Virus record (IMG/VR): IMGVR_UViG_3300033552_000004
Location: 2,415-66,414 of that record
From: a virus
Strand: one strand, 5' to 3'
DNA length: 64,000 nucleotides
Part shown: positions 1-64,000 of the stretch, piece by piece
How positions within the stretch are numbered: the first letter of the stretch is position 1
How the letters are laid out: each line of letters opens with the position of its first letter
The notes under the pieces: model-generated
Told to the model about the DNA's origin: nothing
Databases searched by the model: none
The model's input: the letters and a program-made list of their open reading frames with translations, nothing else
Position numbers and translations under genes: made by a program

Positions 1-150
1 TTCGCAAAAATTATTTTGGCGTTGTTCTAGCGTCTGGTTTTCTAGGGCAATCCAGCGCCTACAGTGGCCTCGGTCTAAGCTAGAGAACTGGACAATGCCA
101 TCGGAGCTAAGCACTCTGTAAAGCCTGCCAAGTTTAAGTATTCTGTACAT
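1..150 (-). CDS. small hypothetical early protein, running off the left window edge; paralog of 6426-6584
   Basis: Translated by hand: MYRILKLGRLYRVLSSDGIVQFSSLDRGHCRRWIALENQ...; ATG overlaps the upstream stop (TAATG). Confidence 0.65.
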   Translation of the reverse strand, partial: MYRILKLGRLYRVLSSDGIVQFSSLDRGHCRRWIALENQTLEQRQNNFCE

Positions 151-899
151 TACGCGACCTGTAAGGCGATAGTGCGAAACGTATCAACCACAAACCCAGT
201 TGTATCTTTTTTGGCTTTACCCTTTGCATACAGTGCGACCACACTATCAACTGGGTCTAAATGCCGAATGTCAGAATTATCGCCATCAACGCAAACCCGG
301 CCTAAAAATGTCTTAGGTATCGCGCCAATTGTGCGGAAAACGGCAGCAATTCTCATGCCATTTGTAAGGGCAATATTTACGTATTTTTGATACTGTAGAA
401 CGCCACTGTAAGAAAACGTCAGGTCATAATTCTTAGGCAAATTCCGACGATTGGCAATTTTTGTGTAATCGTAGAATTGAACATCAGGAAACAATGCAAA
501 AATGTTCTCTGCACCATTGACGGCAATATTTTCGAATTTAATATCGCTAGTACCATTCAAGCGGATTAGCGGAGTCATCCCCATTTTTTTGGCTTTGTTG
601 ACAATTTTCGTTATGTCACGCACCAATTGTTGCATGAAAGCAACACGCGCTTCGAAGAAGTATTTTGTTTTGTTGATACGGGCCAATTGTGTGGAATTGA
701 AAGCACCGCGACCGGCTGAATTAAGGCAACCCTCCGCACATTGTGCAATTTCCGCCATCGCGCAGACTTGATACCCTGACAAGTCAGACGGTGCAAGATA
801 CATAACGCCAGTCAAAAAGCCATATTTTTGGCCCTTGATAGTCTTAGGATTAGAGTCAATACTGAAGAGGCAATCGGGGGCGTAGTGTGTAGCTTGCAT
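150..899 (-). CDS. Gp88-family phage protein (Cys-cluster, radical-SAM-like)
   Basis: YLAP...C-x7-C-x3-CL..GRG, IRLNGTSDI, QFYDYTK, YDLTFS and DGD..D.R motifs typical of GP88. Confidence 0.75.
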   Translation of the reverse strand: MQATHYAPDCLFSIDSNPKTIKGQKYGFLTGVMYLAPSDLSGYQVCAMAEIAQCAEGCLNSAGRGAFNSTQLARINKTKYFFEARVAFMQQLVRDITKIVNKAKKMGMTPLIRLNGTSDIKFENIAVNGAENIFALFPDVQFYDYTKIANRRNLPKNYDLTFSYSGVLQYQKYVNIALTNGMRIAAVFRTIGAIPKTFLGRVCVDGDNSDIRHLDPVDSVVALYAKGKAKKDTTGFVVDTFRTIALQVA

Positions 900-1054
900 G
901 ATGTTTAATTCCGGGTTGTTTGTTGCGGTGTCTGAATCTTACGCTTATTTTTGTGCCGAATCTCAATAATGAGAGGTTTTCACGATAAAAACACAATTAA
1001 TTTTACGCACCAATTTGGTGCATCGTTCACCAGGTGCGCGACCCGTGAAAAATT

Positions 1055-1096
1055 GGCTCTAGATAGAGCAACGCTGGAGGCTCTAGATAGAGCAAC
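1055..1096. repeat. two exact 18-bp direct repeats GGCTCTAGATAGAGCAAC
   Basis: 1055-1072 and 1079-1096; each contains the dyad GCTCTA-ga-TAGAGC. Confidence 0.85.
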
Positions 1097-1267
1097 AATT
1101 AATTTTCGTTTTCCCTGCATCAGGCTCGATATCCCGCATACAATTTGAAAATGCAAATTAATTTGTAGAATCTATCGTGGGCGTTTGTTTTGAATCCTGC
1201 ATGGCTTGGCCCGTGCAGTAGCGCCGCCGCATTGCCTAGGGCAAAATTGACGGAATCGATGGATTTT

Positions 1268-1312
1268 CTGATAAATCTGATAAATCCGGTGAATTCGATA
1301 AATCTGATAAAT
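1268..1312. repeat. five tandem 9-bp repeats (consensus CTGATAAAT)
   Basis: CTGATAAAT CTGATAAAT CCGGTGAAT TCGATAAAT CTGATAAAT in non-coding DNA. Confidence 0.85.
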
Positions 1313-1381
1313 TGTCAGTTGTGTAGGTGCTGTCCTACAAATGTAAGCATATGTTACAGAAGGCCGAAATCTGTAACAAAG

Positions 1382-1450
1382 TGTGTTTTACGACCGATTT
1401 GGGGTGGGGCAGGGCTGGCCTGCTATATAGAGCAATCTGCTTTTAATTTT
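1382..1450. repeat. G-rich non-coding element A, copy 1
   Basis: TGTGTTTTACGAnnGATTTGGGG...GGGGCAGGGC...TATATAG...CTGCTTTnAATTTT shared with 7212-7282. Confidence 0.75.
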
Positions 1451-1778
1451 ATTTTTGGCTGCAAATTCTCCCTGGCACGTGCTGGCGGCATTGTCGTCAG
1501 TAGCTCCAGCGTGGGTTCAGCAGCTGGGCACAGCATTTTATTGCCCAAAGCATTGCACAGCACAAACACGCTTTAATGGCGGCTTCATGGCACTTGCAGG
1601 AGGTGCGGAGGCGCTGAACATCGTCAGTAGTGTGCTACCCCTCAGACATTGCGTTGAGGGTTTGTACAGCCGCAGGGATGACGCCAGACATAATAGCAGC
1701 CTGGTGTTGTCATGCTCACCAGAACGGACTAAGGGCGCTTCAAAGCGCCCTAATTAGCTGGTGTGAAGTGGTGTGGCT

Positions 1779-2111
1779 TTATTCCGTCAGCTCCTTAAGC
1801 TCAAGCTCTGCAGCTGCACGATCAAGGTGAATAAGGATATCGGTGTTGTGCAGGATGTCATGTACATAGATGACCTCAGCGGCGCACCAGGCCTCCTCTT
1901 CAGTGTCATACTCTTGAACGACTACTTGAGGCCCAGCCCATGTCGCCCACTTAGCCAGTGCCCAGCGAGTGCCCGTAGTGGTGACGTAGTAGCGACGACC
2001 GACGCCGTCAGGGCGGGTTGTCTCTGCGATGAAGCGGCTGTAGTCGCCGAGTGTGCCATCAACGACAGCGCCGTCGATCACTACAAAGCATGGGGTTTTG
2101 AGAGGGGTCAT
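1779..2111 (-). CDS. hypothetical protein
   Basis: 110-aa ORF with AGGA RBS and upstream TACACT -10. Confidence 0.65.
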   Translation of the reverse strand: MTPLKTPCFVVIDGAVVDGTLGDYSRFIAETTRPDGVGRRYYVTTTGTRWALAKWATWAGPQVVVQEYDTEEEAWCAAEVIYVHDILHNTDILIHLDRAAAELELKELTE

Positions 2112-2326
2112 TTTAAATTCCTAGTTGATGATTATTTAAGTGTACACCATCTGACAGCGTAGTGGTGAACATTTCATGCACACAGCGCACAATTTGCCCA
2201 GCAGTATTGCGCCAGATGTGTGACAACCCTGCGCCACACATGGCGCAGGCTCCCCGTCATTGCCCTCAGCTTGCCTTCGATTCTCGCTGCACCTGGTAGC
2301 ACAATGTGCCCAAAGAAGACCTGAAA

Positions 2327-2377
2327 ATCTGGCATTTGATCTTGAAAATCGCGGACTCGATTTCAAAAAGTTGGAGG
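2327..2377. repeat. non-coding element B, copy 1 (dyad TTGAAAATC...GATTTCAA)
   Basis: About 50-bp match to 8162-8213. Confidence 0.75.
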
Positions 2378-2393
2378 CTCTGCCGAAAAGGTG

Positions 2394-2543
2394 CTAGAGC
2401 CTGCTGGCCCATTCAAGCGCCAGAATCAGTGGGCCCGACGTTTTAGGGTCTGCTTTGGCATCCGCAAAGATTGCCTTGCGCTGCGCCTCAGTTGCCGTGA
2501 TGTAGTGGCACAAGATTGTTTTCTCGTATGATAGCAGCCTCAT
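2394..2543 (-). CDS. small hypothetical protein (49 aa)
   Basis: MRLLSYEKTILCHY...; ATGA overlap with the upstream stop. Confidence 0.45.
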   Translation of the reverse strand: MRLLSYEKTILCHYITATEAQRKAIFADAKADPKTSGPLILALEWASRL

Positions 2544-2920
2544 TTTGTCACCTTAAAGGGTTTGTCCCACTTTCCGATGTCGATGTAGACATGGTGCCCA
2601 ACATCAAAGTAGTCAGATTGCGAGTCTGAGCGGTTGTGGTTGTTGTGGTTAAGTGCCGCGTGAATTTTATTGAACACTTCTAACAGCTCGCCTGAGTATG
2701 CTTTATCCAACCAGTAGGTGTTAAGGTTCAAGTACCCACGCTTGACGTATTCACCCTCCATGTCCTGCACAAGATCAATCAAATCAATTGGTGCGCTGTA
2801 GATGGTCATCACAATGCCGCTGTGATGCTGCACAGCAAGGCTGTACTTCCAGCCTTCAGGTACGACAAGCTTTAGCAGATTGGCAATGATTGTCTTTTTT
2901 TCTTGATTCATGTAGGCCAT
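2540..2920 (-). CDS. conserved phage hypothetical protein
   Basis: MAYMNQEKK start and C-terminal SD.QSDYFDVG..V.I.IGKWDKPF motif, which recurs in phage early proteins. Confidence 0.75.
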   Translation of the reverse strand: MAYMNQEKKTIIANLLKLVVPEGWKYSLAVQHHSGIVMTIYSAPIDLIDLVQDMEGEYVKRGYLNLNTYWLDKAYSGELLEVFNKIHAALNHNNHNRSDSQSDYFDVGHHVYIDIGKWDKPFKVTK

Positions 2921-2937
2921 GATGGTCTTTCTAGGTT

Positions 2938-3153
2938 TTAGAGGGGATTGTTAATGCGGTAGGCGACCATTTTTCCACGCTGGTAGCAGTCTGACCAGTC
3001 CAGCAGGGTGCAGGGCTTGCCGTCAAAGCCTTTCTGCCATGATGAACGTGCGCGACCGGTGCTGTAGGGATTGAGGTCAACACCGTTATCTTTGTGGTTC
3101 TGGATGTCTTTTTCGATTGAGCAAACCAGTGTAAGGTAGGGCTTTGTGGTCAT
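2938..3153 (-). CDS. hypothetical protein
   Basis: 71-aa ORF downstream of a promoter/leader motif. Confidence 0.6.
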   Translation of the reverse strand: MTTKPYLTLVCSIEKDIQNHKDNGVDLNPYSTGRARSSWQKGFDGKPCTLLDWSDCYQRGKMVAYRINNPL

Positions 3154-3235
3154 AATATTTCTCAGGTTTATTTATTGCGATGGTGAATCATACACTACTT
3201 TTAAAATAGATTCCCATTACTGGGAAAGTATTTTA

Positions 3236-3253
3236 AAAGCCCGCGCGGGCTTT
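3236..3253 (-). terminator. intrinsic terminator
   Basis: AAAGCCC-GCGC-GGGCTTT hairpin directly after the stop of 3257-3469, with a U-tract on the minus strand. Confidence 0.7.
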
Positions 3254-3256
3254 GCT

Positions 3257-3469
3257 TTAGCTTTTCAGCTTCCTTGCCGTAAATTCTGGCACTACACTGC
3301 GCGTGAAGATGCTGCCATCTTCGTTGATCGTGCCGACAAGCTCAGCTTCGTAATCACGAAATTTGAGCCACTCCGACTCGACAATAGCAACGGCCATTGC
3401 GCGAGTGTTTGCAATAACCTCGCACTCGCTGGTGCACTCGCTCGAAACTTCCCACTTGATTTTTGCCAT
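3257..3469 (-). CDS. hypothetical protein
   Basis: 70 aa, AGGA RBS, TATACT -10 upstream. Confidence 0.6.
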   Translation of the reverse strand: MAKIKWEVSSECTSECEVIANTRAMAVAIVESEWLKFRDYEAELVGTINEDGSIFTRSVVPEFTARKLKS

Positions 3470-3531
3470 TTCAGTTCCTGGTTGTTGATTACGAAAGTAT
3501 ACACCCGTTTACCAGGTGCGCCACTATTATC

Positions 3532-3759
3532 TCAAAATTCCTTCAAGTCACTCCGAGACATATACGGGTGAGGGGTCAGCAGAGTTGGTTTCCAAGCTGC
3601 CGGGTCGTCCAGTCGGACAATAGCACGCCCGCCAGCGTCTTTAGATGAGACTCTGTCAGCATTCAACTTGTCGCTGAACCATTCAAAGCCTGTGATTGTG
3701 CCAACACCCATAGGGGTGATGACACGCTGACCGATTAAATACTCAGCCGGTGCGGGCAT
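3532..3759 (-). CDS. hypothetical protein (SH3/KOW-like start IGQRVITPMGVGTI)
   Basis: 75-aa ORF within a minus-strand gene run. Confidence 0.55.
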   Translation of the reverse strand: MPAPAEYLIGQRVITPMGVGTITGFEWFSDKLNADRVSSKDAGGRAIVRLDDPAAWKPTLLTPHPYMSRSDLKEF

Positions 3760-3764
3760 AGCTG

Positions 3765-3992
3765 CTAAAACGCTTCAATGGTTGCGGAGCTATTGACGGT
3801 GTCAACAACCTGTTTGGCCTCGTACAGACCCAGCCCATACTGTGAGCGGATGAATTTGATCATGTTGATCTTTTGCTCGGGGAACCGCAAGATGAGTTCG
3901 TACTCAGCCTGCGTGATCGTCTGCTCGACGGTCTTGGCAGGGTAGTGGACAACAATGCTGTTGTCGAAGGTGTTTTTGCTTACTCTAGACAT
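3765..3992 (-). CDS. ribosomal protein bL12 (L7/L12) C-terminal-domain-like protein
   Basis: KINMIKFIRSQYGLGLYEAKQVVD matches the bL12 KI.VIK.VR..TGLGLKEAK..V motif; AAGGAG RBS before ATG 3992. Confidence 0.7.
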   Translation of the reverse strand: MSRVSKNTFDNSIVVHYPAKTVEQTITQAEYELILRFPEQKINMIKFIRSQYGLGLYEAKQVVDTVNSSATIEAF

Positions 3993-4002
3993 TTTTGTCT
4001 CC

Positions 4003-4269
4003 TTAATTAACGAACAATTCAACACCGCCAGTGCGGATGCTCTGGATAGTGTCCATGTTGACGTTGCGATAGTTGCGGGCCTGCATGTCAAAGATTGTCA
4101 GGTACTCGCTCAAACCCGCGACAGTGGGCGCAGCGCCCGTCTTTGACGCAATGTTCATGCGGCCATTCAGGCGGCGAACGCTTCCGTCTTTCTTGACAAA
4201 GGTGAGGCCAACGAATTTGTTGTTGGCAGTGCGGATGATTGACTTGAGGGTAGCGCGGGTTGTAACCAT
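4003..4269 (-). CDS. WYL_2/DUF2693-like SH3-fold protein
   Basis: F.KKDGS.R...G, Y...FD.....YR motifs. Confidence 0.6.
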   Translation of the reverse strand: MVTTRATLKSIIRTANNKFVGLTFVKKDGSVRRLNGRMNIASKTGAAPTVAGLSEYLTIFDMQARNYRNVNMDTIQSIRTGGVELFVN

Positions 4270-4367
4270 GATTTTCTTTCAGAGATTTTGTTACGATGAC
4301 TTATTGTAGTGGAATTTTATTCAAATTCCCACTAATGAGAGATTTAATTTTTAGTCAGTTTTCTTGA

Positions 4368-4568
4368 CTATACCAACCTAAAATCGTTCAGCGGAATAAA
4401 TTCCCAAGGAGTAGTGACCAGAGTCCCTGCGTCGATCAGCGCAACCAGCGTTGCAACGCTTGCGCCCAGGCGCAGCATCGTCCATGCCTTATCATGCACA
4501 GTGCCATCAATCTTGCCAGCGACTCTTACCTCTACTTGAGCCATCTTTGATACTGTCGAGAGTGCCAT
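4368..4568 (-). CDS. hypothetical protein
   Basis: 66 aa, own promoter (TGcTAACAT) and leader motif. Confidence 0.6.
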   Translation of the reverse strand: MALSTVSKMAQVEVRVAGKIDGTVHDKAWTMLRLGASVATLVALIDAGTLVTTPWEFIPLNDFRLV

Positions 4569-4650
4569 GTCGTTCTCTTCTGTTTGTTGCGATGCATTGA
4601 TGTTAGCACATCAATTCGGCAATTCCCAGTAATGAGAGGAAAAATAAAAT

Positions 4651-5055
4651 TTACTTTGCAACCCAGTAGCCCATGACGCGGCAGCGCGGTTTAGCTAGTG
4701 CAGGGCACAAATCGTGCTGCAAACCGTCGATCAGGGCGAATACGTGACCGCGTACGTTGACGATAAACGTACCAACAGGGTGCGCCGTAATGAAAGCTGC
4801 AACGGTTGGCAGATCACGCTTGTACACAGATGTGCGGTGATGCTCGCCAACGTACTTATCGTACGCTGCTACAAGCGGCTTATGCATCACACCTTTGCCA
4901 GCCTTACGGCCATGCGCTTTAAGATGGCTGTGTGCCTCTGCATAGGGAATTTTTGCAGCAAGCGCCAGCGCACGTACAGTGCAATCGTTGCGCTCATAAA
5001 AGTAGCCGCTGGAAATCCTGCCAGAATCTGTAGTAACCAGTTGGTGTTTTGCCAT
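4651..5055 (-). CDS. papain/C39-like Cys-His fold phage protein
   Basis: NDCTVRALA ... V.V.GH.FA.IDG. Confidence 0.6.
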   Translation of the reverse strand: MAKHQLVTTDSGRISSGYFYERNDCTVRALALAAKIPYAEAHSHLKAHGRKAGKGVMHKPLVAAYDKYVGEHHRTSVYKRDLPTVAAFITAHPVGTFIVNVRGHVFALIDGLQHDLCPALAKPRCRVMGYWVAK

Positions 5056-5178
5056 TTTCTTCTCAATTGTTTGTTGCGATGATCAGAGTATACATGAGTT
5101 ACAACACTACTTGACGATGCCCCTATATTTAAGAGCCTTGAGCCAGTATTTTTGGCTTTGCGCGTCCATTCTCAATTT

Positions 5179-5397
5179 TCAGAAGTCAAGCTTCCCCGAA
5201 AACCTCACAAGAAAGTCCACAGCTTGCTCTACTGTAGAGCCTGAGTGTTGTGCAATTTTCTCCCCGTGTTCATACAGCGTGGCCGTGTACTGCAGACCCT
5301 TACCAATGCCATATCCGGGGTCTACGCTAACTGTCAGGCGTATTTCCATATTTGCAGCCATCATTTTAACGGCTGTGTCTTCTTTTAATACTGTCAT
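5179..5397 (-). CDS. hypothetical protein
   Basis: Likely start at MTVLKED (ATG 5397). Confidence 0.5.
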   Translation of the reverse strand: MTVLKEDTAVKMMAANMEIRLTVSVDPGYGIGKGLQYTATLYEHGEKIAQHSGSTVEQAVDFLVRFSGKLDF

Positions 5398-5443
5398 GTT
5401 GTGGCCTGTAGTGGTTTGGTTGTTTGAAGCTTGAATTCTAGCA

Positions 5444-5692
5444 TTACTCTTTGATCTGCACAACCGTTTTGCTGTTGACGTAGTGCGTATTTTTCCAGCC
5501 GAAATTCTTGCGGTAGGCATTCGGCACGTACTCTCCCGTCGTGTCCTTGACGTAACCTGGGGCCACATGCTCCAGCACAGCATCAGCTGCGCCCCTGACG
5601 ATGTGTGTGGCCCTGCCGTAGCCAGCTGCCTTGGCAATGGCATTGGCGGTCTTTTGGTAAGCTTTGACGTGTGCGTCGAGAGTATTGGTCAT
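5444..5692 (-). CDS. hypothetical protein
   Basis: 82 aa; TATACT -10 plus CACCGCAACAAAC leader. Confidence 0.65.
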   Translation of the reverse strand: MTNTLDAHVKAYQKTANAIAKAAGYGRATHIVRGAADAVLEHVAPGYVKDTTGEYVPNAYRKNFGWKNTHYVNSKTVVQIKE

Positions 5693-5765
5693 TTGAAAAT
5701 TCCGGTTTGTTTGTTGCGGTGATTAAGTATAAGCGGAAATTCTCTGTTTTCCGCTTGTTTCAAAA

Positions 5766-6032
5766 TTATTTTGGAAAATAAGTTGTCTTTACGTTCCAGC
5801 TTTGCAGCACGGGCTTGCCCTCTGCATCTTCATCAATAGCCACGTACACCACTGTTTTTAGGATGCTTGCAAAGCGCACTTCACGGCCAAAGACAATTTC
5901 ATATCTGAGCTTGTGCGATAACGGCCAAGCATCTGTCGTCTCAGCAAAGCAGGCCCAGCGCTTTGCCCCAGTGTCGTCGCGCCATTCGATCTGGCCTGCT
6001 GGAAGATTGGAGATTTCGTAAGCTGTCTTCAT
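5766..6032 (-). CDS. hypothetical protein
   Basis: 88 aa; TAGAAT -10 upstream. Confidence 0.65.
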   Translation of the reverse strand: MKTAYEISNLPAGQIEWRDDTGAKRWACFAETTDAWPLSHKLRYEIVFGREVRFASILKTVVYVAIDEDAEGKPVLQSWNVKTTYFPK

Positions 6033-6189
6033 TTCGGCTCTTTCAGAGTTGTTTAATTGTCTGAGAGAATTCTATCACGCCTGTATTCCCAGTAATGGGA
6101 ATCTTGCTCTTTATTTGCGCCAGTGAGCTTTCAGGGGTCGATGGAAAACGCTTTACACATAGGCCATTTTGGCCCATGCAGAAAGTTCT

Positions 6190-6375
6190 TTACAGTGTTA
6201 CGCGAGATGCCAGAGCCTCGCTAATTTCTCCGCTACGGCGCAGGCTGTCAACAAACTCACAGAACGCAGTCCGAACATCAGCAGGGTAGGCGTTCTGTGT
6301 CTTACGTGGTGAGCGCTTAAACTGCGGATTTTGATTCCAGAATTCATCGCGGATTTGTTTTTGAATTGCCAGCAT
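6190..6375 (-). CDS. hypothetical protein
   Basis: Likely start MLAIQKQIRDEFW (ATG 6375). Confidence 0.6.
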   Translation of the reverse strand: MLAIQKQIRDEFWNQNPQFKRSPRKTQNAYPADVRTAFCEFVDSLRRSGEISEALASRVTL

Positions 6376-6425
6376 GATGCTCTTTCGGTTGTTGAAGTGT
6401 TTAGTGTAGCGGGTTTTACGATGTT

Positions 6426-6584
6426 TTAGGCTGTTTGAAAAAATCTTTCTTCTCTTTCTTCTTTTGTCTCGCTTACCGCACTCATCCAGCGTCGGCAATT
6501 GCCACGGTCTAAGCTTGAGAATTGGACGATGCCGACGGAGTTGATTACCTGGTAGAGCTTACCTGTTTTTACGATAGTGTACAA
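6426..6584 (-). CDS. small hypothetical protein (52 aa), paralog of 1-150
   Basis: TTG start with AAGGAG RBS; MYTIVKTGKLYQVINSVGIVQFSSLDRGNCRRWMS... Confidence 0.65.
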   Translation of the reverse strand: MYTIVKTGKLYQVINSVGIVQFSSLDRGNCRRWMSAVSETKEEREERFFQTA

Positions 6585-6639
6585 AATTGCTCCTTGGTTG
6601 TAGGTTAAGAGTTACTGGGTTGTCCAGTAATGCGGAAAA

Positions 6640-6903
6640 TTAAAAAGTACGGCTGAAACCTTCGCAGTGGACAATCCTGATGCCACTGCGCGTGCCAATA
6701 ATGACAAGGGCAAAGCAGTGCGTGTCCGAAAGCTTCTTTTCATCCCCCGCGTTGCTGGCAGTGAGCATTACGGCATTACCTGATACGTCCTCAGCATTAA
6801 AGAACACTGGGCCGTTGCTCCAGCGCTCACCGTCCAAGCGCTTTGCCCCGTTCGTGATGTTGCGCGTAATGCGCTGGACAGTGGAGAGTTGGGACTTGTT
6901 CAT
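6640..6903 (-). CDS. hypothetical protein
   Basis: GGAG RBS before ATG 6903; TGcTAACAT -10. Confidence 0.6.
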   Translation of the reverse strand: MNKSQLSTVQRITRNITNGAKRLDGERWSNGPVFFNAEDVSGNAVMLTASNAGDEKKLSDTHCFALVIIGTRSGIRIVHCEGFSRTF

Positions 6904-7211
6904 GGAGTGGCTCCGAGTTGTTTTGAGCCTCAATGTTAGCACGACAAACCTGGTGCAATCCCAGTAATGAGAGATTATTTTAAATATTTGCTAATCACTA
7001 GGGCAGCGCACTAATAGGAATGCATTGCGGGAACGCTTCCCGCTCACCAGGTGCGCCGGAAAATTTATTTTTCATTCACCGCACGGACGGCAGCAATCCA
7101 GGTGTACAATCGAAAAATGCAACGGGATTTGTAGGCCGCTGCCTGCGCGTCTGTTTTTAAATTCCGATCATGTCGGGGTCGAGCCGATGCATGGGTTTCC
7201 GGGCCGAAGGT

Positions 7212-7282
7212 TGTGTTTTACGATTGATTTGGGGGTGAGGTTGGGGCAGGGCGGTTATATAGGGTCAGCTGCTTTAAATTTT
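7212..7282. repeat. G-rich non-coding element A, copy 2
   Basis: Matches 1382-1450 at offset 5830-5832. Confidence 0.75.
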
Positions 7283-7365
7283 GTTTTCCGGTGGAATTTC
7301 AAATCGGCAAGCAGAGGGGTAGCTGCCAGGCGCTGCAGATTTCCATGCTGCAACGCTGATTTATT

Positions 7366-7869
7366 TTAAGGAAAAGCCTTCAGCATCTCATCAGCCGCCT
7401 GCCACTGCTTGAAACCCATACCGTCATAAACATCACACCTGACAAGAGAGTCTTGTACAGGCCGCATGTCTGCCATGTCGTCCAGCACAACGAAGTTGTT
7501 GAAGCGATCAATGTTGTTTTCAATCCAGTGCTGTATCTCACGGCCACGGTCTGATGTCTTTCCGTCCTCGTCGCTGTAAACCCAACTCCGAGTCTTCCAC
7601 CAAACATGGTTTTGCCAGATGTAGTCGCCCAAGTTAGGACACGCAGCGTTCAGTATAGCTTCCATAGCATCCTTGGCAAACATGTCCCGCCACATGCTGC
7701 TCATCACAATCTTTGCGTTGTTTTCCTCACACAATCGACTGACAAGCATACACGCCACTGGGTCGAGATAAGATTGAATACCAGTGCTCCTCATGCCTGT
7801 GCAGGCGCGGGGTGTGCACAAAACGCCGTCGATGTCCAAGAATATTACGTTGGGCAGGGTTTCACTCAC
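7366..7869 (-). CDS. HAD-family phosphatase (Swiss-army-knife RNA-repair type)
   Basis: IFLDIDGVL, IVMSSMWR, RGREI..W, FVVLDD motifs. Confidence 0.8.
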   Translation of the reverse strand: MSETLPNVIFLDIDGVLCTPRACTGMRSTGIQSYLDPVACMLVSRLCEENNAKIVMSSMWRDMFAKDAMEAILNAACPNLGDYIWQNHVWWKTRSWVYSDEDGKTSDRGREIQHWIENNIDRFNNFVVLDDMADMRPVQDSLVRCDVYDGMGFKQWQAADEMLKAFP

Positions 7870-8105
7870 AGTCGTTGCTCATAATTTTCTTGGATTTGCT
7901 CGTACAAGGTAGGCGGCTCGTTTTGGTGGATGCCTTCAATAAAGTATTCAAGGCCGCATGGAGAGCCGTGCATACTCCAAAGGTCGCTACCGCAGTACCT
8001 GATGCACTTTTGGCAAATGTATTGACGCAGCGCGTCAGTTGCCATTTCAAGTGTTTCATACTTCTCCGTCCAGCCGGGATAACTCAGTTTGTGTAGCGTG
8101 TACAT
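7866..8105 (-). CDS. small Cys-containing hypothetical protein
   Basis: GGAGG RBS before ATG 8105; CxxC. Confidence 0.55.
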   Translation of the reverse strand: MYTLHKLSYPGWTEKYETLEMATDALRQYICQKCIRYCGSDLWSMHGSPCGLEYFIEGIHQNEPPTLYEQIQENYEQRL

Positions 8106-8161
8106 GGCCCCTCCCAATGTTGTTGTAAATTGTGCCAGATGCCTCCTGCCAAAGGCTGCAC

Positions 8162-8213
8162 ATCTGACATTCAATCTTGAAAATCCTCGACTTGATTTCA
8201 AAAATGTCGGAGG
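8162..8213. repeat. non-coding element B, copy 2
   Basis: Matches 2327-2377 at offset 5835. Confidence 0.75.
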
Positions 8214-8218
8214 ATATT

Positions 8219-8707
8219 TCAAATATCAGGAACCTTTAGTGATTCTTCAATAGCCGCAAGCAACAACGCCTTGGCATCGTATTTACCTGTGGATTCCAAT
8301 ATCACAGCCAACGCTGCCCATAAGGGCAGCTTCGCATTCATATCTAAGAAGCTCGCCAGGGGCGTGCCTACAGCTTCTACAATATCCGCATTTTGCATTT
8401 TAGCTTTCCTAAGCATTGTACGTAAGCGTGACGCAGTGGCCGGTTCAAGACTGTGCGGCGCTCGTAGACCTGCCGCACGGATGATACTGCGCATGAACTT
8501 CTCGTCAACGAAGTCTTGGCGCGTATCAAGCGTTGCCCATTGGGCAATCTTAGCCTGTCGGCTGGCTACGCCAGCCTCCCTCTGCTCAGCTGTAAATATT
8601 CTAGGCCCAAAGCCTGTCTTTTGTATGGTGTTTTCCTCTTCAAAACTGTCTTCATCGCAGACCGGCAGTGTACCTGCTTCAGGCTCATTAATGAGAGTAT
8701 TGCTCAT
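8219..8707 (-). CDS. hypothetical protein
   Basis: 162 aa, GAGGAGG RBS. Confidence 0.7.
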   Translation of the reverse strand: MSNTLINEPEAGTLPVCDEDSFEEENTIQKTGFGPRIFTAEQREAGVASRQAKIAQWATLDTRQDFVDEKFMRSIIRAAGLRAPHSLEPATASRLRTMLRKAKMQNADIVEAVGTPLASFLDMNAKLPLWAALAVILESTGKYDAKALLLAAIEESLKVPDI

Positions 8708-8725
8708 TTTTCCTCCTCTGTTGTT

Positions 8726-8935
8726 TTATTGGTTTTCAGTGCTGTAGGGCTTCAACCGCTCCACAGCGTACGTGTCCAGCCACATCCTCACATAGCCTGG
8801 CACATACTCAGGCGATGCCATTGCACCGGCCCAAGCCTGCTCAAGCTCCGTGCCCTGTTCAGGCACAGGAAACATGTCTCGAATCTCGGCAAGCAGGCCA
8901 CCGATTTCGCCCATTGAAATGTCGTCTTCGCTCAT
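8726..8935 (-). CDS. hypothetical protein
   Basis: 69 aa, ATGA-coupled to mazG. Confidence 0.55.
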   Translation of the reverse strand: MSEDDISMGEIGGLLAEIRDMFPVPEQGTELEQAWAGAMASPEYVPGYVRMWLDTYAVERLKPYSTENQ

Positions 8936-9294
8936 GGCGTGCCCACCTTGTCTGCACGTTCCTGTGCTGATGTATCGCTGTACTTCAAGCCAGCATAGCG
9001 GACACTCAGCTTTGCAATATTCCCGTCAATCGTCTCGTCACGGGTGATGTTCAATATCTGGCGAATTCGCTCCATGTAGAATTCCAAGTCGCCAAGCTCC
9101 TCTACGACGTTGGCACGGTCAATCGGTTTGCGGTAAATCACAGCCTTCTTCACTGCATCCAGAAGCTCACCCGCCTCGCCAGCAACACCTACGGCGACAT
9201 GCAACAGGTCTGCGTCCTCCGCAGTGAGCGATGCACGAATGGCTTCTCCAGATTTTACGAGTGCTGCTACCATTTCGCCGTAATTAATTCTCAT
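8932..9294 (-). CDS. mazG: MazG-like nucleotide pyrophosphohydrolase
   Basis: GVAGEAGELLDAVKK...EELGDLEFY...NIAKL..RY; likely ATG 9294. Confidence 0.85.
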   Translation of the reverse strand: MRINYGEMVAALVKSGEAIRASLTAEDADLLHVAVGVAGEAGELLDAVKKAVIYRKPIDRANVVEELGDLEFYMERIRQILNITRDETIDGNIAKLSVRYAGLKYSDTSAQERADKVGTP

Positions 9295-9353
9295 GTTTAC
9301 CTTTAAAGTTACTGATGTGCCCATTGTACACCATGTGCTCTCAATAATGGGAA

Positions 9354-9719
9354 TCATTCGGCCAGGGTTGCGTAGTTCCACCCAACAAAGTCCTTTTCAG
9401 TGTGCGAGGTGCACCCGTGGCTCCAACCATACACCTTACCGTTCTCATATTTGGCAAAGTGACGGGGTATTCGGCTGTGGGACTCGTCATCCCGTACAAA
9501 AATCTTCGCATCGACTGCTACGTCGTGCCAAAGGCTGTATTCGACGAGGTCGTGCTCGTCGGGTCTACCGCTGTGAAGTCGCCCACAACTGGTGTAGGTC
9601 AGCACATCCCCTGCAACAACTGCGACCACCGGGCAGTAGTCGCCCTTATCTGTGCAAAGGATTCGCACAGGCAAGCCGCTGCGCGTCTTGTAAGTTTTAC
9701 CCATTTCAATTTTTTCCAT
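9354..9719 (-). CDS. hypothetical protein
   Basis: GK.YKTR.G..VRILCTD phage domain; AGGAG RBS. Confidence 0.7.
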   Translation of the reverse strand: MEKIEMGKTYKTRSGLPVRILCTDKGDYCPVVAVVAGDVLTYTSCGRLHSGRPDEHDLVEYSLWHDVAVDAKIFVRDDESHSRIPRHFAKYENGKVYGWSHGCTSHTEKDFVGWNYATLAE

Positions 9720-9730
9720 AAATTCTCCTG

Positions 9731-9988
9731 TTAAGCAGCGCTAGCTGCGGGTTTATACCAACTCATCTGCCGCATAGCGGCAGCGTATTCCGGTGACTCC
9801 ACTGTAGCACCAACCTGCATTTCCAGCACGGAAATCTTCAGTGCCATTTCACGAATCCTCTCAGCCTGATTTTTCGTCTCATCCCAGAGTGCCAGCAATA
9901 CCAGGTCTGCTTTTGTCTCTGTACTTTTCTCAAACCTCGCTTGCGCCTTGTGGTAGGCGGTGAGTGCTGGATTTTCTCTATTGCTCAT
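9731..9988 (-). CDS. hypothetical coiled-coil protein
   Basis: 85 aa, AAGGA RBS. Confidence 0.6.
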   Translation of the reverse strand: MSNRENPALTAYHKAQARFEKSTETKADLVLLALWDETKNQAERIREMALKISVLEMQVGATVESPEYAAAMRQMSWYKPAASAA

Positions 9989-10162
9989 GTCTTCCTTGTC
10001 TGTTGTCTGTAAGTAGTTTCCGCTATGTAAGCACAGCCATTGTATCTAAAATCAGCTTCTATGTGGTGAAAGTTGTAAGTTTGGGTAACTTTAGGTTTGT
10101 TTGAAACGTAATTAATGCCTAAGAAGCGGGTGTTGTGTTTTTGCACAAACACAGAAATTACG

Positions 10163-10192
10163 TTGACAGGTGCAATGGATTTGTGCTATTTT
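10163..10192 (+). promoter_or_regulatory. sigma70-like promoter firing into the AT-rich non-coding region
   Basis: TTGACA-18 bp-TATTTT with TGn extension. Confidence 0.5.
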
Positions 10193-10212
10193 ATTAATAG
10201 TGTGTTTTAGGC

Positions 10213-10397
10213 TAGCTATAGACTAGTCTAAGACTATGCTTAAGCTTTATATTAGCTCTGAAAGAGCCTTATATGCTTAAGGTTATATAAGCACACTATC
10301 ACTTATAAGTAACAGTTATTAGTAGTTGTTTTAAATGCTTAGAGCTATAAGAGAATAACCTATATCTACTTTAAGTTATAAGCATAGTCTATAGCTA
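10213..10397. other. AT/TA-rich segment bounded by an inverted repeat (candidate DNA-unwinding element or ncRNA)
   Basis: TAGCTATAGACT...AGACTATGCTTA (10213-10242) pairs with TAAGCATAGTCTATAGCTA (10379-10397); no ORF. Confidence 0.6.
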
Positions 10398-10629
10398 CGC
10401 TTTTTCGTGCTACAAACCTGGCGCAAAGCCTGCGGCCTGTTTAAAGCCTCTCCAAGCGATTTGTTTGGTGTCAGGCTAGGGTAGGCAGGGGTAGGGCGTT
10501 TACGCAGCTTCCAGACCCATTACAGCAAGCAACAACCCGCTTTACCGACGACTTTGAAGCTGCTGGGTTGGTGCGCTTGGGGGTGCTGTGTCCGTATTCT
10601 ACTGTAAGACGGCTGTTTGGGTTTACTGG

Positions 10630-10784
10630 TTATCCACAGCTGCCCCGGTAACAGGTATTTTAGGTAAAAACTCTTGGAACCCGCACCAGCATTGGCTTTT
10701 GCTTGTGGGTAACAACACTTATCCACAAGCAGTGAAGCAGTGAATTTTGCTTTCTCTGGTGTGTTATCAACAGCTTGTGCACAA
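10630..10784. promoter_or_regulatory. DnaA-box cluster
   Basis: Perfect TTATCCACA at 10630 and 10719; one-mismatch boxes at 10704 (reverse), 10764, 10775. Confidence 0.75.
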
Positions 10785-11024
10785 TCGTTAAAAACTTCTT
10801 ATACCTTTTTAGGCTGTAAAGTTGACCACCCCATGCCTGTTTGCCGAAGCTGCCTGGCGTGGACAACTTACCTCGCGGCGGTGGGGTCTTATTAAGAAGC
10901 CATCAGGCTGCAACCCGCATGGATGCTAGGTGGCGCGGACAGAAATTGACGACTAGCGGCCAACATCAGACGATTAGAGGCCATTCGTTGCTTACGGTTT
11001 GGCCGGTTATTGTCAAAAAAGCCA

Positions 11025-11053
11025 TTGACAGTGGCACCCTGCCGACGTATAGT
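11025..11053 (+). promoter_or_regulatory. near-consensus sigma70 promoter of the RepL-like gene
   Basis: TTGACA-17 bp-TATAGT; -35 is part of the dyad TGTCAA-N8-TTGACA. Confidence 0.8.
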
Positions 11054-11085
11054 TGGCACTCAGACTAACAAAACAAGGAGTAGAT

Positions 11086-11640
11086 ATGACCGACACCGGA
11101 CAAATTCAGGCTTTTGGTGAGCGTAATGGCCTGCCATACTACAAAACAAACCCATCAATTCCGGCTAGTGGCATGGTTCCGTCTCGCACAAGAACGACTC
11201 AGATTGCTAGGGGCGGCAAGGCTGTCGTGGTAAACGCCACAGGGGAGGTGCTTGGGAAGGCCTCTATCGCATTCATGCAAAGCGAGGAGGTAGACCAGGC
11301 TAAGTTTGTCAAACTCTACATGGACGGATTGCGGCAGATAGCTGGCCTGTCTAAGGCGGGGATTGCTGTGTGTGAGATTGTGTACGAACAGATGCAGGAG
11401 AAGGTCAACAACGACCACATCATTCTCAGTTACTCCTTGGCTAAAGAACTCGGAATCTCTGAGCGCACATACCGTCGCGGCGTAAGGGACTTGCTGGAAA
11501 AAGAGGTAATCTTCGCCAGCCCTGCGGAGGGAATGTTTTTCTTGAACATCCAGTACATGTTCAACGGTAACAGGTTACACTTCGTTAAGTCCTATCACAA
11601 GGCGGCAATGGTACTGGGAATTGAGGAAGGTGATAAGTAG
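11086..11640 (+). CDS. RepL-like plasmid replication protein (winged HTH)
   Basis: VD...FVKLY..G....LS, ELGIS.RTY.RG...L.EK..I, FFLN...FNG.R; AAGGAG RBS. Confidence 0.7.
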   Translation: MTDTGQIQAFGERNGLPYYKTNPSIPASGMVPSRTRTTQIARGGKAVVVNATGEVLGKASIAFMQSEEVDQAKFVKLYMDGLRQIAGLSKAGIAVCEIVYEQMQEKVNNDHIILSYSLAKELGISERTYRRGVRDLLEKEVIFASPAEGMFFLNIQYMFNGNRLHFVKSYHKAAMVLGIEEGDK

Positions 11641-11784
11641 CGCCGGGTTGGAGTTCAGGTTTGAGGCTGACCCGCAGGCCAGCTTTGAACTGTAGACAGC
11701 AGCTTTGTGAGCAGAAAAATAAAAATAACTTCTCATTAATTAGAAACGTGCTACACTTTGTGCATCAACAACAAGGAGAGAATT

Positions 11785-12123
11785 ATGGGTTTAGATTGCT
11801 ACGTTTTGAAGAAGTCTGCAACGGACGAAGCGCCCGTTGAGATTTGGTATGGGCGCAAGGAGAATGAGATTCATGGTTGGATGCAGCGTGAGTCTGGCAT
11901 GGCTGCGGAAGACTTCAACTGTGAAGACCTTCCGCTTACGGAAGACGTACTGTTGCGTCTTGAGCAGGACTGTGCATCAGGTGGCGTGGGCTACACTGCC
12001 GGGTTTTTCTTTGGTGGTGCCAACGACACTGACGAGGTAAGGACTGTTGTGCGCAACCTCATCAGTGTGTCGCGGCTGGCACTTGCAGAGGGTGCAGAAG
12101 TTAGGTACACAAGCTGGTGGTAA
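11785..12123 (+). CDS. conserved phage hypothetical protein
   Basis: MGLD.Y...Y.RK.N.IHGW...GFFFG...Y.SWW pattern. Confidence 0.75.
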   Translation: MGLDCYVLKKSATDEAPVEIWYGRKENEIHGWMQRESGMAAEDFNCEDLPLTEDVLLRLEQDCASGGVGYTAGFFFGGANDTDEVRTVVRNLISVSRLALAEGAEVRYTSWW

Positions 12124-12250
12124 TGTCTCCACCGCCATTTACGCTGCTAGGCGAAACATTCGGCTTCGACGAGAAAACCAGATGGGTCATAGTGCCACTC
12201 TGGACAACTGCCACACCGGCAAACGATGAAACATTTATAGAGGAGACGGT

Positions 12251-13021
12251 ATGAACAGACAACTTTTACAGCAAGCGCTTGATGCGCTGGTTGAAGCGGA
12301 CGTTTTGCGCAATGACAAACAAGATGTGGTCGCTAGGCGCAAAACTATTGATGCCCTTTACGCAGCCCTGACACAGCAAGCCGATGCTACCCTCACCAAT
12401 GAGGACACCAACCCGCAGCCAGTACAACCCGCCTCAGTAAATATGCCGATCACACCGTCAGAAAAAATGTGCGAGGCTATCAATGGTGGATATGGCAACC
12501 TCTCAACTTTTGACAAAGAGAGATTGATAGGTAAGGCGCAATTGTTGTATGCGTCTTTACTTAAACTCGCCCAGCCAGCCAGCCAAAAACTTGCATATAT
12601 TTGCCAGGGTTGTGGAGGTCTTTATTGGACTGAAGTGAGTTGCGATTGCAATACGAAAGCGGCGTTTGATTTAGTTGCAGTATCAAATATCGCGCAGCCA
12701 GTGCAGCCAGCCATCAATTTACACAAAGTACATCCAGAGTGGGAATCTGGCCCATCCTTGTTCAAGGATTGGTGCTCACAATGGTTTGGCACAGACTCCG
12801 ATGAATCGTACCTAGCTCAAGCTGTTTTGTCTCTGCCTACCCATGCCGCACAGCCAGTACAGCCAGCGAGTGTGACAGATGCGGAGACTATCCCCAAAGG
12901 AGTACTGGCCGCTATCCGTAACGCAGGCTTGATGCTGACTGTGAACCAGTACGGGTATCAATTACACAATCTTGGCCGAGCCGTGGCTTACGCCGCTCCT
13001 ACAGAAGGGAGCCAGTCGTGA
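12251..13021 (+). CDS. mosaic Eaa/Ead-like hypothetical protein with QPVQPA linkers
   Basis: MNRQLLQQALDAL start; repeated QPVQPA. Confidence 0.7.
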   Translation: MNRQLLQQALDALVEADVLRNDKQDVVARRKTIDALYAALTQQADATLTNEDTNPQPVQPASVNMPITPSEKMCEAINGGYGNLSTFDKERLIGKAQLLYASLLKLAQPASQKLAYICQGCGGLYWTEVSCDCNTKAAFDLVAVSNIAQPVQPAINLHKVHPEWESGPSLFKDWCSQWFGTDSDESYLAQAVLSLPTHAAQPVQPASVTDAETIPKGVLAAIRNAGLMLTVNQYGYQLHNLGRAVAYAAPTEGSQS

Positions 13022-13142
13022 AAGTATTTTTCACATTTCTAGGGGTTTCCGTTTGTGTACTGGCGATTGCCGGGGCTTTGGGCCTTGGTCACTTTCGCCT
13101 CTATTACGGGCCGGATAAATTTACTTGCACAAAGGACAAACC

Positions 13143-13739
13143 ATGAACACACCCACCACACCAGTGCTGCCAGTCGTTGCATTTCGCTACAAGGAAAACA
13201 GAGGTAACGGGCGTTTTGATTACAGCTACCACTTACCCGAGGACGAGAGCAAAGCGTACAAGGACAACTGCCTTGAAATCGAACCCCTCTGCAAAGTCTC
13301 TGACGCTCTCGCAGCTATTGCAGCCACCCAGAGCGCAGCACCTATAGCGCCTAGCCCTGAGCCAGTCTGCCTACACGATGACACGCAGCGACTAGGTGCG
13401 ATCTGGACGCATTGCTTGCAGTGCGAAAAAAAGTGGGCTGACGACGACGCAGCACCTCCCGCGCAAGCAGCCCAGCCAGCACAAAGAGAAGGCTGTGACT
13501 ATGTTGTAGAGGCGGGCAAGTTGTGTCGTAAGTGCCGTCAGATTCATCAAGCAGCACCTAGCCAGCCTACGGATGCTGAGCGGTATCAATTCATTAAGTC
13601 TGGCGGCCAGTACGTAGTCAAAGTTAAAGACCTGACCATATTTTGCGGCCCAAGCCCTGACCATTTCCACGGTTACGGCAAAGCACTGGACAAGGCAATC
13701 GACGCAGCCATCACTGCAAGTAAAGGAGGTGCAGCGTGA
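13143..13739 (+). CDS. mosaic hypothetical protein
   Basis: PVVA.RY, CxxC pairs, DAERY...LD.AIDAA C-terminal motif of Ead-like proteins. Confidence 0.65.
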   Translation: MNTPTTPVLPVVAFRYKENRGNGRFDYSYHLPEDESKAYKDNCLEIEPLCKVSDALAAIAATQSAAPIAPSPEPVCLHDDTQRLGAIWTHCLQCEKKWADDDAAPPAQAAQPAQREGCDYVVEAGKLCRKCRQIHQAAPSQPTDAERYQFIKSGGQYVVKVKDLTIFCGPSPDHFHGYGKALDKAIDAAITASKGGAA

Positions 13740-13930
13740 TTGAAAAACTCGGCTTTGCTGTCGCGATAGCAGGTGGTTGGCTTGTGGTTTTGACCATGCT
13801 AGCCGGAGTACTGCAATTGTCTTGGTTTTTGTACAAAGACATTGTTGGCTGGCCGCGCGTCTGGAAAGCGCTTCGCTTACTGAAAGAGCATGAATCAAAG
13901 CAAGGAGAAAAACATGACCACAAACCTTGA
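13736..13930 (+). CDS. small membrane protein
   Basis: Hydrophobic N-terminal helix, GGAGG RBS. Confidence 0.55.
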   Translation: MIEKLGFAVAIAGGWLVVLTMLAGVLQLSWFLYKDIVGWPRVWKALRLLKEHESKQGEKHDHKP

Positions 13931-14429
13931 GCGGGCGGAAGCCGTAGGTGCAACCTTTGGTGTAAAGCTGGCCGACACGTTTTACGGCAGCACCGATACC
14001 ACCACCATCCTGACAACCGCGCAGCTTGACGCCTACACAGCCCAAGCCAGTCAACCCCTGCCTGTCGCACTGCTTGAGCGTCTGAGCAAGACGCTGACAA
14101 ACCTCGGTTATGCCACCCCTGAAGGCGGCATGGAGCACTTTGGCGCTCGGATTGAGTCGCAGCTTTACAGCCTGTGCGAGGGAGTTGACTCGATCTTAAC
14201 GCAAGCAACGGTTGAGGCTAAGGCAGTGGGAGCGGTGCCGTTAGTGTGGGAGTCAACTACACCCGCGTACATCAAATTCGTGACGGACGCGCGGTATAAA
14301 AAATTTACGCACAACATTCAGAAATGGTATCGGCCAGTCTGCCAGAAATGCACAGCGCATGGTGCGAATGACTTTGCGCGTGATGTTGAAGCAACCCACG
14401 GCATTGGTGCGCAGGAGGTGGTGTTGTGA
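13914..14429 (+). CDS. hypothetical protein
   Basis: AAGGAG RBS before ATG 13914; FAR.VEA.HGIG C-terminus. Confidence 0.65.
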   Translation: MTTNLERAEAVGATFGVKLADTFYGSTDTTTILTTAQLDAYTAQASQPLPVALLERLSKTLTNLGYATPEGGMEHFGARIESQLYSLCEGVDSILTQATVEAKAVGAVPLVWESTTPAYIKFVTDARYKKFTHNIQKWYRPVCQKCTAHGANDFARDVEATHGIGAQEVVL

Positions 14430-14658
14430 GCTATGTTGTAAAGGTTGTTCATTCGGAGACTGGCGAAGTGGTCAAGATGATCGAAGCTGTATCAGAGCGC
14501 CACGCTGACAGAATTGAGGGTGGTGTTTCGATCAACCTCAATCACGATCAATATCACACCGAAATTGAGCCACCCACACCCAAAGGAGCAGCATGACAAC
14601 CGCTACAGCTTGTTTGATGTGTATGACATTGACAAGCAGAAATACCTATTAAACGGAG

Positions 14659-15993
14659 GTGAATAAAATGTCCCTGTACGAAATCATCAAGGCGCTTCAA
14701 AGCGCAAAAGGCTCACTGGCGAAGCAGGCTATTCTGAACGAGAATGCCGGGAACGAATTGTTTAAGCATTACATGAAGGCTGTGTACGATCCGGCTGTTA
14801 GCTACTGGCAGACCACGATTCCGGCAATAGATGAACACTTCAGCCGAGGTGGTGAATTTCACTATATGGACTTAGACTTTGTAGCCAAACTCGCAAACCG
14901 CGAATACACGGGTGCTGCTGCTAAGAGCGCCTTACTCTGGAGGACAGCGTGCCTGAACGACGATGGCCGGGAGCTTATGGCAATGCTCATCAAGCGCAGC
15001 ATTGGCGGCTCTGTCGGTGAAACTATGGTGCTGAAAACTTGGCCCGGCTTGTTCTTTGTCCCAAGTTACATGCGCTGTGCTGGCATGAGTCCGAAGGTGA
15101 AGGAGGAGTATGCGGCGCTGCCGTTTTTCTATGTGCAGAGCAAATATGACGGGTCATTCGGATACCTTAAATCATCGACCCTGTCATCACACGCATCGCT
15201 ATTCACCCGTGCTGGAAGCTTCTACCCCGCGTGGTTGGCAGAGAGGTTGGCAAAAAACCTACCCGACGGCGCTGTAGTTATGGGTGAAGTGCTGGTTTTT
15301 GAAGCGGGCAAACCACTGAGTCGAAAAGTTAGCAACGGTATGCTTAATTCTTTGCTGCAGGGTGGAGATGACACTGGCGCAGACATTCGCATGATTGCGT
15401 GGGACATGGTTCCAGCCGCAGAATTTAAAAGCGGACAGTGCCACAAGCCTTACAACCTGCGTTTAGCGGACATGGGGCAGTGGGTACAATCTACTACGCT
15501 GTCAATTGCAAACACTGTCGTAGTTACATCGCTTGAGCAAGCCTTTGCACTCAACCGCGAAGCGCTTCTACGTGGCGAGGAAGGAACGGTCTGGAAAAAG
15601 CCTGACGGCATCTGGCGCGACAGTAGCTCTGGCACCAGGGACGCTGTGAAAGTGAAGATCAAGTTTGAGGCTGAATACCGTGTCACAGGCAAGTACGAGG
15701 GTGAAGGCAAGGCCAAGGGTATGCTAGGCGGCTTTAACGTCGAGACAAGCTGCGGCAAGATTGCCAATAACGTCGGCTCCGGTTTTAGCGACAAGCAGCG
15801 CATTGAGTTTTGGGCCGAGGATACAACTGGTTGGATTGTGACGCTAGAGGCTAACGATGTTATTGACAAGACAGGCGCAGACACCGAGAGTTTGTTCCTG
15901 CCGATTTTTGTAGAGCGCCGTCTTGACAAGACGGAAGCAGATTCCCGTGCGCGGGTAATGGCGCAGCTGCAGGCTGCTAAAGAGGGGGCATGA
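14659..15993 (+). CDS. lig: ATP-dependent DNA ligase (T4-like)
   Basis: Motif I QSKYDG, GEV, WD, GEEG.V.K, KVK, VGSGFSD.QR, SLFLPIF. Confidence 0.92.
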   Translation: MNKMSLYEIIKALQSAKGSLAKQAILNENAGNELFKHYMKAVYDPAVSYWQTTIPAIDEHFSRGGEFHYMDLDFVAKLANREYTGAAAKSALLWRTACLNDDGRELMAMLIKRSIGGSVGETMVLKTWPGLFFVPSYMRCAGMSPKVKEEYAALPFFYVQSKYDGSFGYLKSSTLSSHASLFTRAGSFYPAWLAERLAKNLPDGAVVMGEVLVFEAGKPLSRKVSNGMLNSLLQGGDDTGADIRMIAWDMVPAAEFKSGQCHKPYNLRLADMGQWVQSTTLSIANTVVVTSLEQAFALNREALLRGEEGTVWKKPDGIWRDSSSGTRDAVKVKIKFEAEYRVTGKYEGEGKAKGMLGGFNVETSCGKIANNVGSGFSDKQRIEFWAEDTTGWIVTLEANDVIDKTGADTESLFLPIFVERRLDKTEADSRARVMAQLQAAKEGA

Positions 15994-15994
15994 C

Positions 15995-16255
15995 ATGAGG
16001 ACTATCTACAAGTACGAGCTAAAGGACAGCGTCTGTAAGCTGCATCTGCCCCTTGGGGCAGAGGTAGTCATGGCTGGAGGCCAGGTCGGCGCTGTGTTCA
16101 TTTGGGCACTAATAAACAATGAGCAGCAAGAAACGCGAGAGCGGACGTTCCTGGTGCACCCCACGGGCCATGCCGTTTCAGACTATGAGGTTTATGTTGG
16201 GACAGCAATGTTGTTCAACGACTCGCTCGTACTGCATGTGTTTGAGAAAACTTAA
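15995..16255 (+). CDS. conserved phage hypothetical protein
   Basis: MRTIYKY.L...LP.GA...WA...TGH...Y.GT...V.HVFE. Confidence 0.75.
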   Translation: MRTIYKYELKDSVCKLHLPLGAEVVMAGGQVGAVFIWALINNEQQETRERTFLVHPTGHAVSDYEVYVGTAMLFNDSLVLHVFEKT

Positions 16256-16265
16256 GGAGTGTAGC

Positions 16266-16544
16266 ATGAAGACAAACGATTGCCTGATGCAGGCTATAGA
16301 GGTGTTTGAGAAAGAGATTGAGCGCATCCGTGAGGAGTATAGCCGCCTCAATTTTGACGGAGGGACTCTAGATGTCGCGTCTGTTGCGAACAGAGATGAC
16401 GACCTGGCCCATTGTTTATTCGGCATTGAGCTACTGCACTCCGCATATTTGCTCAAGCAAGAGGCCACATATCGACGCTGGTCTTTGCTGTCAGAACAAA
16501 CTGTTACAACTAAAAGAGAGCAAACTGCTGCACATGGAAATTAA
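16266..16544 (+). CDS. hypothetical protein
   Basis: AAGGAG RBS before ATG 16266. Confidence 0.5.
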   Translation: MKTNDCLMQAIEVFEKEIERIREEYSRLNFDGGTLDVASVANRDDDLAHCLFGIELLHSAYLLKQEATYRRWSLLSEQTVTTKREQTAAHGN

Positions 16545-16609
16545 ACTTGGTGTACATTTGACTTAGCGGCAAAGCAATAACGCAGTGCCGTAATCAGACC
16601 ACCTACGGA

Positions 16610-17515
16610 GTGATAGATATGGCAAAAATTATACGTTCTGGTAGCCGGAACAAGTTTCGCAGTCCCGAGGCCTTGCAAGCAGCATTGAGTGAGGCTCTCG
16701 GTAATCCAGTTGAGACGGAAGTCATCGACGGGGAGTTCACACTCACCCAGCAGGACGCCCCCAGCGCAGCCCATGAAGCCTCGCAGGATGTTGCAGTGAC
16801 GCACACCACGCCCATCCAGACTCGACCCTCTGTGACGTCTAACAGCTGCGTCCGTGCGCTTGAGAAGGCTATTGGATTCGGCAAGAGCAAGCTCTATCTT
16901 GAGGTGGCTGTGTCTCTTGCAGTGTTCGCATCGTCCTCGACAGGCGCTGACAGGGCTACAAAGCGTGTCGTCTTTGGCATCTACTCACAAGCAGGCTACG
17001 ACGTCTCACCTACAGGCAGCGACTACAAGACGGTGCATAGGCGCGTCACCGCATCTGCTGACCTTTACAACAAGCTTGGCCGGGATGAAATTGTCCTTGC
17101 AATGCAGGGTTTGCGCGAAGGCAAGGCCATCGAAAGCCTCTGTGCACACCTGGGCGACACATATCAGTTCGACAGCCTCAACGCTGTGCTGGAGTTTGTC
17201 GGCAAGCCTGTGGAGCAGACCAACACGCCAGAAGTCAGGGCAGCGCGGGCCGCTAAAGAGGTAGCTGAAAACAACGCAGTAGCTGCAGGCGTAAACGCAC
17301 GTATCGCTGCCCGTCAGGCAGAACGTCATCAGCAGGCACTGGACGACTCCGACGGCATCATCGTCTCAGCAGGTAAACTTAGCCTGGTTGTGCCCCGCGA
17401 TTGCATCCCGGCAGAGATAAGGGCGATGGCTAGCAAGCTGAACGACTTTGCGGATCGAATGGAAGCCGAGATAGGTACGCCGGAAGACCAGCGCAACCGT
17501 GAAATGCACAGCTAA
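16610..17515 (+). CDS. hypothetical protein
   Basis: 301-aa ORF, helical and Ala-rich, -10-like element upstream. Confidence 0.75.
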   Translation: MIDMAKIIRSGSRNKFRSPEALQAALSEALGNPVETEVIDGEFTLTQQDAPSAAHEASQDVAVTHTTPIQTRPSVTSNSCVRALEKAIGFGKSKLYLEVAVSLAVFASSSTGADRATKRVVFGIYSQAGYDVSPTGSDYKTVHRRVTASADLYNKLGRDEIVLAMQGLREGKAIESLCAHLGDTYQFDSLNAVLEFVGKPVEQTNTPEVRAARAAKEVAENNAVAAGVNARIAARQAERHQQALDDSDGIIVSAGKLSLVVPRDCIPAEIRAMASKLNDFADRMEAEIGTPEDQRNREMHS

Positions 17516-17586
17516 AATGTAAAACACACGACAAGCAATTCTGGTGTAGAATTGCTTTGTTAATTAATTAATTAAAGGAGTGGACA

Positions 17587-18021
17587 ATGAAGACGACGAT
17601 TGATACCATTAATGAGATTTTTGGGAAGCGGAAGGTGACCGACGACGCAGCACCAAAGATCAAAGCCATCTCATGCAAAGATGGTGTTAGCTTGTCAGTG
17701 CAAGCCAGCCGCAAGCACAATTGCTTCCCGCGCACAAACAAGGGCCCGTATGTGAGCGTTGAGGTGGGGTTTCCAACGATTGCACCGCCTCAGTCTTGGG
17801 CACCTTTCTGCAAGGGCGACTTCGACAAGAAGCCTTGCGACACAGTGTACTTCAATGTGCCATTGAAGATGGTAGCTGACTTTGTGGACACACATGGCGG
17901 CGTCAAGGCAGAGGAAGCACCAAAGATGGTGCTTCCAGCTGCTCCAGCACTTGTCCACCGCCCAGCCCTGGCTCAACGCCGATACAACCTGACGGTTGAA
18001 GACTTAGGGTTTAGACTTTGA
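17587..18021 (+). CDS. conserved phage hypothetical protein
   Basis: C.DG.SLSVQAS..H.C.PR...GPY.SVEVGFP. Confidence 0.75.
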   Translation: MKTTIDTINEIFGKRKVTDDAAPKIKAISCKDGVSLSVQASRKHNCFPRTNKGPYVSVEVGFPTIAPPQSWAPFCKGDFDKKPCDTVYFNVPLKMVADFVDTHGGVKAEEAPKMVLPAAPALVHRPALAQRRYNLTVEDLGFRL

Positions 18022-18266
18022 CGACTGCATACACTGCCGGTAAGTCCTACGCCACTGGAGAGACGCGCTGGCTTTACCCCCAAGACGAGGAGCCACCAAA
18101 AGGCCAGAAGCTGCACATCCTTAACGAAGGTGGCGTTAGCATTCAAGGACTGTGGAAAGAAGACCAGGGTTTTATGGCGTTTCAGCGCATGTTTAAGCGC
18201 GACCACGCCAAGGAAGCAGAGTATAATACGTTCTTACTAATGAGAAAGAAAGCAGGCAAGGTATGA
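18018..18266 (+). CDS. hypothetical protein
   Basis: Overlap-coupled ORF. Confidence 0.55.
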   Translation: MTTAYTAGKSYATGETRWLYPQDEEPPKGQKLHILNEGGVSIQGLWKEDQGFMAFQRMFKRDHAKEAEYNTFLLMRKKAGKV

Positions 18267-18571
18267 GCAAGGTATTTTTGGCAGGCTTTAAGGCTGGCAA
18301 AGGGCGATACGAGCAGTTTGTTGATACGGCTACAGGTGACTCGTTCATTCGGGCCATAGACGCTGAAACGGTCATCTACCGGGTCAATGCTGGTGGCTGG
18401 GCTTACAACCAGCACGGCAGCATTGCTGGACGCTTTGTCAGGATGGACAACGGTAACTACTACTACAGCACTATTGACAAAGACTTGAGATTGAATACCA
18501 AATATTCCGACTTGCTTGAGGCGTGTCGGGACGTCTTTAGTCTGCTACTGTCGCTGGGGCATAAAGAATGA
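18263..18571 (+). CDS. hypothetical protein
   Basis: ATGA-coupled ORF. Confidence 0.6.
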   Translation: MSKVFLAGFKAGKGRYEQFVDTATGDSFIRAIDAETVIYRVNAGGWAYNQHGSIAGRFVRMDNGNYYYSTIDKDLRLNTKYSDLLEACRDVFSLLLSLGHKE

Positions 18572-18849
18572 TTGAAATGAAGTATGTAGTGGTGTCGTCT
18601 AAAGCTGGAGAGCAGATGTTCCTGCTTCCAAGGGCCATTAATCACAAAGACTTTGCGGAAGTATTGAGCTACATCAAGGAAGGTGGAAGTAGGGATTGGA
18701 AGCGGGAGCATAGACTTCCAATTTCCGCAGGGTTTACGGACGGAGTGATGTGCTACGGAAGCAGCGAGACGCTGACTTTAAAGTCTCGCCTAGAGGATAC
18801 AGCGCTACTGAAAGCTGGCGGGTTCAGGGCTACTAAGGCTTTGGCTTGA
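18568..18849 (+). CDS. hypothetical protein
   Basis: MKY.V...H...SAGF...C.G.S.TL.L.SR..D conserved phage pattern. Confidence 0.65.
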   Translation: MIEMKYVVVSSKAGEQMFLLPRAINHKDFAEVLSYIKEGGSRDWKREHRLPISAGFTDGVMCYGSSETLTLKSRLEDTALLKAGGFRATKALA

Positions 18850-19268
18850 GGCTGGCTGCAAAGCTGCTCATTGCGTTCCTACTACTAGTCCCAATTACAA
18901 TCACCAACGCCAGCTACAGCGGTATGGCGGATAGGCAGTGCCTAGCCACGGCCCTCTACTATGAGGCCCGTGGTGAGCCTCTGGCTGGGCGTAGGGCTGT
19001 GCTGGACACAATTACTAATAGGATGCTAGCCACAGGCAAAGATGCCTGTGGCGTTGTGTTTCAGCACAGGCAGTTTGCATGGACTAACAAGAAGCCGTTG
19101 TTAATTTACAACGATGAGCAGAGAGCCAAGTTGAGTGAAGTTGTAGGGCATCCGAGGGTGCTTGTAGGCAGCAACTATAAATACTTCTACAGCGGCCCAC
19201 CCCCAGTGTGGGCTGACAGCATGTCGTGCAGGAGAATAAAAAATCAGAACTTTTGTGAAGGAAAATAA
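18846..19268 (+). CDS. SleB-like cell wall hydrolase
   Basis: Signal/TM segment then CLA.ALYYEARGE...AV....NR...C.VV.Q..QF.W. Confidence 0.85.
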   Translation: MRLAAKLLIAFLLLVPITITNASYSGMADRQCLATALYYEARGEPLAGRRAVLDTITNRMLATGKDACGVVFQHRQFAWTNKKPLLIYNDEQRAKLSEVVGHPRVLVGSNYKYFYSGPPPVWADSMSCRRIKNQNFCEGK

Positions 19269-19847
19269 ATGGATGAAGCACAGACTAAGGTGAAGGCATG
19301 GAGGGAATATTTCTACTACGACGCCACTAGCGCTACAGGTCTACGTTGGAACACAGAGATACGGAGCGGCGTGTACAGCATTCGGGTGATGTGTAGGCCG
19401 GGAGATGTGGCAGGAAGCGTCAAGAGTAACGGGAGGGGTTGTCAAGTTAGCCTTCACGGTGTGAACTACTTTGTTCACAGAATTATCTGGGAGCTTCATC
19501 ATGGTCTGCTAACAGACGATCAAGTAATAGATCACAAGGACGGTAATCCTCAAAATAACCTGTTGGATAATTTGAAGGCGATGACCCAAATCCGCAACAT
19601 GCGGAACCAAAAGAAGTCCTCAAACAACACATCCGGCGCTAACGGGGTAAGCCACATGCATGTCAAAGGCAGCGACTACGCTGTAGCCTCTTGGCGAACA
19701 CTTGAGGGTAAGTTCAAACAGCGGTGCTTTTCTGTTAAGAAGTTTGGCCTTGACGGAGCTTTTCAGCAAGCTATTGCATGTAGGGCAGAAGCCGTCGAGA
19801 AGATGAATGCCAATGGGGCGGGATATTCAAGTCGTCATGGAACATAA
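19269..19847 (+). CDS. free-standing HNH homing endonuclease with AP2-like domain
   Basis: VHRIIW...IDHKDGNPQNN...NL, N.SG..GV, FSVKKFG. Confidence 0.85.
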   Translation: MDEAQTKVKAWREYFYYDATSATGLRWNTEIRSGVYSIRVMCRPGDVAGSVKSNGRGCQVSLHGVNYFVHRIIWELHHGLLTDDQVIDHKDGNPQNNLLDNLKAMTQIRNMRNQKKSSNNTSGANGVSHMHVKGSDYAVASWRTLEGKFKQRCFSVKKFGLDGAFQQAIACRAEAVEKMNANGAGYSSRHGT

Positions 19848-19857
19848 GGAGTAACTA

Positions 19858-20853
19858 ATGGTAGAAGGTAAATCAGGTATTTCGGCAAAAGTGGTTGCTG
19901 ACTCAATCTCAGAAACAGGCATCCGCCTGATGACATTGGAAATTACGTATTGGCGCGGCATTCTTGCAGAACTAAACACACACAGAATGCTGTCAAAGAA
20001 CAGCGCAAGCAGTCGAGCAATCCCTTTCAACAAGATGCAGGAGAACCTTACGGGGCGACCAGTTCGCTTTGGAGAGGCAAACCCCGGTATGCAAGACAAA
20101 GGTGAAGACTTTGACAAACTTATTCAAGGGCGTCCTTTTGAAAACGGTGGCTGCGAGCCTGTTGTATGGGAGGCGCTTGAGCCTGAAGCTGCATGGGAAG
20201 CTGCACGGGCAGATGCCGCGTTTTGGTCGAAAGCCTTTTACGAGGCTGGATACCACAAGCAAGTCTATAACAGAATTGTCGAATCGTCGCAAATGGTCAA
20301 AACAGTAATCTCCGGTACAGAGTGGGAGAATTTCTTCTGGCTCCGCGACGATGGCGCAGCCGACCCGTCCATAGCAGAGTTGGCACGGTGTATGCGCGAA
20401 GCGCGGGATGCCAGCTTGCCGACCTTGCTAAAGGCTGGAGAGTGGCACTTGCCGTATGTCAACTTTGACGAGGTTAAGCGCTGCCACTGGATTGATGCAG
20501 AAGACATGCTACTTGGCAGGTTCTACCTGTGTGAGAATGATGCAATCAAAGTAAGCTGTGCTAGGTCAGCCGCTGTCAGCTTCCGAAATGTGGATTACGG
20601 GCTTGATAAGTGTCGGGAAGTATATGACAGGCTGGTAGGCGACGAGCGAAAACACGCCAGTGCGCTTGAGCATCAGGCAACGCCTATGCACGCAGCAAGC
20701 GTTGAAAGGTTTGTTAACAAGGCGTGTTTCACGGATTCGTGGCAAGAGGGCATATCCCATGCTGACCGTCAAGGTCAGCTTTGGTCAGGCAACTTCCGTG
20801 GCTGGATTCAGCATCGTAAAATGATTGCTGGTGAAAACAAATCGGCGTACTAA
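19858..20853 (+). CDS. thyX: flavin-dependent thymidylate synthase
   Basis: ELNTHR.LSKNSASSRAIP, HKQ..NR, HAS..EHQA. Confidence 0.9.
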   Translation: MVEGKSGISAKVVADSISETGIRLMTLEITYWRGILAELNTHRMLSKNSASSRAIPFNKMQENLTGRPVRFGEANPGMQDKGEDFDKLIQGRPFENGGCEPVVWEALEPEAAWEAARADAAFWSKAFYEAGYHKQVYNRIVESSQMVKTVISGTEWENFFWLRDDGAADPSIAELARCMREARDASLPTLLKAGEWHLPYVNFDEVKRCHWIDAEDMLLGRFYLCENDAIKVSCARSAAVSFRNVDYGLDKCREVYDRLVGDERKHASALEHQATPMHAASVERFVNKACFTDSWQEGISHADRQGQLWSGNFRGWIQHRKMIAGENKSAY

Positions 20854-20919
20854 GTCATCAGTAGCCGTGCTACAATCACGGCTGCAAATCTCATTAATGG
20901 GAAACACACAAGGAGAACT

Positions 20920-21231
20920 ATGAACAAACCAAAAACTTTGCTGCAGCGTGTGCAGAGCCGAATCAGCAAGCGGCGAAATGTAATCCGCGAAATCAATTAC
21001 GAAATTGAAATTATCGAGGACATGCGCGATATGTGCTTCTTGTTCAGCCCTGAACAGAAAGAGGGCTTGCGCGAGTGCCGACTGCTGGCTAAAGTGATGG
21101 GCGAAGACCAACAACTCGACAAACAGATTTTTCAGGTGCTGCTGGAGCAGGAGCGTGACAAGTACGCACTCCACTTCCGTTCCAAGTACCCACCCGTTTT
21201 GCACTTTGTTTCTAAGGAGCTACCACTGTGA
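20920..21231 (+). CDS. hypothetical protein
   Basis: AAGGAG RBS, TGcTACAAT promoter. Confidence 0.65.
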   Translation: MNKPKTLLQRVQSRISKRRNVIREINYEIEIIEDMRDMCFLFSPEQKEGLRECRLLAKVMGEDQQLDKQIFQVLLEQERDKYALHFRSKYPPVLHFVSKELPL

Positions 21232-21385
21232 CAGCAGGCTACACGAAAATCACGCTTGTGTCTTGGCTGACATCCATCCTCACTTTTGCATATACTGATG
21301 GCGGGTTCAGAGTTGCCTTGGGTGCGTGGGGGTTTCTCATAATCACTGCTGTGCTGGCATACCAGGCAGGGCGGGGCGATGATGC

Positions 21386-23221
21386 ATGGAAGTAGAGGAA
21401 GTAGCACGCAAGTACGGCATTGACCTGTCGTATGAGCATACGACAGCCTGCCCGCGCTGCAGGCGTAACGGAAGAGACAACACCGGGAACAATCTTAGAG
21501 TCTACGGGCAGGACAATGGTGCGTTCTGCTGGGCCTGCAATTACACAATTCCGTCTGCCAAACATCGTGAAGAGATGGGCTGGGACGATAACGAAGAAGA
21601 GGAAGATGAAGTTATGACCCGAGAGAAAATCACAGAAGAAGAAGCCGCCCGCATCAAAAGTTACACAGGTACGGCTACTCAAGACTACCGTGGAATACGC
21701 ACCGAGACGAGTAAACCGTTCGGTGTGCGCTACCAGTACGATGAAGAGACTGGTGAGGTTGACAAGATGTTCGTGCCCACTACGATTGAGGGTGAGCATG
21801 TAGGCTACCGCACACGCAAGATTCCAAAAGACTTCTCTAACCCAATCGGCCAGGTTGGTAAAGAGGTGGACATGATTGGCGAGTTTGTGTTCAAGAGCCA
21901 CAACCACACCGTAGTTATCTCTGGTGGCGAGACGAAGATGCTGACTACTTATCAGATGCTGAAAGACGACATGACGAGGCGTGGAAAGACCTATGACGCT
22001 CCAGCCGTCGTATGCTCAACGCTGGGCGAGTCTGGTGCACACAAGCAAATCCAGAGCCGGTACGAGTTCTTTGACAAGTTCCAGAGGATCATTATCTGCA
22101 TGGACAATGACAAGGCTGGCATTGAGGCAACTGCAAAGATTGCCAAGGTGCTACCGAAGGGTCGCGTGTACGTTATGACCATGCGCTACAAGGACGCAGA
22201 CGACTACCTGAAGGCTGGCAAGGAGCGCGAGTTTGTCACTGACTACTGGAATGCAGCAGCCTACACTCCAGCTGGCATTGTAGGCTCTGGAGACTTGCCG
22301 TCGCGTATGAGAGCAGAGCTTGAGCTTGATAAGATAATGTTCCCGCCATTCATGCGTAAGGTGAATGAGATGACTGACGGTGGCCTTCCGCTTGGAAAAA
22401 TATGCAACATTGGTGCAGCCTCTGGCATTGGCAAGACGGTGTATGTCGATACAATCATCTACTACCTTGTGCACCACTCACCGCATCGTGTGGGTGTTGT
22501 GTCGATGGAACTTAACGCAGGTCAGTATGGCATTTCCATGCTGTCGCGGCACATAGGTCGTAAGATCAGCAAGATAGCCGATAAGCAAGAGCGTATTGAT
22601 TTTCTCAACAGCGACAGGGTTAAAGAGCAACAGCAAGAGTTGTTTTTCAAGCCGGATGGTAGCCACCGCTTTCATCTGGTCGATGACCGGGACGGAACGA
22701 TTGACGATCTGAAGGCTGTGGTGGAGCAACTTATAATCAGTTGTGACTGTAAAGTCATTATTCTTGACCCGATTCAAGACATCTTGGACGGTCTGAGTAA
22801 TGAGGCGCAGGCGTTGTTCTTGAAATGGCAGAAAGGGTTGCTTAAAAGCCACAATGTCACGTTCATCAACATCAATCACGTTCGTAAGAGCGGGGGAGGT
22901 GGACAGCAGAACTCATCAGGTGCAATGATTTCAGAGGAAGACTTCGCAGGAAGCTCCACGATTTTCAAGTCTGCAGCAGTGAATATCCTGCTGGTGCGCG
23001 ACAAGATGAACGAAGACCCTATCATGCGTAACACGACGAAGGCTTTCATCAGCAAAAATCGTGATGGTGGCGAGACAGGCCCAGCTGGTGAATACTACTA
23101 CGACAACCTGGAACATAGGCTGTACGACAAGGATGACTGGCTTGCAGGCCAGCCTGTTGTTGACTTTGTTAACCCCGACACGGGCGAAATTGCAACAAAG
23201 AAGTTTAAACCTGAGAAATAA
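21386..23221 (+). CDS. T7 gp4-like primase-helicase
   Basis: Zn ribbon CPRC...CWAC, TOPRIM (DND.AG), Walker A ASGIGKT, ILDP, HVRK, KNR. Confidence 0.92.
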   Translation: MEVEEVARKYGIDLSYEHTTACPRCRRNGRDNTGNNLRVYGQDNGAFCWACNYTIPSAKHREEMGWDDNEEEEDEVMTREKITEEEAARIKSYTGTATQDYRGIRTETSKPFGVRYQYDEETGEVDKMFVPTTIEGEHVGYRTRKIPKDFSNPIGQVGKEVDMIGEFVFKSHNHTVVISGGETKMLTTYQMLKDDMTRRGKTYDAPAVVCSTLGESGAHKQIQSRYEFFDKFQRIIICMDNDKAGIEATAKIAKVLPKGRVYVMTMRYKDADDYLKAGKEREFVTDYWNAAAYTPAGIVGSGDLPSRMRAELELDKIMFPPFMRKVNEMTDGGLPLGKICNIGAASGIGKTVYVDTIIYYLVHHSPHRVGVVSMELNAGQYGISMLSRHIGRKISKIADKQERIDFLNSDRVKEQQQELFFKPDGSHRFHLVDDRDGTIDDLKAVVEQLIISCDCKVIILDPIQDILDGLSNEAQALFLKWQKGLLKSHNVTFININHVRKSGGGGQQNSSGAMISEEDFAGSSTIFKSAAVNILLVRDKMNEDPIMRNTTKAFISKNRDGGETGPAGEYYYDNLEHRLYDKDDWLAGQPVVDFVNPDTGEIATKKFKPEK

Positions 23222-23237
23222 CTTCTCATTAATAAGA

Positions 23238-23261
23238 AATTCCCGCCGAATGGCGGGAATT
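23238..23261 (+). terminator. hairpin after the primase-helicase gene
   Basis: AATTCCCGCC-GAAT-GGCGGGAATT. Confidence 0.6.
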
Positions 23262-23300
23262 TGGCTTACAATTACTTCATCGACAACAAGGAGAGTTTAC

Positions 23301-23714
23301 ATGTTTGGTATTAAGATGCCTTGGACGCGGCGTAAAGAGCGTCTTGCAAAGGAGTTGGCTGACAAGCTAGAGCTTGAAAAGAAAGAGCGGCTTGAGCGTG
23401 AGGCTAGGCTGAAAGAGTGGCCTTGGGTGGCGCGGCAGCCGCTTAGGACGCCTCCACGCCCAGTGAGCAGCTTTCCTACGCATACGAAGACAACACACGT
23501 AAGCGGGTACGAAAGTTCACCACAGGTGAGCAATACCGACACAATGTTGCCCATGCTTACCGGCGTGGTGTTGGCTAACAGCTTCACTGCACCACCAGCT
23601 GCTGTGAGTTATTGTGCACCCAACAGCGGTGCATCCAGCTACACGCCTAGCTATGAAAGCTCGTCGTACAGTAGTGATTCGTCGTCTTCCTGCAGCAGCA
23701 GTAATTTTGATTAA
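23301..23714 (+). CDS. hypothetical protein with Ser-rich tail
   Basis: AAGGAG RBS before ATG 23301. Confidence 0.6.
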   Translation: MFGIKMPWTRRKERLAKELADKLELEKKERLEREARLKEWPWVARQPLRTPPRPVSSFPTHTKTTHVSGYESSPQVSNTDTMLPMLTGVVLANSFTAPPAAVSYCAPNSGASSYTPSYESSSYSSDSSSSCSSSNFD

Positions 23715-23731
23715 TTAACAAGGAGAATTTT

Positions 23732-23980
23732 ATGAACCCAGACAGCACTTCCAAGGTGGATTTTGAGGCGTTCCGCAAAGAGCGCGAGAAGGTGCAGCGG
23801 CAGGCGACGGAGGAGATTGCTAGGCGAGTAGCTGAAGTGCAGCGCCTGATTCTCGAAATCAAAAGCATCACGGATGCCACAGGCGTTACCGTCAGCCTGT
23901 TTGAGATTTACACCGCGCTGAGTAACGCAGGGGGTGGCGCTGAACGTGACAACTGGAACTCTTCGTCAGACGAGTGCTAA
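23732..23980 (+). CDS. hypothetical protein
   Basis: AAGGAG RBS; ends W.SSS..C. Confidence 0.65.
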   Translation: MNPDSTSKVDFEAFRKEREKVQRQATEEIARRVAEVQRLILEIKSITDATGVTVSLFEIYTALSNAGGGAERDNWNSSSDEC

Positions 23981-23999
23981 TTAACAACCGGAGACTGAG

Positions 24000-24887
24000 G
24001 TGATCTTGATAGGTAGTATTGCATTAGCTTTTCATTTGCCACTGAACCGTGAGCCAGCTGACACAGATTACGTTGGAACGTACGACCAGGTAATGACTTA
24101 CGTTAAAGAGTGCGAGGCAAAGGCTTACTACCCCATCAGGAGTGGGCGCAAGATGTACATAAAAGACAGCAGAGGCCGTATCACGGAGGCCGACATTGCA
24201 TGGGCTGACAGTGTGGAAGAGAAGCTGTACAACTTCATTATGGCTGACGCTGGCACGATGCCGTTCATGGGCGGGTATTTTGTGCCGTCCCTCAACTTGC
24301 TCTACATGCTAAAAATGAGCCATCGCTACCTCAAAGATTCGCCTCATTTTCTCAAGACGATGCGTGACATTCAGACGATGCGTGCACATGGGGCAGTGTT
24401 GCAAGTAAACCACACCGAGTTTTACGAGCAGCGTATGAAAGACACGTACGTGTACAACTTGCCGAAGCTGAACGTGTCGAAAGACACGTTCTTTGACGAG
24501 GTGAGTACAGGCGTGGTGTACACATACGACCATGACAGCATCCATGCAGCTGTAAAGCACTTGGACAAACCAGCCTACCAGTATTACTCTGGCGGCGAGG
24601 TGTGGTCGAGCAAGGACAAGTTCTTTGCACAGACCGAAGAGGTGCGGTTGCTGGGTGTGTTGGAGGAGAGTTACGTGCTGGCACTGGAGCGAAGCCTGAT
24701 ACCGTTCCCTGGCGGGAAGACTCCGAAGGGAGCTTTCGACATGGCGCTGATGAAGGTGTGCACAAGCATAACGTCGGGCTGGTTTCGGGAGTTCGCGTGG
24801 GAGAATTACGATGCAGTTCAGGTGCTGTATAGTGACGACTTCGTAGATAAATTTAATGCTGGCGTTGCAAACGGTACAGTGAAATAA
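24000..24887 (+). CDS. phage nucleotidyltransferase-like protein
   Basis: N-terminal IGS.AL...D.D Pol-beta-type motif; LK.SH, YDHDSIH, GWF..F. Confidence 0.6.
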   Translation: MILIGSIALAFHLPLNREPADTDYVGTYDQVMTYVKECEAKAYYPIRSGRKMYIKDSRGRITEADIAWADSVEEKLYNFIMADAGTMPFMGGYFVPSLNLLYMLKMSHRYLKDSPHFLKTMRDIQTMRAHGAVLQVNHTEFYEQRMKDTYVYNLPKLNVSKDTFFDEVSTGVVYTYDHDSIHAAVKHLDKPAYQYYSGGEVWSSKDKFFAQTEEVRLLGVLEESYVLALERSLIPFPGGKTPKGAFDMALMKVCTSITSGWFREFAWENYDAVQVLYSDDFVDKFNAGVANGTVK

Positions 24888-24900
24888 CTTGAGGACTATA

Positions 24901-25218
24901 ATGAACACCCCTTTACACAATAACGCTAGACACGACTTGAACTACTACAGAGAGGTTTTGGCAGTGCTTATCGCTGGAGTAGAACTTCGTCAACGACACG
25001 GGGAGATTGCAGAAGCCCTAAATAGTGTAGGTATTAAATCACCTACAGGTAATGACTGGTCTGCGGAAGCAATCAAACAGTGCCTCAAGAAGTTTCGACA
25101 TAGTAGTATCTACCCCAGCCACATGTACAAGGCAATGCTGCAGCTTGTTTTTGATGGGGAGCTAGAACGTAAGGATGTTCAATGCCTCATCGACAATGAA
25201 AATATCCGAGGAATGTGA
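24901..25218 (+). CDS. stand-alone recombinase-type HTH DNA-binding protein
   Basis: EIAEALN..GIKSPTG..WS...I resembles the serine-recombinase DNA-binding domain; no catalytic domain. Confidence 0.55.
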   Translation: MNTPLHNNARHDLNYYREVLAVLIAGVELRQRHGEIAEALNSVGIKSPTGNDWSAEAIKQCLKKFRHSSIYPSHMYKAMLQLVFDGELERKDVQCLIDNENIRGM

Positions 25219-25583
25219 TGTCTACACACACCACCACTGTGTTCAGGGTCTGTATGCCTTACGTCTTAAATAAAGAGGGCAACGGATGGGTGCTTCTCAA
25301 TCGGGAGTACAAGCCACTAGGTTTTGACCCTAGAAAGTTCGTCAAGTACGAAGAGTTCCCTGTAGTCTTGCCGATCAAAATCACACCAGCAAAACTGAGA
25401 AAGATTTCAGAGGACGGCCTAGGTGATGCGAACGGAGGATTCATCTACTTGTACGGGAAAACCCGACCGTTCGATTGTCAAAAAGCAATGGCTGACTACC
25501 TGAAACGGCTCGACATCCTGTGGCGAGTCGAGGCCGACTACTTAGATGGACACACAAACTGTGTTGATACACGGACATACTAG
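25215..25583 (+). CDS. hypothetical protein
   Basis: PY......W..LNREYKPLG motif. Confidence 0.7.
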   Translation: MMSTHTTTVFRVCMPYVLNKEGNGWVLLNREYKPLGFDPRKFVKYEEFPVVLPIKITPAKLRKISEDGLGDANGGFIYLYGKTRPFDCQKAMADYLKRLDILWRVEADYLDGHTNCVDTRTY

Positions 25584-25657
25584 CTAAAATTAATTCTCAT
25601 TAATAAGAATCTGGTGTACACTTCGTACATCGCAACCAACCAACCGGGAACAACAAA

Positions 25658-27223
25658 ATGACACGTACACCAACCCCACAGCAAGGCTCTTGCATCGAAG
25701 CTATCAAGACTCACCGCATGATTAAGGTTGAGGCTTGCGCCGGAAGTGGCAAGACCAGCACACTGGACATGATGGCACAGGCTACGCCTGTGGCGTCCCT
25801 GTACCTTGGCTTTAACAAAGTCACTGCGACTGAGGCATCTGAAAAGTTTCCAAAGCACGTTACCTGCAAGACTACTCACTCAGTGGCGTACGCAGCTTTT
25901 GGTAGCAAAATACGTGACAAACTCTCCCGTCCGAAGGGACGTTACGTCAACGTGGCAGGCACTGGCTCTGAGGTTGGCAAGTTTTACAAACTCTCGTCAA
26001 TTGAGTTGTCCAAGGACGTCACCGTGTCATCTGCTTACCTTGGCCTGCTTGCGAAGCAAGCTGTGGCCCTGTTTGAGCAGTCATCCGACGACACGCTCAC
26101 GAAGCGCCACCTCCCACGCGGAGAGCTTTTCGACCTTGCAAAGAAGTCTCTGGCAAACATGGATTACACAGAGTCCGTTATTCTTGGCACTGCTCAATCT
26201 ATGTGGAATGACCGCAGCAATGCCCGTAGCCTAGTGTTGGCTACTCACGACACATACTTGAAGATGTACCAGCTGTCTAAGCCCGTGCTGGCAGGGTACG
26301 ATGTGCTGTACGTCGATGAGTTTCAAGACACCACACCTTGCGTGTTGGACATTGTGATGAACCAGTGCAGCCACATGAAGGTTGTGATGGTAGGTGATGC
26401 TCGTCAAGCCATCTACGGCTGGCGAGGCGCTGTCAACGCTATGCAACTGGTGAAGTGCGAGTCCCGCCAGCTGACGAAAAGTTTCCGCTACGGGCAGCGC
26501 ATTGCAGATGTCGCAACGCACGTTTTGGAAGGCGCAATGGTCATTGAAGGCAATTCAAACATCACCTCTGTTGCAGAGTTTGATTGCGTCAATCGTAGTC
26601 TGCCTTACACCCGGCTGTTTCGGACAAATTCTGGCCTGCTGACAGCAGCTGTGCTGGAGATTCAGCAGGGCACCAAAGTAGCTATTGAAGTTGACGTCAA
26701 GGATTTCGTTAAGCTGATGCAAAGTGCCGTGGCGCTGTCAACTGGTGACAGCAAGAACGTCAAGCATGACAAGCTGCTGCCATACAAGGACTGGGCCGAC
26801 ATGGTGCTTGAGGCCAAGCATGATGCAGAGCTTGGACGTATTGTCAAGGTTGTGAAGGACGGCAAGGTGTCGCAATGGATTGAGGTGCTTTCTGGACATC
26901 TCAATAGTGAGACGCCTGCGGTGACGTTCACCACTGCTCATAAGAGCAAAGGCAGGGAGTTCTCGCAAGTGGTGATTGAAGATGACTTCAAGACCTGTTA
27001 CAATGATGATGGTGAGTGGACGGGCCTGACTGAAGACGAGCAGAATTTGCTGTACGTGGCTGTGACCCGCGCTATCGACAAGCTGGAGTACAACCAGACA
27101 GTTTCTGAGTACCTTGAGCGGGCGCAGAGCCGTGAACGCGAGGTCGGTTTTAATCTGTATGGTGAAGGTGCAAGGGGCTTGATGCGAGATATGCGCGTGG
27201 CAGCACAGGGCGAGTACGCATGA
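25658..27223 (+). CDS. SF1 (UvrD/Rep-like) DNA helicase
   Basis: ACAGSGKT, VDEFQD, VGD..QAIY.WRGA, SFR, T.HKSKG.E, LLYVA.TRA. Confidence 0.92.
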   Translation: MTRTPTPQQGSCIEAIKTHRMIKVEACAGSGKTSTLDMMAQATPVASLYLGFNKVTATEASEKFPKHVTCKTTHSVAYAAFGSKIRDKLSRPKGRYVNVAGTGSEVGKFYKLSSIELSKDVTVSSAYLGLLAKQAVALFEQSSDDTLTKRHLPRGELFDLAKKSLANMDYTESVILGTAQSMWNDRSNARSLVLATHDTYLKMYQLSKPVLAGYDVLYVDEFQDTTPCVLDIVMNQCSHMKVVMVGDARQAIYGWRGAVNAMQLVKCESRQLTKSFRYGQRIADVATHVLEGAMVIEGNSNITSVAEFDCVNRSLPYTRLFRTNSGLLTAAVLEIQQGTKVAIEVDVKDFVKLMQSAVALSTGDSKNVKHDKLLPYKDWADMVLEAKHDAELGRIVKVVKDGKVSQWIEVLSGHLNSETPAVTFTTAHKSKGREFSQVVIEDDFKTCYNDDGEWTGLTEDEQNLLYVAVTRAIDKLEYNQTVSEYLERAQSREREVGFNLYGEGARGLMRDMRVAAQGEYA

Positions 27224-27540
27224 CGTTTTCTCTTTCTGAAGCGCTAAATAGTATGACCAAAGCGGAAAGATATAAGATGGCGTACAACTCCATGCGGGGT
27301 GTATTGCATTTCCGAATAGACCCTGAGGGCCAAGATGAACTCTTCAGCCTGTTCGGTGAGCCAGTAGAGTCTGAATACGCCTACCCCGGAATACTGTTCA
27401 ACACTTATCATTTTGAAGGCAGGGTCTACCTCTGTTCATGGGGAGAACGAGGCCCACCAACACAACCTGACATGATTGAAGAGGTTGTGCCAATGACTAC
27501 TCCAGAGGAGTACAACAAGAGATTGAAGGAGGCAGGATGA
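27220..27540 (+). CDS. hypothetical protein
   Basis: ATGA-coupled on both sides. Confidence 0.65.
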   Translation: MTFSLSEALNSMTKAERYKMAYNSMRGVLHFRIDPEGQDELFSLFGEPVESEYAYPGILFNTYHFEGRVYLCSWGERGPPTQPDMIEEVVPMTTPEEYNKRLKEAG

Positions 27541-29939
27541 GAGTTGTATACGACATTGAAGCTACTAACCTCTTGACGCACGAAACAATTGACTATACGG
27601 CATCGCCGTATGTGTTACTGCCAGCCTTCAAAATGCACTGCATTGTGGCAAAGGACATTGACACGAAGTCGGTTTATAAGTTTGTCGGGAAAGAAATAAA
27701 AACCCAGTTCCCACAATTGCTGGCTGAAGCATCTACGTTGATTTGTCATAACCAGATTTCGTATGATCTTTTGGCACTCAAGCTTTACTTAGGCATCGAC
27801 TACACAATCGGGGAAACCTGCACATTAAACGGGCGGGAGGTCGAGATAGTCGATACGCTAGTTTTAAGCAAAACATTGAATCCAGACCGCTACCTTGGTC
27901 ACAGCATCGCTGCATGGGGTGATCGTTTGGGCCTGGCTAAGATTGACTGGAGGGCTAAGGCAATTGAGCTTGGCCTGATTACTTTTAGTTCGCCTAAAGG
28001 TGCTGAATTTGCCGTGTACCATCCTGAGATGTTAAAGTACAACGAGCGCGACGTTGACGTCAACGAAGCCGTGTACCATGCGTTAATGAAGGAGTGGGGT
28101 GAGTGGGATTGGAGTGGGCCGTTTGCGCTGGAGCAGATGACGCGTGACATTGTCACGCGACAGGAACACCGTGGGTTTTGGTATGACTCAGACCTTGGCG
28201 AGTGGTGCGTACGTGATCTGGACGAGAAGATGGAAGACATCCGCACCATCGTTGAACCTCTGTTGCCGCCTAAGCCTATGGGGGTGACTAAGCTTAAGGC
28301 TTTCATGCCGCCGAAGATTCAGTTTAAAAAGAACGGTGAAGTGTCTGCGGTGCTGGAGAAGTGGGTTGAGCGGCACGGCGGCAAGATCAGCAGAGATGAA
28401 TCAGGACTTTACACGGAGCTTTATGGTAATCCTATTGCCTTGCCGCTTGATGTTGAGACATCAATTCAGACGCATGAGCCTGCCACTGTGAAAGATATCA
28501 CCCACATAAAGGGTTACCTGGTAGGTCTAGGCTGGTCGCCAACTCAGTATAAAGAGCGCGACCTGACGGTGGACAGTAAAAAGAACAAGCTGTCACAAGA
28601 GAAGTTTGAGATTGCAGCGACGCGCTACGCAGAGCAGACCTTGGCAAGTCCATTTTGTAAGGACAGGCTGATTGAACTGAATACGTCTCGCAAGAACCTG
28701 CTGAACAAGCTCTTGAGCCACGACATTAAGCGTCCACTGAAGGTGTACACTAACCCGACGATTACAGTTGGGATGGAAAAGGAGATTGACCCAGCGTTGC
28801 TAGAACTGGCTGACAAGTTTCCACATGCCAAGTTGGTGAGTGAGTACTTGACCTATTCGCACAGGCGGAACAGTATTTTAGGTGGAGGTGTTGACCCTGA
28901 CGAGATGGATGAGGATGACGAGTGGACTGGCAAGGGTTTTATGGCTGCTGAACGTATCCAAATTGACCATCGCATACCGACCCCTGCGGATACCTGCGGA
29001 GCCGGTACAAGCCGTTTTAAGCACAAGCTGGTGGCAAATATTCCACGGGTGACAAGCCTATACGGCGATAAGATGCGGGCACAGTTTGGAGTGGATGTTG
29101 AGGACGGAAAGATTCAGTTAGGCTACGATTTTGACAGTCTGGAGGCGAAGATCGAGGCACACTATGTTTACCGATACCCTGGCGGGCCTGAGTATGGTGT
29201 GTCGTTGATTGCCGACAAGCCAAACGACTGCCACACTGTGCTGGCCCTTAGCATCAGCAAGATACTCGGCAGGCCATTCCCAAGGGGGACTGCGAAGAAT
29301 GTGAAGTACGGTTGCAGCTATAACGCACAGATAGCGCGAGTAGCTAAGACTGTAGGCTGTAGTCTGGAGGACGCTGAAATTATCTTCAACGAGTTCTGGT
29401 CGCAAGCTGCACCTTTGAAGCTGTTAAAAGAGAAGATGCAGAAGTACTGGGAAACCACTGGGCAGAAAAAGTTCTTGTGCGGGCTAGATGGGCGCAAGCT
29501 CCCTATCCGTTCAAAGGGCAATGTGATTAACACGGCGTTCCAAAGTGCTGGCGTGATCTGTGCCAAACGAGCGATGGTGATTCACGAACAGAAGTTGAAG
29601 GATGCAGGGCTATACGTTGACTTCTTTCGAGACGACTGGAAGTCGAAGTCGTATTGCCAGCAGCTTATTGCGTATCACGACGAAGCCCAGCTTGAAATTT
29701 GCCGTGAACAGGTTGAGTGGAAGAAGTTTAAGGACGAGGGTGCCTGTAAGGTATTCAAGCCGGAAGACGGTAGAGTCTGGTCAGACCCTGTCCACAACGA
29801 CAAGGGATGGTTTCGTGGGTATGTTCAGGCTGGTGAACTGGCAACTGAGGCAGTGAGAGAGTCTGGTCAGTACTACAAGTTGAATGTCGAGTTGTCGGCT
29901 GGGTATATGTTGGGTACGAACTGGGGCACTTGTCATTGA
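27537..29939 (+). CDS. polA: family A DNA polymerase with 3'-5' exonuclease
   Basis: Exo I DIE, HN...YD, YN..DV; motif A D..SLE, motif B R..AK...YG..Y, motif C HDE. Confidence 0.93.
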   Translation: MRVVYDIEATNLLTHETIDYTASPYVLLPAFKMHCIVAKDIDTKSVYKFVGKEIKTQFPQLLAEASTLICHNQISYDLLALKLYLGIDYTIGETCTLNGREVEIVDTLVLSKTLNPDRYLGHSIAAWGDRLGLAKIDWRAKAIELGLITFSSPKGAEFAVYHPEMLKYNERDVDVNEAVYHALMKEWGEWDWSGPFALEQMTRDIVTRQEHRGFWYDSDLGEWCVRDLDEKMEDIRTIVEPLLPPKPMGVTKLKAFMPPKIQFKKNGEVSAVLEKWVERHGGKISRDESGLYTELYGNPIALPLDVETSIQTHEPATVKDITHIKGYLVGLGWSPTQYKERDLTVDSKKNKLSQEKFEIAATRYAEQTLASPFCKDRLIELNTSRKNLLNKLLSHDIKRPLKVYTNPTITVGMEKEIDPALLELADKFPHAKLVSEYLTYSHRRNSILGGGVDPDEMDEDDEWTGKGFMAAERIQIDHRIPTPADTCGAGTSRFKHKLVANIPRVTSLYGDKMRAQFGVDVEDGKIQLGYDFDSLEAKIEAHYVYRYPGGPEYGVSLIADKPNDCHTVLALSISKILGRPFPRGTAKNVKYGCSYNAQIARVAKTVGCSLEDAEIIFNEFWSQAAPLKLLKEKMQKYWETTGQKKFLCGLDGRKLPIRSKGNVINTAFQSAGVICAKRAMVIHEQKLKDAGLYVDFFRDDWKSKSYCQQLIAYHDEAQLEICREQVEWKKFKDEGACKVFKPEDGRVWSDPVHNDKGWFRGYVQAGELATEAVRESGQYYKLNVELSAGYMLGTNWGTCH

Positions 29940-30111
29940 GTTCTCATTATTAAGAAAAGGAATTTATGCTTTATTTTTGCATTTATGTTTTGGTTGTTTC
30001 GGCATGTCAGTTTGTGGCAAGCGTCCCTGCCGCCAGTGGGCCTACGATTGGGCAGTGCGTGAGCCTCGCTACCGCAACCTACGCACTGCTAATGATTATT
30101 GGCGCTACTAA

Positions 30112-30297
30112 GTGAGAGTGTGGACAAAAGTAGTCTACGCGTGTGACTGCCCAACCTGCGAGTGCTGCGGTGAGCCTGTCTGTGTAGCGTGTGACACGCA
30201 CTACGCAGACTGCGACTGCCCAGGCCCAACGCAAGACGGGTATGACTACAGGCTTAGAAGGGGCGTACTAGAAGCGGCCCTGCAAGACGATGACTGA
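30112..30297 (+). CDS. small Cys-rich protein
   Basis: Multiple CxxC motifs, CDCPGPTQD. Confidence 0.55.
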   Translation: MRVWTKVVYACDCPTCECCGEPVCVACDTHYADCDCPGPTQDGYDYRLRRGVLEAALQDDD

Positions 30298-30652
30298 TGT
30301 TATCCGGCACGGCAAACCCTCAAACGCCTACAAGGCAACTTTGCGAAAGCCTCAGACAGAAGATTTCGATAAATTAGTGAAAGCTTGCATGGCAGCTATC
30401 ATTAATGATGAGGTTGATGTTATAATCTCGTTTGCATACACGATGAAGTTTCCAGACAAATTTCCGAAAGGAATTTGCATGAGCAAGAAGCCAGACGGCA
30501 GCAATGTCCACAAGGTGAAGGCTAAGAGACTTTTGATGTGGCTGTACGAGAACGGCTACACAGCCGCTACGGTGGAAATGCTTGGTGTGCAGAAAAGAGC
30601 TTTCGCCGCGATGGAAAAAGAATTTCAACTTTCTCCCATTAATGAGAAATGA
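30290..30652 (+). CDS. hypothetical protein
   Basis: 120-aa ORF. Confidence 0.65.
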   Translation: MTDVIRHGKPSNAYKATLRKPQTEDFDKLVKACMAAIINDEVDVIISFAYTMKFPDKFPKGICMSKKPDGSNVHKVKAKRLLMWLYENGYTAATVEMLGVQKRAFAAMEKEFQLSPINEK

Positions 30653-30690
30653 GGGTGTACAATGACTACACCAAACAGGGTAGGAGGTAA

Positions 30691-30930
30691 ATGAAGATAA
30701 CAAGCAACGCGGGTGTTTCGATTGAGGTAGATGCAGAGCTTGGCTTGCTGCTAAACGGCAAGCCACCTCACAGCATCGTGCCTCTGGGCGACAACTGGTA
30801 CAGAGCAACAACAGTAGCCTTCTGCAGGATAAAACGTCCTGCGAAAGCAAACGGAATCCGTAAGCGCAAGAAAGCGCTTATGGCAGCAGTTAAACGGTAT
30901 AGATTTTCATTCAACTTTAAACGAGACTAA
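30691..30930 (+). CDS. hypothetical basic protein
   Basis: AGGAGG RBS, TACAAT -10. Confidence 0.6.
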   Translation: MKITSNAGVSIEVDAELGLLLNGKPPHSIVPLGDNWYRATTVAFCRIKRPAKANGIRKRKKALMAAVKRYRFSFNFKRD

Positions 30931-30936
30931 CAGATT

Positions 30937-31146
30937 ATGAGCGAATCACGTAAGCGCGGCAGTTTTAATGAGCGGGTCAAAATGGCCCATGAGCGAAAAG
31001 AAATCATAGAAGAGAATAGGCGCATCCAACGCATGGAGCGAGAGGCATCTATGTCAATCCAGACCAAGCGCAAGCGTGCCAATTTGCGAATGCTGATGGC
31101 ATTTGCCGCAGGCGCTATCGCCAGCGGCCCAAGATTAACAACATAA
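30937..31146 (+). CDS. hypothetical protein
   Basis: 69-aa ORF in operon. Confidence 0.55.
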   Translation: MSESRKRGSFNERVKMAHERKEIIEENRRIQRMEREASMSIQTKRKRANLRMLMAFAAGAIASGPRLTT

Positions 31147-31156
31147 GGAGTAGACA

Positions 31157-31402
31157 ATGTCAAAATTTGAACAAGTAGAGACGGTGAAGGCCCGTGACCT
31201 GGTTGTGGCTGAACAGGCAGAGGCACTTGAAATTGTGGTCGAGCCAGTAGAGAGCGTGATTACACTGCTGGTTTCGACGAAGGTGGCTATGCCGTCAGAG
31301 TTTTTGAAGGACGTCGAGGCCAATACAGCGACAGTCCGCACAATGCTGGACAAGCTGTTCAAAGACCTCGGCGGGGACGTAGTCGGGGTGGACATCATCT
31401 GA
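31157..31402 (+). CDS. hypothetical protein
   Basis: AAGGAG RBS. Confidence 0.6.
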   Translation: MSKFEQVETVKARDLVVAEQAEALEIVVEPVESVITLLVSTKVAMPSEFLKDVEANTATVRTMLDKLFKDLGGDVVGVDII

Positions 31403-31920
31403 TGTTGATTGGCATTACCGGCAAAGCCGGGTCAGGTAAAGACACTGTTGCAGACTACCTGAAGGCCAGTAGTAACTTCAGGTCTATCGCGTTTGCTGAC
31501 CCTATCAGGGCAGGCATGAAAGCCATTTTTGGCTTTGATGACAGGCTCTTCCAGCACCCCGATAAAGAGGTGATCTTGGAAGAGTTTGGCAAGTCGCCCA
31601 GACAAATGATGCAAACCCTTGGGACGGAGTGGGGCCGCGAGAGCGTCAACACAGACTTGTGGCTGATACTGGCAGGCATCAAAGTCAAGGCGTTAAGTGC
31701 TAGAGGCTACAACGTAGCCATCACCGACGTCCGGTTCGAGAACGAGGCAGAATACATTCGCAGTAGTGGTGGAGAAATCTGGCACATTCAAAGGGGAGTC
31801 GCAGGTACGAAACATGTGCACACCAGCGAAGCTGGTGTGGGTTTTGTAGACGGCGACTTGCTTATTGACAACAACGGAACGCTTGCACAGCTTTATGAGC
31901 AAGTTGATGAATACGTTTGA
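31402..31920 (+). CDS. deoxynucleoside monophosphate kinase
   Basis: G.AGSGKDT, FADP, SPR..MQ.LGTEWGR, DVRF.NE, H.SE. Confidence 0.9.
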   Translation: MLIGITGKAGSGKDTVADYLKASSNFRSIAFADPIRAGMKAIFGFDDRLFQHPDKEVILEEFGKSPRQMMQTLGTEWGRESVNTDLWLILAGIKVKALSARGYNVAITDVRFENEAEYIRSSGGEIWHIQRGVAGTKHVHTSEAGVGFVDGDLLIDNNGTLAQLYEQVDEYV

Positions 31921-31929
31921 GAGGGCAAA

Positions 31930-32196
31930 ATGAACACTTGTCTACAGTCAGTACGTGGCGGGTATGTTGCCCCAGCTGCGGAGCAGGAGGGTAGACCATT
32001 GGTGAGGTATGAACCTATCGGCCACGCGATAGTTGTCGGCTACCGTGCCTGGGTTATCCCGCTAGATCACTACGCGAATGACAGGGTGTCTAACACTGGG
32101 CCAGCATTCACCGGCACCGTAGTGGCATACGACGAAACAACAGGCGCTTTTGAAACTCGCCGCACACGCTATGTATTAGCAGACAGGAGACATTAA
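31930..32196 (+). CDS. hypothetical protein
   Basis: 88-aa ORF. Confidence 0.6.
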   Translation: MNTCLQSVRGGYVAPAAEQEGRPLVRYEPIGHAIVVGYRAWVIPLDHYANDRVSNTGPAFTGTVVAYDETTGAFETRRTRYVLADRRH

Positions 32197-32197
32197 C

Positions 32198-32470
32198 ATG
32201 GCAGAACAATTGCCGCACATTGAGTTTGCAGCCGAAGTGGTGCGCCTCGCAATGGAAGCGCAAGACGCACACGATGGCGTAAGTGTCCCCATGAACGGCA
32301 TCGCAATTGCTGCAGCTGCATTGCTGGTAGACATGAGTATCTACACCCCAGGCACCGTTGACGAGGAAACCTTGAAAGAGGTAACTGAGCGGTTTAAGGT
32401 GTGTGTTGATTCCGCAGTTGCTTTTGCATCAGCGCAAGTGGAAGGTGGGGCGCTAAATGCAGTGGCTTGA
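32198..32470 (+). CDS. hypothetical protein
   Basis: AGGAG RBS. Confidence 0.6.
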   Translation: MAEQLPHIEFAAEVVRLAMEAQDAHDGVSVPMNGIAIAAAALLVDMSIYTPGTVDEETLKEVTERFKVCVDSAVAFASAQVEGGALNAVA

Positions 32471-32553
32471 AGTGGCTGTTATCGCTGTACTGGTTGGTTG
32501 CGTTGTTTTAGGAGGCATAGCTGCCGCGATAATCTCAAACAATGGCCTCGACA

Positions 32554-32769
32554 ATGGCTGACATAACAATGTGCATGGGCACATGGTGTGCAAACAAAGA
32601 AACATGCTACCGCTTTACAGCCGTAGCAAACGAGTGGCGGCAGTCTTACTTTCGTGAGATTCCGCTGCAAGACGATGGTAGCTGTGACCATTATTCTCCC
32701 AACGAGAAGGCAGACAAAAGCAAAGGAGCCAAAAGCTCCAACCCCGCTCATAAACGAGCATTAAAATAA
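32554..32769 (+). CDS. small Cys-containing phage protein
   Basis: MADITMC.G..C..K..CYR.TA.....QSYF motif. Confidence 0.6.
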   Translation: MADITMCMGTWCANKETCYRFTAVANEWRQSYFREIPLQDDGSCDHYSPNEKADKSKGAKSSNPAHKRALK

Positions 32770-32780
32770 AGGATACATAC

Positions 32781-33725
32781 ATGTCATTTAAACCAGAATC
32801 CAGCGGCAACACTTCCGGCGCTAAATTTGAAGATACCAGCAAGCTCCCGACCCCACGGGCGGGTAGCCGCAAAGCCCGTATCAGCCTCATCGTAGACTTG
32901 GGTAAACAGAACCGCGAAGATTATGAAGACCCGGTGACTAAAGAGGTGCGGGCACAAAAGCCAGCGCACCAAGTGGCAGTGTTTGCTGATTTGGTTGCTG
33001 ACGTCGTTGACTACGGTGGCAAGATTGGTAAGGCGCAATATCGCTTGATGCTGAACAAGCAGTTCATGGGCCAAGTGCAAGGCGTTAACTTCCAGGCATC
33101 ACCTCCGAAGGATGCCAAAGGCAATACCGTCGCTGGCAAGCCTTGGTGCCTGCACCCAGCCAACCTGCTTGCGAAGCTGTTTAAAGCAGTGGGTAAGGCA
33201 GAGCTTGCAAACGATGACCGTAACAATCCCAACTCAATGGACATCAACCTGCTCCTTAATGAGCCAGTGATGTGCCAGGTAGAGGTCAAGGAAACTGAGG
33301 GCAAAAAGGAAGACGCTGACGGCAACAAGATTGTCTACAAGAACGTCAACTTCAAAGGCGTCTCAGAGATTCCAGAGGACGACGATGGCGCGAAAATTGC
33401 CGTGGCAGCGCTGACTCAGAAGGCACGTTGCATCACTTTCTCCAATGCCACTGCGGACGACATTCAATATATTCGTGCGAACCTGATTGCACAGATTAAG
33501 CTGGCTAACAACTACGCTGGAAGTCAGATGCAGAAAGCGATTGAGGCTTACGAGGCAGCGAATGGTGGCGCAAAGGCTGCAGCCAAGGGTAGTGATGACG
33601 ACGAGGGTGATGAAGAGGAAGAAAAGCCTGCAGCTAAGCCTGCAGCGGCTAAGAAGCCTGCTGCCCCTAAGAAGCCTTCGCCTCCGGTGGGTTTTGATGA
33701 TTTGGACGACGATATTCCGTTCTAA
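32781..33725 (+). CDS. putative ssDNA-binding/recombination-associated protein
   Basis: Low-complexity linker and acidic SSB-like tail FDDLDDDIPF; lies in the replication module. Confidence 0.6.
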   Translation: MSFKPESSGNTSGAKFEDTSKLPTPRAGSRKARISLIVDLGKQNREDYEDPVTKEVRAQKPAHQVAVFADLVADVVDYGGKIGKAQYRLMLNKQFMGQVQGVNFQASPPKDAKGNTVAGKPWCLHPANLLAKLFKAVGKAELANDDRNNPNSMDINLLLNEPVMCQVEVKETEGKKEDADGNKIVYKNVNFKGVSEIPEDDDGAKIAVAALTQKARCITFSNATADDIQYIRANLIAQIKLANNYAGSQMQKAIEAYEAANGGAKAAAKGSDDDEGDEEEEKPAAKPAAAKKPAAPKKPSPPVGFDDLDDDIPF

Positions 33726-33749
33726 TTCTCATTAATAAGAACTAGATAT

Positions 33750-33781
33750 AGCCCTGTACTCGTAAGGGTACAGGGCTTTTT
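33750..33781 (+). terminator. intrinsic terminator
   Basis: AGCCCTGTACTC-GTAA-GGGTACAGGGCT followed by TTTT. Confidence 0.8.
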
Positions 33782-33798
33782 GATTGAGAAGGAGAATT

Positions 33799-34527
33799 AT
33801 GCAACAAAAACAAATGTTTGTCGGAGATACATTTGAGACAAAGGACTCCGGCACGATTCGGGTCATAGAGCTTCTGGTTGGCAGTAAGGCAGTAGTAGAG
33901 TTTGATGACGGCAACACTGGCACGTTCCACAGAGCAAACATTGTCAGAGGTCTTGTTAAAAATTATATGAAGCCAATAATCTTCAATAGGGGGTTTCTAG
34001 GTAGTCCGAGAACTTCAAAATGCAGAGCCTACGGTGTTTGGTCGCAGATGTTCAACAGATGTTACTCTGGAAAGTTCCAAGCTTACCGCGACTGTACGGT
34101 TAATGAGGTTTGGTACGATTTTCAAGTCTTCCGCAGCTGGTATGAGGAACAGAAAAACTCGTCCATATTGGGCTTTGAGTTAGACAAGGATATTCTCCAA
34201 CGAGGGAATAAGATTTACTGTGCAGAACTATGCCAAGTTATCCCAGCCAACCTGAACAAACTTCTTGAAAGCTCTAGGGCCTCAAGAGGGGCGCTACCCT
34301 TGGGCGTATCTTTGCACAAAGGTACTGGTAAGTATTTAGCAAGGTGTTGTGACGCCAAAGGCGGATACCCGCACATCGGGCTTTACCCGACAGTTGACGA
34401 GGCTTTTGCAGCGTACAAAGCGGCTAAAGAGGGTTTTATCAAAGAATCGGCAGAAAAGTACAAGCACCTTATCACTTCCGATGCCTACGACAAATTACTG
34501 CTATGGGAGGTAAAATATAATGACTAG
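33799..34527 (+). CDS. free-standing HNH-type homing endonuclease
   Basis: Y..W..M..RCY, W..FQ.F..W, LDKDIL..GNKIY....C, LP.GV, A..AY..AK. Confidence 0.8.
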   Translation: MQQKQMFVGDTFETKDSGTIRVIELLVGSKAVVEFDDGNTGTFHRANIVRGLVKNYMKPIIFNRGFLGSPRTSKCRAYGVWSQMFNRCYSGKFQAYRDCTVNEVWYDFQVFRSWYEEQKNSSILGFELDKDILQRGNKIYCAELCQVIPANLNKLLESSRASRGALPLGVSLHKGTGKYLARCCDAKGGYPHIGLYPTVDEAFAAYKAAKEGFIKESAEKYKHLITSDAYDKLLLWEVKYND

Positions 34528-35524
34528 AAGTATAGCGGTGATTGACGGGGATTTGATATCCTATCGCTGCGCCGCAGCTAACGAAAAGCGAACAGTTGAC
34601 GCGATGCACAATGAGACGGCTGAATCGCACACGTTCGACACCGTGACAAAGTTCAGGGAGTGGTGTTCTGATTCAGAACTTGACCCTGCGGATTTTACAG
34701 TGACGCCCGGACAGGAAGCCGGAGCTAAAGCCTTTGCATTCGGGAAGTTAAAGAGTATGATTTCAGACATTACCAAGGACGCCAAGTGTGACGACTACCA
34801 TATCGTGTTGTCAGGTAAAGATAATTTTCGACTTGAACTCCCACTACCTACTAGGTACAAAGACTCGCGCAAGGAGAACATCAAGCCACTACAGTTGCAA
34901 GCTTGCCGGGACTACCTAGTTGAGCATCACAATGCAGAGGTGAGTGTCGGGTGCGAAGCAGATGACCTACTCGTCGGGTATATGTACCAAGGGTATAAAG
35001 ACGGAGACTATGTGGTGCAGTGTTCGCTTGACAAAGACGCTTCCCACGGCCCCGGATACTTGTACGATTGGACGCTGATGTCAGAGCCAAAACTTATTAC
35101 GGGCTATGGTGGGCTGACTCTGACCCTAAAAGAGACAGCACGTAAGACTGCTGCAGGCAAGCCTATCGTAGACAAAGTCATTAAAGGCACTGGCAGGGCA
35201 TTCCTGTGGTATCAGATTGTCTTTGGTGACCCGGTAGATTCGTACAAGCCTTGCGAGTTAGCCAAGGCTAAGTTTGGCGAGGTCGGTGCTTATGAGTTGC
35301 TGAAGGATGCCAAGAACGATAAAGAGGCGCTCGAAGCTGTTGTGCGCCAGTATAAGTTGTGGTATCCGACACCTGTTACATACAGGGATTGGAATAATGT
35401 CCTGCACACGAAGTCGTGGCTGGAGATTATGCAGATGTATGCCGACTGCGCGTTTATGCGACGTTGGGAAGGCGACAGACTTGATGTTGAGAAATTGTTG
35501 AATAGGTTAGGAGTGAACGTATAG
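34520..35524 (+). CDS. 5'-3' exonuclease (T7 gp6/T5 D15-like)
   Basis: IDGD, NFR, YK..R, EADD, DKD, GD..D. Confidence 0.88.
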   Translation: MTRSIAVIDGDLISYRCAAANEKRTVDAMHNETAESHTFDTVTKFREWCSDSELDPADFTVTPGQEAGAKAFAFGKLKSMISDITKDAKCDDYHIVLSGKDNFRLELPLPTRYKDSRKENIKPLQLQACRDYLVEHHNAEVSVGCEADDLLVGYMYQGYKDGDYVVQCSLDKDASHGPGYLYDWTLMSEPKLITGYGGLTLTLKETARKTAAGKPIVDKVIKGTGRAFLWYQIVFGDPVDSYKPCELAKAKFGEVGAYELLKDAKNDKEALEAVVRQYKLWYPTPVTYRDWNNVLHTKSWLEIMQMYADCAFMRRWEGDRLDVEKLLNRLGVNV

Positions 35525-35880
35525 TGAGAAAATTTAAAGCGACCTTAAAAGAGTCCAGTTGCCCTGTTGACATTGCCGGGTTTGTCGTCTACATGGCGCT
35601 AACGAAAAACTATGTATCTGCTGGCTACATGGAGGACTCTACCCTGTACCAGCGGTGCAACGAGGGCAGTCCTTTTGTGGAAGTTGATGCAAGTCACGAC
35701 CTACCCTGGCGCTTTAGAGACTTTAACAATTTTGAAAATGGCGCAAATCGAGTAGAAAAGAAGTTGACAAAAGAGGGAGAAAGACTTGTTCTTCATTTTT
35801 TAAATTCCAGCTTCCGTGGCGATAAGTTCCAGGGGGAGTTTATCAACGAGGTTTACAAAGATCAAGGAGCAGAGCTATGA
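35524..35880 (+). CDS. hypothetical protein
   Basis: 118-aa ORF in operon. Confidence 0.6.
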   Translation: MRKFKATLKESSCPVDIAGFVVYMALTKNYVSAGYMEDSTLYQRCNEGSPFVEVDASHDLPWRFRDFNNFENGANRVEKKLTKEGERLVLHFLNSSFRGDKFQGEFINEVYKDQGAEL

Positions 35881-36209
35881 CATTACCTGACAAATTTAAA
35901 TTCACCACTTACGGCGACACATATACTGCTGAGCGCCATGAGTCTGAAGCGCACTACGTCATTTCGTGGGTGAGCTACAATGGTGTACAACATACCAACT
36001 ACGCCACAGAGGTAGTGGCAAGGCGCATCAAGTTAGGGGACTGGCAAATCCTTGCCGAGTCATTTCCTGACATTTACGGCTCATGCGTCAAAATCTGTAA
36101 TCTTATTATTGAGAAGAGAGTCGCAGGAGTAAGCCCAACCGACGACGAGGTCGCTGCACTGATTATTACCCGCACCCTTATTAACCGGCTACTTGATGAC
36201 CGCAACTAA
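35877..36209 (+). CDS. hypothetical protein
   Basis: AAGGAG RBS, ATGA overlap. Confidence 0.6.
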   Translation: MTLPDKFKFTTYGDTYTAERHESEAHYVISWVSYNGVQHTNYATEVVARRIKLGDWQILAESFPDIYGSCVKICNLIIEKRVAGVSPTDDEVAALIITRTLINRLLDDRN

Positions 36210-36732
36210 CCGACGCTGCGGAGGTACAATGTCGGAGTCTCAGTTTCTGGCCTGGGTGCGCTCTGCGCTTCGTAGCAAGAGTTTGCGCTGGCCCCCAAGG
36301 GCCGAAGCACTCAAGCTAGCGAGACGGGCCTACAAAGGCCCAAACAAGCTCCAGAAGTGGCAATTCCAGTGCGCCATGTGTGACGAGTGGTTTAAAGGTA
36401 AAGACGTTGTCGTTGACCACTTCCCTGTGGCAGCTGGCAGCATATTGAAGTGGGAGGACATTGGAGCCTTCGCCAACAACTTGTATTGCGAGACTGACAA
36501 CTTGCGAGTGCTGGACAAAGCCTGCCACGATGCTCACACGCTGGCTGAGAAGATGGGTGTGTCGATTGAAGAGGCCAAGCTTGCAAAGAAAGTAATTGAG
36601 TTTTGCAAGAAAGATAGCAAAGAGGTTATAGAATTCTTGGCTAAAGCAGGCTACAATGGCTCTGCAGTAAGTAATGCAACCAAACGCCGCGCACTGGTCG
36701 AGGTGATATTCAAGGAGAAGTTAAATGGCTGA
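36196..36732 (+). CDS. HNH-family endonuclease (core phage type)
   Basis: RSALR...RWPP, QC..C, VDH, NL.VL...CH. Confidence 0.8.
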   Translation: MTATNRRCGGTMSESQFLAWVRSALRSKSLRWPPRAEALKLARRAYKGPNKLQKWQFQCAMCDEWFKGKDVVVDHFPVAAGSILKWEDIGAFANNLYCETDNLRVLDKACHDAHTLAEKMGVSIEEAKLAKKVIEFCKKDSKEVIEFLAKAGYNGSAVSNATKRRALVEVIFKEKLNG

Positions 36733-37045
36733 TAAAGCAAAAAAGAAGTTGCCGAAATACGTAATGGACGAGTATCAAACGCTCTTCCGGGTGAAAAGGG
36801 TTGGAGACTGTGTAAAGTTCTCACAGCTCGACTCAAAGGCTAGTATTACGACATACGCAGAAGACTTCGACATGGTGCTGGCGCGTGGTGGCTTTCACGA
36901 ACTACCCCCTCCCATTGAAAAGATACTTGACCAGCACCCCGGTCAAGAACAGAAATTCATGCATAGCATAGTCGCATGTTACAAGCAAAGCCTTCTCACT
37001 AATGGGAATACGCAATCACAAAAGGAGACTACAAATGGGAATTGA
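36725..37045 (+). CDS. hypothetical protein
   Basis: AAGGAG RBS. Confidence 0.6.
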   Translation: MADKAKKKLPKYVMDEYQTLFRVKRVGDCVKFSQLDSKASITTYAEDFDMVLARGGFHELPPPIEKILDQHPGQEQKFMHSIVACYKQSLLTNGNTQSQKETTNGN

Positions 37046-37886
37046 AAAAGATTGGCAACATAATGCCCTGGCGCTCGACAAGGTTGGGCTGATGAGCAGG
37101 CGAGAGATTGCTGAAGCACTGGCTGTACCGAAAAGCACCGTCAGCGATTTTCTGCGGAGTTACGATTTAATCCGTCAGGGTGACGACCTGGTAACGGAAT
37201 TTGTCGGCAAACAGTATGATAATAGTCGCATCCTGTTTATCAGCGACATGCACATCCCATACCATCACGACAATCTGCTACCGTTCTTGGAGATGTTGAA
37301 AAAGCGGTACGACCCTACGCGAATTATTTGTCTTGGGGATGAACTGGACAAACATGCAATGTCTTTTCACGACTCCGACCCTGACCTTCCAAGTGCAGGA
37401 GACGAGTTAAAGCGCGCATTGCCAATCATTAAGTCGCTAAAGGCTATGTTTCCAGACATGGACTTGATTGACAGCAATCACGGCTCAATGGTGTATCGCA
37501 AGTCGAAGCATCACGGCATTCCGCGTAGCTACATTCGGAGCTACAACGAAGTGCTGGGGGTTGATGAAGGCTGGCAGTGGCACAACGACTTGACGATTAC
37601 TTTGCCGGATGGGCAAAAGGTCTACATTCACCACGGCAAGAGTTCTGACGCTGTTAAGACGAGCCAGGCTATGAGCATGTCGCACGTATGTGGGCATTTC
37701 CATGAGAGCTTCGGGACGCGCTACTGGGCAAATCCAAATGGTCTGTTTTGGGCTATGAACTCAGGCTGCTTGATTGACGACAAAGCTCTGGCATTTAGCT
37801 ACAACAACGTCAACCTAAAACGACCGATAATCGGGACGTCATTAATTATTGACGGGTATCCGGTGCTAGAGTCCATGCCGCTGTAA
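37035..37886 (+). CDS. metallophosphoesterase with N-terminal HTH
   Basis: SRREIA..L.VPKSTVSD HTH; SDMH, LGDE.D, SNH, HHG, GHFH. Confidence 0.85.
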   Translation: MGIEKDWQHNALALDKVGLMSRREIAEALAVPKSTVSDFLRSYDLIRQGDDLVTEFVGKQYDNSRILFISDMHIPYHHDNLLPFLEMLKKRYDPTRIICLGDELDKHAMSFHDSDPDLPSAGDELKRALPIIKSLKAMFPDMDLIDSNHGSMVYRKSKHHGIPRSYIRSYNEVLGVDEGWQWHNDLTITLPDGQKVYIHHGKSSDAVKTSQAMSMSHVCGHFHESFGTRYWANPNGLFWAMNSGCLIDDKALAFSYNNVNLKRPIIGTSLIIDGYPVLESMPL

Positions 37887-37957
37887 CATCTGTTACAATA
37901 ACAACAACACGCAGCAGAGTTGCTGCGTGAATTAAAAGAATTGAATAGGAGGTGTGA

Positions 37958-38215
37958 ATGATGAACTTACAGATTGGCGTAGCTAATATGCCAATTAACC
38001 TGATACTTCTCACTAATGGGACTTTGGCATTTGTCCGTACCGACAACTTTAAGGCGCTGTTTGATATGTCACCGTCGCCTGACGGAGTGGGCGCAGCGTT
38101 CTACGAGGACTCGTTTGAAATAGGCGGGGAGGGCTTCGCCTACAACACCACGTATGCGTACAAAGAGATTCCAGCAATGGGGCAATGGTTGCGGCAGCAG
38201 GAGATAAAACTATGA
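37958..38215 (+). CDS. hypothetical protein
   Basis: AGGAGG RBS. Confidence 0.55.
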   Translation: MMNLQIGVANMPINLILLTNGTLAFVRTDNFKALFDMSPSPDGVGAAFYEDSFEIGGEGFAYNTTYAYKEIPAMGQWLRQQEIKL

Positions 38216-38369
38216 ACGACGAAGAATTTAGTTGCAATATTTGCGGCTCACCAGCAACCCACACATTAGGGCATCATGGGCTGTTGCCTCTATGCAACAG
38301 TGTTGTTTGCCATCACACCACTATTGAAATGATTAAAGAAGCGCTAGCACTAGACGCGCAAGGAGCAAC

Positions 38370-38912
38370 ATGAAAAATATTAGTTTCCGAGATTTGCAAC
38401 TGGTCAGCAAGTTTAAAGGTATGAACGAGATTGATATGTTGTCGTTATCTAATGACGACGACATGGTCTGGGCGTTAGACCAGATTGGCTTTGATACAGA
38501 GTATGCCGTTACATATGTTCCAAACGTGCACAGGGATATGCGGAACAAAGTTGGACTGGGCTTTATTGCCGTTGGGGAAATCAACATGAACCGTAGCTAC
38601 ATTAATTCCCCAATGTGCAGCCTGACGGAGCGTATGATTGCAGCAGCCTACATCGACCCGTCACTCACCAGGGAGCTAAGCTCCCTGATGGGTATGCGAG
38701 TTAACTTTCGTTCATTGCTTGAAAATGGCGCTGACAGTAGCAGCGAGGATTTGCCAGAAGATATGCTGGAGCCTGACCGTGACTTTGTCAGCAAGCAGAT
38801 ACGGGACTTGGAAGACCTCCGAGACGCTATACGCGGCCCGCTGCTTAATGATAGGGGAGAGGCAAAAACCTTTGCCGAATATAAAAGCTACGTCAGGGAG
38901 TATATGCAATGA
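38370..38912 (+). CDS. hypothetical protein
   Basis: 180 aa, AAGGAG RBS. Confidence 0.7.
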   Translation: MKNISFRDLQLVSKFKGMNEIDMLSLSNDDDMVWALDQIGFDTEYAVTYVPNVHRDMRNKVGLGFIAVGEINMNRSYINSPMCSLTERMIAAAYIDPSLTRELSSLMGMRVNFRSLLENGADSSSEDLPEDMLEPDRDFVSKQIRDLEDLRDAIRGPLLNDRGEAKTFAEYKSYVREYMQ

Positions 38913-39078
38913 GTAAGTCACGTAATTACTATTGCAACGGTGAGTGGTACACCCTCAGCACAAGCTTGAAGGATGCACCATGCGTAGACTGCGCTTTTTG
39001 CGGGGACGAGGAGCTTTGCTTTGCGGCTCCTCCAGACTGTATACAAAGCTCTTCTACCATTTGGATTATGGTTGTCGA

Positions 39079-39483
39079 ATGAAGTTGTTTGCCGAGGGCA
39101 AGGATGGCGGCTTAGATTCAAACGTCACAGGCTATTGGCTGATTGAGTGGAAGTCGCTATTCTCAATAGCCCTGTTAAAATTTGACAGAGGCAGTCGAGA
39201 AGCATTCCACTCTCACGCTTTTAACAGTGTCTCATGGGTGCTGGCTGGAAAACTCTTAGAGCACAGAGTCTACGACGCCGCTGGGAGTTTGACGCAATTC
39301 AGACCTGGCCTCAAGCCGATTATCACGACACGGAACAACCTTCACAAGGTAATCGGACTCGCTGATAGGACTTGGGTGCTTACGTTCAGAGGCCCGTGGA
39401 AAAAGACATGGCAAGAAAAGTTTGACGATGGGGCGGAGGTAACTCTTACCCACGGAAGAAATATTGTTGAAAGGAATAAATGA
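39079..39483 (+). CDS. cupin-fold protein
   Basis: FHSH.FN..S.VL.G...E...H.V...TW.L...GP. Confidence 0.7.
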   Translation: MKLFAEGKDGGLDSNVTGYWLIEWKSLFSIALLKFDRGSREAFHSHAFNSVSWVLAGKLLEHRVYDAAGSLTQFRPGLKPIITTRNNLHKVIGLADRTWVLTFRGPWKKTWQEKFDDGAEVTLTHGRNIVERNK

Positions 39484-40823
39484 TATCAAAAATTAAAAAA
39501 CGAGACGGTACGCTGGTTGACTTCGATGCTGAGAAACTAAATAAGTGGGCTGATTGGTCTGCTGGTATAGGTGTGGAGTGGGGCACTGTAGCGCTAGGCG
39601 CTTGTCGCAAGTGCTTTGATGGATGTACAACTGACGACTTGCACAATGCCTTGATTGCGGAGTGCGTTGACCGTGAGACTACTGCACATCTACGCATGGC
39701 TGGAAGGCTTTTTATTGGTCAGGTGTACAAACGGGCCTTCGGAGACTGGAGAGAGATTCCTAGCGTGCTGGAGATGTACAGAAGCATGGTTGCAATGGGT
39801 TTGTGGGAGATGATGGATTACTCTGACGAAGAGCTAGCCATGTGTGATGGATTTATCAATCACCAGCTGGACATGGATGCGACACTGACGGAGTCCAAGC
39901 AGATCGTTGACAAGTATGCCATTGTTGACCGGGTAGACAAGAAGGTGTTTGAGTCTCCGCAGTTTGTGTACATGCGTATGGCCTTGGGCAATATGAAAGA
40001 CATGCCGCGTGAGCGGAGAATGAAGGACGTCGAGGCACTCTACTACGGCTACAGCCGGAAATTGATTAACCCGCCAACCCCGTTCTCGATTAACTTGGGC
40101 ACACCAAAGCGACAGTATGCGTCTTGTTGTGTTGTTACAACAAAGGATACGGCTGCAAGTATTGCTGCGGCAGATCACATCGCTTACATGATGACTTGTG
40201 CATCAGCAGGCATTGGTATGCATTTGAAGACCCGCAGCAAGGGTGACAAGGTGCGTGGGGGCGCTATTCAGCACCAAGGCAAGCTGCCCTACTACAAAGT
40301 GCAGCAAGCGGTTGTAGCGGCCAATTTGCAGAGCAGCCGGGGCGGGGCGAATACGATGCACTTTAATGTGCTAGACCCTGAGCTAATGGACTTGCTGAAG
40401 CTGAAGAATGTGCAGACGGTGACAGACAAGCGAATTAAGGACATTGATTATTCCTGGGGCAGCAATGCGCTGTTCGCGCAAAAGGTGGCTAGGAACGAAG
40501 ATTGGATGCTGGTGAGCTATGGCGATGCGCCAGAGTTGTACGAGGCGATGTACAAGGCCGACCAGTCTGAGTTTGATCGGCTGTATGCCGAGGTGGAAGA
40601 TGACGATGGTATTCCGAAGCAAACTATTCCCTCACGGGCGATTGCCATTGAGGCGTTGAAAGAGGGGTATGAAACTGGACGGATGTATATGCACTTCACG
40701 GACGAGATGAATCGACACACTCCGTTTAAGGATACGATATATTCATCAAACCTGTGCCAGGAAATTGGATTGCCAACGGCAGGGTACGACTCTGTTGCAG
40801 ATTTATACAAGGAGCAAGAATGA
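39480..40823 (+). CDS. nrdA: class Ia ribonucleotide reductase alpha subunit, N-terminal part
   Basis: ATP-cone IKKRDG, ESPQ, PTP, ASCC, RGGA, SSNLCQEI active-site loop. Confidence 0.9.
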   Translation: MISKIKKRDGTLVDFDAEKLNKWADWSAGIGVEWGTVALGACRKCFDGCTTDDLHNALIAECVDRETTAHLRMAGRLFIGQVYKRAFGDWREIPSVLEMYRSMVAMGLWEMMDYSDEELAMCDGFINHQLDMDATLTESKQIVDKYAIVDRVDKKVFESPQFVYMRMALGNMKDMPRERRMKDVEALYYGYSRKLINPPTPFSINLGTPKRQYASCCVVTTKDTAASIAAADHIAYMMTCASAGIGMHLKTRSKGDKVRGGAIQHQGKLPYYKVQQAVVAANLQSSRGGANTMHFNVLDPELMDLLKLKNVQTVTDKRIKDIDYSWGSNALFAQKVARNEDWMLVSYGDAPELYEAMYKADQSEFDRLYAEVEDDDGIPKQTIPSRAIAIEALKEGYETGRMYMHFTDEMNRHTPFKDTIYSSNLCQEIGLPTAGYDSVADLYKEQE

Positions 40824-41719
40824 GTGGTGAAATTGGGCTTTGCAGCCTTGCAGCAATTGCAGCGAACGTGCCAGATGACAAATATGAGCAAGTAGCCTAC
40901 TACACGCTCTTGTCAATTGACAATGTTATTGATATAATGGATTACCCATTTCCGCAATTAAAACACACCGCGCAAGCGCGGCGTAGCACAGGGGTCGGCA
41001 TTACCAACTTGGCGTATGACATGGCCGTTCGCGGCTTGAAATACACTTCGCTGGAAGGCAAGCAGCACATTCACCGGCTTGCCGAAAGGCACAGCTACTG
41101 GCTGCACAAGGCATCGTTGAGGCTTGCCAAGGAGCGTGGGAACGCTCCTTGGATACACAAGACCAAGTATGTTGACGGCTGGTTGCCAATTGACACGGCT
41201 AACAAGGAGATTGACAAGGTTGTGCAACAGCCTTTGATGTTCGACTGGGAAGCGTTGAGGGCAGAGATTAAGGAGCAGGGAGGGATAAGGAACAGTGTGC
41301 TTGAGGCTGTCATGCCGTGCGAAAGCAGCAGCATTGCCTCATACCACACCAACGGCCCATACCCAATCCGCGACTTGAAGGTCATTAAGACCAGTGGCAA
41401 CAACAAGAACTTGTTCCTTGCACCTGAAATGGAGAAGCTGAAAGGTGCTTACCAGTTGGCCTGGGACATTCCTACGAAGGATATGGTTGAGGTGTATGCT
41501 ATCATCCAGAAGTTCACGGGGCAGGCAATCAGTGCCGACTTTTACATCAAGTATGATAGTGACAACCGTCAGGTCGGGACGAAGCAGATGTTGCAGGACT
41601 TCCTACTAATGAGAAAACTGGGCATGAAGAGCCGGTACTACATCAACAGTCGCACAAGGGCTGAGGCTGAAGTGCCGTACGAAGAAGAGGCACCCGACTG
41701 CGACAGTTGTAGTCTGTAA
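40820..41719 (+). CDS. nrdA: class Ia ribonucleotide reductase alpha subunit, C-terminal part
   Basis: AAGGAG RBS plus ATGA overlap; GEIGLC, G.RNS...MP..SSS, YY pair, C-terminal CDSC. Confidence 0.88.
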   Translation: MSGEIGLCSLAAIAANVPDDKYEQVAYYTLLSIDNVIDIMDYPFPQLKHTAQARRSTGVGITNLAYDMAVRGLKYTSLEGKQHIHRLAERHSYWLHKASLRLAKERGNAPWIHKTKYVDGWLPIDTANKEIDKVVQQPLMFDWEALRAEIKEQGGIRNSVLEAVMPCESSSIASYHTNGPYPIRDLKVIKTSGNNKNLFLAPEMEKLKGAYQLAWDIPTKDMVEVYAIIQKFTGQAISADFYIKYDSDNRQVGTKQMLQDFLLMRKLGMKSRYYINSRTRAEAEVPYEEEAPDCDSCSL

Positions 41720-41726
41720 TTAAACC

Positions 41727-41746
41727 GGAGGGGCATTCGCCCCTCC
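41727..41746 (+). other. GC hairpin between nrdA and nrdB
   Basis: GGAGGGGC-ATTC-GCCCCTCC. Confidence 0.55.
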
Positions 41747-41758
41747 TTCAAGGAATAT

Positions 41759-42847
41759 ATGGAACTTTTTAACACGCAAAACACAGCATGGAAAGACGGG
41801 CGCTACAGCCTGTTCTTGGGCCAGCAGCCAGCACTGCACGACACAATCAACCTCAACTACCCCAGCATTGACAAGATCACGCGCAAGCAGATCAGCAATC
41901 GCTGGATGTTTGATGAGTTCAACCATGACCAGAGCCGGATGGACTTGCTCAACTGCCCACGCAGTGTGTACCAAGTGATGCTGATGAACTTGGCATTTCA
42001 GTGGGAAGCTGACAGCCTGGCAAGCCGAGCTATCGCTCCAGCCTTTGCCCCGTTTGTCACTAACAGTGAATTGTGGGAAGGGCTGTTGGAAAATACCAAC
42101 ATGGAAATTGTCCATGCTAAGACTTACTCCGACATCGTTCGTCAGTGTGTGTCAGACCCTAGCGAGGTATTTAAGATGGTCATGGAGAACGATCAGACCA
42201 TCATGCGCTGTGACACTCTGAACAAGGCTTTCAGTAGCCTGCTTAAAACTGGTGCAAAGTATTCGCTTGGGCTTGTGCACAACAATCAAGAGACATACAA
42301 CGCCGTCTTCAAGGGGATGTTTGCCCTGTTCATCCTTGAGCGTCTGCAGTTCATGTCTTCGTTTGCAGCGACCTTCGCCATTGTCGAGCAGGGGTACTTC
42401 CAGAGTATTGGTAAGGCTGTGCAGAAGATAATGATTGATGAAGTGGACTGCCACGCAGCGCTTGATCTTGAAGTGCTGCGGATTGAATTACGCACAGAGC
42501 GGGGCAGGGCAGCGCTGGTGGCATGTCTGCCAGACATGCAGGCCATGCTGGACGAGGTTGTTTTGCGAGAGATTGCATGGGGACTGTACTTATTCTCAGA
42601 GGGGCGCAGCATTGTCGGACTGAACCCAACACTGCTAAGGGAGTGGGTGCTATACAATGCACAAGTTATTTACGAAGAGTTTGGTCTGGTAAGTCCGTAT
42701 GCTACAATAGCGTTAAATCCCTTGCCTTGGATGGGAAACTGGATTGACGTAGATAAGACTCAGAATGCTAATCAAGAGGCACTAGGCAACAACTACGCGT
42801 TGAATGTTGTTAAGGACGATTTGGGTGATGAAGAGTTGGAATTTTAA
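41759..42847 (+). CDS. nrdB: ribonucleotide reductase beta subunit
   Basis: W...E, ADS, E.VH..TY, LE..QF..SF, DE..H di-iron ligands. Confidence 0.92.
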   Translation: MELFNTQNTAWKDGRYSLFLGQQPALHDTINLNYPSIDKITRKQISNRWMFDEFNHDQSRMDLLNCPRSVYQVMLMNLAFQWEADSLASRAIAPAFAPFVTNSELWEGLLENTNMEIVHAKTYSDIVRQCVSDPSEVFKMVMENDQTIMRCDTLNKAFSSLLKTGAKYSLGLVHNNQETYNAVFKGMFALFILERLQFMSSFAATFAIVEQGYFQSIGKAVQKIMIDEVDCHAALDLEVLRIELRTERGRAALVACLPDMQAMLDEVVLREIAWGLYLFSEGRSIVGLNPTLLREWVLYNAQVIYEEFGLVSPYATIALNPLPWMGNWIDVDKTQNANQEALGNNYALNVVKDDLGDEELEF

Positions 42848-43150
42848 TCTCAATAATGAGAAGGAGAACTATGACAGTTGATGAAAAGTGGGATTTCTTG
42901 TGCATGAAGCACGACGAGTTCCTGGCGCGGGGTGACAGTTACCTCACAGCCTACGCTCTGGCGCAGGATGAACTGAAGGCAGAAGTAACGCGGAGGGCTG
43001 CAGAATTAACGACAACGAAGTAGCATACTACCGCGAACACATGCTGCATCACTACCTTGCCTGTGGGTATTCTGTGTGGGATGCAGAAGACATGGCCCAC
43101 AGGGCTGCTGAAGAGCAGCGTGAAGCTCACGAATACGAGGCGCTGCCCAC

Positions 43151-43363
43151 ATGGTAGTGGTCTACTCAAAACAGAGTTGCCCTCAGTGCGTGGTTGCCAA
43201 AAGCAAACTCACCGCTGCAGGCATCGCATACGAAGAAGTTCGTGTTGACCTTGACATGTCGGCACGTAGCATGATTATGGGCATGGGCTTTCGCTCTGTG
43301 CCAGTTATTTTTCAGGCCGGTGAGCCGGTTAAACTAGAAGACTTGCTTTTGCAAGTCAAATAA
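43151..43363 (+). CDS. glutaredoxin/NrdH-like redoxin
   Basis: YSK..CPQC...G.RSVP. Confidence 0.85.
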   Translation: MVVVYSKQSCPQCVVAKSKLTAAGIAYEEVRVDLDMSARSMIMGMGFRSVPVIFQAGEPVKLEDLLLQVK

Positions 43364-43374
43364 AAGGAGAATTT

Positions 43375-43560
43375 ATGGGGAATATTATTTCAGGCATCCT
43401 TGGCATTCTCGCAGCGCTTGCCATCATCGTCGGTTTCATCTATGGATACATCGCCAACATCGTGTCGCTGGTGACTCAGAATGAGGCTACCGGCATGATG
43501 ATCGGTCGAGTTATCGGCATCTTTGTAGCGCCGTTGGGTGTTGTGCTGGGGTACTTTTAA
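43375..43560 (+). CDS. small membrane protein
   Basis: Two hydrophobic helices; R.IGIF..PLG.VLGY. Confidence 0.65.
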   Translation: MGNIISGILGILAALAIIVGFIYGYIANIVSLVTQNEATGMMIGRVIGIFVAPLGVVLGYF

Positions 43561-43763
43561 TGGCTCGACAAGAGTTTAAAGCAGGCGACAAGGTTGTGTT
43601 TGGTCGTGGCAAAAGTAATCGTGCAATGCTCGACATTACTGTTGGGAAGATTTACACGCTTTGGTTTGATGTTAGCCTTGTCTTCACTGACGACGAAGGA
43701 GACGCTCAAGGGCTTGCCGAGTTCACTGAGGCTGGTGGAAAACCCACAAAGGTGCTGGTATGA
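43560..43763 (+). CDS. hypothetical protein, paralog of 43760-43987
   Basis: KAGD.VVFG..K......ITVGKIYT...F.DD.GD. Confidence 0.65.
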   Translation: MARQEFKAGDKVVFGRGKSNRAMLDITVGKIYTLWFDVSLVFTDDEGDAQGLAEFTEAGGKPTKVLV

Positions 43764-43987
43764 GCAAGTACAAAGCAGGCGACCTCATCGTATTTGGAAA
43801 GCGAAAGCGACACAAAGACTTGCTGGGTATTACTATCGGGAAGATATACACTGTTGAGGATGACGGCTCCGGTTGTGGCCCTGACGACTTATTCTTCTTT
43901 GACGACGACGGCGACGAACGCTATGCGCCTCTGGATAAAGAGTGCAAAGACAAATACAAGCCGACGCTTATTGTCGGCTCAATTTAA
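43760..43987 (+). CDS. hypothetical protein, paralog of 43560-43763
   Basis: KAGD.IVFG..K......ITIGKIYT...F.DDDGD. Confidence 0.65.
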   Translation: MSKYKAGDLIVFGKRKRHKDLLGITIGKIYTVEDDGSGCGPDDLFFFDDDGDERYAPLDKECKDKYKPTLIVGSI

Positions 43988-43996
43988 AAGGAAAAT

Positions 43997-44266
43997 ATGA
44001 ACATCACTATTGAAACAAAATCCGGCCCAGTCGCAGTTGACCAGGAATTGCTGAATGGCTACATCGACGAAGCAGGGCGGCACTACGCCAAGATTGACGA
44101 GGCCAAGGGCGACCTCAAACTGATTGGCGAAGCGCTGGAAGAGAAGACAGGCATCAAGGCAGCCCTGCTTATGAAGTATGCCAAGGCGAAGTACGCCGAC
44201 AGCACTGAGGCCACGACGGAGCTTGGCGAATTGTTTACGCAGCTTGACGCTGCTACAGTGGCGTAA
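43997..44266 (+). CDS. T4 DsbA/GapR-like dsDNA-binding protein
   Basis: L..YI.EA..H..KI......K.I....E.GI....L.K pattern and 89-aa size resemble T4 DsbA. Confidence 0.5.
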   Translation: MNITIETKSGPVAVDQELLNGYIDEAGRHYAKIDEAKGDLKLIGEALEEKTGIKAALLMKYAKAKYADSTEATTELGELFTQLDAATVA

Positions 44267-44411
44267 TGAAATACACCCTTGGCACGTACCTCCAGTATGC
44301 ATTCTTGCCAGCCTTTGTAGTCATACTGATGTGCGAGGATGTGTTGCAGGGCTGCAGGAATCTCGCTAATAAGTTTTCTAAGCGGCATTGAAAATAGTAC
44401 AGACGCAAAAA

Positions 44412-44442
44412 AGCGGAGGCAAGCCCTAAGCCTGCCTCCGCT
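44412..44442 (-). terminator. terminator between converging transcription units
   Basis: AGCGGAGGCA...TGCCTCCGCT stem with a minus-strand U-tract. Confidence 0.75.
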
Positions 44443-44469
44443 ATAAAACACCTACCAGGGTGATAAAAC

Positions 44470-44997
44470 TTATCCTTTAACAGGTTCCGCCCTAGCTAGC
44501 AGTTCAGTCTTCTGCCTGCTGCTGGAGGTGGTGCTGAAATAATACGCCAAGCACCCTGTCCAAGCTGTACCCATCGTTCCGAACATGATAAACAGAATAT
44601 CCTTGTTGGCTACAGGTATGCTGCCAAACATCAGGGCAGCTACAAGTGAAAAGTAGCCTGCTGTAACAATGTACGCCAAGTTCCTTGGCGTATTATCCTT
44701 CACACTCATCTCGCGCAAACGCGCACTGTTCCTGTCGCTGGCCTCAACCGTGAGGGTATCCTTGGCGTCAGCGAATACCAATTCTTGCATCTTCAACGCA
44801 AACATCTGGTCGGCATTTTTCAATGCCAGCAGCTGCTCCGGTGTCGTGCCTGCCAACGCCTCAGTGATTGCTGCCTCTGTCTTGTCAGACAAGCCGAGCG
44901 CATCAGCAACACTCGCCAGAGCAATTCCACCCAATGGCCCGCCTAGCGCTGCGCCCAACATTGGGGCAACCTTGCCTACTACATCTTTCCAATCCAT
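44470..44997 (-). CDS. putative holin-like membrane protein
   Basis: P.LG.ALGGP.G start, DR.SAR.RE, TM helices, YYF..SS; adjacent to the endolysin. Confidence 0.7.
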   Translation of the reverse strand: MDWKDVVGKVAPMLGAALGGPLGGIALASVADALGLSDKTEAAITEALAGTTPEQLLALKNADQMFALKMQELVFADAKDTLTVEASDRNSARLREMSVKDNTPRNLAYIVTAGYFSLVAALMFGSIPVANKDILFIMFGTMGTAWTGCLAYYFSTTSSSRQKTELLARAEPVKG

Positions 44998-45638
44998 TAA
45001 ACTACTCCTAATACCTTCTTAAAGGCGTTGTACATTTCCAGCCTGTGTGCGTAGCCGATAGCATCCCCAACCTTGGCAGTTTTACGTCCCAAGTTGATTG
45101 CGTCCGATACCCCGTCGAAGTCCCCCACATCGGCGAATTTATTGAGGGAGTTTGCTTGCCAAAACCACCCTGAAACATCGCAAGCGCCTTCGGTGGTGCG
45201 AATGTACTCACTCACCGTTAAAACGTCTTTGTCCGCTGACATTGCGTACGAGATGTGGTTGTCCTTGCCTGTTAGCTGGATAAGGCCACCGCCACGGTAT
45301 TTCCACCCATCGCCAGAGGCTTCGTCGCGGTTGCCCATGCGCGAGGCATACACCTTGTTTGCAATCTTCTCAGGCTTGCGTTCGTACGCTTGAGCAAGGG
45401 CCAGGGTGGGGAAGCGGGTAGGCCATGTCGCCATCAATCCCTTGGCGCTGTAGTTCAGGTTTTCTTCCGTACTTGCAAGAAGCCCTGACTCATGCATGAT
45501 TTGTGCTAAGAATGCTGCCTGGCGAAGTGGGGTGGTTATGCCATACCTTGCCATCGCGTCGTTTAATGGCCTCACGAAAACCGCTGCACGTAGCTTAGCT
45601 GATGGCGTTGCCCTGACAATCTGATCTAGCGTTATAAT
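44997..45638 (-). CDS. GH19 chitinase-like endolysin (probable ATT start)
   Basis: AAFLAQ..HES, ENLNYS, GDGWKYRG.G.IQLTG..N; frame open to ATT 45638 with AAGGAG RBS. Confidence 0.88.
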   Translation of the reverse strand: MITLDQIVRATPSAKLRAAVFVRPLNDAMARYGITTPLRQAAFLAQIMHESGLLASTEENLNYSAKGLMATWPTRFPTLALAQAYERKPEKIANKVYASRMGNRDEASGDGWKYRGGGLIQLTGKDNHISYAMSADKDVLTVSEYIRTTEGACDVSGWFWQANSLNKFADVGDFDGVSDAINLGRKTAKVGDAIGYAHRLEMYNAFKKVLGVV

Positions 45639-46072
45639 TTTTCAGGCTCCTTAGTCGTTGCGGCGGGTTTATGCTTGTCTACCCAGCCCTGTACGTGCTC
45701 TCGCATCCAATCAATTGCTGCAATTCGTTGCCAACCTGCCGCCATCACAGCAGCAAACCTTACCTCGGACGGAACCTGCAACCCCCAAGAGCGTGCTGCC
45801 TGAATCAAGAAGAAAGCTGCCATGCCTGCAATTAGACTCTTTAAGGCGTCCCACACAGCCTCACGCGCAATGTCTTTTACGACACGCTTGTCAGACTCAA
45901 GGCTCAAAATAGTACGTATGACTCCGCCAAGCAAAGCAGTCAGTGCTGCCCATTGCAACAGTTCTGATTCGTAGGGGCCAATGAACCCTCCAAGCGTTGT
46001 AGCCTGGACCGTTTTAGCCACTAAGAACGCCCAAGCGAACAGCAGTATAAGGGTGATACGGTGACGGCTCAT
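45632..46072 (-). CDS. membrane protein (holin/antiholin candidate)
   Basis: Several TM segments in the lysis cluster. Confidence 0.6.
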   Translation of the reverse strand: MSRHRITLILLFAWAFLVAKTVQATTLGGFIGPYESELLQWAALTALLGGVIRTILSLESDKRVVKDIAREAVWDALKSLIAGMAAFFLIQAARSWGLQVPSEVRFAAVMAAGWQRIAAIDWMREHVQGWVDKHKPAATTKEPEKL

Positions 46073-46503
46073 GCAACATCCTCCTTTATACGGTTGTGCG
46101 TGTTTAAGCTATAAGCCAAGAGCGCAGCCGTTGCTACACATGTTGAGCCGTTGAATAGGAAAATTTCAGTGATGCTTCCGAAATCTAGTCCTCTACTTAG
46201 AAAGGCAAGGTAGACCCAAAACACCCCGCTTGTCAGTATTGCCCAACAAGCTAGTCGGGTGACGTTCCTCTGCTGGGGGTGTGCCCTACCAACAACCTGC
46301 ATTGCCATGTATGGCAAGACAAGCAGGGCTAAGGACATCCACAGGTACGCAAAGATTTCCGGCGAACTGGATAGACTGGCAATCTTACCAATCATGCTGC
46401 CCGGTTGGAATATCCACATACCTGTTGTAACCATACTCTTTGAAAGCTCGAACGCCAGCACAGCACCCACCAGTCGCACTTCCGGGAGTTTGAGACTAAT
46501 CAT
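46069..46503 (-). CDS. multi-pass membrane protein
   Basis: About 4 hydrophobic helices; ATG 46503. Confidence 0.65.
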   Translation of the reverse strand: MISLKLPEVRLVGAVLAFELSKSMVTTGMWIFQPGSMIGKIASLSSSPEIFAYLWMSLALLVLPYMAMQVVGRAHPQQRNVTRLACWAILTSGVFWVYLAFLSRGLDFGSITEIFLFNGSTCVATAALLAYSLNTHNRIKEDVA

Positions 46504-46922
46504 GCGCTCGCTTCCTTGATTGTGCACAGGACGTTGTACAGGCCGTTGGGGCCGTAGCGCCAAGGCTCTTTCAGCCCAAGAGCCTCAGCAACCCACTCGC
46601 TACACCAGTACTTATCACCCTGCCCGCGCAGAGGGGCGAGGACGAATCTGACCTGCCCAAACAGGTCATACTTAACCCCTTCTGTGGCATTAAAGAACTT
46701 CCTTGCAGGCTCCTCGTAGTGGGCGGGCAGCGTGAGGTAGTCCCACGTATTCTCGCCGGGGTTAATAAACTTGCCCCTCACTTTCATGTCGTCCATGAAA
46801 GACGCACTTGCCCATAAACCGTTGCTAAAGACAACCTCGCAATGACTGTATGGCCCAGCATCCCACCACTTAACAAGCTTGTCACCAATCATGTTCCCGC
46901 CCTTGTGAAATGCTACCTTCAT
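46500..46922 (-). CDS. permuted papain-like (YiiX/YebB-type) protein
   Basis: YSHCE...KYD..G...WCSEWV. Confidence 0.7.
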   Translation of the reverse strand: MKVAFHKGGNMIGDKLVKWWDAGPYSHCEVVFSNGLWASASFMDDMKVRGKFINPGENTWDYLTLPAHYEEPARKFFNATEGVKYDLFGQVRFVLAPLRGQGDKYWCSEWVAEALGLKEPWRYGPNGLYNVLCTIKEASA

Positions 46923-47389
46923 AGCGTCACCTCATCAGGGGTTGGGTTACGGAGCGTATACAAATCAACCACCGCCACAGCAGCTGCAGCGACTAAACCT
47001 TGAGCGGTGCTTCTTTCCGCAGTGTCAACATCAACCTCTGACTGATTAACAATAGTGGTAAGGTCGTCTTCGTAGACAACCGCCACTGGCGATAGCTGCA
47101 GCCGGGCTTGAGCAGCCTCCAAGGCGAGGACATTAGAGAGCAGCACCGCGTCAGCGCGTGCTGCTATGCCCAAAGCTGCAACCCTGTCAGTCGTAGCTTT
47201 GAACAGCCCAATGGCTGCTTGCTCCTGTAGCGTCAAGGTGTGCATTCCAAGCATCCTGCCTTGGATTGCACGACTCACTTCATTCTCCATGTCCTCAGAG
47301 ATGACTGAGCGAATCTCAGCATGGAGCCGCCGCTTAATATCGGCTTCGCTCCATACGTCATTCGCCATCAAGTTGATAAAACTTGCCAT
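46919..47389 (-). CDS. tail-fibre-associated hypothetical protein
   Basis: AAGGAG RBS before ATG 47389; directly follows the fibre gene. Confidence 0.65.
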   Translation of the reverse strand: MASFINLMANDVWSEADIKRRLHAEIRSVISEDMENEVSRAIQGRMLGMHTLTLQEQAAIGLFKATTDRVAALGIAARADAVLLSNVLALEAAQARLQLSPVAVVYEDDLTTIVNQSEVDVDTAERSTAQGLVAAAAVAVVDLYTLRNPTPDEVTL

Positions 47390-47400
47390 GATTACTCTCC

Positions 47401-50400
47401 TTAATTTGCGCGAACGCACATGATTGAAACCTCAACCGTTGCACCGGGGGCCGCAGCAAACGTCACTGTCTCGCCAAACCCGTCATTGCTGACAACGTAA
47501 GCCTTGGTAGCACCGCCACGACGCAGCAGACCAGCCGAATACACAGCCTTCACCGTGTAGCCCTTTGGCACTGGAAAGACAACTTGTGCGGCGATAGCAT
47601 CAAACTCGAAGAACACCGGCACCTTGCCCAGAGCCTTGCGAGCTTCTTCTTTACGCCGCAGTTCGTCACGCAGCAGCATGGCTGGCTGGTAATAGCGTCC
47701 TGCCGTTGCTCCACCAGTCAGGATACTGCCTTGCCCTGCAGACAGCGAAGTGACTGCACCAACTGGTGTAGCTAGCGAATCAACCCGAACAAGGTCACGC
47801 ATTCCAGACCTACCCCATGACGTGCCAACGTGCAAGAGGTTAGTCTCGTCGTCGTAGGCAAGTGCTGTGACTGCGGTGCTGGTGCCGTCTATCGTGCATT
47901 GCGCGCCTGTTTGAAACATAGGCAACTCAGTGCGATAGATTAGTGCAAGTTGGTCAGCACTAGGCACAGTAGCGGAAGACTTCAGCAGCGTCAAAGAGCC
48001 GGGGAACGGCGCATCCAGCGTGCGGCTGTTGCCGATTGTCAGCACCGCATTGCTGTTGTTCAACGTCAACAGTGGTGTGCCAGTAGCGGATGCCACTTCA
48101 AACCCATTGACGCTGATTGCCAGCTTGCCGGTTGTAGAGTAAGTAGCCCTTATTCTTGACATCGTGCCGGTGTTGTAACTAACAGTTGTCACTGCAGTGC
48201 GAGTTGTGGTGCCGTCAAAAGCTGTGGCAACATACCTGCCTGCTGCATCTTGCCCAAGTTTTATGCTTGGGCCGGTGGGTGCGCTACGCTCCGCAATGAT
48301 GGATGGCCCCACTTCGCGGATAGAGATGGAGTCAAGCGTCACATCGACGTTGGTTGTTGAGCGTGTGAAGGCAAAGTTCGTCGCTCCTGCACCAGCAAGT
48401 CCAATCATCTTGACCGTGCCCACGGAACCCCCAAAGTTAAGCGTTCCGCCTGTCTTTGGGTCAACCAACTGGTCTGTCTTGAGTACCCCGCTTACCCAAG
48501 CGGAAGTCGTTACTGTCAGCTCGTAAATCTTGCCCGCCGTCAGCTCAAACAAGGTTCTAGATACAACCAAGTTGGGTGTGGTGGTGTCGGACTGAAACCG
48601 CACCGCACCATTGGCAAACGTGACAATATGAGTAGCGTCCGTATTTGTTGCCGCCCAGTTTGTCGAGCCACTGTTGAAGTCGCCGTTAGGCATCAGCTCT
48701 GCACTGACAATTGGATAGTTCCCCGGTACTGGTGAAGTTGCTGGGAAGTTAGCCCAAGCACCAAAGCTCCACTCTCCCGTACCAAAGTCAAAGTTGGTGC
48801 TGTACAACTGCTGCAAATAATTAGCAGCACTCCAGCCGCTATAACCCACCAGGTTTGCGCCTGCTGCTACTGGCGCTTTGGTAATGGAGCCAAAGATGCT
48901 CAGGCCGTTGGCTTTGACGCTGCGGTCACTGGCGGCTAGCTTGACTGAGATGTTGTCAACGTCTAGGTATTCTCCTGCAAGTGCTGTTGAGTTTGTCCCT
49001 AATAGGAAGGACACAGAATTGGCCGTTGCTACAAAACTACCCGAGTAAGCGCCGACTGCCGCGATACCAACAACTGGGCTTGCGCCTATGTTCAGGGAAT
49101 ATCCTTTACCCGCTGCGCTATTTGCAATAATAGTGAATCTGTAGCTGTACGTTTTCCCCGCTACAAGTGTGAGGGTCTGATGCATACCTTGACCGCCGCC
49201 GCTGGTGGTGTTGGTTATACGGGCCGCTCCCGCAACGACAGAAAGGGTTGACGCTTGAGCTACCCACCCTGCCGCATCAGTATCAAAAATCCCATTCGTC
49301 ACCAACTCAGGCGCAGTGAGAGTCTCCGCAGTCGTATCAGCAAGCGTAGTCAGCCTTGCATCGCCTACCTGCCAGCCGGTGTTAAAAGCGTTAGTGATGT
49401 GGGCAACCATGCTTTTAGCAGGGATGGCTGGGCTTTCTTTAAGCACAAATATCCCGGATGCAGCCGACAACACCAAGTTGCCGGAAGTGACAGCGGTAAA
49501 CTGGCCGTGCCCGGTGTCAACAGACGGCAGAGGGGGCAAGCCTGATGCGCCAGCGTAAACAGCCAGTCGCGTGGATGTTGTGGATGATGCTGCTGGTATA
49601 TCAAAAACTATCGCATTAGTTATTCCAGAGTAGCTGGCGACAATGTTATTTCGGCTGTTGAATTTAATTGTCTTGACTATAGATGACCCAGTTGTTGGGT
49701 GAGCACCTGTGATGTTCACCGCCACCCCGTCATCCCGAATAACACTCAAACCACCCATAGTAGCCACAGCCACAGTAGGCACAGGCAGACCAGTAGCAGG
49801 GTCAATAGGGGCGTTGTCTAACACTGTTGCGGTTACGTCGTTAATTAATCGGCTGACAAGAGCAATCGTCTTACGCAAGCCGTCCGGAGTAGCCGCCGAA
49901 GCTACGTTCCTACGTGAAATTCCGACGCTGTATGCGTCCGCACCTGTAATGTGGACGATGGAACGCATGGTGTCCGTAAGGAACTCAAAAATTGACAGCG
50001 CCCCGTTGCTGTCAGATGTACCAACATACAAAATGCCGTTGATCGCAAAAGCAGTTGAAATCGTCGTTCCGTATATCCACCCTAACGCCCCCACTACACC
50101 CTTGCACACCATCCACATCGGGCATCCAACTTGCGTCAGGTCATAGATAACAACCCGAGCCGCTTCTACAAAGATACCCACTTGCTCAGGAAACTCCCGC
50201 ACATTGCCCCGGAACACTTCAGTTTGTCCGTAGGTGCTGTTAAGCGCGTAATACTTGCCGTCAGTGGTGTTCTGGTAGTAGCTGTTGGCTAGTGCGCTGT
50301 ATGGGACGTAGGGTGTGGCTACGGTGGTGACTTCTTTAATGGAGACACTATCTATAGACCCAGCCCCTGCAGTGCTCCTGAATAAATAAAACCACGATGT

Positions 50401-52452
50401 AGTCGTAGTTGCGGTAAACACATAACTTACAGTTACACCGTTAATATTGACAGAAGCGTTTCCTGACAAATTTGTAGAATGTTCTATTGTGCCAAGACCA
50501 GAACCAACAAGACCAGAAATACCAACAACCTCTAGCCTATAAACTTTACCAACCTGAGTTGCAAAACTCTGGCTAAGTCTTGCGGCGTTAGTCCCGTCTC
50601 CTGTAAATGTTACAGAGCCGTTACTAGCAACAATTGTCGAGGCACCTGATGTTGTGGCGCTCCACCCTGCCGTACCATTATCAAACCCACCATTGCTGAC
50701 AAGCTCAGGCGATGCGCTGTAGGTGCTTGGGAGGACGCCTACTTGGTTGAGCTTTGCTTGACCAAGATAAACGCCCGACACACCATCTCCAAGGTAACTA
50801 TTAGAAGCGTTGTATAAGACCACGGCACTGTTTAGCGTAGTATCGGTGTCCGTAGCCACTACCAGCACGCAGCGGTAGGTGTTGTTACCGAGGGCTGTTA
50901 TAGATGAGGTGATGTGGCTAAAGCCAGCTCCACTTACGCCGGTAGCGGCCACAGCGCCAGCGCCTGTCAACGTAAATCTGGCGAAGCCTCTGTTAAACAG
51001 GTTTGACGAAGCCACCCACACTTCCGCGCTGGTTCGTTCTCCCGCCGCCAATGTGACAGCAAAAGCGAACACACCGCTTACCGCAGGCTTTGTGTAGGCG
51101 GTATACACATAGTGCTGTGCATTTGTCGAATTTTCGACAATTTTGTCGAGCGTCGTGGTGCCGTCAGGCGCGACCAGCACATTAGGAGTAACTGTAGAAT
51201 TTGCCTTGCCCCAATTGGCATGGTCAACCTGCTCCGCTGCTGTAACCAAATTATCCCCACGCGCAGCCAACTCGTTCGTAGCCTGCCCAAGCCAAGCACC
51301 ATAAATCGACTCAGTAAACCAGCTCTTGTCTTGGCAGCGTTTACGCCACGCTCCACCATCACTGTCTTTACCAGTGTCATAGATAAGTGCTTTGACTACT
51401 GCGCCGTGATGCACCGTCTTGCTGATAGCAGCAAGCGTCTCCATTGGGTAAGTGGATGCGGCCCATGCGGTCAGGGCGAGGTCGCGTGCGGTTCTGGCTT
51501 GGGCTGCGCTTGAAGCTGCGGCAGAGGCTTGTGTGCTGGCCGTTGCGGCTGCTGCTGACGCTGCGGCTGCGTTTGGAGCAACAGTTGCACCATTACCAAG
51601 CAAACTAGAATAGCCAGCAGCATTCAGTTCAGCCACCCTTGCGTATGCAGCGGACGAGGCTGCAGCGGCTTCAGAGGCGGCTGTATTTGTAGCGTGAAAC
51701 CCTGCCGTGTTCTGGAAGCCTTGAGCGTTAGACGCGCTCGTAGCTGCGCTAGAGGCGCTAGTAGCAGCCTCTCCAGCTTTTGTCACAGCGATGTCTTTAG
51801 AGCCTACAGCCAGGTCGCGGGCAGTAGTTGTTGTCAGCCTGTCAGCGGCTGCAGCAGAGGCAGAGTTGTTGGCGTTAGTAGCAGCAGTGGACGCTGTCGT
51901 TGCGGAGGTAGCTGCGTTGGTCGCAGAAGTAGAAGCTGCACTTGCAGAGCCAGACGCACCAGATGCACTCGTAGAGGCATTTGTAGCAGAGGTGGCTGCA
52001 TTGGTTGCAGACGCGGCTGACGCAGACGCAGACGTCGATGCAGCAGATGCTGTGGACGCTACGGAGGTTTGTGAAGCAGAGGCAGCAGACGCGGAAGCGG
52101 CTGCGGCTACCTTGCTTGCATCAGCGGCAATGGCGCTGTTGTTGGCAGCAGCAGCGGCTGTGTCAACAGCCGTCTTAGCAGTGGCTACAGCGGATGCGTT
52201 AGTCGAAGCCTCGCTGGCCTTAGTCGTGGCTGTCGTAGCGCCTGTAGACGCCGTTGTAGCGGAGCTAGCAGCAGCGTTCTGTGATGCAAGAGCAGCTGTT
52301 GCCGAAGCAATGGCAGCGTCCCGTGCAGCTACGGCTGCGGCAACATTACTTGCTGTTGTGCCGGGAGCCGCAATTGCTGCGTTAAACAAGTCATCAATCT
52401 CATTGAGCTTGGCAATGTAGTCTTTTTGACCCACAAAAAATTTAGTTGACAT
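47401..52452 (-). CDS. tail fibre/receptor-binding protein with carbohydrate-binding and LamG-like domains
   Basis: Ala/Ser/Thr-rich stalk; three EL..NG.F....GW/NW CBM-like repeats; LamG-like F.TG.WSFGAW...LTIG. Confidence 0.85.
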   Translation of the reverse strand: MSTKFFVGQKDYIAKLNEIDDLFNAAIAAPGTTASNVAAAVAARDAAIASATAALASQNAAASSATTASTGATTATTKASEASTNASAVATAKTAVDTAAAAANNSAIAADASKVAAAASASAASASQTSVASTASAASTSASASAASATNAATSATNASTSASGASGSASAASTSATNAATSATTASTAATNANNSASAAAADRLTTTTARDLAVGSKDIAVTKAGEAATSASSAATSASNAQGFQNTAGFHATNTAASEAAAASSAAYARVAELNAAGYSSLLGNGATVAPNAAAASAAAATASTQASAAASSAAQARTARDLALTAWAASTYPMETLAAISKTVHHGAVVKALIYDTGKDSDGGAWRKRCQDKSWFTESIYGAWLGQATNELAARGDNLVTAAEQVDHANWGKANSTVTPNVLVAPDGTTTLDKIVENSTNAQHYVYTAYTKPAVSGVFAFAVTLAAGERTSAEVWVASSNLFNRGFARFTLTGAGAVAATGVSGAGFSHITSSITALGNNTYRCVLVVATDTDTTLNSAVVLYNASNSYLGDGVSGVYLGQAKLNQVGVLPSTYSASPELVSNGGFDNGTAGWSATTSGASTIVASNGSVTFTGDGTNAARLSQSFATQVGKVYRLEVVGISGLVGSGLGTIEHSTNLSGNASVNINGVTVSYVFTATTTTSWFYLFRSTAGAGSIDSVSIKEVTTVATPYVPYSALANSYYQNTTDGKYYALNSTYGQTEVFRGNVREFPEQVGIFVEAARVVIYDLTQVGCPMWMVCKGVVGALGWIYGTTISTAFAINGILYVGTSDSNGALSIFEFLTDTMRSIVHITGADAYSVGISRRNVASAATPDGLRKTIALVSRLINDVTATVLDNAPIDPATGLPVPTVAVATMGGLSVIRDDGVAVNITGAHPTTGSSIVKTIKFNSRNNIVASYSGITNAIVFDIPAASSTTSTRLAVYAGASGLPPLPSVDTGHGQFTAVTSGNLVLSAASGIFVLKESPAIPAKSMVAHITNAFNTGWQVGDARLTTLADTTAETLTAPELVTNGIFDTDAAGWVAQASTLSVVAGAARITNTTSGGGQGMHQTLTLVAGKTYSYRFTIIANSAAGKGYSLNIGASPVVGIAAVGAYSGSFVATANSVSFLLGTNSTALAGEYLDVDNISVKLAASDRSVKANGLSIFGSITKAPVAAGANLVGYSGWSAANYLQQLYSTNFDFGTGEWSFGAWANFPATSPVPGNYPIVSAELMPNGDFNSGSTNWAATNTDATHIVTFANGAVRFQSDTTTPNLVVSRTLFELTAGKIYELTVTTSAWVSGVLKTDQLVDPKTGGTLNFGGSVGTVKMIGLAGAGATNFAFTRSTTNVDVTLDSISIREVGPSIIAERSAPTGPSIKLGQDAAGRYVATAFDGTTTRTAVTTVSYNTGTMSRIRATYSTTGKLAISVNGFEVASATGTPLLTLNNSNAVLTIGNSRTLDAPFPGSLTLLKSSATVPSADQLALIYRTELPMFQTGAQCTIDGTSTAVTALAYDDETNLLHVGTSWGRSGMRDLVRVDSLATPVGAVTSLSAGQGSILTGGATAGRYYQPAMLLRDELRRKEEARKALGKVPVFFEFDAIAAQVVFPVPKGYTVKAVYSAGLLRRGGATKAYVVSNDGFGETVTFAAAPGATVEVSIMCVRAN

Positions 52453-53276
52453 TAGATTTCCTCTATTTCGATTGATGTGTTGTATTGGTTAGCAAACTGG
52501 TAGCGTATGCCGCCCTGCTGTGAGAGCTTTCCGTACAGGCTAAAAACCTGTTCTTCCACGGCATCTGTGGACTGCGGAGTCAAGCTGAAAAATACAGGCC
52601 TGGACATTCCGTTTATTCTTGATATATTCCAAATGATGTTCCTGTCTTCGGCTGGCATCAGAGAGAGGTCAAGGCTGATCTTCTTAAACATAGCGCCCCG
52701 GTCTGTGCGGAGGTCGCCAGCATCGCTGCGCTCATGCTTACTGAGGTCTGCCATAGTGATTTGCACAGCGCCGTGTTCAGCGTTGTTAAGCGGACTCCAG
52801 TAGGCTCCGACAACAAGCCTCGCAGCTTCTATATAGGTGCTGCCCGTATCGACAATGTCGATGACTAGCTTCTTGACAGATGTCTGAGCAAACCAGGCTG
52901 TAGCGTACGCAGAGCCTGCGTAAGCGTAGGAGTTAACGCCTAGCGCTGTTGACCCCCAATCCCAAGCACCTACACCCACTGGACAAGCAAGCACAACGCC
53001 CGTGTCTACAGCTGGAGTAGCATCAGCAGTATTTGTATAGCCTCTCACACGTATAGTGGCTGTTTGAGACAGGCTACAGAAGGGCAATGCGGCCAGGCCG
53101 ATCACTTCTGAGTTAGCCCATGTCAGGGTGATAGAGGCGCTTGTCGTGGCTGTTCGCCACACCTCTGACTTTATATCTGTAAGCAGATTGGCAGCTACAA
53201 GGGTGCCAACACCTGCTGTTGCTGATAGCGTTGCTCTGTCTACTGCATTGTCATATACGACACGTAAGTTAGGCAT
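52452..53276 (-). CDS. minor tail protein
   Basis: 274 aa, beta-rich, YIEA.RLV.G.YW.P; located in the tail module. Confidence 0.7.
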   Translation of the reverse strand: MPNLRVVYDNAVDRATLSATAGVGTLVAANLLTDIKSEVWRTATTSASITLTWANSEVIGLAALPFCSLSQTATIRVRGYTNTADATPAVDTGVVLACPVGVGAWDWGSTALGVNSYAYAGSAYATAWFAQTSVKKLVIDIVDTGSTYIEAARLVVGAYWSPLNNAEHGAVQITMADLSKHERSDAGDLRTDRGAMFKKISLDLSLMPAEDRNIIWNISRINGMSRPVFFSLTPQSTDAVEEQVFSLYGKLSQQGGIRYQFANQYNTSIEIEEI

Positions 53277-53301
53277 TCATTCCCTCTTCCTTTGTTTGGA
53301 G

Positions 53302-53883
53302 CTACCAAACGATAGCCTCCACTTCTGCGATTGTTGTGGCTGCTGCCAGTTGTGCCTTTAGGGCTTGTGAGCGGGCAAAGTTGGCTGAACCTTGTGCTAC
53401 CATTGCCTTGTAGAACAGAGTCCATGCAGCTACGTCGGATATGCCGACGTAGGTGTTGTCAACGGCCTTCCAGCCACCGACCCAACCGTCAGGCATCCCA
53501 TTAGTGAGAGTGACGATTCCGTGCACGACGTCGATGTCGCTGCGAGACAAACCATCAACAGCGATTTGCTTACCGGAGTAAATAAAGTGAGACTGATTGG
53601 CGCGGAGCCTTTCAGAATTTATTTCAGCGTACTTGGAAGTTTTAAGGTCTACAAGTGTTCTGGGGTCTAGCCACTGTTTTGTACTGTAGTCAAAGTTGTG
53701 ATTATCAGACAGCTTAGGGGGAAAAGCGACCAGAGAGCCGTTATGAACGTAGTGAGTCAACCCTACAAAATCAGGCACATCTAGCTGTAGCTGACTGACC
53801 CCCTCTTCAGGAGTGAAAGCAACCTTAGCCGTCTTCAGTATTCTGCCTGTAGTGGTTTCGTAGCAAACGTATCCATTTGTCAT
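53302..53883 (-). CDS. DUF4376-like tail-fibre assembly protein
   Basis: FDY..KQW, WKA.DN, LK..L.AA.T..EV.AI.W. Confidence 0.75.
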   Translation of the reverse strand: MTNGYVCYETTTGRILKTAKVAFTPEEGVSQLQLDVPDFVGLTHYVHNGSLVAFPPKLSDNHNFDYSTKQWLDPRTLVDLKTSKYAEINSERLRANQSHFIYSGKQIAVDGLSRSDIDVVHGIVTLTNGMPDGWVGGWKAVDNTYVGISDVAAWTLFYKAMVAQGSANFARSQALKAQLAAATTIAEVEAIVW

Positions 53884-56252
53884 ACTTTATTCTCCAGTAT
53901 CGCTAAGTTAGCGCTTACCTGTACGTAAGACTCAGCGCCAAAAGATTGGGAAACAGTAGGCTGTCCGCTGTTTCTAGGCTCTACGTTGACAGTCACAGAG
54001 AACGTGTGAGAGCCTGCCTGCATAACTGTTGTCCTAAACATTATGTTTATATGGCCCTTACCAATGTTACTCCCCGGTATTTTCTGTACGTATATAAAGC
54101 TTGAGTCCTGATTGCTTGATCCTCCAGAACCGTCTATACGTATACCTGCTGACATGTAAAAATAGTCTATGCCTAAGAGGTTTGCAACTGCGGAAATGTC
54201 TATCCTTGCAAACACCATAACGGGCACGCCTAGCCCGCTTGCAACAAAGGTAGCAGTCTCTGAAGGGTAAGCCGTGTAATGGGGGTCAGCAGGCGCAGGG
54301 TAAAAAGTTTGAGCATTCACAAACCCTGCCGTGGAAGCACTGGCCGAACCGACCTCAAGGTTTATGGTTTTTATGCTGTTAGTCTCAATGCCTGCACTGG
54401 TTATCCTTGTCCCCGTACCACCCAACGACCACGGCGAAGGTGTCGTCTGATTGACAGTTGCGGCGGCGACTAGCGGACAGGCTGCGAACATATAGCTCTC
54501 AGCGCTCCCCGGCGCTGTGGCTGTTTTTAAAACCAGCAAAACTGCACTTGTCGCGCCCGCTGGCGCTGTGCAGAACCCTGTCAGGCGCTTGTATGAGTCA
54601 AGGGCTATACCCCCAAGCTGCGCCTGCGCGTTATCTGTTGACGCCGAGAAGTAAACAAGATCGGTTCCGGCAGAATTGCGAAAAGCGATTTGTACAGTGA
54701 CCGTGCAGCCGTGTGCGCCCGTATACGCGCTGAACTCGTACCGAGTTCCAGCACTGACGGGAACTGGCTTTGAATACGCATACTGGAATACACCTGCGTT
54801 ACCTGCGTAAAAGTTGTTAGGCTGATAGATGTATAAGGTATTGCTCCCAGCCAGCGTCCATGTGGTTGCCAAGTTGGTCGCCATAACGGCACTGACGTCA
54901 AAGCCACCAGACGCCAATGCCCAATAGCTTGTGCCGTGCGCAAAGCCTGAGTTGTCGAGGAGGTTGTTACCTAGCCCGACATTGAGCTTGTCAGTTGTTA
55001 CCGAGCCAGCCGTCAGCTTTTGGGCGTCTAGGTCAGCGATCTGGGCGTTGCCGATAGCAGCGCCGGATATGAACGTGGTGATATTAGCGGAATCAATCTT
55101 GCCGCCAGTGGTTCCTGCTATCCTTCCAAAGGAAAGCGGCACTCCAGACGAAAGTATTATGTTACCACTAGTGTCACGAACTGTCAACCCCCGTGTAAGG
55201 ACATTGTCGGCATTCAGCAGGTTTGTCTGCATCTGTGTAGCACCGATAGTGCCAGAAACTATGAGGTTTCCGTCCACTACTGCGTTGACAATTACCCAAC
55301 CACCAGCCGTATAAAACCTCGTCTGTGAAAACCCTTGCGAGGTGTTGTATTGCGTGACAACGTCATTCAGCACAGGCCCGCCGTCAGCGGATGCAGTGGT
55401 CGTAGCTAGCGAGTCAGAGTACGTGGCTGTAGTGCCTGTCAAGGTCACATAGTAAGTCCTAGACCCGCGTAAGCCATTCGTACCTGTCGCCCCGTTTGTG
55501 CCTGGTGCGCCAGCCTTCGATTTGGATATAGTGAATACCTTGTCTATCGTGACTGAGCCGAAAGTAGCCCTCAATAGTAGCGTTGCTACGTCAGTCGTGG
55601 TTGGGTAGCCGCCTGACACTGAGTAAGCGCCTGTGGTGGCGTTTATAGTCGCTGTAAGAGCGCTGGTGTTGCCCCCGGCTGGGATACTGAAAGAACACAA
55701 CGAAGTGATGTCGTTGACGCCTTGGAACACTTTAAAGTTGCCGCTAGCACCTGTATACGCCAGCACATTTCCGAGGTAGTCAGCCGCCACCATGTGCGCT
55801 TCATTGCTCAGGAATCCGATAAGCCCGTCAATACCTTCACGCACCTTGACCAACGTCACTTCGTCGGTGTAGGTTATACCGTCCTGCACCACCGTCAGGC
55901 GAATCATGGCAGTGTCCGTAGACATATTGACGTAAGGGATGGTGACTGACCCGCTCACCAGTGTTGGCACAGGGCTGATAGTCCCCGACACAACCGTGAG
56001 GGTTGGCGTGCTTGTTACGTTCTTAAGGTCGGCTGTCAAAACTGTCGATGACGGGCTTACTGCCCCAGACTTTGCAATCTGGAACACTTGGGTTGTGGCA
56101 TTCAGAAACACCATCTTCGTACCAGCGACGACAAGCCCTAGGCCAGTAACCTGGGACTGGCTTACAACCAGGTTGGGAGCTACCGATACAGTCGCAACTC
56201 GCGGAGAGTACGCTTGCAATATTACATCTCTAGCATTGACTATTGTTGCCAT
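53880..56252 (-). CDS. tail tip/central fibre protein
   Basis: LSNE.H...AD, DGNL.V.G.I, AAIG.AQI, NLL.NSGF motifs of lambda-J-like C-termini. Confidence 0.75.
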   Translation of the reverse strand: MATIVNARDVILQAYSPRVATVSVAPNLVVSQSQVTGLGLVVAGTKMVFLNATTQVFQIAKSGAVSPSSTVLTADLKNVTSTPTLTVVSGTISPVPTLVSGSVTIPYVNMSTDTAMIRLTVVQDGITYTDEVTLVKVREGIDGLIGFLSNEAHMVAADYLGNVLAYTGASGNFKVFQGVNDITSLCSFSIPAGGNTSALTATINATTGAYSVSGGYPTTTDVATLLLRATFGSVTIDKVFTISKSKAGAPGTNGATGTNGLRGSRTYYVTLTGTTATYSDSLATTTASADGGPVLNDVVTQYNTSQGFSQTRFYTAGGWVIVNAVVDGNLIVSGTIGATQMQTNLLNADNVLTRGLTVRDTSGNIILSSGVPLSFGRIAGTTGGKIDSANITTFISGAAIGNAQIADLDAQKLTAGSVTTDKLNVGLGNNLLDNSGFAHGTSYWALASGGFDVSAVMATNLATTWTLAGSNTLYIYQPNNFYAGNAGVFQYAYSKPVPVSAGTRYEFSAYTGAHGCTVTVQIAFRNSAGTDLVYFSASTDNAQAQLGGIALDSYKRLTGFCTAPAGATSAVLLVLKTATAPGSAESYMFAACPLVAAATVNQTTPSPWSLGGTGTRITSAGIETNSIKTINLEVGSASASTAGFVNAQTFYPAPADPHYTAYPSETATFVASGLGVPVMVFARIDISAVANLLGIDYFYMSAGIRIDGSGGSSNQDSSFIYVQKIPGSNIGKGHINIMFRTTVMQAGSHTFSVTVNVEPRNSGQPTVSQSFGAESYVQVSANLAILENKV

Positions 56253-57721
56253 TAAGTGATTACCTCTATCGTTATATGTGGATCAAGCCAGTCTGTTGCC
56301 AGCGAAATGATTTGCCCTCTGACACCAGAAGACAAGCCAAAGCGTGTATGGGTAATCGTCTGCGTACCCCCAAGTTCCTCAAGCATCATGTGGGCGAGGC
56401 CGACGTACTTAAACACCTTGCGCTGCGTACTCACCATGCCAAGACGCCTGTTTGCCTCTGCCGTAGCGTCAGCAGCAGTTAGAAGCAATGTCTCGTCAAG
56501 GACAGGCTCTGTGTAAGTGACATAGTTTGCAGCTGCTAAAGAGTCTGTCCTAGTCACCGTCAGCCATTCGTCCTTGAACAGTGACACATGCTCTTGAGGT
56601 ATGCCAGTCTGGAGGTTGTCCTGCACGGTGTAGTTTTTACAGTAGCCGAGTTTTACGCCTGCCTCAACAACCGGGAACTGCGACAACGCCAAAGAGCGCT
56701 CAAGCATGTCCGTAGAACTTACTGAGCGCCCCGCTGTGGCGCGGGGCAGGCTTAAGGCTACCAATGCCAGCTTGCCAGCACGATTGACCGTCAGACGCCC
56801 TCCTACGCTTGCTACGAGCCTTGTCGTGGACTCAAGTACGTTGGCCCTGTCTTTCAGGTAGAGGCCGACAGGCTGAGTGTTTGATGCAGCGAACGCATCA
56901 AAACTCGTTGCGTCGATTTCAGCCAAGGTGAATCTTTTCTCTACCTGACCAAAACCTATTGCCAACCGCTTCACAAGCGCTGCTATTGTGTTGGCGTAGG
57001 TCGAAGGCTTGTCGCCTTGGACACTGCACGTTACGACGCCCGTAGGCTGCGATGTAAGTCTGAACTTACCCGTGGCAACGAAGGGTGTGAACAACACAGG
57101 GACGCCGTTGTCCCTCACTTCGATGATGCCCTCAATAGGGCCGTTGTGCACCTGATATTCATTCACCGTAGCATCGACCAGGAGTGGCGATACGTTGTGA
57201 CATTCGCCGAAGCACAGAGGAATGAGTGCATCTTTGTTGGCAGTAGAGCCGAGCAGTTTCACCTCTGTCACTGGAGTGTTAAGCCTTTGCAGCTTGTCGC
57301 CCAATTTGAGGTTCAGCCTGCCAGCGTTCTTACTGTCTACACCAACAACAAGGCCACTGAAGATAAGCTTGAAGTCAGACTTGGGCCAGCGCACATCACC
57401 AATATAAATATTGGCAGACCTGTTCACCCATATATCGTCAAGCCAGGAGTCACGGTTGCCCGTAAGGTTGTCTACCTCAATGTCTCCGAATGACAGACTC
57501 ACCCCACCGTCAATCTGCATTGACTCTGTAAACTTCACGCTGCCGACAATTACAGGAGAGTAGTTAGTGTTCGCAGGAGTGTCACCGCTGCCGGTGACGT
57601 ACCCCTTGCTTGACAAGTAGCGAGTGGTTTCGACACCCCCTACTTTCACACCAACTTCCATCAGGACACAGCGAACTCCGCTGGACTCTTTTAACCACTT
57701 TATAAATAATTCATCCGTCAT
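56252..57721 (-). CDS. tail hub/baseplate protein
   Basis: P..FG...NV.P, VRD.GV; directly follows the TMP gene. Confidence 0.7.
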   Translation of the reverse strand: MTDELFIKWLKESSGVRCVLMEVGVKVGGVETTRYLSSKGYVTGSGDTPANTNYSPVIVGSVKFTESMQIDGGVSLSFGDIEVDNLTGNRDSWLDDIWVNRSANIYIGDVRWPKSDFKLIFSGLVVGVDSKNAGRLNLKLGDKLQRLNTPVTEVKLLGSTANKDALIPLCFGECHNVSPLLVDATVNEYQVHNGPIEGIIEVRDNGVPVLFTPFVATGKFRLTSQPTGVVTCSVQGDKPSTYANTIAALVKRLAIGFGQVEKRFTLAEIDATSFDAFAASNTQPVGLYLKDRANVLESTTRLVASVGGRLTVNRAGKLALVALSLPRATAGRSVSSTDMLERSLALSQFPVVEAGVKLGYCKNYTVQDNLQTGIPQEHVSLFKDEWLTVTRTDSLAAANYVTYTEPVLDETLLLTAADATAEANRRLGMVSTQRKVFKYVGLAHMMLEELGGTQTITHTRFGLSSGVRGQIISLATDWLDPHITIEVIT

Positions 57722-60700
57722 TAGTTAAGTCCTGTTTTTGTTCGTTCCAAGTACGACGCATCCTCCATCGCACCCTTTGTACCGGCAACTACCATCCGAG
57801 CGTTCTGCTCGTTGGAGTCATATCCAGCCTCAATCATGTGCATTGTCTGATTGCGTTGCTCTTCCCTCAATTGCTTGAGTTCTTCACGGAGTGCCTTGAT
57901 TTCGTCAACCATCGCTGTGTCGGTTTTAAAGCCGGTGTTTCCGAGGTTGGCGCGGTACTCATTGTTCTGGCTTGCAGTGAGAACAGCCTCGCCCTTGTGC
58001 AACTCAGCGACGTAGCCGTCGAACGGTACGCTGCTCAGTCCCATAGCATGTGAACCGTCAACTCCCGGCAGGGAGCTAGGAGCCATTGCCAAGTGCAGGG
58101 CAACGATTGCCTCAGTCACTGTCAGCACACTCTCGTTGACATCCAGCAAACCCTTTACCTGCTCTTTCAACAAGTCAAGCGAGGCTGTTGCAACATCAAC
58201 TTGCGAAGCTGTGTACTTGCCCAGATCGGTAGTCGCAGCAAGCACCATGTCGTAGTCTGCTGTGTAGTTGACACCAGAGGCGTTAACTTCCCTGGACAGC
58301 TTCAAGAATTCCGAGGCAACCTTTTCAAAGTTACCGATAGCCGTCACATCGCCTGTGGCAGCAAGTGCCGAGGTGCTTGTGTACAGTGCTTGAGCGGTAG
58401 CGTACTTTTCAAAGCCTGACTTAGTTGACAGGTCACCCATGATTAGGGAGTTCTTAAAATCGCCAAGCGACTTCGTGAATTCCTTCATCTTGTCGATGGT
58501 GTTTTCCAGAGCCTCAGACTCCTTGTCATACGCATCGCTGAGGTTGTCTTTAGCCTTGTCAACAGCGTCACTGCGGGCCTCTTCTGCTTCAGCAAATGCG
58601 TCCGCAAACGCTCCACCAAGCAACAGCACCCTACCAGCCAACTCTTGGCTGGCGACGTCGCCAGCCATCAGGGAAGTGACTAGAGTTTTAAATCCGTCCT
58701 TCGTCTCTGGCATGACCACGTTGAGCCGCTTGAACTCAGCGCGTAGCTTGGAGAAGCTGATAACTTGTTTTTCAGCGTCTGAGTAGAAGCCGTCAATGAA
58801 GTCGCTCAATGCACTATCCAACTCTGCAATTCCACCAGCACCACGGATGGTGTCTCTGGAGATACCGTTGCCCAGCCCTGCGCCACGCATGGTGTCCTGA
58901 ATACTGAGTAGCGTTTTGTAGCCCTCTACCAAGTCACTCAAGCCACCATCCAGCACACGCATGACTTCTGCCATAGTTGTGCCAGCTTCTTTAGCCATGA
59001 TGCTCTCACGCACCAATTCTGCTGCGATGTCACCAGACTTGTTAGTCAGATTACGAATGTCCACCATCTGAATGCCGAAGCTTTCAAGCGCATTCATCGC
59101 TTGCTCGGAGCCGGTTGCTACGCGGACAATTGTCTCGTAGTAACCCTCCCCTGCCCGCTGAAACGCCTCAAACCCGCCAAACACTGTCCGAGCCATGCTG
59201 TCAGCAGTTGCTGAGAACATATCTTCCAGAGCCTGCTTCAGTTCGTCACCCTTCAAACCTTTGAAGCTCACTTCGGTATTGATGACATAAGCGTCCATTG
59301 CGGCTTTGATGTTTGCACCGTTTGCACCAAGTGACGTAGCCGCTTCCGCAACAGTGTCATTGATACTCTGGAACACCCGACCAATAGTCGTCGTGATTTC
59401 TGCATCAGCTGCCATGTAGCTGCGTTCGTTCCACGACTTAGCCTTAGAAAACCAACCGCCACTTTTCTGCTTGTTTACGTCAACATACTGCTGCGCGCCC
59501 TGGCCGCTACTGAATTGATCGGCTGTGCCATTTAAGGTCAAGCCGGTATCCATCACTGTAGTCGTAGTTTTTCCACCGAAAATACTAGAAAGGAAACCAC
59601 CACCAGAAGTCCCCTCAGCGATGCCGAAGTTCTTGCCAGTAGTCATGCCGGTGGCCCTGCCAATAGCTGCTGTGAGTCCCTGCATGGATGCCTCAATGCC
59701 GCGCAAGCTTGACAGCATGTTCGACGTAAGAACCAGGCCTACGTTGGAGTTGTCTTCCAAGGCAGACATTGCGTTAGCAATGGATGCTGACTTGGCTGTG
59801 TCGTCTCCGAGCACAGTACCTGTGTGTTGCTTCTCTTGACGGTCTTTGAAGTCAATCGGTGTAGCGGAGCCGCCACCACCACTGAAGCCTACACTTGCCA
59901 TAACAGCCAGCATTGCACCAATTGCTACAGGTGCGAACGGGCCGAGCCATGCGTACATCTTTGCTGCACCTTCCATGACGTAAGCACTGGCGCGGGCAAA
60001 GCTGGAGGCAATAGCGCCGCCTGTGGCGGCTGCGTCAACGCTGGCACCTGTGGTGACAGCGGTCGTCTCAACGCTCTTTGCGGATGCTGCTGTCAGGCTC
60101 CCCCACACCTTCGTAGCAGTGCTTTCAATGGTCATTGCCATCTCTGCAATGCGGAAGGCCCTCTCAGTAGCCGCCATGATTTTGTAGCCAGCGGTGTGCT
60201 CAGACATCAGGTCTTTAGCAGCGCCTGCCATAGCACCCGCTGCGCGGAGCTTAGACTGCATCTCCAACTTGTCTAGTGCTTGCAGGCCAGCAGTACGCTT
60301 CTTCTCGTCCGTGAGGGACATGAACTTGGCGCGCTGGTCGTCAATATCCTCTTGGGATTTACCGTAGACGCCAAGAGCTTTAGTCATCTTACCTATTGCA
60401 TCACCGGCCTTACCGAACGCCTCGCCAAGCGCATCACCGAAGTCCAATGCCTTCTTAGGGTTGAGCAGCTTGTCAAGCTCTTCAAGTGCAGCCTTCTCGT
60501 CCTGCGCTGCACCCAGTTCCCTAGTGGCACTGCCCATTTCGCGCAATGCGCGGGCTTGTGCCATATACGACACATACAGCTTTTCGTTGCCTCCTGGGTC
60601 AGTCTCATTCCTCGCCAACATCTCCAGCCTGCTAGCATCAGCCTCCATCTGTACAGCAGCCATATCCTTGGCTGCTGTTTTAGATATCGTCAGTGCCGCA

Positions 60701-62946
60701 ATTTGCTCGCGGATTCTCTGGGTCTGGTCAGCAATTACGAATGTGCCTGCGTCCATCTTCAAGAGCATGTCAGCCTCTGCCTTTGCAGCAGCTTCAGTAG
60801 CCTTGGTATTCCTGTCGCGCAGTTCTATTTCCTGCTCTAGGTTGAACATCCTTTTCACGCCTGCGTCAACCTTGTCACGCTCTTTGGGAGATAGTGCCTT
60901 ATAGTCCGCGTTTTTGCCAGAGTCGTACTCAGCACGTAGCTTCTCAGCAGGCGTTGCCTTTGCACCAGTTACAAGATGGATTTCTAACGCCTCTGTTGCA
61001 GCCTTAATGGATGAGGTCAGTATGTCGAAGTGGTTCCGCTTGTCTGGTGCAGGCCCGCCCATGTTTTTGCCAAAGACTTCAAGTCTTATCTGATCTTCAT
61101 AGGCTTTCTTCCAGACAGCGCCGACTTCTGCGGCACCGTCTTGAGCGGCCTTAAGCCTCCGCTCAAACTCCACTGGCTTTGACTCATGTTTCAAATTAAA
61201 CGTCGTCTGCCATTTGTCTACGGCAACGTCTTTGAGCCGCTTGTTGTTCTCTTCTACAGCGCGGACCTGGTCTGCCTGCACGACCTTAAGGCGTGCCAGT
61301 TCACCCTTTTCAAAGTCAAGATCAAGGCCGAGCATACTGGCTTCGCCAGTCTTACCCTCCTGTTTTGCCCGGTTCATTTTGAAGATAACCTCGTTGACCC
61401 TAGCAGTAGCGTTGATTACATTCTGTACGTGGGCGCTTTGATCTACGACTACCGGAGGAGCGATTTTGGCCTTCCCGTTGCGCTCGTCTAGCTTGTCAAT
61501 CTCGCGCTGAATCATTTCGATTCGCTTAGTGGTGTTAATCGAAGTTGCACCTGTTGCGGCAGTCTCCGACTGTGCATTAGACGCGGCAAATGCGCGGTAC
61601 GCTTGCACAGCGCCTATGCCTAACAGGGCAATGATAATACCTACAGGGCCAGCCAAGAGGGCCATGCCGCGACCAAAAGCCAGCACAGCTGTTTGAGCTA
61701 CGCCTATACCTGTAGCTGCCGTGGCGGCGGCGGCGGCAGTGGCAATCATTGCCGTGCTGACACCGCCCAGCCAAAATACAAACTTGATTGCAATGATAGA
61801 CCCGACAAGCATGGCAATCTTGCCGAAGTTGTCGTTGAGGAACAAGAACACGCTGACCATCGCGTCACGTATGGCCGGGATACTCTGCTCCAGAATAAGG
61901 ACGGCTGCAGCCAGCTTCGTGCCCATGCCAGTCTCTTCACCCATCTCGCCCATCGCCTTGAACCATGCGTTCTTCACACGCTGAATAGCGCCGTCTACTG
62001 TGATCGGCAGTTGTTCAAAGTCTTTACGCATTTGCGGCAGTGCGCGCTGTGCTGCACGGTTCATCAAATCGAAAGTAATCTCACCATCAGACCCCATCTT
62101 TTTCAGGGTCTTGCCGGTAGTTTCACTCCACTTGCCCGTAGCCTTTAACTCTTCTTCGATAGCACGAAGAATGCCGGGCGCACCTTCAGCGACAGCGTTA
62201 AATTCAGCGCCATTCAATCGGCCCGCGTTAACTGCTTGCGAATACTGAAGCATAACGGACGAGGATTCGGCTGCAGTAGCTCCATTCAGTTTCAGTGCCA
62301 AGGAGACATACTCAACTTGGTTAGCTGTCTCCTTAGCGTCTTTACCCATGCGCTGCATTGGGATAGCCATACGTGTGTACAGCTTGGCAGCATCTTCCAG
62401 AGGGACACGCAACCTCTGAGCCATATTGAACAGGTCTGCCTGCACCATCTTCGCTTCTTCCATGCTACCCGTAGCCAGCTTCAGCCTCGCCTGCATCATC
62501 TTCCAGCCGTCAGCGGCTTCGATAATACCTTTGGCAAAGTTGATACTCAGGTAGGCCAATGCGGCTGTCGTCATGGCGCGTATGGTCGAATTCACAATCC
62601 CACCATAGTGAGACTTCCGCTGAAACGCCTGGGCGGTTTGGCCCGATGTAGCGTTAAGCGTGCCCAGTTGAGAGTTCAGTAGCGCCACCTGTTTAGCCGT
62701 GGACGTAGCAGAGCTAGCCACCATGCCCATTTGCTGTGCAATGGCCGACATGAGTGCTGCGTGCTGCGCTGCAGCGCCTACGGCGCTGTTCTGAGCCGTC
62801 ATCAGCTTGCCCAAGGAATCCGTTAGGAGCTTAACCTTGGCTTCGTTTCGCCCAGCTGCATTGCCGAGCGAGTCGAGCCTGCGGACAGTCTCTTGAATGC
62901 CGACTGAGACTACTTCTACTTGTAGGGACGAGGTGTTTGCTGCCAT
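57721..62946 (-). CDS. tape measure protein
   Basis: 1741 aa; tape-measure domain Q.SQA...G.L.G.EFN.V.E; C-terminal GSHA.GL..VP.DGY.AELH.GE.VL. Confidence 0.93.
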   Translation of the reverse strand: MAANTSSLQVEVVSVGIQETVRRLDSLGNAAGRNEAKVKLLTDSLGKLMTAQNSAVGAAAQHAALMSAIAQQMGMVASSATSTAKQVALLNSQLGTLNATSGQTAQAFQRKSHYGGIVNSTIRAMTTAALAYLSINFAKGIIEAADGWKMMQARLKLATGSMEEAKMVQADLFNMAQRLRVPLEDAAKLYTRMAIPMQRMGKDAKETANQVEYVSLALKLNGATAAESSSVMLQYSQAVNAGRLNGAEFNAVAEGAPGILRAIEEELKATGKWSETTGKTLKKMGSDGEITFDLMNRAAQRALPQMRKDFEQLPITVDGAIQRVKNAWFKAMGEMGEETGMGTKLAAAVLILEQSIPAIRDAMVSVFLFLNDNFGKIAMLVGSIIAIKFVFWLGGVSTAMIATAAAAATAATGIGVAQTAVLAFGRGMALLAGPVGIIIALLGIGAVQAYRAFAASNAQSETAATGATSINTTKRIEMIQREIDKLDERNGKAKIAPPVVVDQSAHVQNVINATARVNEVIFKMNRAKQEGKTGEASMLGLDLDFEKGELARLKVVQADQVRAVEENNKRLKDVAVDKWQTTFNLKHESKPVEFERRLKAAQDGAAEVGAVWKKAYEDQIRLEVFGKNMGGPAPDKRNHFDILTSSIKAATEALEIHLVTGAKATPAEKLRAEYDSGKNADYKALSPKERDKVDAGVKRMFNLEQEIELRDRNTKATEAAAKAEADMLLKMDAGTFVIADQTQRIREQIAALTISKTAAKDMAAVQMEADASRLEMLARNETDPGGNEKLYVSYMAQARALREMGSATRELGAAQDEKAALEELDKLLNPKKALDFGDALGEAFGKAGDAIGKMTKALGVYGKSQEDIDDQRAKFMSLTDEKKRTAGLQALDKLEMQSKLRAAGAMAGAAKDLMSEHTAGYKIMAATERAFRIAEMAMTIESTATKVWGSLTAASAKSVETTAVTTGASVDAAATGGAIASSFARASAYVMEGAAKMYAWLGPFAPVAIGAMLAVMASVGFSGGGGSATPIDFKDRQEKQHTGTVLGDDTAKSASIANAMSALEDNSNVGLVLTSNMLSSLRGIEASMQGLTAAIGRATGMTTGKNFGIAEGTSGGGFLSSIFGGKTTTTVMDTGLTLNGTADQFSSGQGAQQYVDVNKQKSGGWFSKAKSWNERSYMAADAEITTTIGRVFQSINDTVAEAATSLGANGANIKAAMDAYVINTEVSFKGLKGDELKQALEDMFSATADSMARTVFGGFEAFQRAGEGYYETIVRVATGSEQAMNALESFGIQMVDIRNLTNKSGDIAAELVRESIMAKEAGTTMAEVMRVLDGGLSDLVEGYKTLLSIQDTMRGAGLGNGISRDTIRGAGGIAELDSALSDFIDGFYSDAEKQVISFSKLRAEFKRLNVVMPETKDGFKTLVTSLMAGDVASQELAGRVLLLGGAFADAFAEAEEARSDAVDKAKDNLSDAYDKESEALENTIDKMKEFTKSLGDFKNSLIMGDLSTKSGFEKYATAQALYTSTSALAATGDVTAIGNFEKVASEFLKLSREVNASGVNYTADYDMVLAATTDLGKYTASQVDVATASLDLLKEQVKGLLDVNESVLTVTEAIVALHLAMAPSSLPGVDGSHAMGLSSVPFDGYVAELHKGEAVLTASQNNEYRANLGNTGFKTDTAMVDEIKALREELKQLREEQRNQTMHMIEAGYDSNEQNARMVVAGTKGAMEDASYLERTKTGLN

Positions 62947-62959
62947 CTGAAATATCCTT

Positions 62960-63427
62960 TTATTCGTTCTCTATTTTTCTCTTGAAGTTTGCAAATGCAT
63001 TCTTCAACTTAGCTGCAACCATTTCACGGTCTGCAATCAATGCCTCGTCTACGTGTGTGTAGGGTGCTGGAGCGTCTATCTTTGTAGCTGTACTTAGTTC
63101 TCCCGCATACACTTCGCTCATGTTCTTAATGGTTAACTTTTCCCAAGTTGAAAGGTGGAGTTGCGTAACACGAAGCCAACTCTCAATCTCAGACCACGAC
63201 AATGCATTGACACCCATCCCGTTACTCTGCACAAGCCCTGCTTCAAACAAAAGCGTGATCAGGTATTCAGCACCGTCAAGATTAGGGAGGTTCAAAAACG
63301 ACGAATTCTCGTCCAAGTCCTTATAAGACTTGAGACGAGATTTCTTTGCACCTTCTGGCACGGCGTGTAGCCAGGCCAGTTGTCTAAGATATAGTGACAG
63401 TGATTCTGTTACGCCGAGAGAAAATTT
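62960..63427 (-). CDS. tail assembly chaperone GT (-1 frameshift extension)
   Basis: -1 frame from the slippery site is open and continues into ORF 62960-63361 (LSW.EI..W...L..WE). Confidence 0.75.
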   Translation of the reverse strand, partial: KFSLGVTESLSLYLRQLAWLHAVPEGAKKSRLKSYKDLDENSSFLNLPNLDGAEYLITLLFEAGLVQSNGMGVNALSWSEIESWLRVTQLHLSTWEKLTIKNMSEVYAGELSTATKIDAPAPYTHVDEALIADREMVAAKLKNAFANFKRKIENE

Positions 63428-63801
63428 GAAACGTCGCCCAGACCTGCGTCTACTTGGTCTTTGAGCCAGCTAAATTTTGCATCGCCGTACAGGGCGCGGA
63501 AAGTGTCGTCATCGCCCACTGGCTTGCCGCCGTAGCTGATGTTGTTAGCTTTTGCAGAGCAAGCGACGAGCAGTTCGATGCCTTCTTCTTTCATAACTTC
63601 GGCACTGGCTTGCTTCTTGCCACGCTTCAGCGCACGGTTTTGCATAGCTGTAATAGCATTGCGGTACTCTTTGGAACTAGTGCCGTGCAGGACAATCTCA
63701 ACTGGCTTACCGTCTTCGGTGAACAGGAGTTCATCGGAGACAGGGTGACGCAGTTGCAGGGATACGATGTCCTTGAGGGACAGGGAGTCGAGATTAAACA
63801 T
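63409..63801 (-). CDS. tail assembly chaperone G
   Basis: LRHP...L, G..S, W...QV...SNF; lies between the tail tube and TMP genes. Confidence 0.82.
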   Translation of the reverse strand: MFNLDSLSLKDIVSLQLRHPVSDELLFTEDGKPVEIVLHGTSSKEYRNAITAMQNRALKRGKKQASAEVMKEEGIELLVACSAKANNISYGGKPVGDDDTFRALYGDAKFSWLKDQVDAGLGDVSNFLSA

Positions 63802-63860
63802 ATATTTGGCTCACTTTCTTGGTAGGATTAACAGGTTGCTCTCTTCGGAGCTATAATGAA

Positions 63861-63885
63861 GAAAGGCTCCACTGTGGAGCCTTTC
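63861..63885 (-). terminator. hairpin terminator after the tail tube gene
   Basis: GAAAGGCTCCA-CTG-TGGAGCCTTTC (plus-strand reading). Confidence 0.7.
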
Positions 63886-63906
63886 GGTTTATCTCATTAT
63901 TGAGAC

Positions 63907-64000
63907 TTAGACTTCAACGATGTCGCCGTTGACTTCAATGGTGCAATTTGAACCAGTGATTTGGTCAACACTGCCGACGTTTACTTTGAACGAAGTGACC
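63907..64000 (-). CDS. major tail (tube) protein, C-terminal end
   Basis: ...VTSFKVNVGSVDQITGSNCTIEVNGDIVEV*; position upstream of the chaperone genes. Confidence 0.7.
   Translation of the reverse strand, partial: VTSFKVNVGSVDQITGSNCTIEVNGDIVEV

Follow-up and report, generated by a model that had tools for sequence, protein, structure and literature searches.

A dispersed palindrome conserved in a clade of uncultivated phages: putative operators for a dimeric regulator

Introduction

A short palindrome that recurs many times along a phage genome raises the question of what reads it, and whether it is read as DNA or as RNA. To our knowledge, dispersed operator networks have been well worked out for few phages only (e.g., L5 and P1), all of them temperate. 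Here we analyse the 14-bp palindrome TCYYANTANTRRGA in a window of 64,000 nucleotides, i.e., the whole stretch of DNA under study, which corresponds to positions 2415-66414 of the virus record IMGVR_UViG_3300033552_000004 (66,414 bp, completeness only 78%, referred to below as G000). A first-pass annotation of the window had taken the copies for sites at which a dimeric protein binds double-stranded DNA throughout the genome, with the stoperators of mycobacteriophage L5 as one possible analogy, and had named four proteins as candidate binders.

Results

Number and form of the motif

The window holds 22 exact copies, one at each of the 22 coordinates listed by the first-pass annotation. The enrichment that it had claimed held against shuffling: 100 dinucleotide-preserving shuffles of the window contained 0.04 copies on average and 1 at most, and none reached 22. 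Allowing one mismatch added only three sites (8683, 11731 and 17604; 25 in total vs 1.08 expected), thus the motif is sharply defined. The whole record contains 23 copies, one of them lying just outside the window, and no match to the reversed control pattern. The site has two-fold symmetry with conserved arms and a looser centre, and its core across the related phages described below is tTCTCA-N4-TGAGAa; in the window phage and its nearest relative, G015, C or T is allowed at two arm positions and the centre TA is obligatory. The copies are spread unevenly and are not genome-wide: the early block (1-10.4 kb) has 7 exact sites, the block for replication and nucleotide metabolism (10.4-43.9 kb) has 13 and the 20-kb tail block has 2, sites being rare in the late region. 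Another palindrome, TGTTG-N8-CAACA, occurs 5 times in heterogeneous contexts.

Placement at gene borders and promoters

The sites are biased towards gene boundaries. In nine genomes, 57 of 89 sites lie outside deep coding sequence, where 17.5 would be expected, and the same is true for 16 of the 23 copies in G000. The other 32 of the 89 are intragenic, and since intragenic copies are enriched as well, promoters alone do not explain the set.

Eleven of the 25 exact and one-mismatch sites of the window have a -10 element 7-29 nt downstream, most of them followed by a CATCGCAACAAACA-type leader. The placement relative to the promoter is not fixed: calculated site centres vary from about -26 to -61, and the predicted start itself is covered by some sites. 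In the early block, the copy TCTCAATAATGAGA at 961-974 stands, in the minus-strand gene direction, 19 nt upstream of a TAAGAT -10, and a CA-rich leader then follows ahead of the GP88-family gene at 150-899. At 3212-3225 the order in gene direction is terminator hairpin (3236-3253), motif, 19 nt, TATGAT -10 and the leader CATCGCAATAAA, and the copy at 4327-4340 has a TACAAT -10 of a minus-strand early promoter 18 nt downstream. The first-pass annotation had assigned six copies to sigma70-like promoters, and -10-like elements do lie 8-20 nt downstream of five of them. The copy at 4624-4637 is 18 nt upstream of the extended -10 TGCTAACAT with its CATCGCAACAAACA leader; that at 6959-6972 has TGCTAACAT 20 nt downstream and a TAAAAT hexamer 4 nt upstream; that at 9339-9352, between ORF 9354-9719 and the MazG-like gene, has TGTACAAT 10 nt downstream; that at 25595-25608, upstream of the UvrD-like helicase gene and syntenic with G004 10773, precedes TGTACACT and the leader CATCGCAACC by 8 nt; and that at 30634-30647, in the last codons of ORF 30290-30652, has TGTACAAT 10 nt downstream. 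The sixth, at 20889-20902 between the Thy1-like gene and ORF 20920-21231, has a TACAAT element 12 nt upstream of the motif and GGAG 9 nt downstream. The copy at 6087-6100 is followed by TGATAGAAT after 12 nt, and the one-mismatch copy at 11731-11744, after the RepL-like gene, by TGCTACACT after 7 nt. The other two one-mismatch copies, 8683-8696 and 17604-17617, fall within the first codons of ORF 8219-8707 and ORF 17587-18021, respectively. In the last codons of ORF 18018-18266, the copy at 18232-18245 has TATAAT 4 nt upstream and the next start codon 17 nt downstream, and the copy at 36994-37007, syntenic with G015 23110, is 27 nt upstream of the phosphoesterase start codon.

Five copies lie 0-2 nt past the stop codons of core genes, as had been noted earlier. 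The copy at 23224-23237, 2 nt past the primase-helicase stop, is followed by a terminator-like hairpin and then by a TACAAT promoter; that at 29942-29955 is 2 nt past the polA stop and 10 nt ahead of the next start codon; that at 33727-33740 is 1 nt past the stop of a 314-aa gene (32781-33725, previously labelled SSB-like) and precedes a strong terminator hairpin (33750-33777). The copy at 42848-42861, syntenic with and identical to G015 17010, takes up the space from the nrdB stop (0 nt away) to the ribosome-binding site that comes next (1 nt away). That at 63892-63905 is 1 nt past the tail-gene stop, with a terminator hairpin and gene 63409-63801 coming next in that order; a copy also occupies this intergenic space in G004, G006, G009, G012 and G013, the order downstream of the tail gene being stop, motif, terminator in G000, G009, G012 and G013, and terminator, motif in G004 and G006.

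Intragenic copies sit, as annotated, in the UvrD-like helicase gene (26899-26912, codons HLNSET), in nrdA (41601-41614, codons FLLMRK) and in ORF 53302-53883 (53496-53509), and further ones in ORF 35877-36209 (36101-36114, about 90 nt ahead of the HNH-like gene 36193-36732) and ORF 37958-38215 (38008-38021, codons LLTNGT); the codon readings LTNG and FLLMR given before are thus right. The nrdA and 53496 copies are syntenic with G015 18274 and G015 12112, respectively, and the copies at 26899, 38008 and 41601 are not conserved in G004.

Two simple roles were rejected. As a promoter element the motif is too loosely placed, as the spacing to the -10 varies between 7 and 29 nt and a -10 is lacking near most clade sites; clade-wide, a strict extended -10 occurs 7-13 nt downstream in 6 of 180 site-orientations, vs 0.44% in controls. 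The two strongest canonical promoters (10163 and 11025) have no site, thus the motif marks a different promoter class. As an intrinsic terminator, only the 3212 and 6087 copies were flagged by a terminator scan, and most copies have no T run.

Conservation in a clade of uncultivated phages

Searched in the form found in the window, the motif looked private to this phage: it was absent from G001-G007 and from five isolates and occurred once in G008. This apparent non-conservation was overturned when the centre was freed. TCTCA-N4-TGAGA then gave exact counts of 16 in G012, 12 in G013, 10 each in G009 and G014, 8 in G010, 7 in G004, 4 each in G006 and G015, and 3 in G021, with 0-1 for the reversed controls across carriers. 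In G009, G012, G013 and G014 it is the top over-represented gapped palindrome (10-16 copies vs 0.02-0.1 expected). The carriers are uncultivated relatives with genomes of about 82-88 kb and a GC content of 41-60%. More distant kin have no copies, nor do four cultured Pseudomonas phages of the wider group (ventosus, LPS-5, KIL1 and RP14), and a gapped-palindrome enrichment scan of the motif-less relatives revealed no replacement palindrome. An exact 14-mer scan of IMG/VR was uninformative: it returned at least 114 single chance matches, and among 130 loci checked only the window's own had more than one exact copy.

In a tail-protein tree of 42 rows, the 8 rows with an exact copy at their own locus, the window included, all fall within one group of 10; this requires 2 changes vs 7.5 in shuffles, with 0 of 500 shuffles as low. 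For the tail module of the carrier clade, no cultured relative was found. Four syntenic sites compared between the window and G015 agree in 52 of 56 motif bases, the 4 changes all staying within the Y, R or N classes, vs 169 of 360 identical bases in the flanks. At a site syntenic between G004 and G006, the arms have not changed, whereas 3 of the 4 centre bases have. The conservation in relatives that the first-pass annotation had set as a check was found: the arms are kept across the clade and some sites are syntenic, while centre and flanks drift. The motif core belongs to a whole clade of uncultivated phages.

DNA operator or RNA stem-loop

The reading that fits these data best is that the copies are putative operators on double-stranded DNA for one dimeric, sequence-specific regulator, to which, judging from the sequences, we give roughly even chances. 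The symmetry of the site, the independence of its arms, the lack of a clear strand preference in the folding of the window copies and the arm conservation across the clade all agree with the dimeric binder of the first-pass annotation, three of whose four named proteins are disfavoured below. In a manual tally of the window, positions 6 and 9 as well as the arms are symmetric once the sites are oriented by gene direction, and over all genomes the manually tallied sense-strand arm variants comprise 18 T:G and 13 C:A; the two arms vary independently.

A palindrome may also act in RNA, as a short stem-loop (5-9 bp stem, 4-nt loop) at cistron boundaries of polycistronic messages, where a sequence-specific RNA-binding or RNA-cutting protein would set processing, stability or translation of the next gene. 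We hold this to be rather unlikely, although placement speaks for it at several sites without a promoter. The window copies 42848, 29942, 20889, 33727 and 63892 stand between a stop codon and a ribosome-binding site or just ahead of a terminator with no promoter near, as do G021 30563 and 40926, G013 3611, and G004 16274 and 21042; at sites such as 42848, between stop codon and ribosome-binding site, an RNA role is the more natural one because there is no promoter. Moreover, three copies adjoin tRNA genes, and among relatives the stem is conserved and the loop variable. In the AT-rich G009, none of the 10 copies is intragenic, the arms are as long as 9 bp, folding energies reach -4.7 to -5.6 kcal/mol, and 8 of 9 asymmetric centres have a UAAA or A-rich loop on the sense strand, which hints at strand dependence but may reflect a general sense-strand excess of A.

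Against the RNA reading, by manual tally of the 5-bp sense-strand stems of the 22 window copies, 9 have a G-U pair, 6 a C-A mismatch and 1 both, so that 7 of 22 contain C-A. The mean folding energy is only -3.12 kcal/mol on the sense strand, compared with -2.86 on the antisense strand and -1.64 in random 20-mers, and 11 of 22 copies reach -3 kcal/mol. Folding energies and site tallies give no clear sign of RNA pairing or of a strand preference in the window, and no Rfam family matched it at the gathering score. For eleven copies, the promoter of the next gene lies downstream of the motif, and a stem maintained for structure only would covary, whereas the stem sequence here is fixed.

Search for the binding protein

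No classical repressor is visible, as the first-pass annotation had stated: Pfam and PHROG scans of about 90 ORFs gave none. Six-frame scans of 8 genomes with HTH_3, GerE, RHH_1, Sigma70_r4 and HTH_17 yielded nothing above the cut-offs, i.e., 0 of 8 genomes for both HTH_3 (PF01381) and GerE (PF00196), the best HTH_3 match being a 107-aa ORF in G014 only (20.8 bits). These 8 genomes share no classical HTH or RHH gene, and a presence/absence comparison of carriers and non-carriers found no gene that tracks the motif. An integrase was found in 1 of the 8 and not in G000.

Among the proteins named as binders, the RepL-like protein (11053-11640) and the weak Recombinase-like ORF (24889-25218) are disfavoured because neither has a homologue in any motif-carrying relative. 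The N-terminal HTH of the HTH-phosphoesterase was the only recurrent weak HTH match in the family scans; this protein is disfavoured too, being full-length in the motif-less G019 and G020, and in an N-terminal alignment its recognition stretch KSTVSD is identical in the motif-less G011 and G001 and near-identical in G020. The "DsbA-like" ORF (43997-44266) has no Pfam match. Only one family, G009_5317-5832, is common to the four near-complete carriers (CheckV 96-100%) and absent from every non-carrier, yet it is missing from G000, which covers the region; its best PDB profile match had an E of 0.33, with no usable Atlas match. Another small family that is conserved (window 6429-6584; paralogue at about 7-150) was modelled by AF2 (pLDDT 84.6) as three strands and one helix; Foldseek against PDB (best E 0.9) and VIA wide (best Z 5.8, generic matches only) gave no support for a DNA-binding fold. 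A literature search gave nothing relevant on the motif sequence or its arm words, and papers on PAK_P3, KIL and PAK_P1, supplementary promoter tables aside, describe only sigma-70-type promoters. The binder could come from the host, or it could be a phage protein that is novel or evolves fast.

That a host transcription factor binds the sites, and that the phage thereby either places its early and middle promoters under this regulator or titrates it, strikes us as unlikely. This explanation would account for the lack of a phage gene that tracks the motif and of a DNA-binding family common to the carriers; early promoters must also fire before any phage protein exists, and at five of them the site replaces the -35 box, 18-20 nt from the -10. 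The geometry appears to resemble the 7-2-7 sites of NarL-type and the 5-N4-5 sites of FNR-type regulators. The carriers' range of 41-60% GC suggests, on the other hand, several hosts that would all need a factor of the same specificity, and the shifted centre and arm rules in the window phage and G015 are easier to explain by a co-evolving phage protein. A Massilia genome contains 4 copies of the motif; 151 bacterial genomes of the class of Massilia, which may not be that of the host, have at most 2 copies each and no regulon, and the 16-bp form counts 23 in them vs 10 for the control.

Discussion

We consider a network of operators for a dimeric regulator the best explanation of the motif. 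Each subunit of a symmetric dimer would read one arm, tTCTCA, the two arms being 4 bp apart, and the sites would mark the starts and ends of transcription units. Many of those in the early and replication regions appear to overlap the -35 or the spacer of predicted promoters with an extended -10 and a CA-rich leader, and others stand behind a stop codon and ahead of the ribosome-binding site or terminator that follows. Stoperators probably block both initiation and elongation. By occluding promoters and blocking read-through, the bound protein could turn off early and middle transcription in the manner of Cro or of a stoperator system, or the sign of the effect could be the opposite, with the protein activating promoters that have no -35. 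Enrichment, symmetry, conservation of the arms across the clade, synteny of some sites and the bias towards gene boundaries are observed, and from these we infer protein binding, the dimeric state and the sign of the effect. A more specific and rather doubtful version is that a phage or host protein without a recognisable DNA-binding family reads the 16-bp palindrome at the borders of transcription units throughout the clade and, as an insulator or roadblock acting genome-wide, sets the timing of early and middle expression.

Some other DNA transaction, i.e., T5-like strand nicking, a hotspot of recombination or module exchange, or a replication or packaging signal read by a phage nuclease, is highly improbable: the window encodes three HNH-like proteins (19269-19847, 33784-34527 and 36193-36732), sites 33727 and 36101 stand directly upstream of two of their genes, intragenic copies are enriched and the sites mark module boundaries, but if a symmetric site were nicked on both strands the genome would be broken, the late region is depleted (2 sites in the window's 20 kb), no HNH gene tracks the motif, and 10 conserved bases with a free centre make poor homology for recombination.

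The network described here is comparable to the known dispersed ones, and it is conserved across a clade known from metagenomes only, in which we recognised no repressor gene. A binder, if there is one, would represent a new DNA-binding family or a hijacked host factor. Since three of the four near-complete carriers have no integrase, the insulator reading, if true, would mean a stoperator-like system outside the temperate actinophages with a new kind of binder. The motif can serve as a marker of clade membership and, in genomes of which about 70% is otherwise without annotation, of the borders of transcription units. It is also a defined 16-bp probe for retrieval of the binder.

Several known systems offer parallels. 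The 434 operator of the lambdoid Cro/CI type is a 14-bp site, ACAA-N6-TTGT, with conserved outer arms that overlaps early promoters, and the centre of lambdoid operators is not read directly but acts through DNA shape. The present motif is likewise a 14-bp two-fold symmetric site with conserved arms; however, lambdoid phages have 6 operators in one control region, whereas here 23 copies extend over 66 kb, many of them far from promoters, and no HTH_3 protein was found above the cut-off in the 8 genomes. CtrA boxes in alphaproteobacterial phages are numerous sites for a host regulator in promoter regions and are conserved across related phages (PMC9437464); there the factor and the host regulon are known, in contrast to the 151 sampled bacterial genomes of the class of Massilia, in which no regulon was seen. 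The early region of the nearest cultured relatives by replication genes also holds a repeated regulatory sequence; it is a 41-nt sigma-70 promoter present in 2-6 copies and, unlike the present motif, is not a palindrome (PMC4309531). The stoperators of Cluster A mycobacteriophages (L5 gp71 type) are short motifs present about 20-30 times per genome, mostly in short intergenic spaces (PMC9283540, PMC6550527). L5 stoperators are asymmetric, oriented with transcription and bound by the monomeric immunity repressor of a temperate phage, whereas here the motif is a palindrome without orientation bias in the window, no repressor gene was found and only one of the four near-complete carriers has an integrase. 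The analogy with L5 drawn by the first-pass annotation therefore holds loosely, and what the two systems share is the presence of many dispersed, mostly intergenic copies of one short motif.

Results

The first-pass annotation described 22 copies of a 14-bp palindrome, TCYYANTANTRRGA, and all of them are confirmed as exact copies at identical coordinates in the window (961, 3212, 4327, 4624, 6087, 6959, 9339, 18232, 20889, 23224, 25595, 26899, 29942, 30634, 33727, 36101, 36994, 38008, 41601, 42848, 53496 and 63892). Dinucleotide-preserving shuffles of the window, which set the chance level, contained a mean of 0.04 copies and a maximum of 1. Allowing one mismatch gave 25 sites against 1.08 expected and added only those at 8683, 11731 and 17604, hence the motif is sharp-edged. 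The window corresponds to bases 2415-66414 of a 66,414-bp IMG/VR virus record (G000; estimated completeness 78%), which as a whole has one further copy, the 23rd, and none of the reversed control pattern.

Small early genes lie on the minus strand (1-10.2 kb), replication and nucleotide-metabolism genes on the plus strand (10.5-43.9 kb), and lysis and tail genes on the minus strand (44-64 kb), and these blocks carry 7, 13 and 2 exact sites, respectively. The replication genes are distant kin of those of Pseudomonas phages from the Otagovirus, Pakpunavirus and Flaumdravirus groups, the primase-helicase being 50% identical to its counterpart in phage ventosus. The phage collection searched held no close DNA relative, and for the tail module no cultured relative was found at all. 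A tail-protein relative (45% identity) lies within a large bacterial contig of Massilia eburnea (232 kb), so a betaproteobacterium harbours prophage-like kin of the tail module. The sequence is present as contigs in one DNA run from an ice metagenome. The window yielded no tRNA genes and no match to Rfam families.

Several other features were seen in the genome. The nrdA gene (39480-41719) consists of two overlapping ORFs, 39480-40823 and 40754-41719, whose Pfam matches adjoin each other (positions 1-220 and 211-523 of the barrel); it is a single 753-aa ORF in the related genome G004, and the split is due to a frameshift near 40,780-40,823 that is either genuine or an artefact of assembly. The early minus-strand ORF 3765-4091 encodes 108 aa with a Pfam match (E 1.3e-7) to the ribosomal protein L7/L12 C-terminal domain and looks like a phage-encoded ribosomal protein fragment. 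Two further early minus-strand genes, 7366-7869 and 8932-9381, encode the HAD domain of RNA-repair 'Swiss Army Knife' proteins and a MazG pyrophosphohydrolase domain. A motif copy precedes two of the three HNH-endonuclease-like genes (19269-19847, 33784-34527 and 36193-36732), one of which has an AP2 DNA-binding domain. The extreme contig end outside the window (G000 1-160) holds six tandem 25-bp units that include the hairpin AGCCCC-GTA-GGGGCT, and another such hairpin lies near G000 811. Another palindrome, TGTTG-N8-CAACA, has five copies in unrelated contexts (628, 38282, 40125, 42084 and 48054), which probably reflect chance or ordinary hairpins.

G001-G007 and five isolates lack the exact window pattern, and G008 has one copy of it; with the four central bases freed, the core tTCTCA-N4-TGAGAa is enriched in relatives, with 7 copies in G004 and 4 in G006 against 0.085 expected in each and at most 2 in 200 shuffles. 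A tail-protein alignment search returned 50 related loci, 15 of which have exact core copies, all at at least 50% identity; the more distant members have none. Counts over whole records were 16 in G012, 12 in G013, 10 each in G009 and G014, 8 in G010, 4 in G015, 3 in G021, 2 in G017, 1 apiece in G011, G016 and G018, and 0 in G019, G020 and G022, with 0-1 for reversed controls; G008 and four cultured relatives also lack the core. De novo scans for gapped palindromes ranked TCTCA-N4 top in all four near-complete carriers (CheckV 96-100%) and revealed no substitute palindrome in motif-less relatives. The GC content of carriers ranges from 41 to 60%. In a tail-protein tree of 42 rows, from which duplicates and rows with a best match below 350 aa (including G013, G014 and G016) were dropped, the eight rows with an exact copy in their own locus, the window included, fall within one group of 10 (SH-aLRT 89), and the motif requires 2 changes against 7.5 in shuffles, none of 500 being as low. 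Conservation in relatives is borne out by enrichment across the clade and by the grouping of carriers. An integrase was found only in G012 among eight related genomes scanned; this tyrosine integrase (47066-47649) adjoins a motif copy.

The nearest relative, G015, has proteins 38-86% identical to those of the window (at least 70% in about half of those shared) and has the same NTAN centre. It has five sites, and four, including two intragenic ones, have a syntenic counterpart in the window; at these four, identity is 52 of 56 bases in the motif as against 169 of 360 in the flanks, and none of the four substitutions leaves its Y, R or N class. The G004 and G006 sites located upstream of the same tail gene have identical arms and differ at three of the four central bases. 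The intergenic space after the upstream neighbour of that gene holds a copy in G000, G004, G006, G009, G012 and G013, in the order stop codon, motif, terminator in four of these six. Sites inside genes show no conservation between the window and G004, and they favour the frame nnT-CTC-Ann-nnT-GAG-Ann, i.e., Leu-x-x-Glu. The motif also spans start codons (TCTC-ATG-AGT-GAG-A) at G013 66759, G013 68847 and G012 72769, and one gene of this kind is a conserved 59-aa gene that follows the primase-helicase in G004.

Positions deep within ORFs account for 32 of the 89 sites in nine genomes, where 71.5 would be expected; all 10 in G009 are intergenic. Oriented by gene direction, 11 of the 25 window sites precede, by 7-29 nt, a -10 element of the TGnTAnAAT type; in most cases the conserved leader CATCGCAACAAACA comes next, and the calculated site centres fall near -27 to -31, -37 to -40 and -48. 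A TAWAAT hexamer stands exactly 4 nt upstream of four window sites; others occupy the gap from a stop codon to the ribosome-binding site or terminator that follows. No copy accompanies either of the two strongest canonical promoters (10163 and 11025). Over the clade as a whole, a strict extended -10 element located 7-13 nt downstream of the site is 7-8x enriched yet found in just 6 of 180 site-orientations. On these grounds, the motif is not a core promoter element. The promoter family itself, an extended -10 with the CA-rich leader starting about 6-7 nt past it, is found at 941-5731 (minus strand), 11731-11790 and 25617-25660, and two members (-10 near 5092 and 5731) have no palindrome.

No repressor emerged from Pfam and PHROG scans of about 90 ORFs, in agreement with the first reading. 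Among the binders it proposed, the RepL-like wHTH (11086) and recombinase-type HTH (24901) ORFs are unique to G000, the HTH-phosphoesterase (37035) is also present in motif-less relatives, at full length in G019 and G020, and the 'DsbA-like' ORF (43997) matches no family. The phosphoesterase has an identical KSTVSD recognition stretch in G011 and G001 and a nearly identical one in G020. When eight genomes were scanned in all six frames for HTH_3, GerE, RHH_1, Sigma70_r4 and HTH_17, no hit exceeded the cut-offs. Presence/absence profiling returned one family, but G000 lacks it, and also one small three-strand-plus-helix family. This 50-aa family, with minus-strand paralogues at 6429-6584 and about 7-150 and present also in G004, G006, G013 and G014, has a confident AF2 model of this architecture, for which no fold match was found.

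Discussion

The motif is real, and its conservation across the clade makes the finding stronger than it first appeared. The copies could instead act in RNA as stem-loops, which we consider rather unlikely; the constant stem and variable loop, the many intercistronic sites without a promoter, the G009 arms reaching 9 bp and the A-rich sense-strand loops in eight of nine cases would fit, but by hand count the asymmetric window sites would give a G-U pair on the sense strand in 9 cases, a C-A mismatch in 6 and both in 1 (18 versus 13 over all genomes), and folding energies are -3.12 (sense) and -2.86 (antisense) against -1.64 kcal/mol for random 20-mers. This tally and these energies weaken the RNA reading, and weak folding, equal on both strands, argues for duplex DNA read by a symmetric protein. 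That a host protein binds the sites seems less probable still; no regulon of the 16-bp form was found in 151 bacterial genomes, a sample that may not include the host of the phage. A non-transcriptional DNA site is very improbable. No description of the motif was found in the openly available literature searched, supplementary tables aside, and the most likely reading, to which we give about an even chance, is that its copies form an operator network for a putative dimeric DNA-binding regulator at the borders of transcription units.
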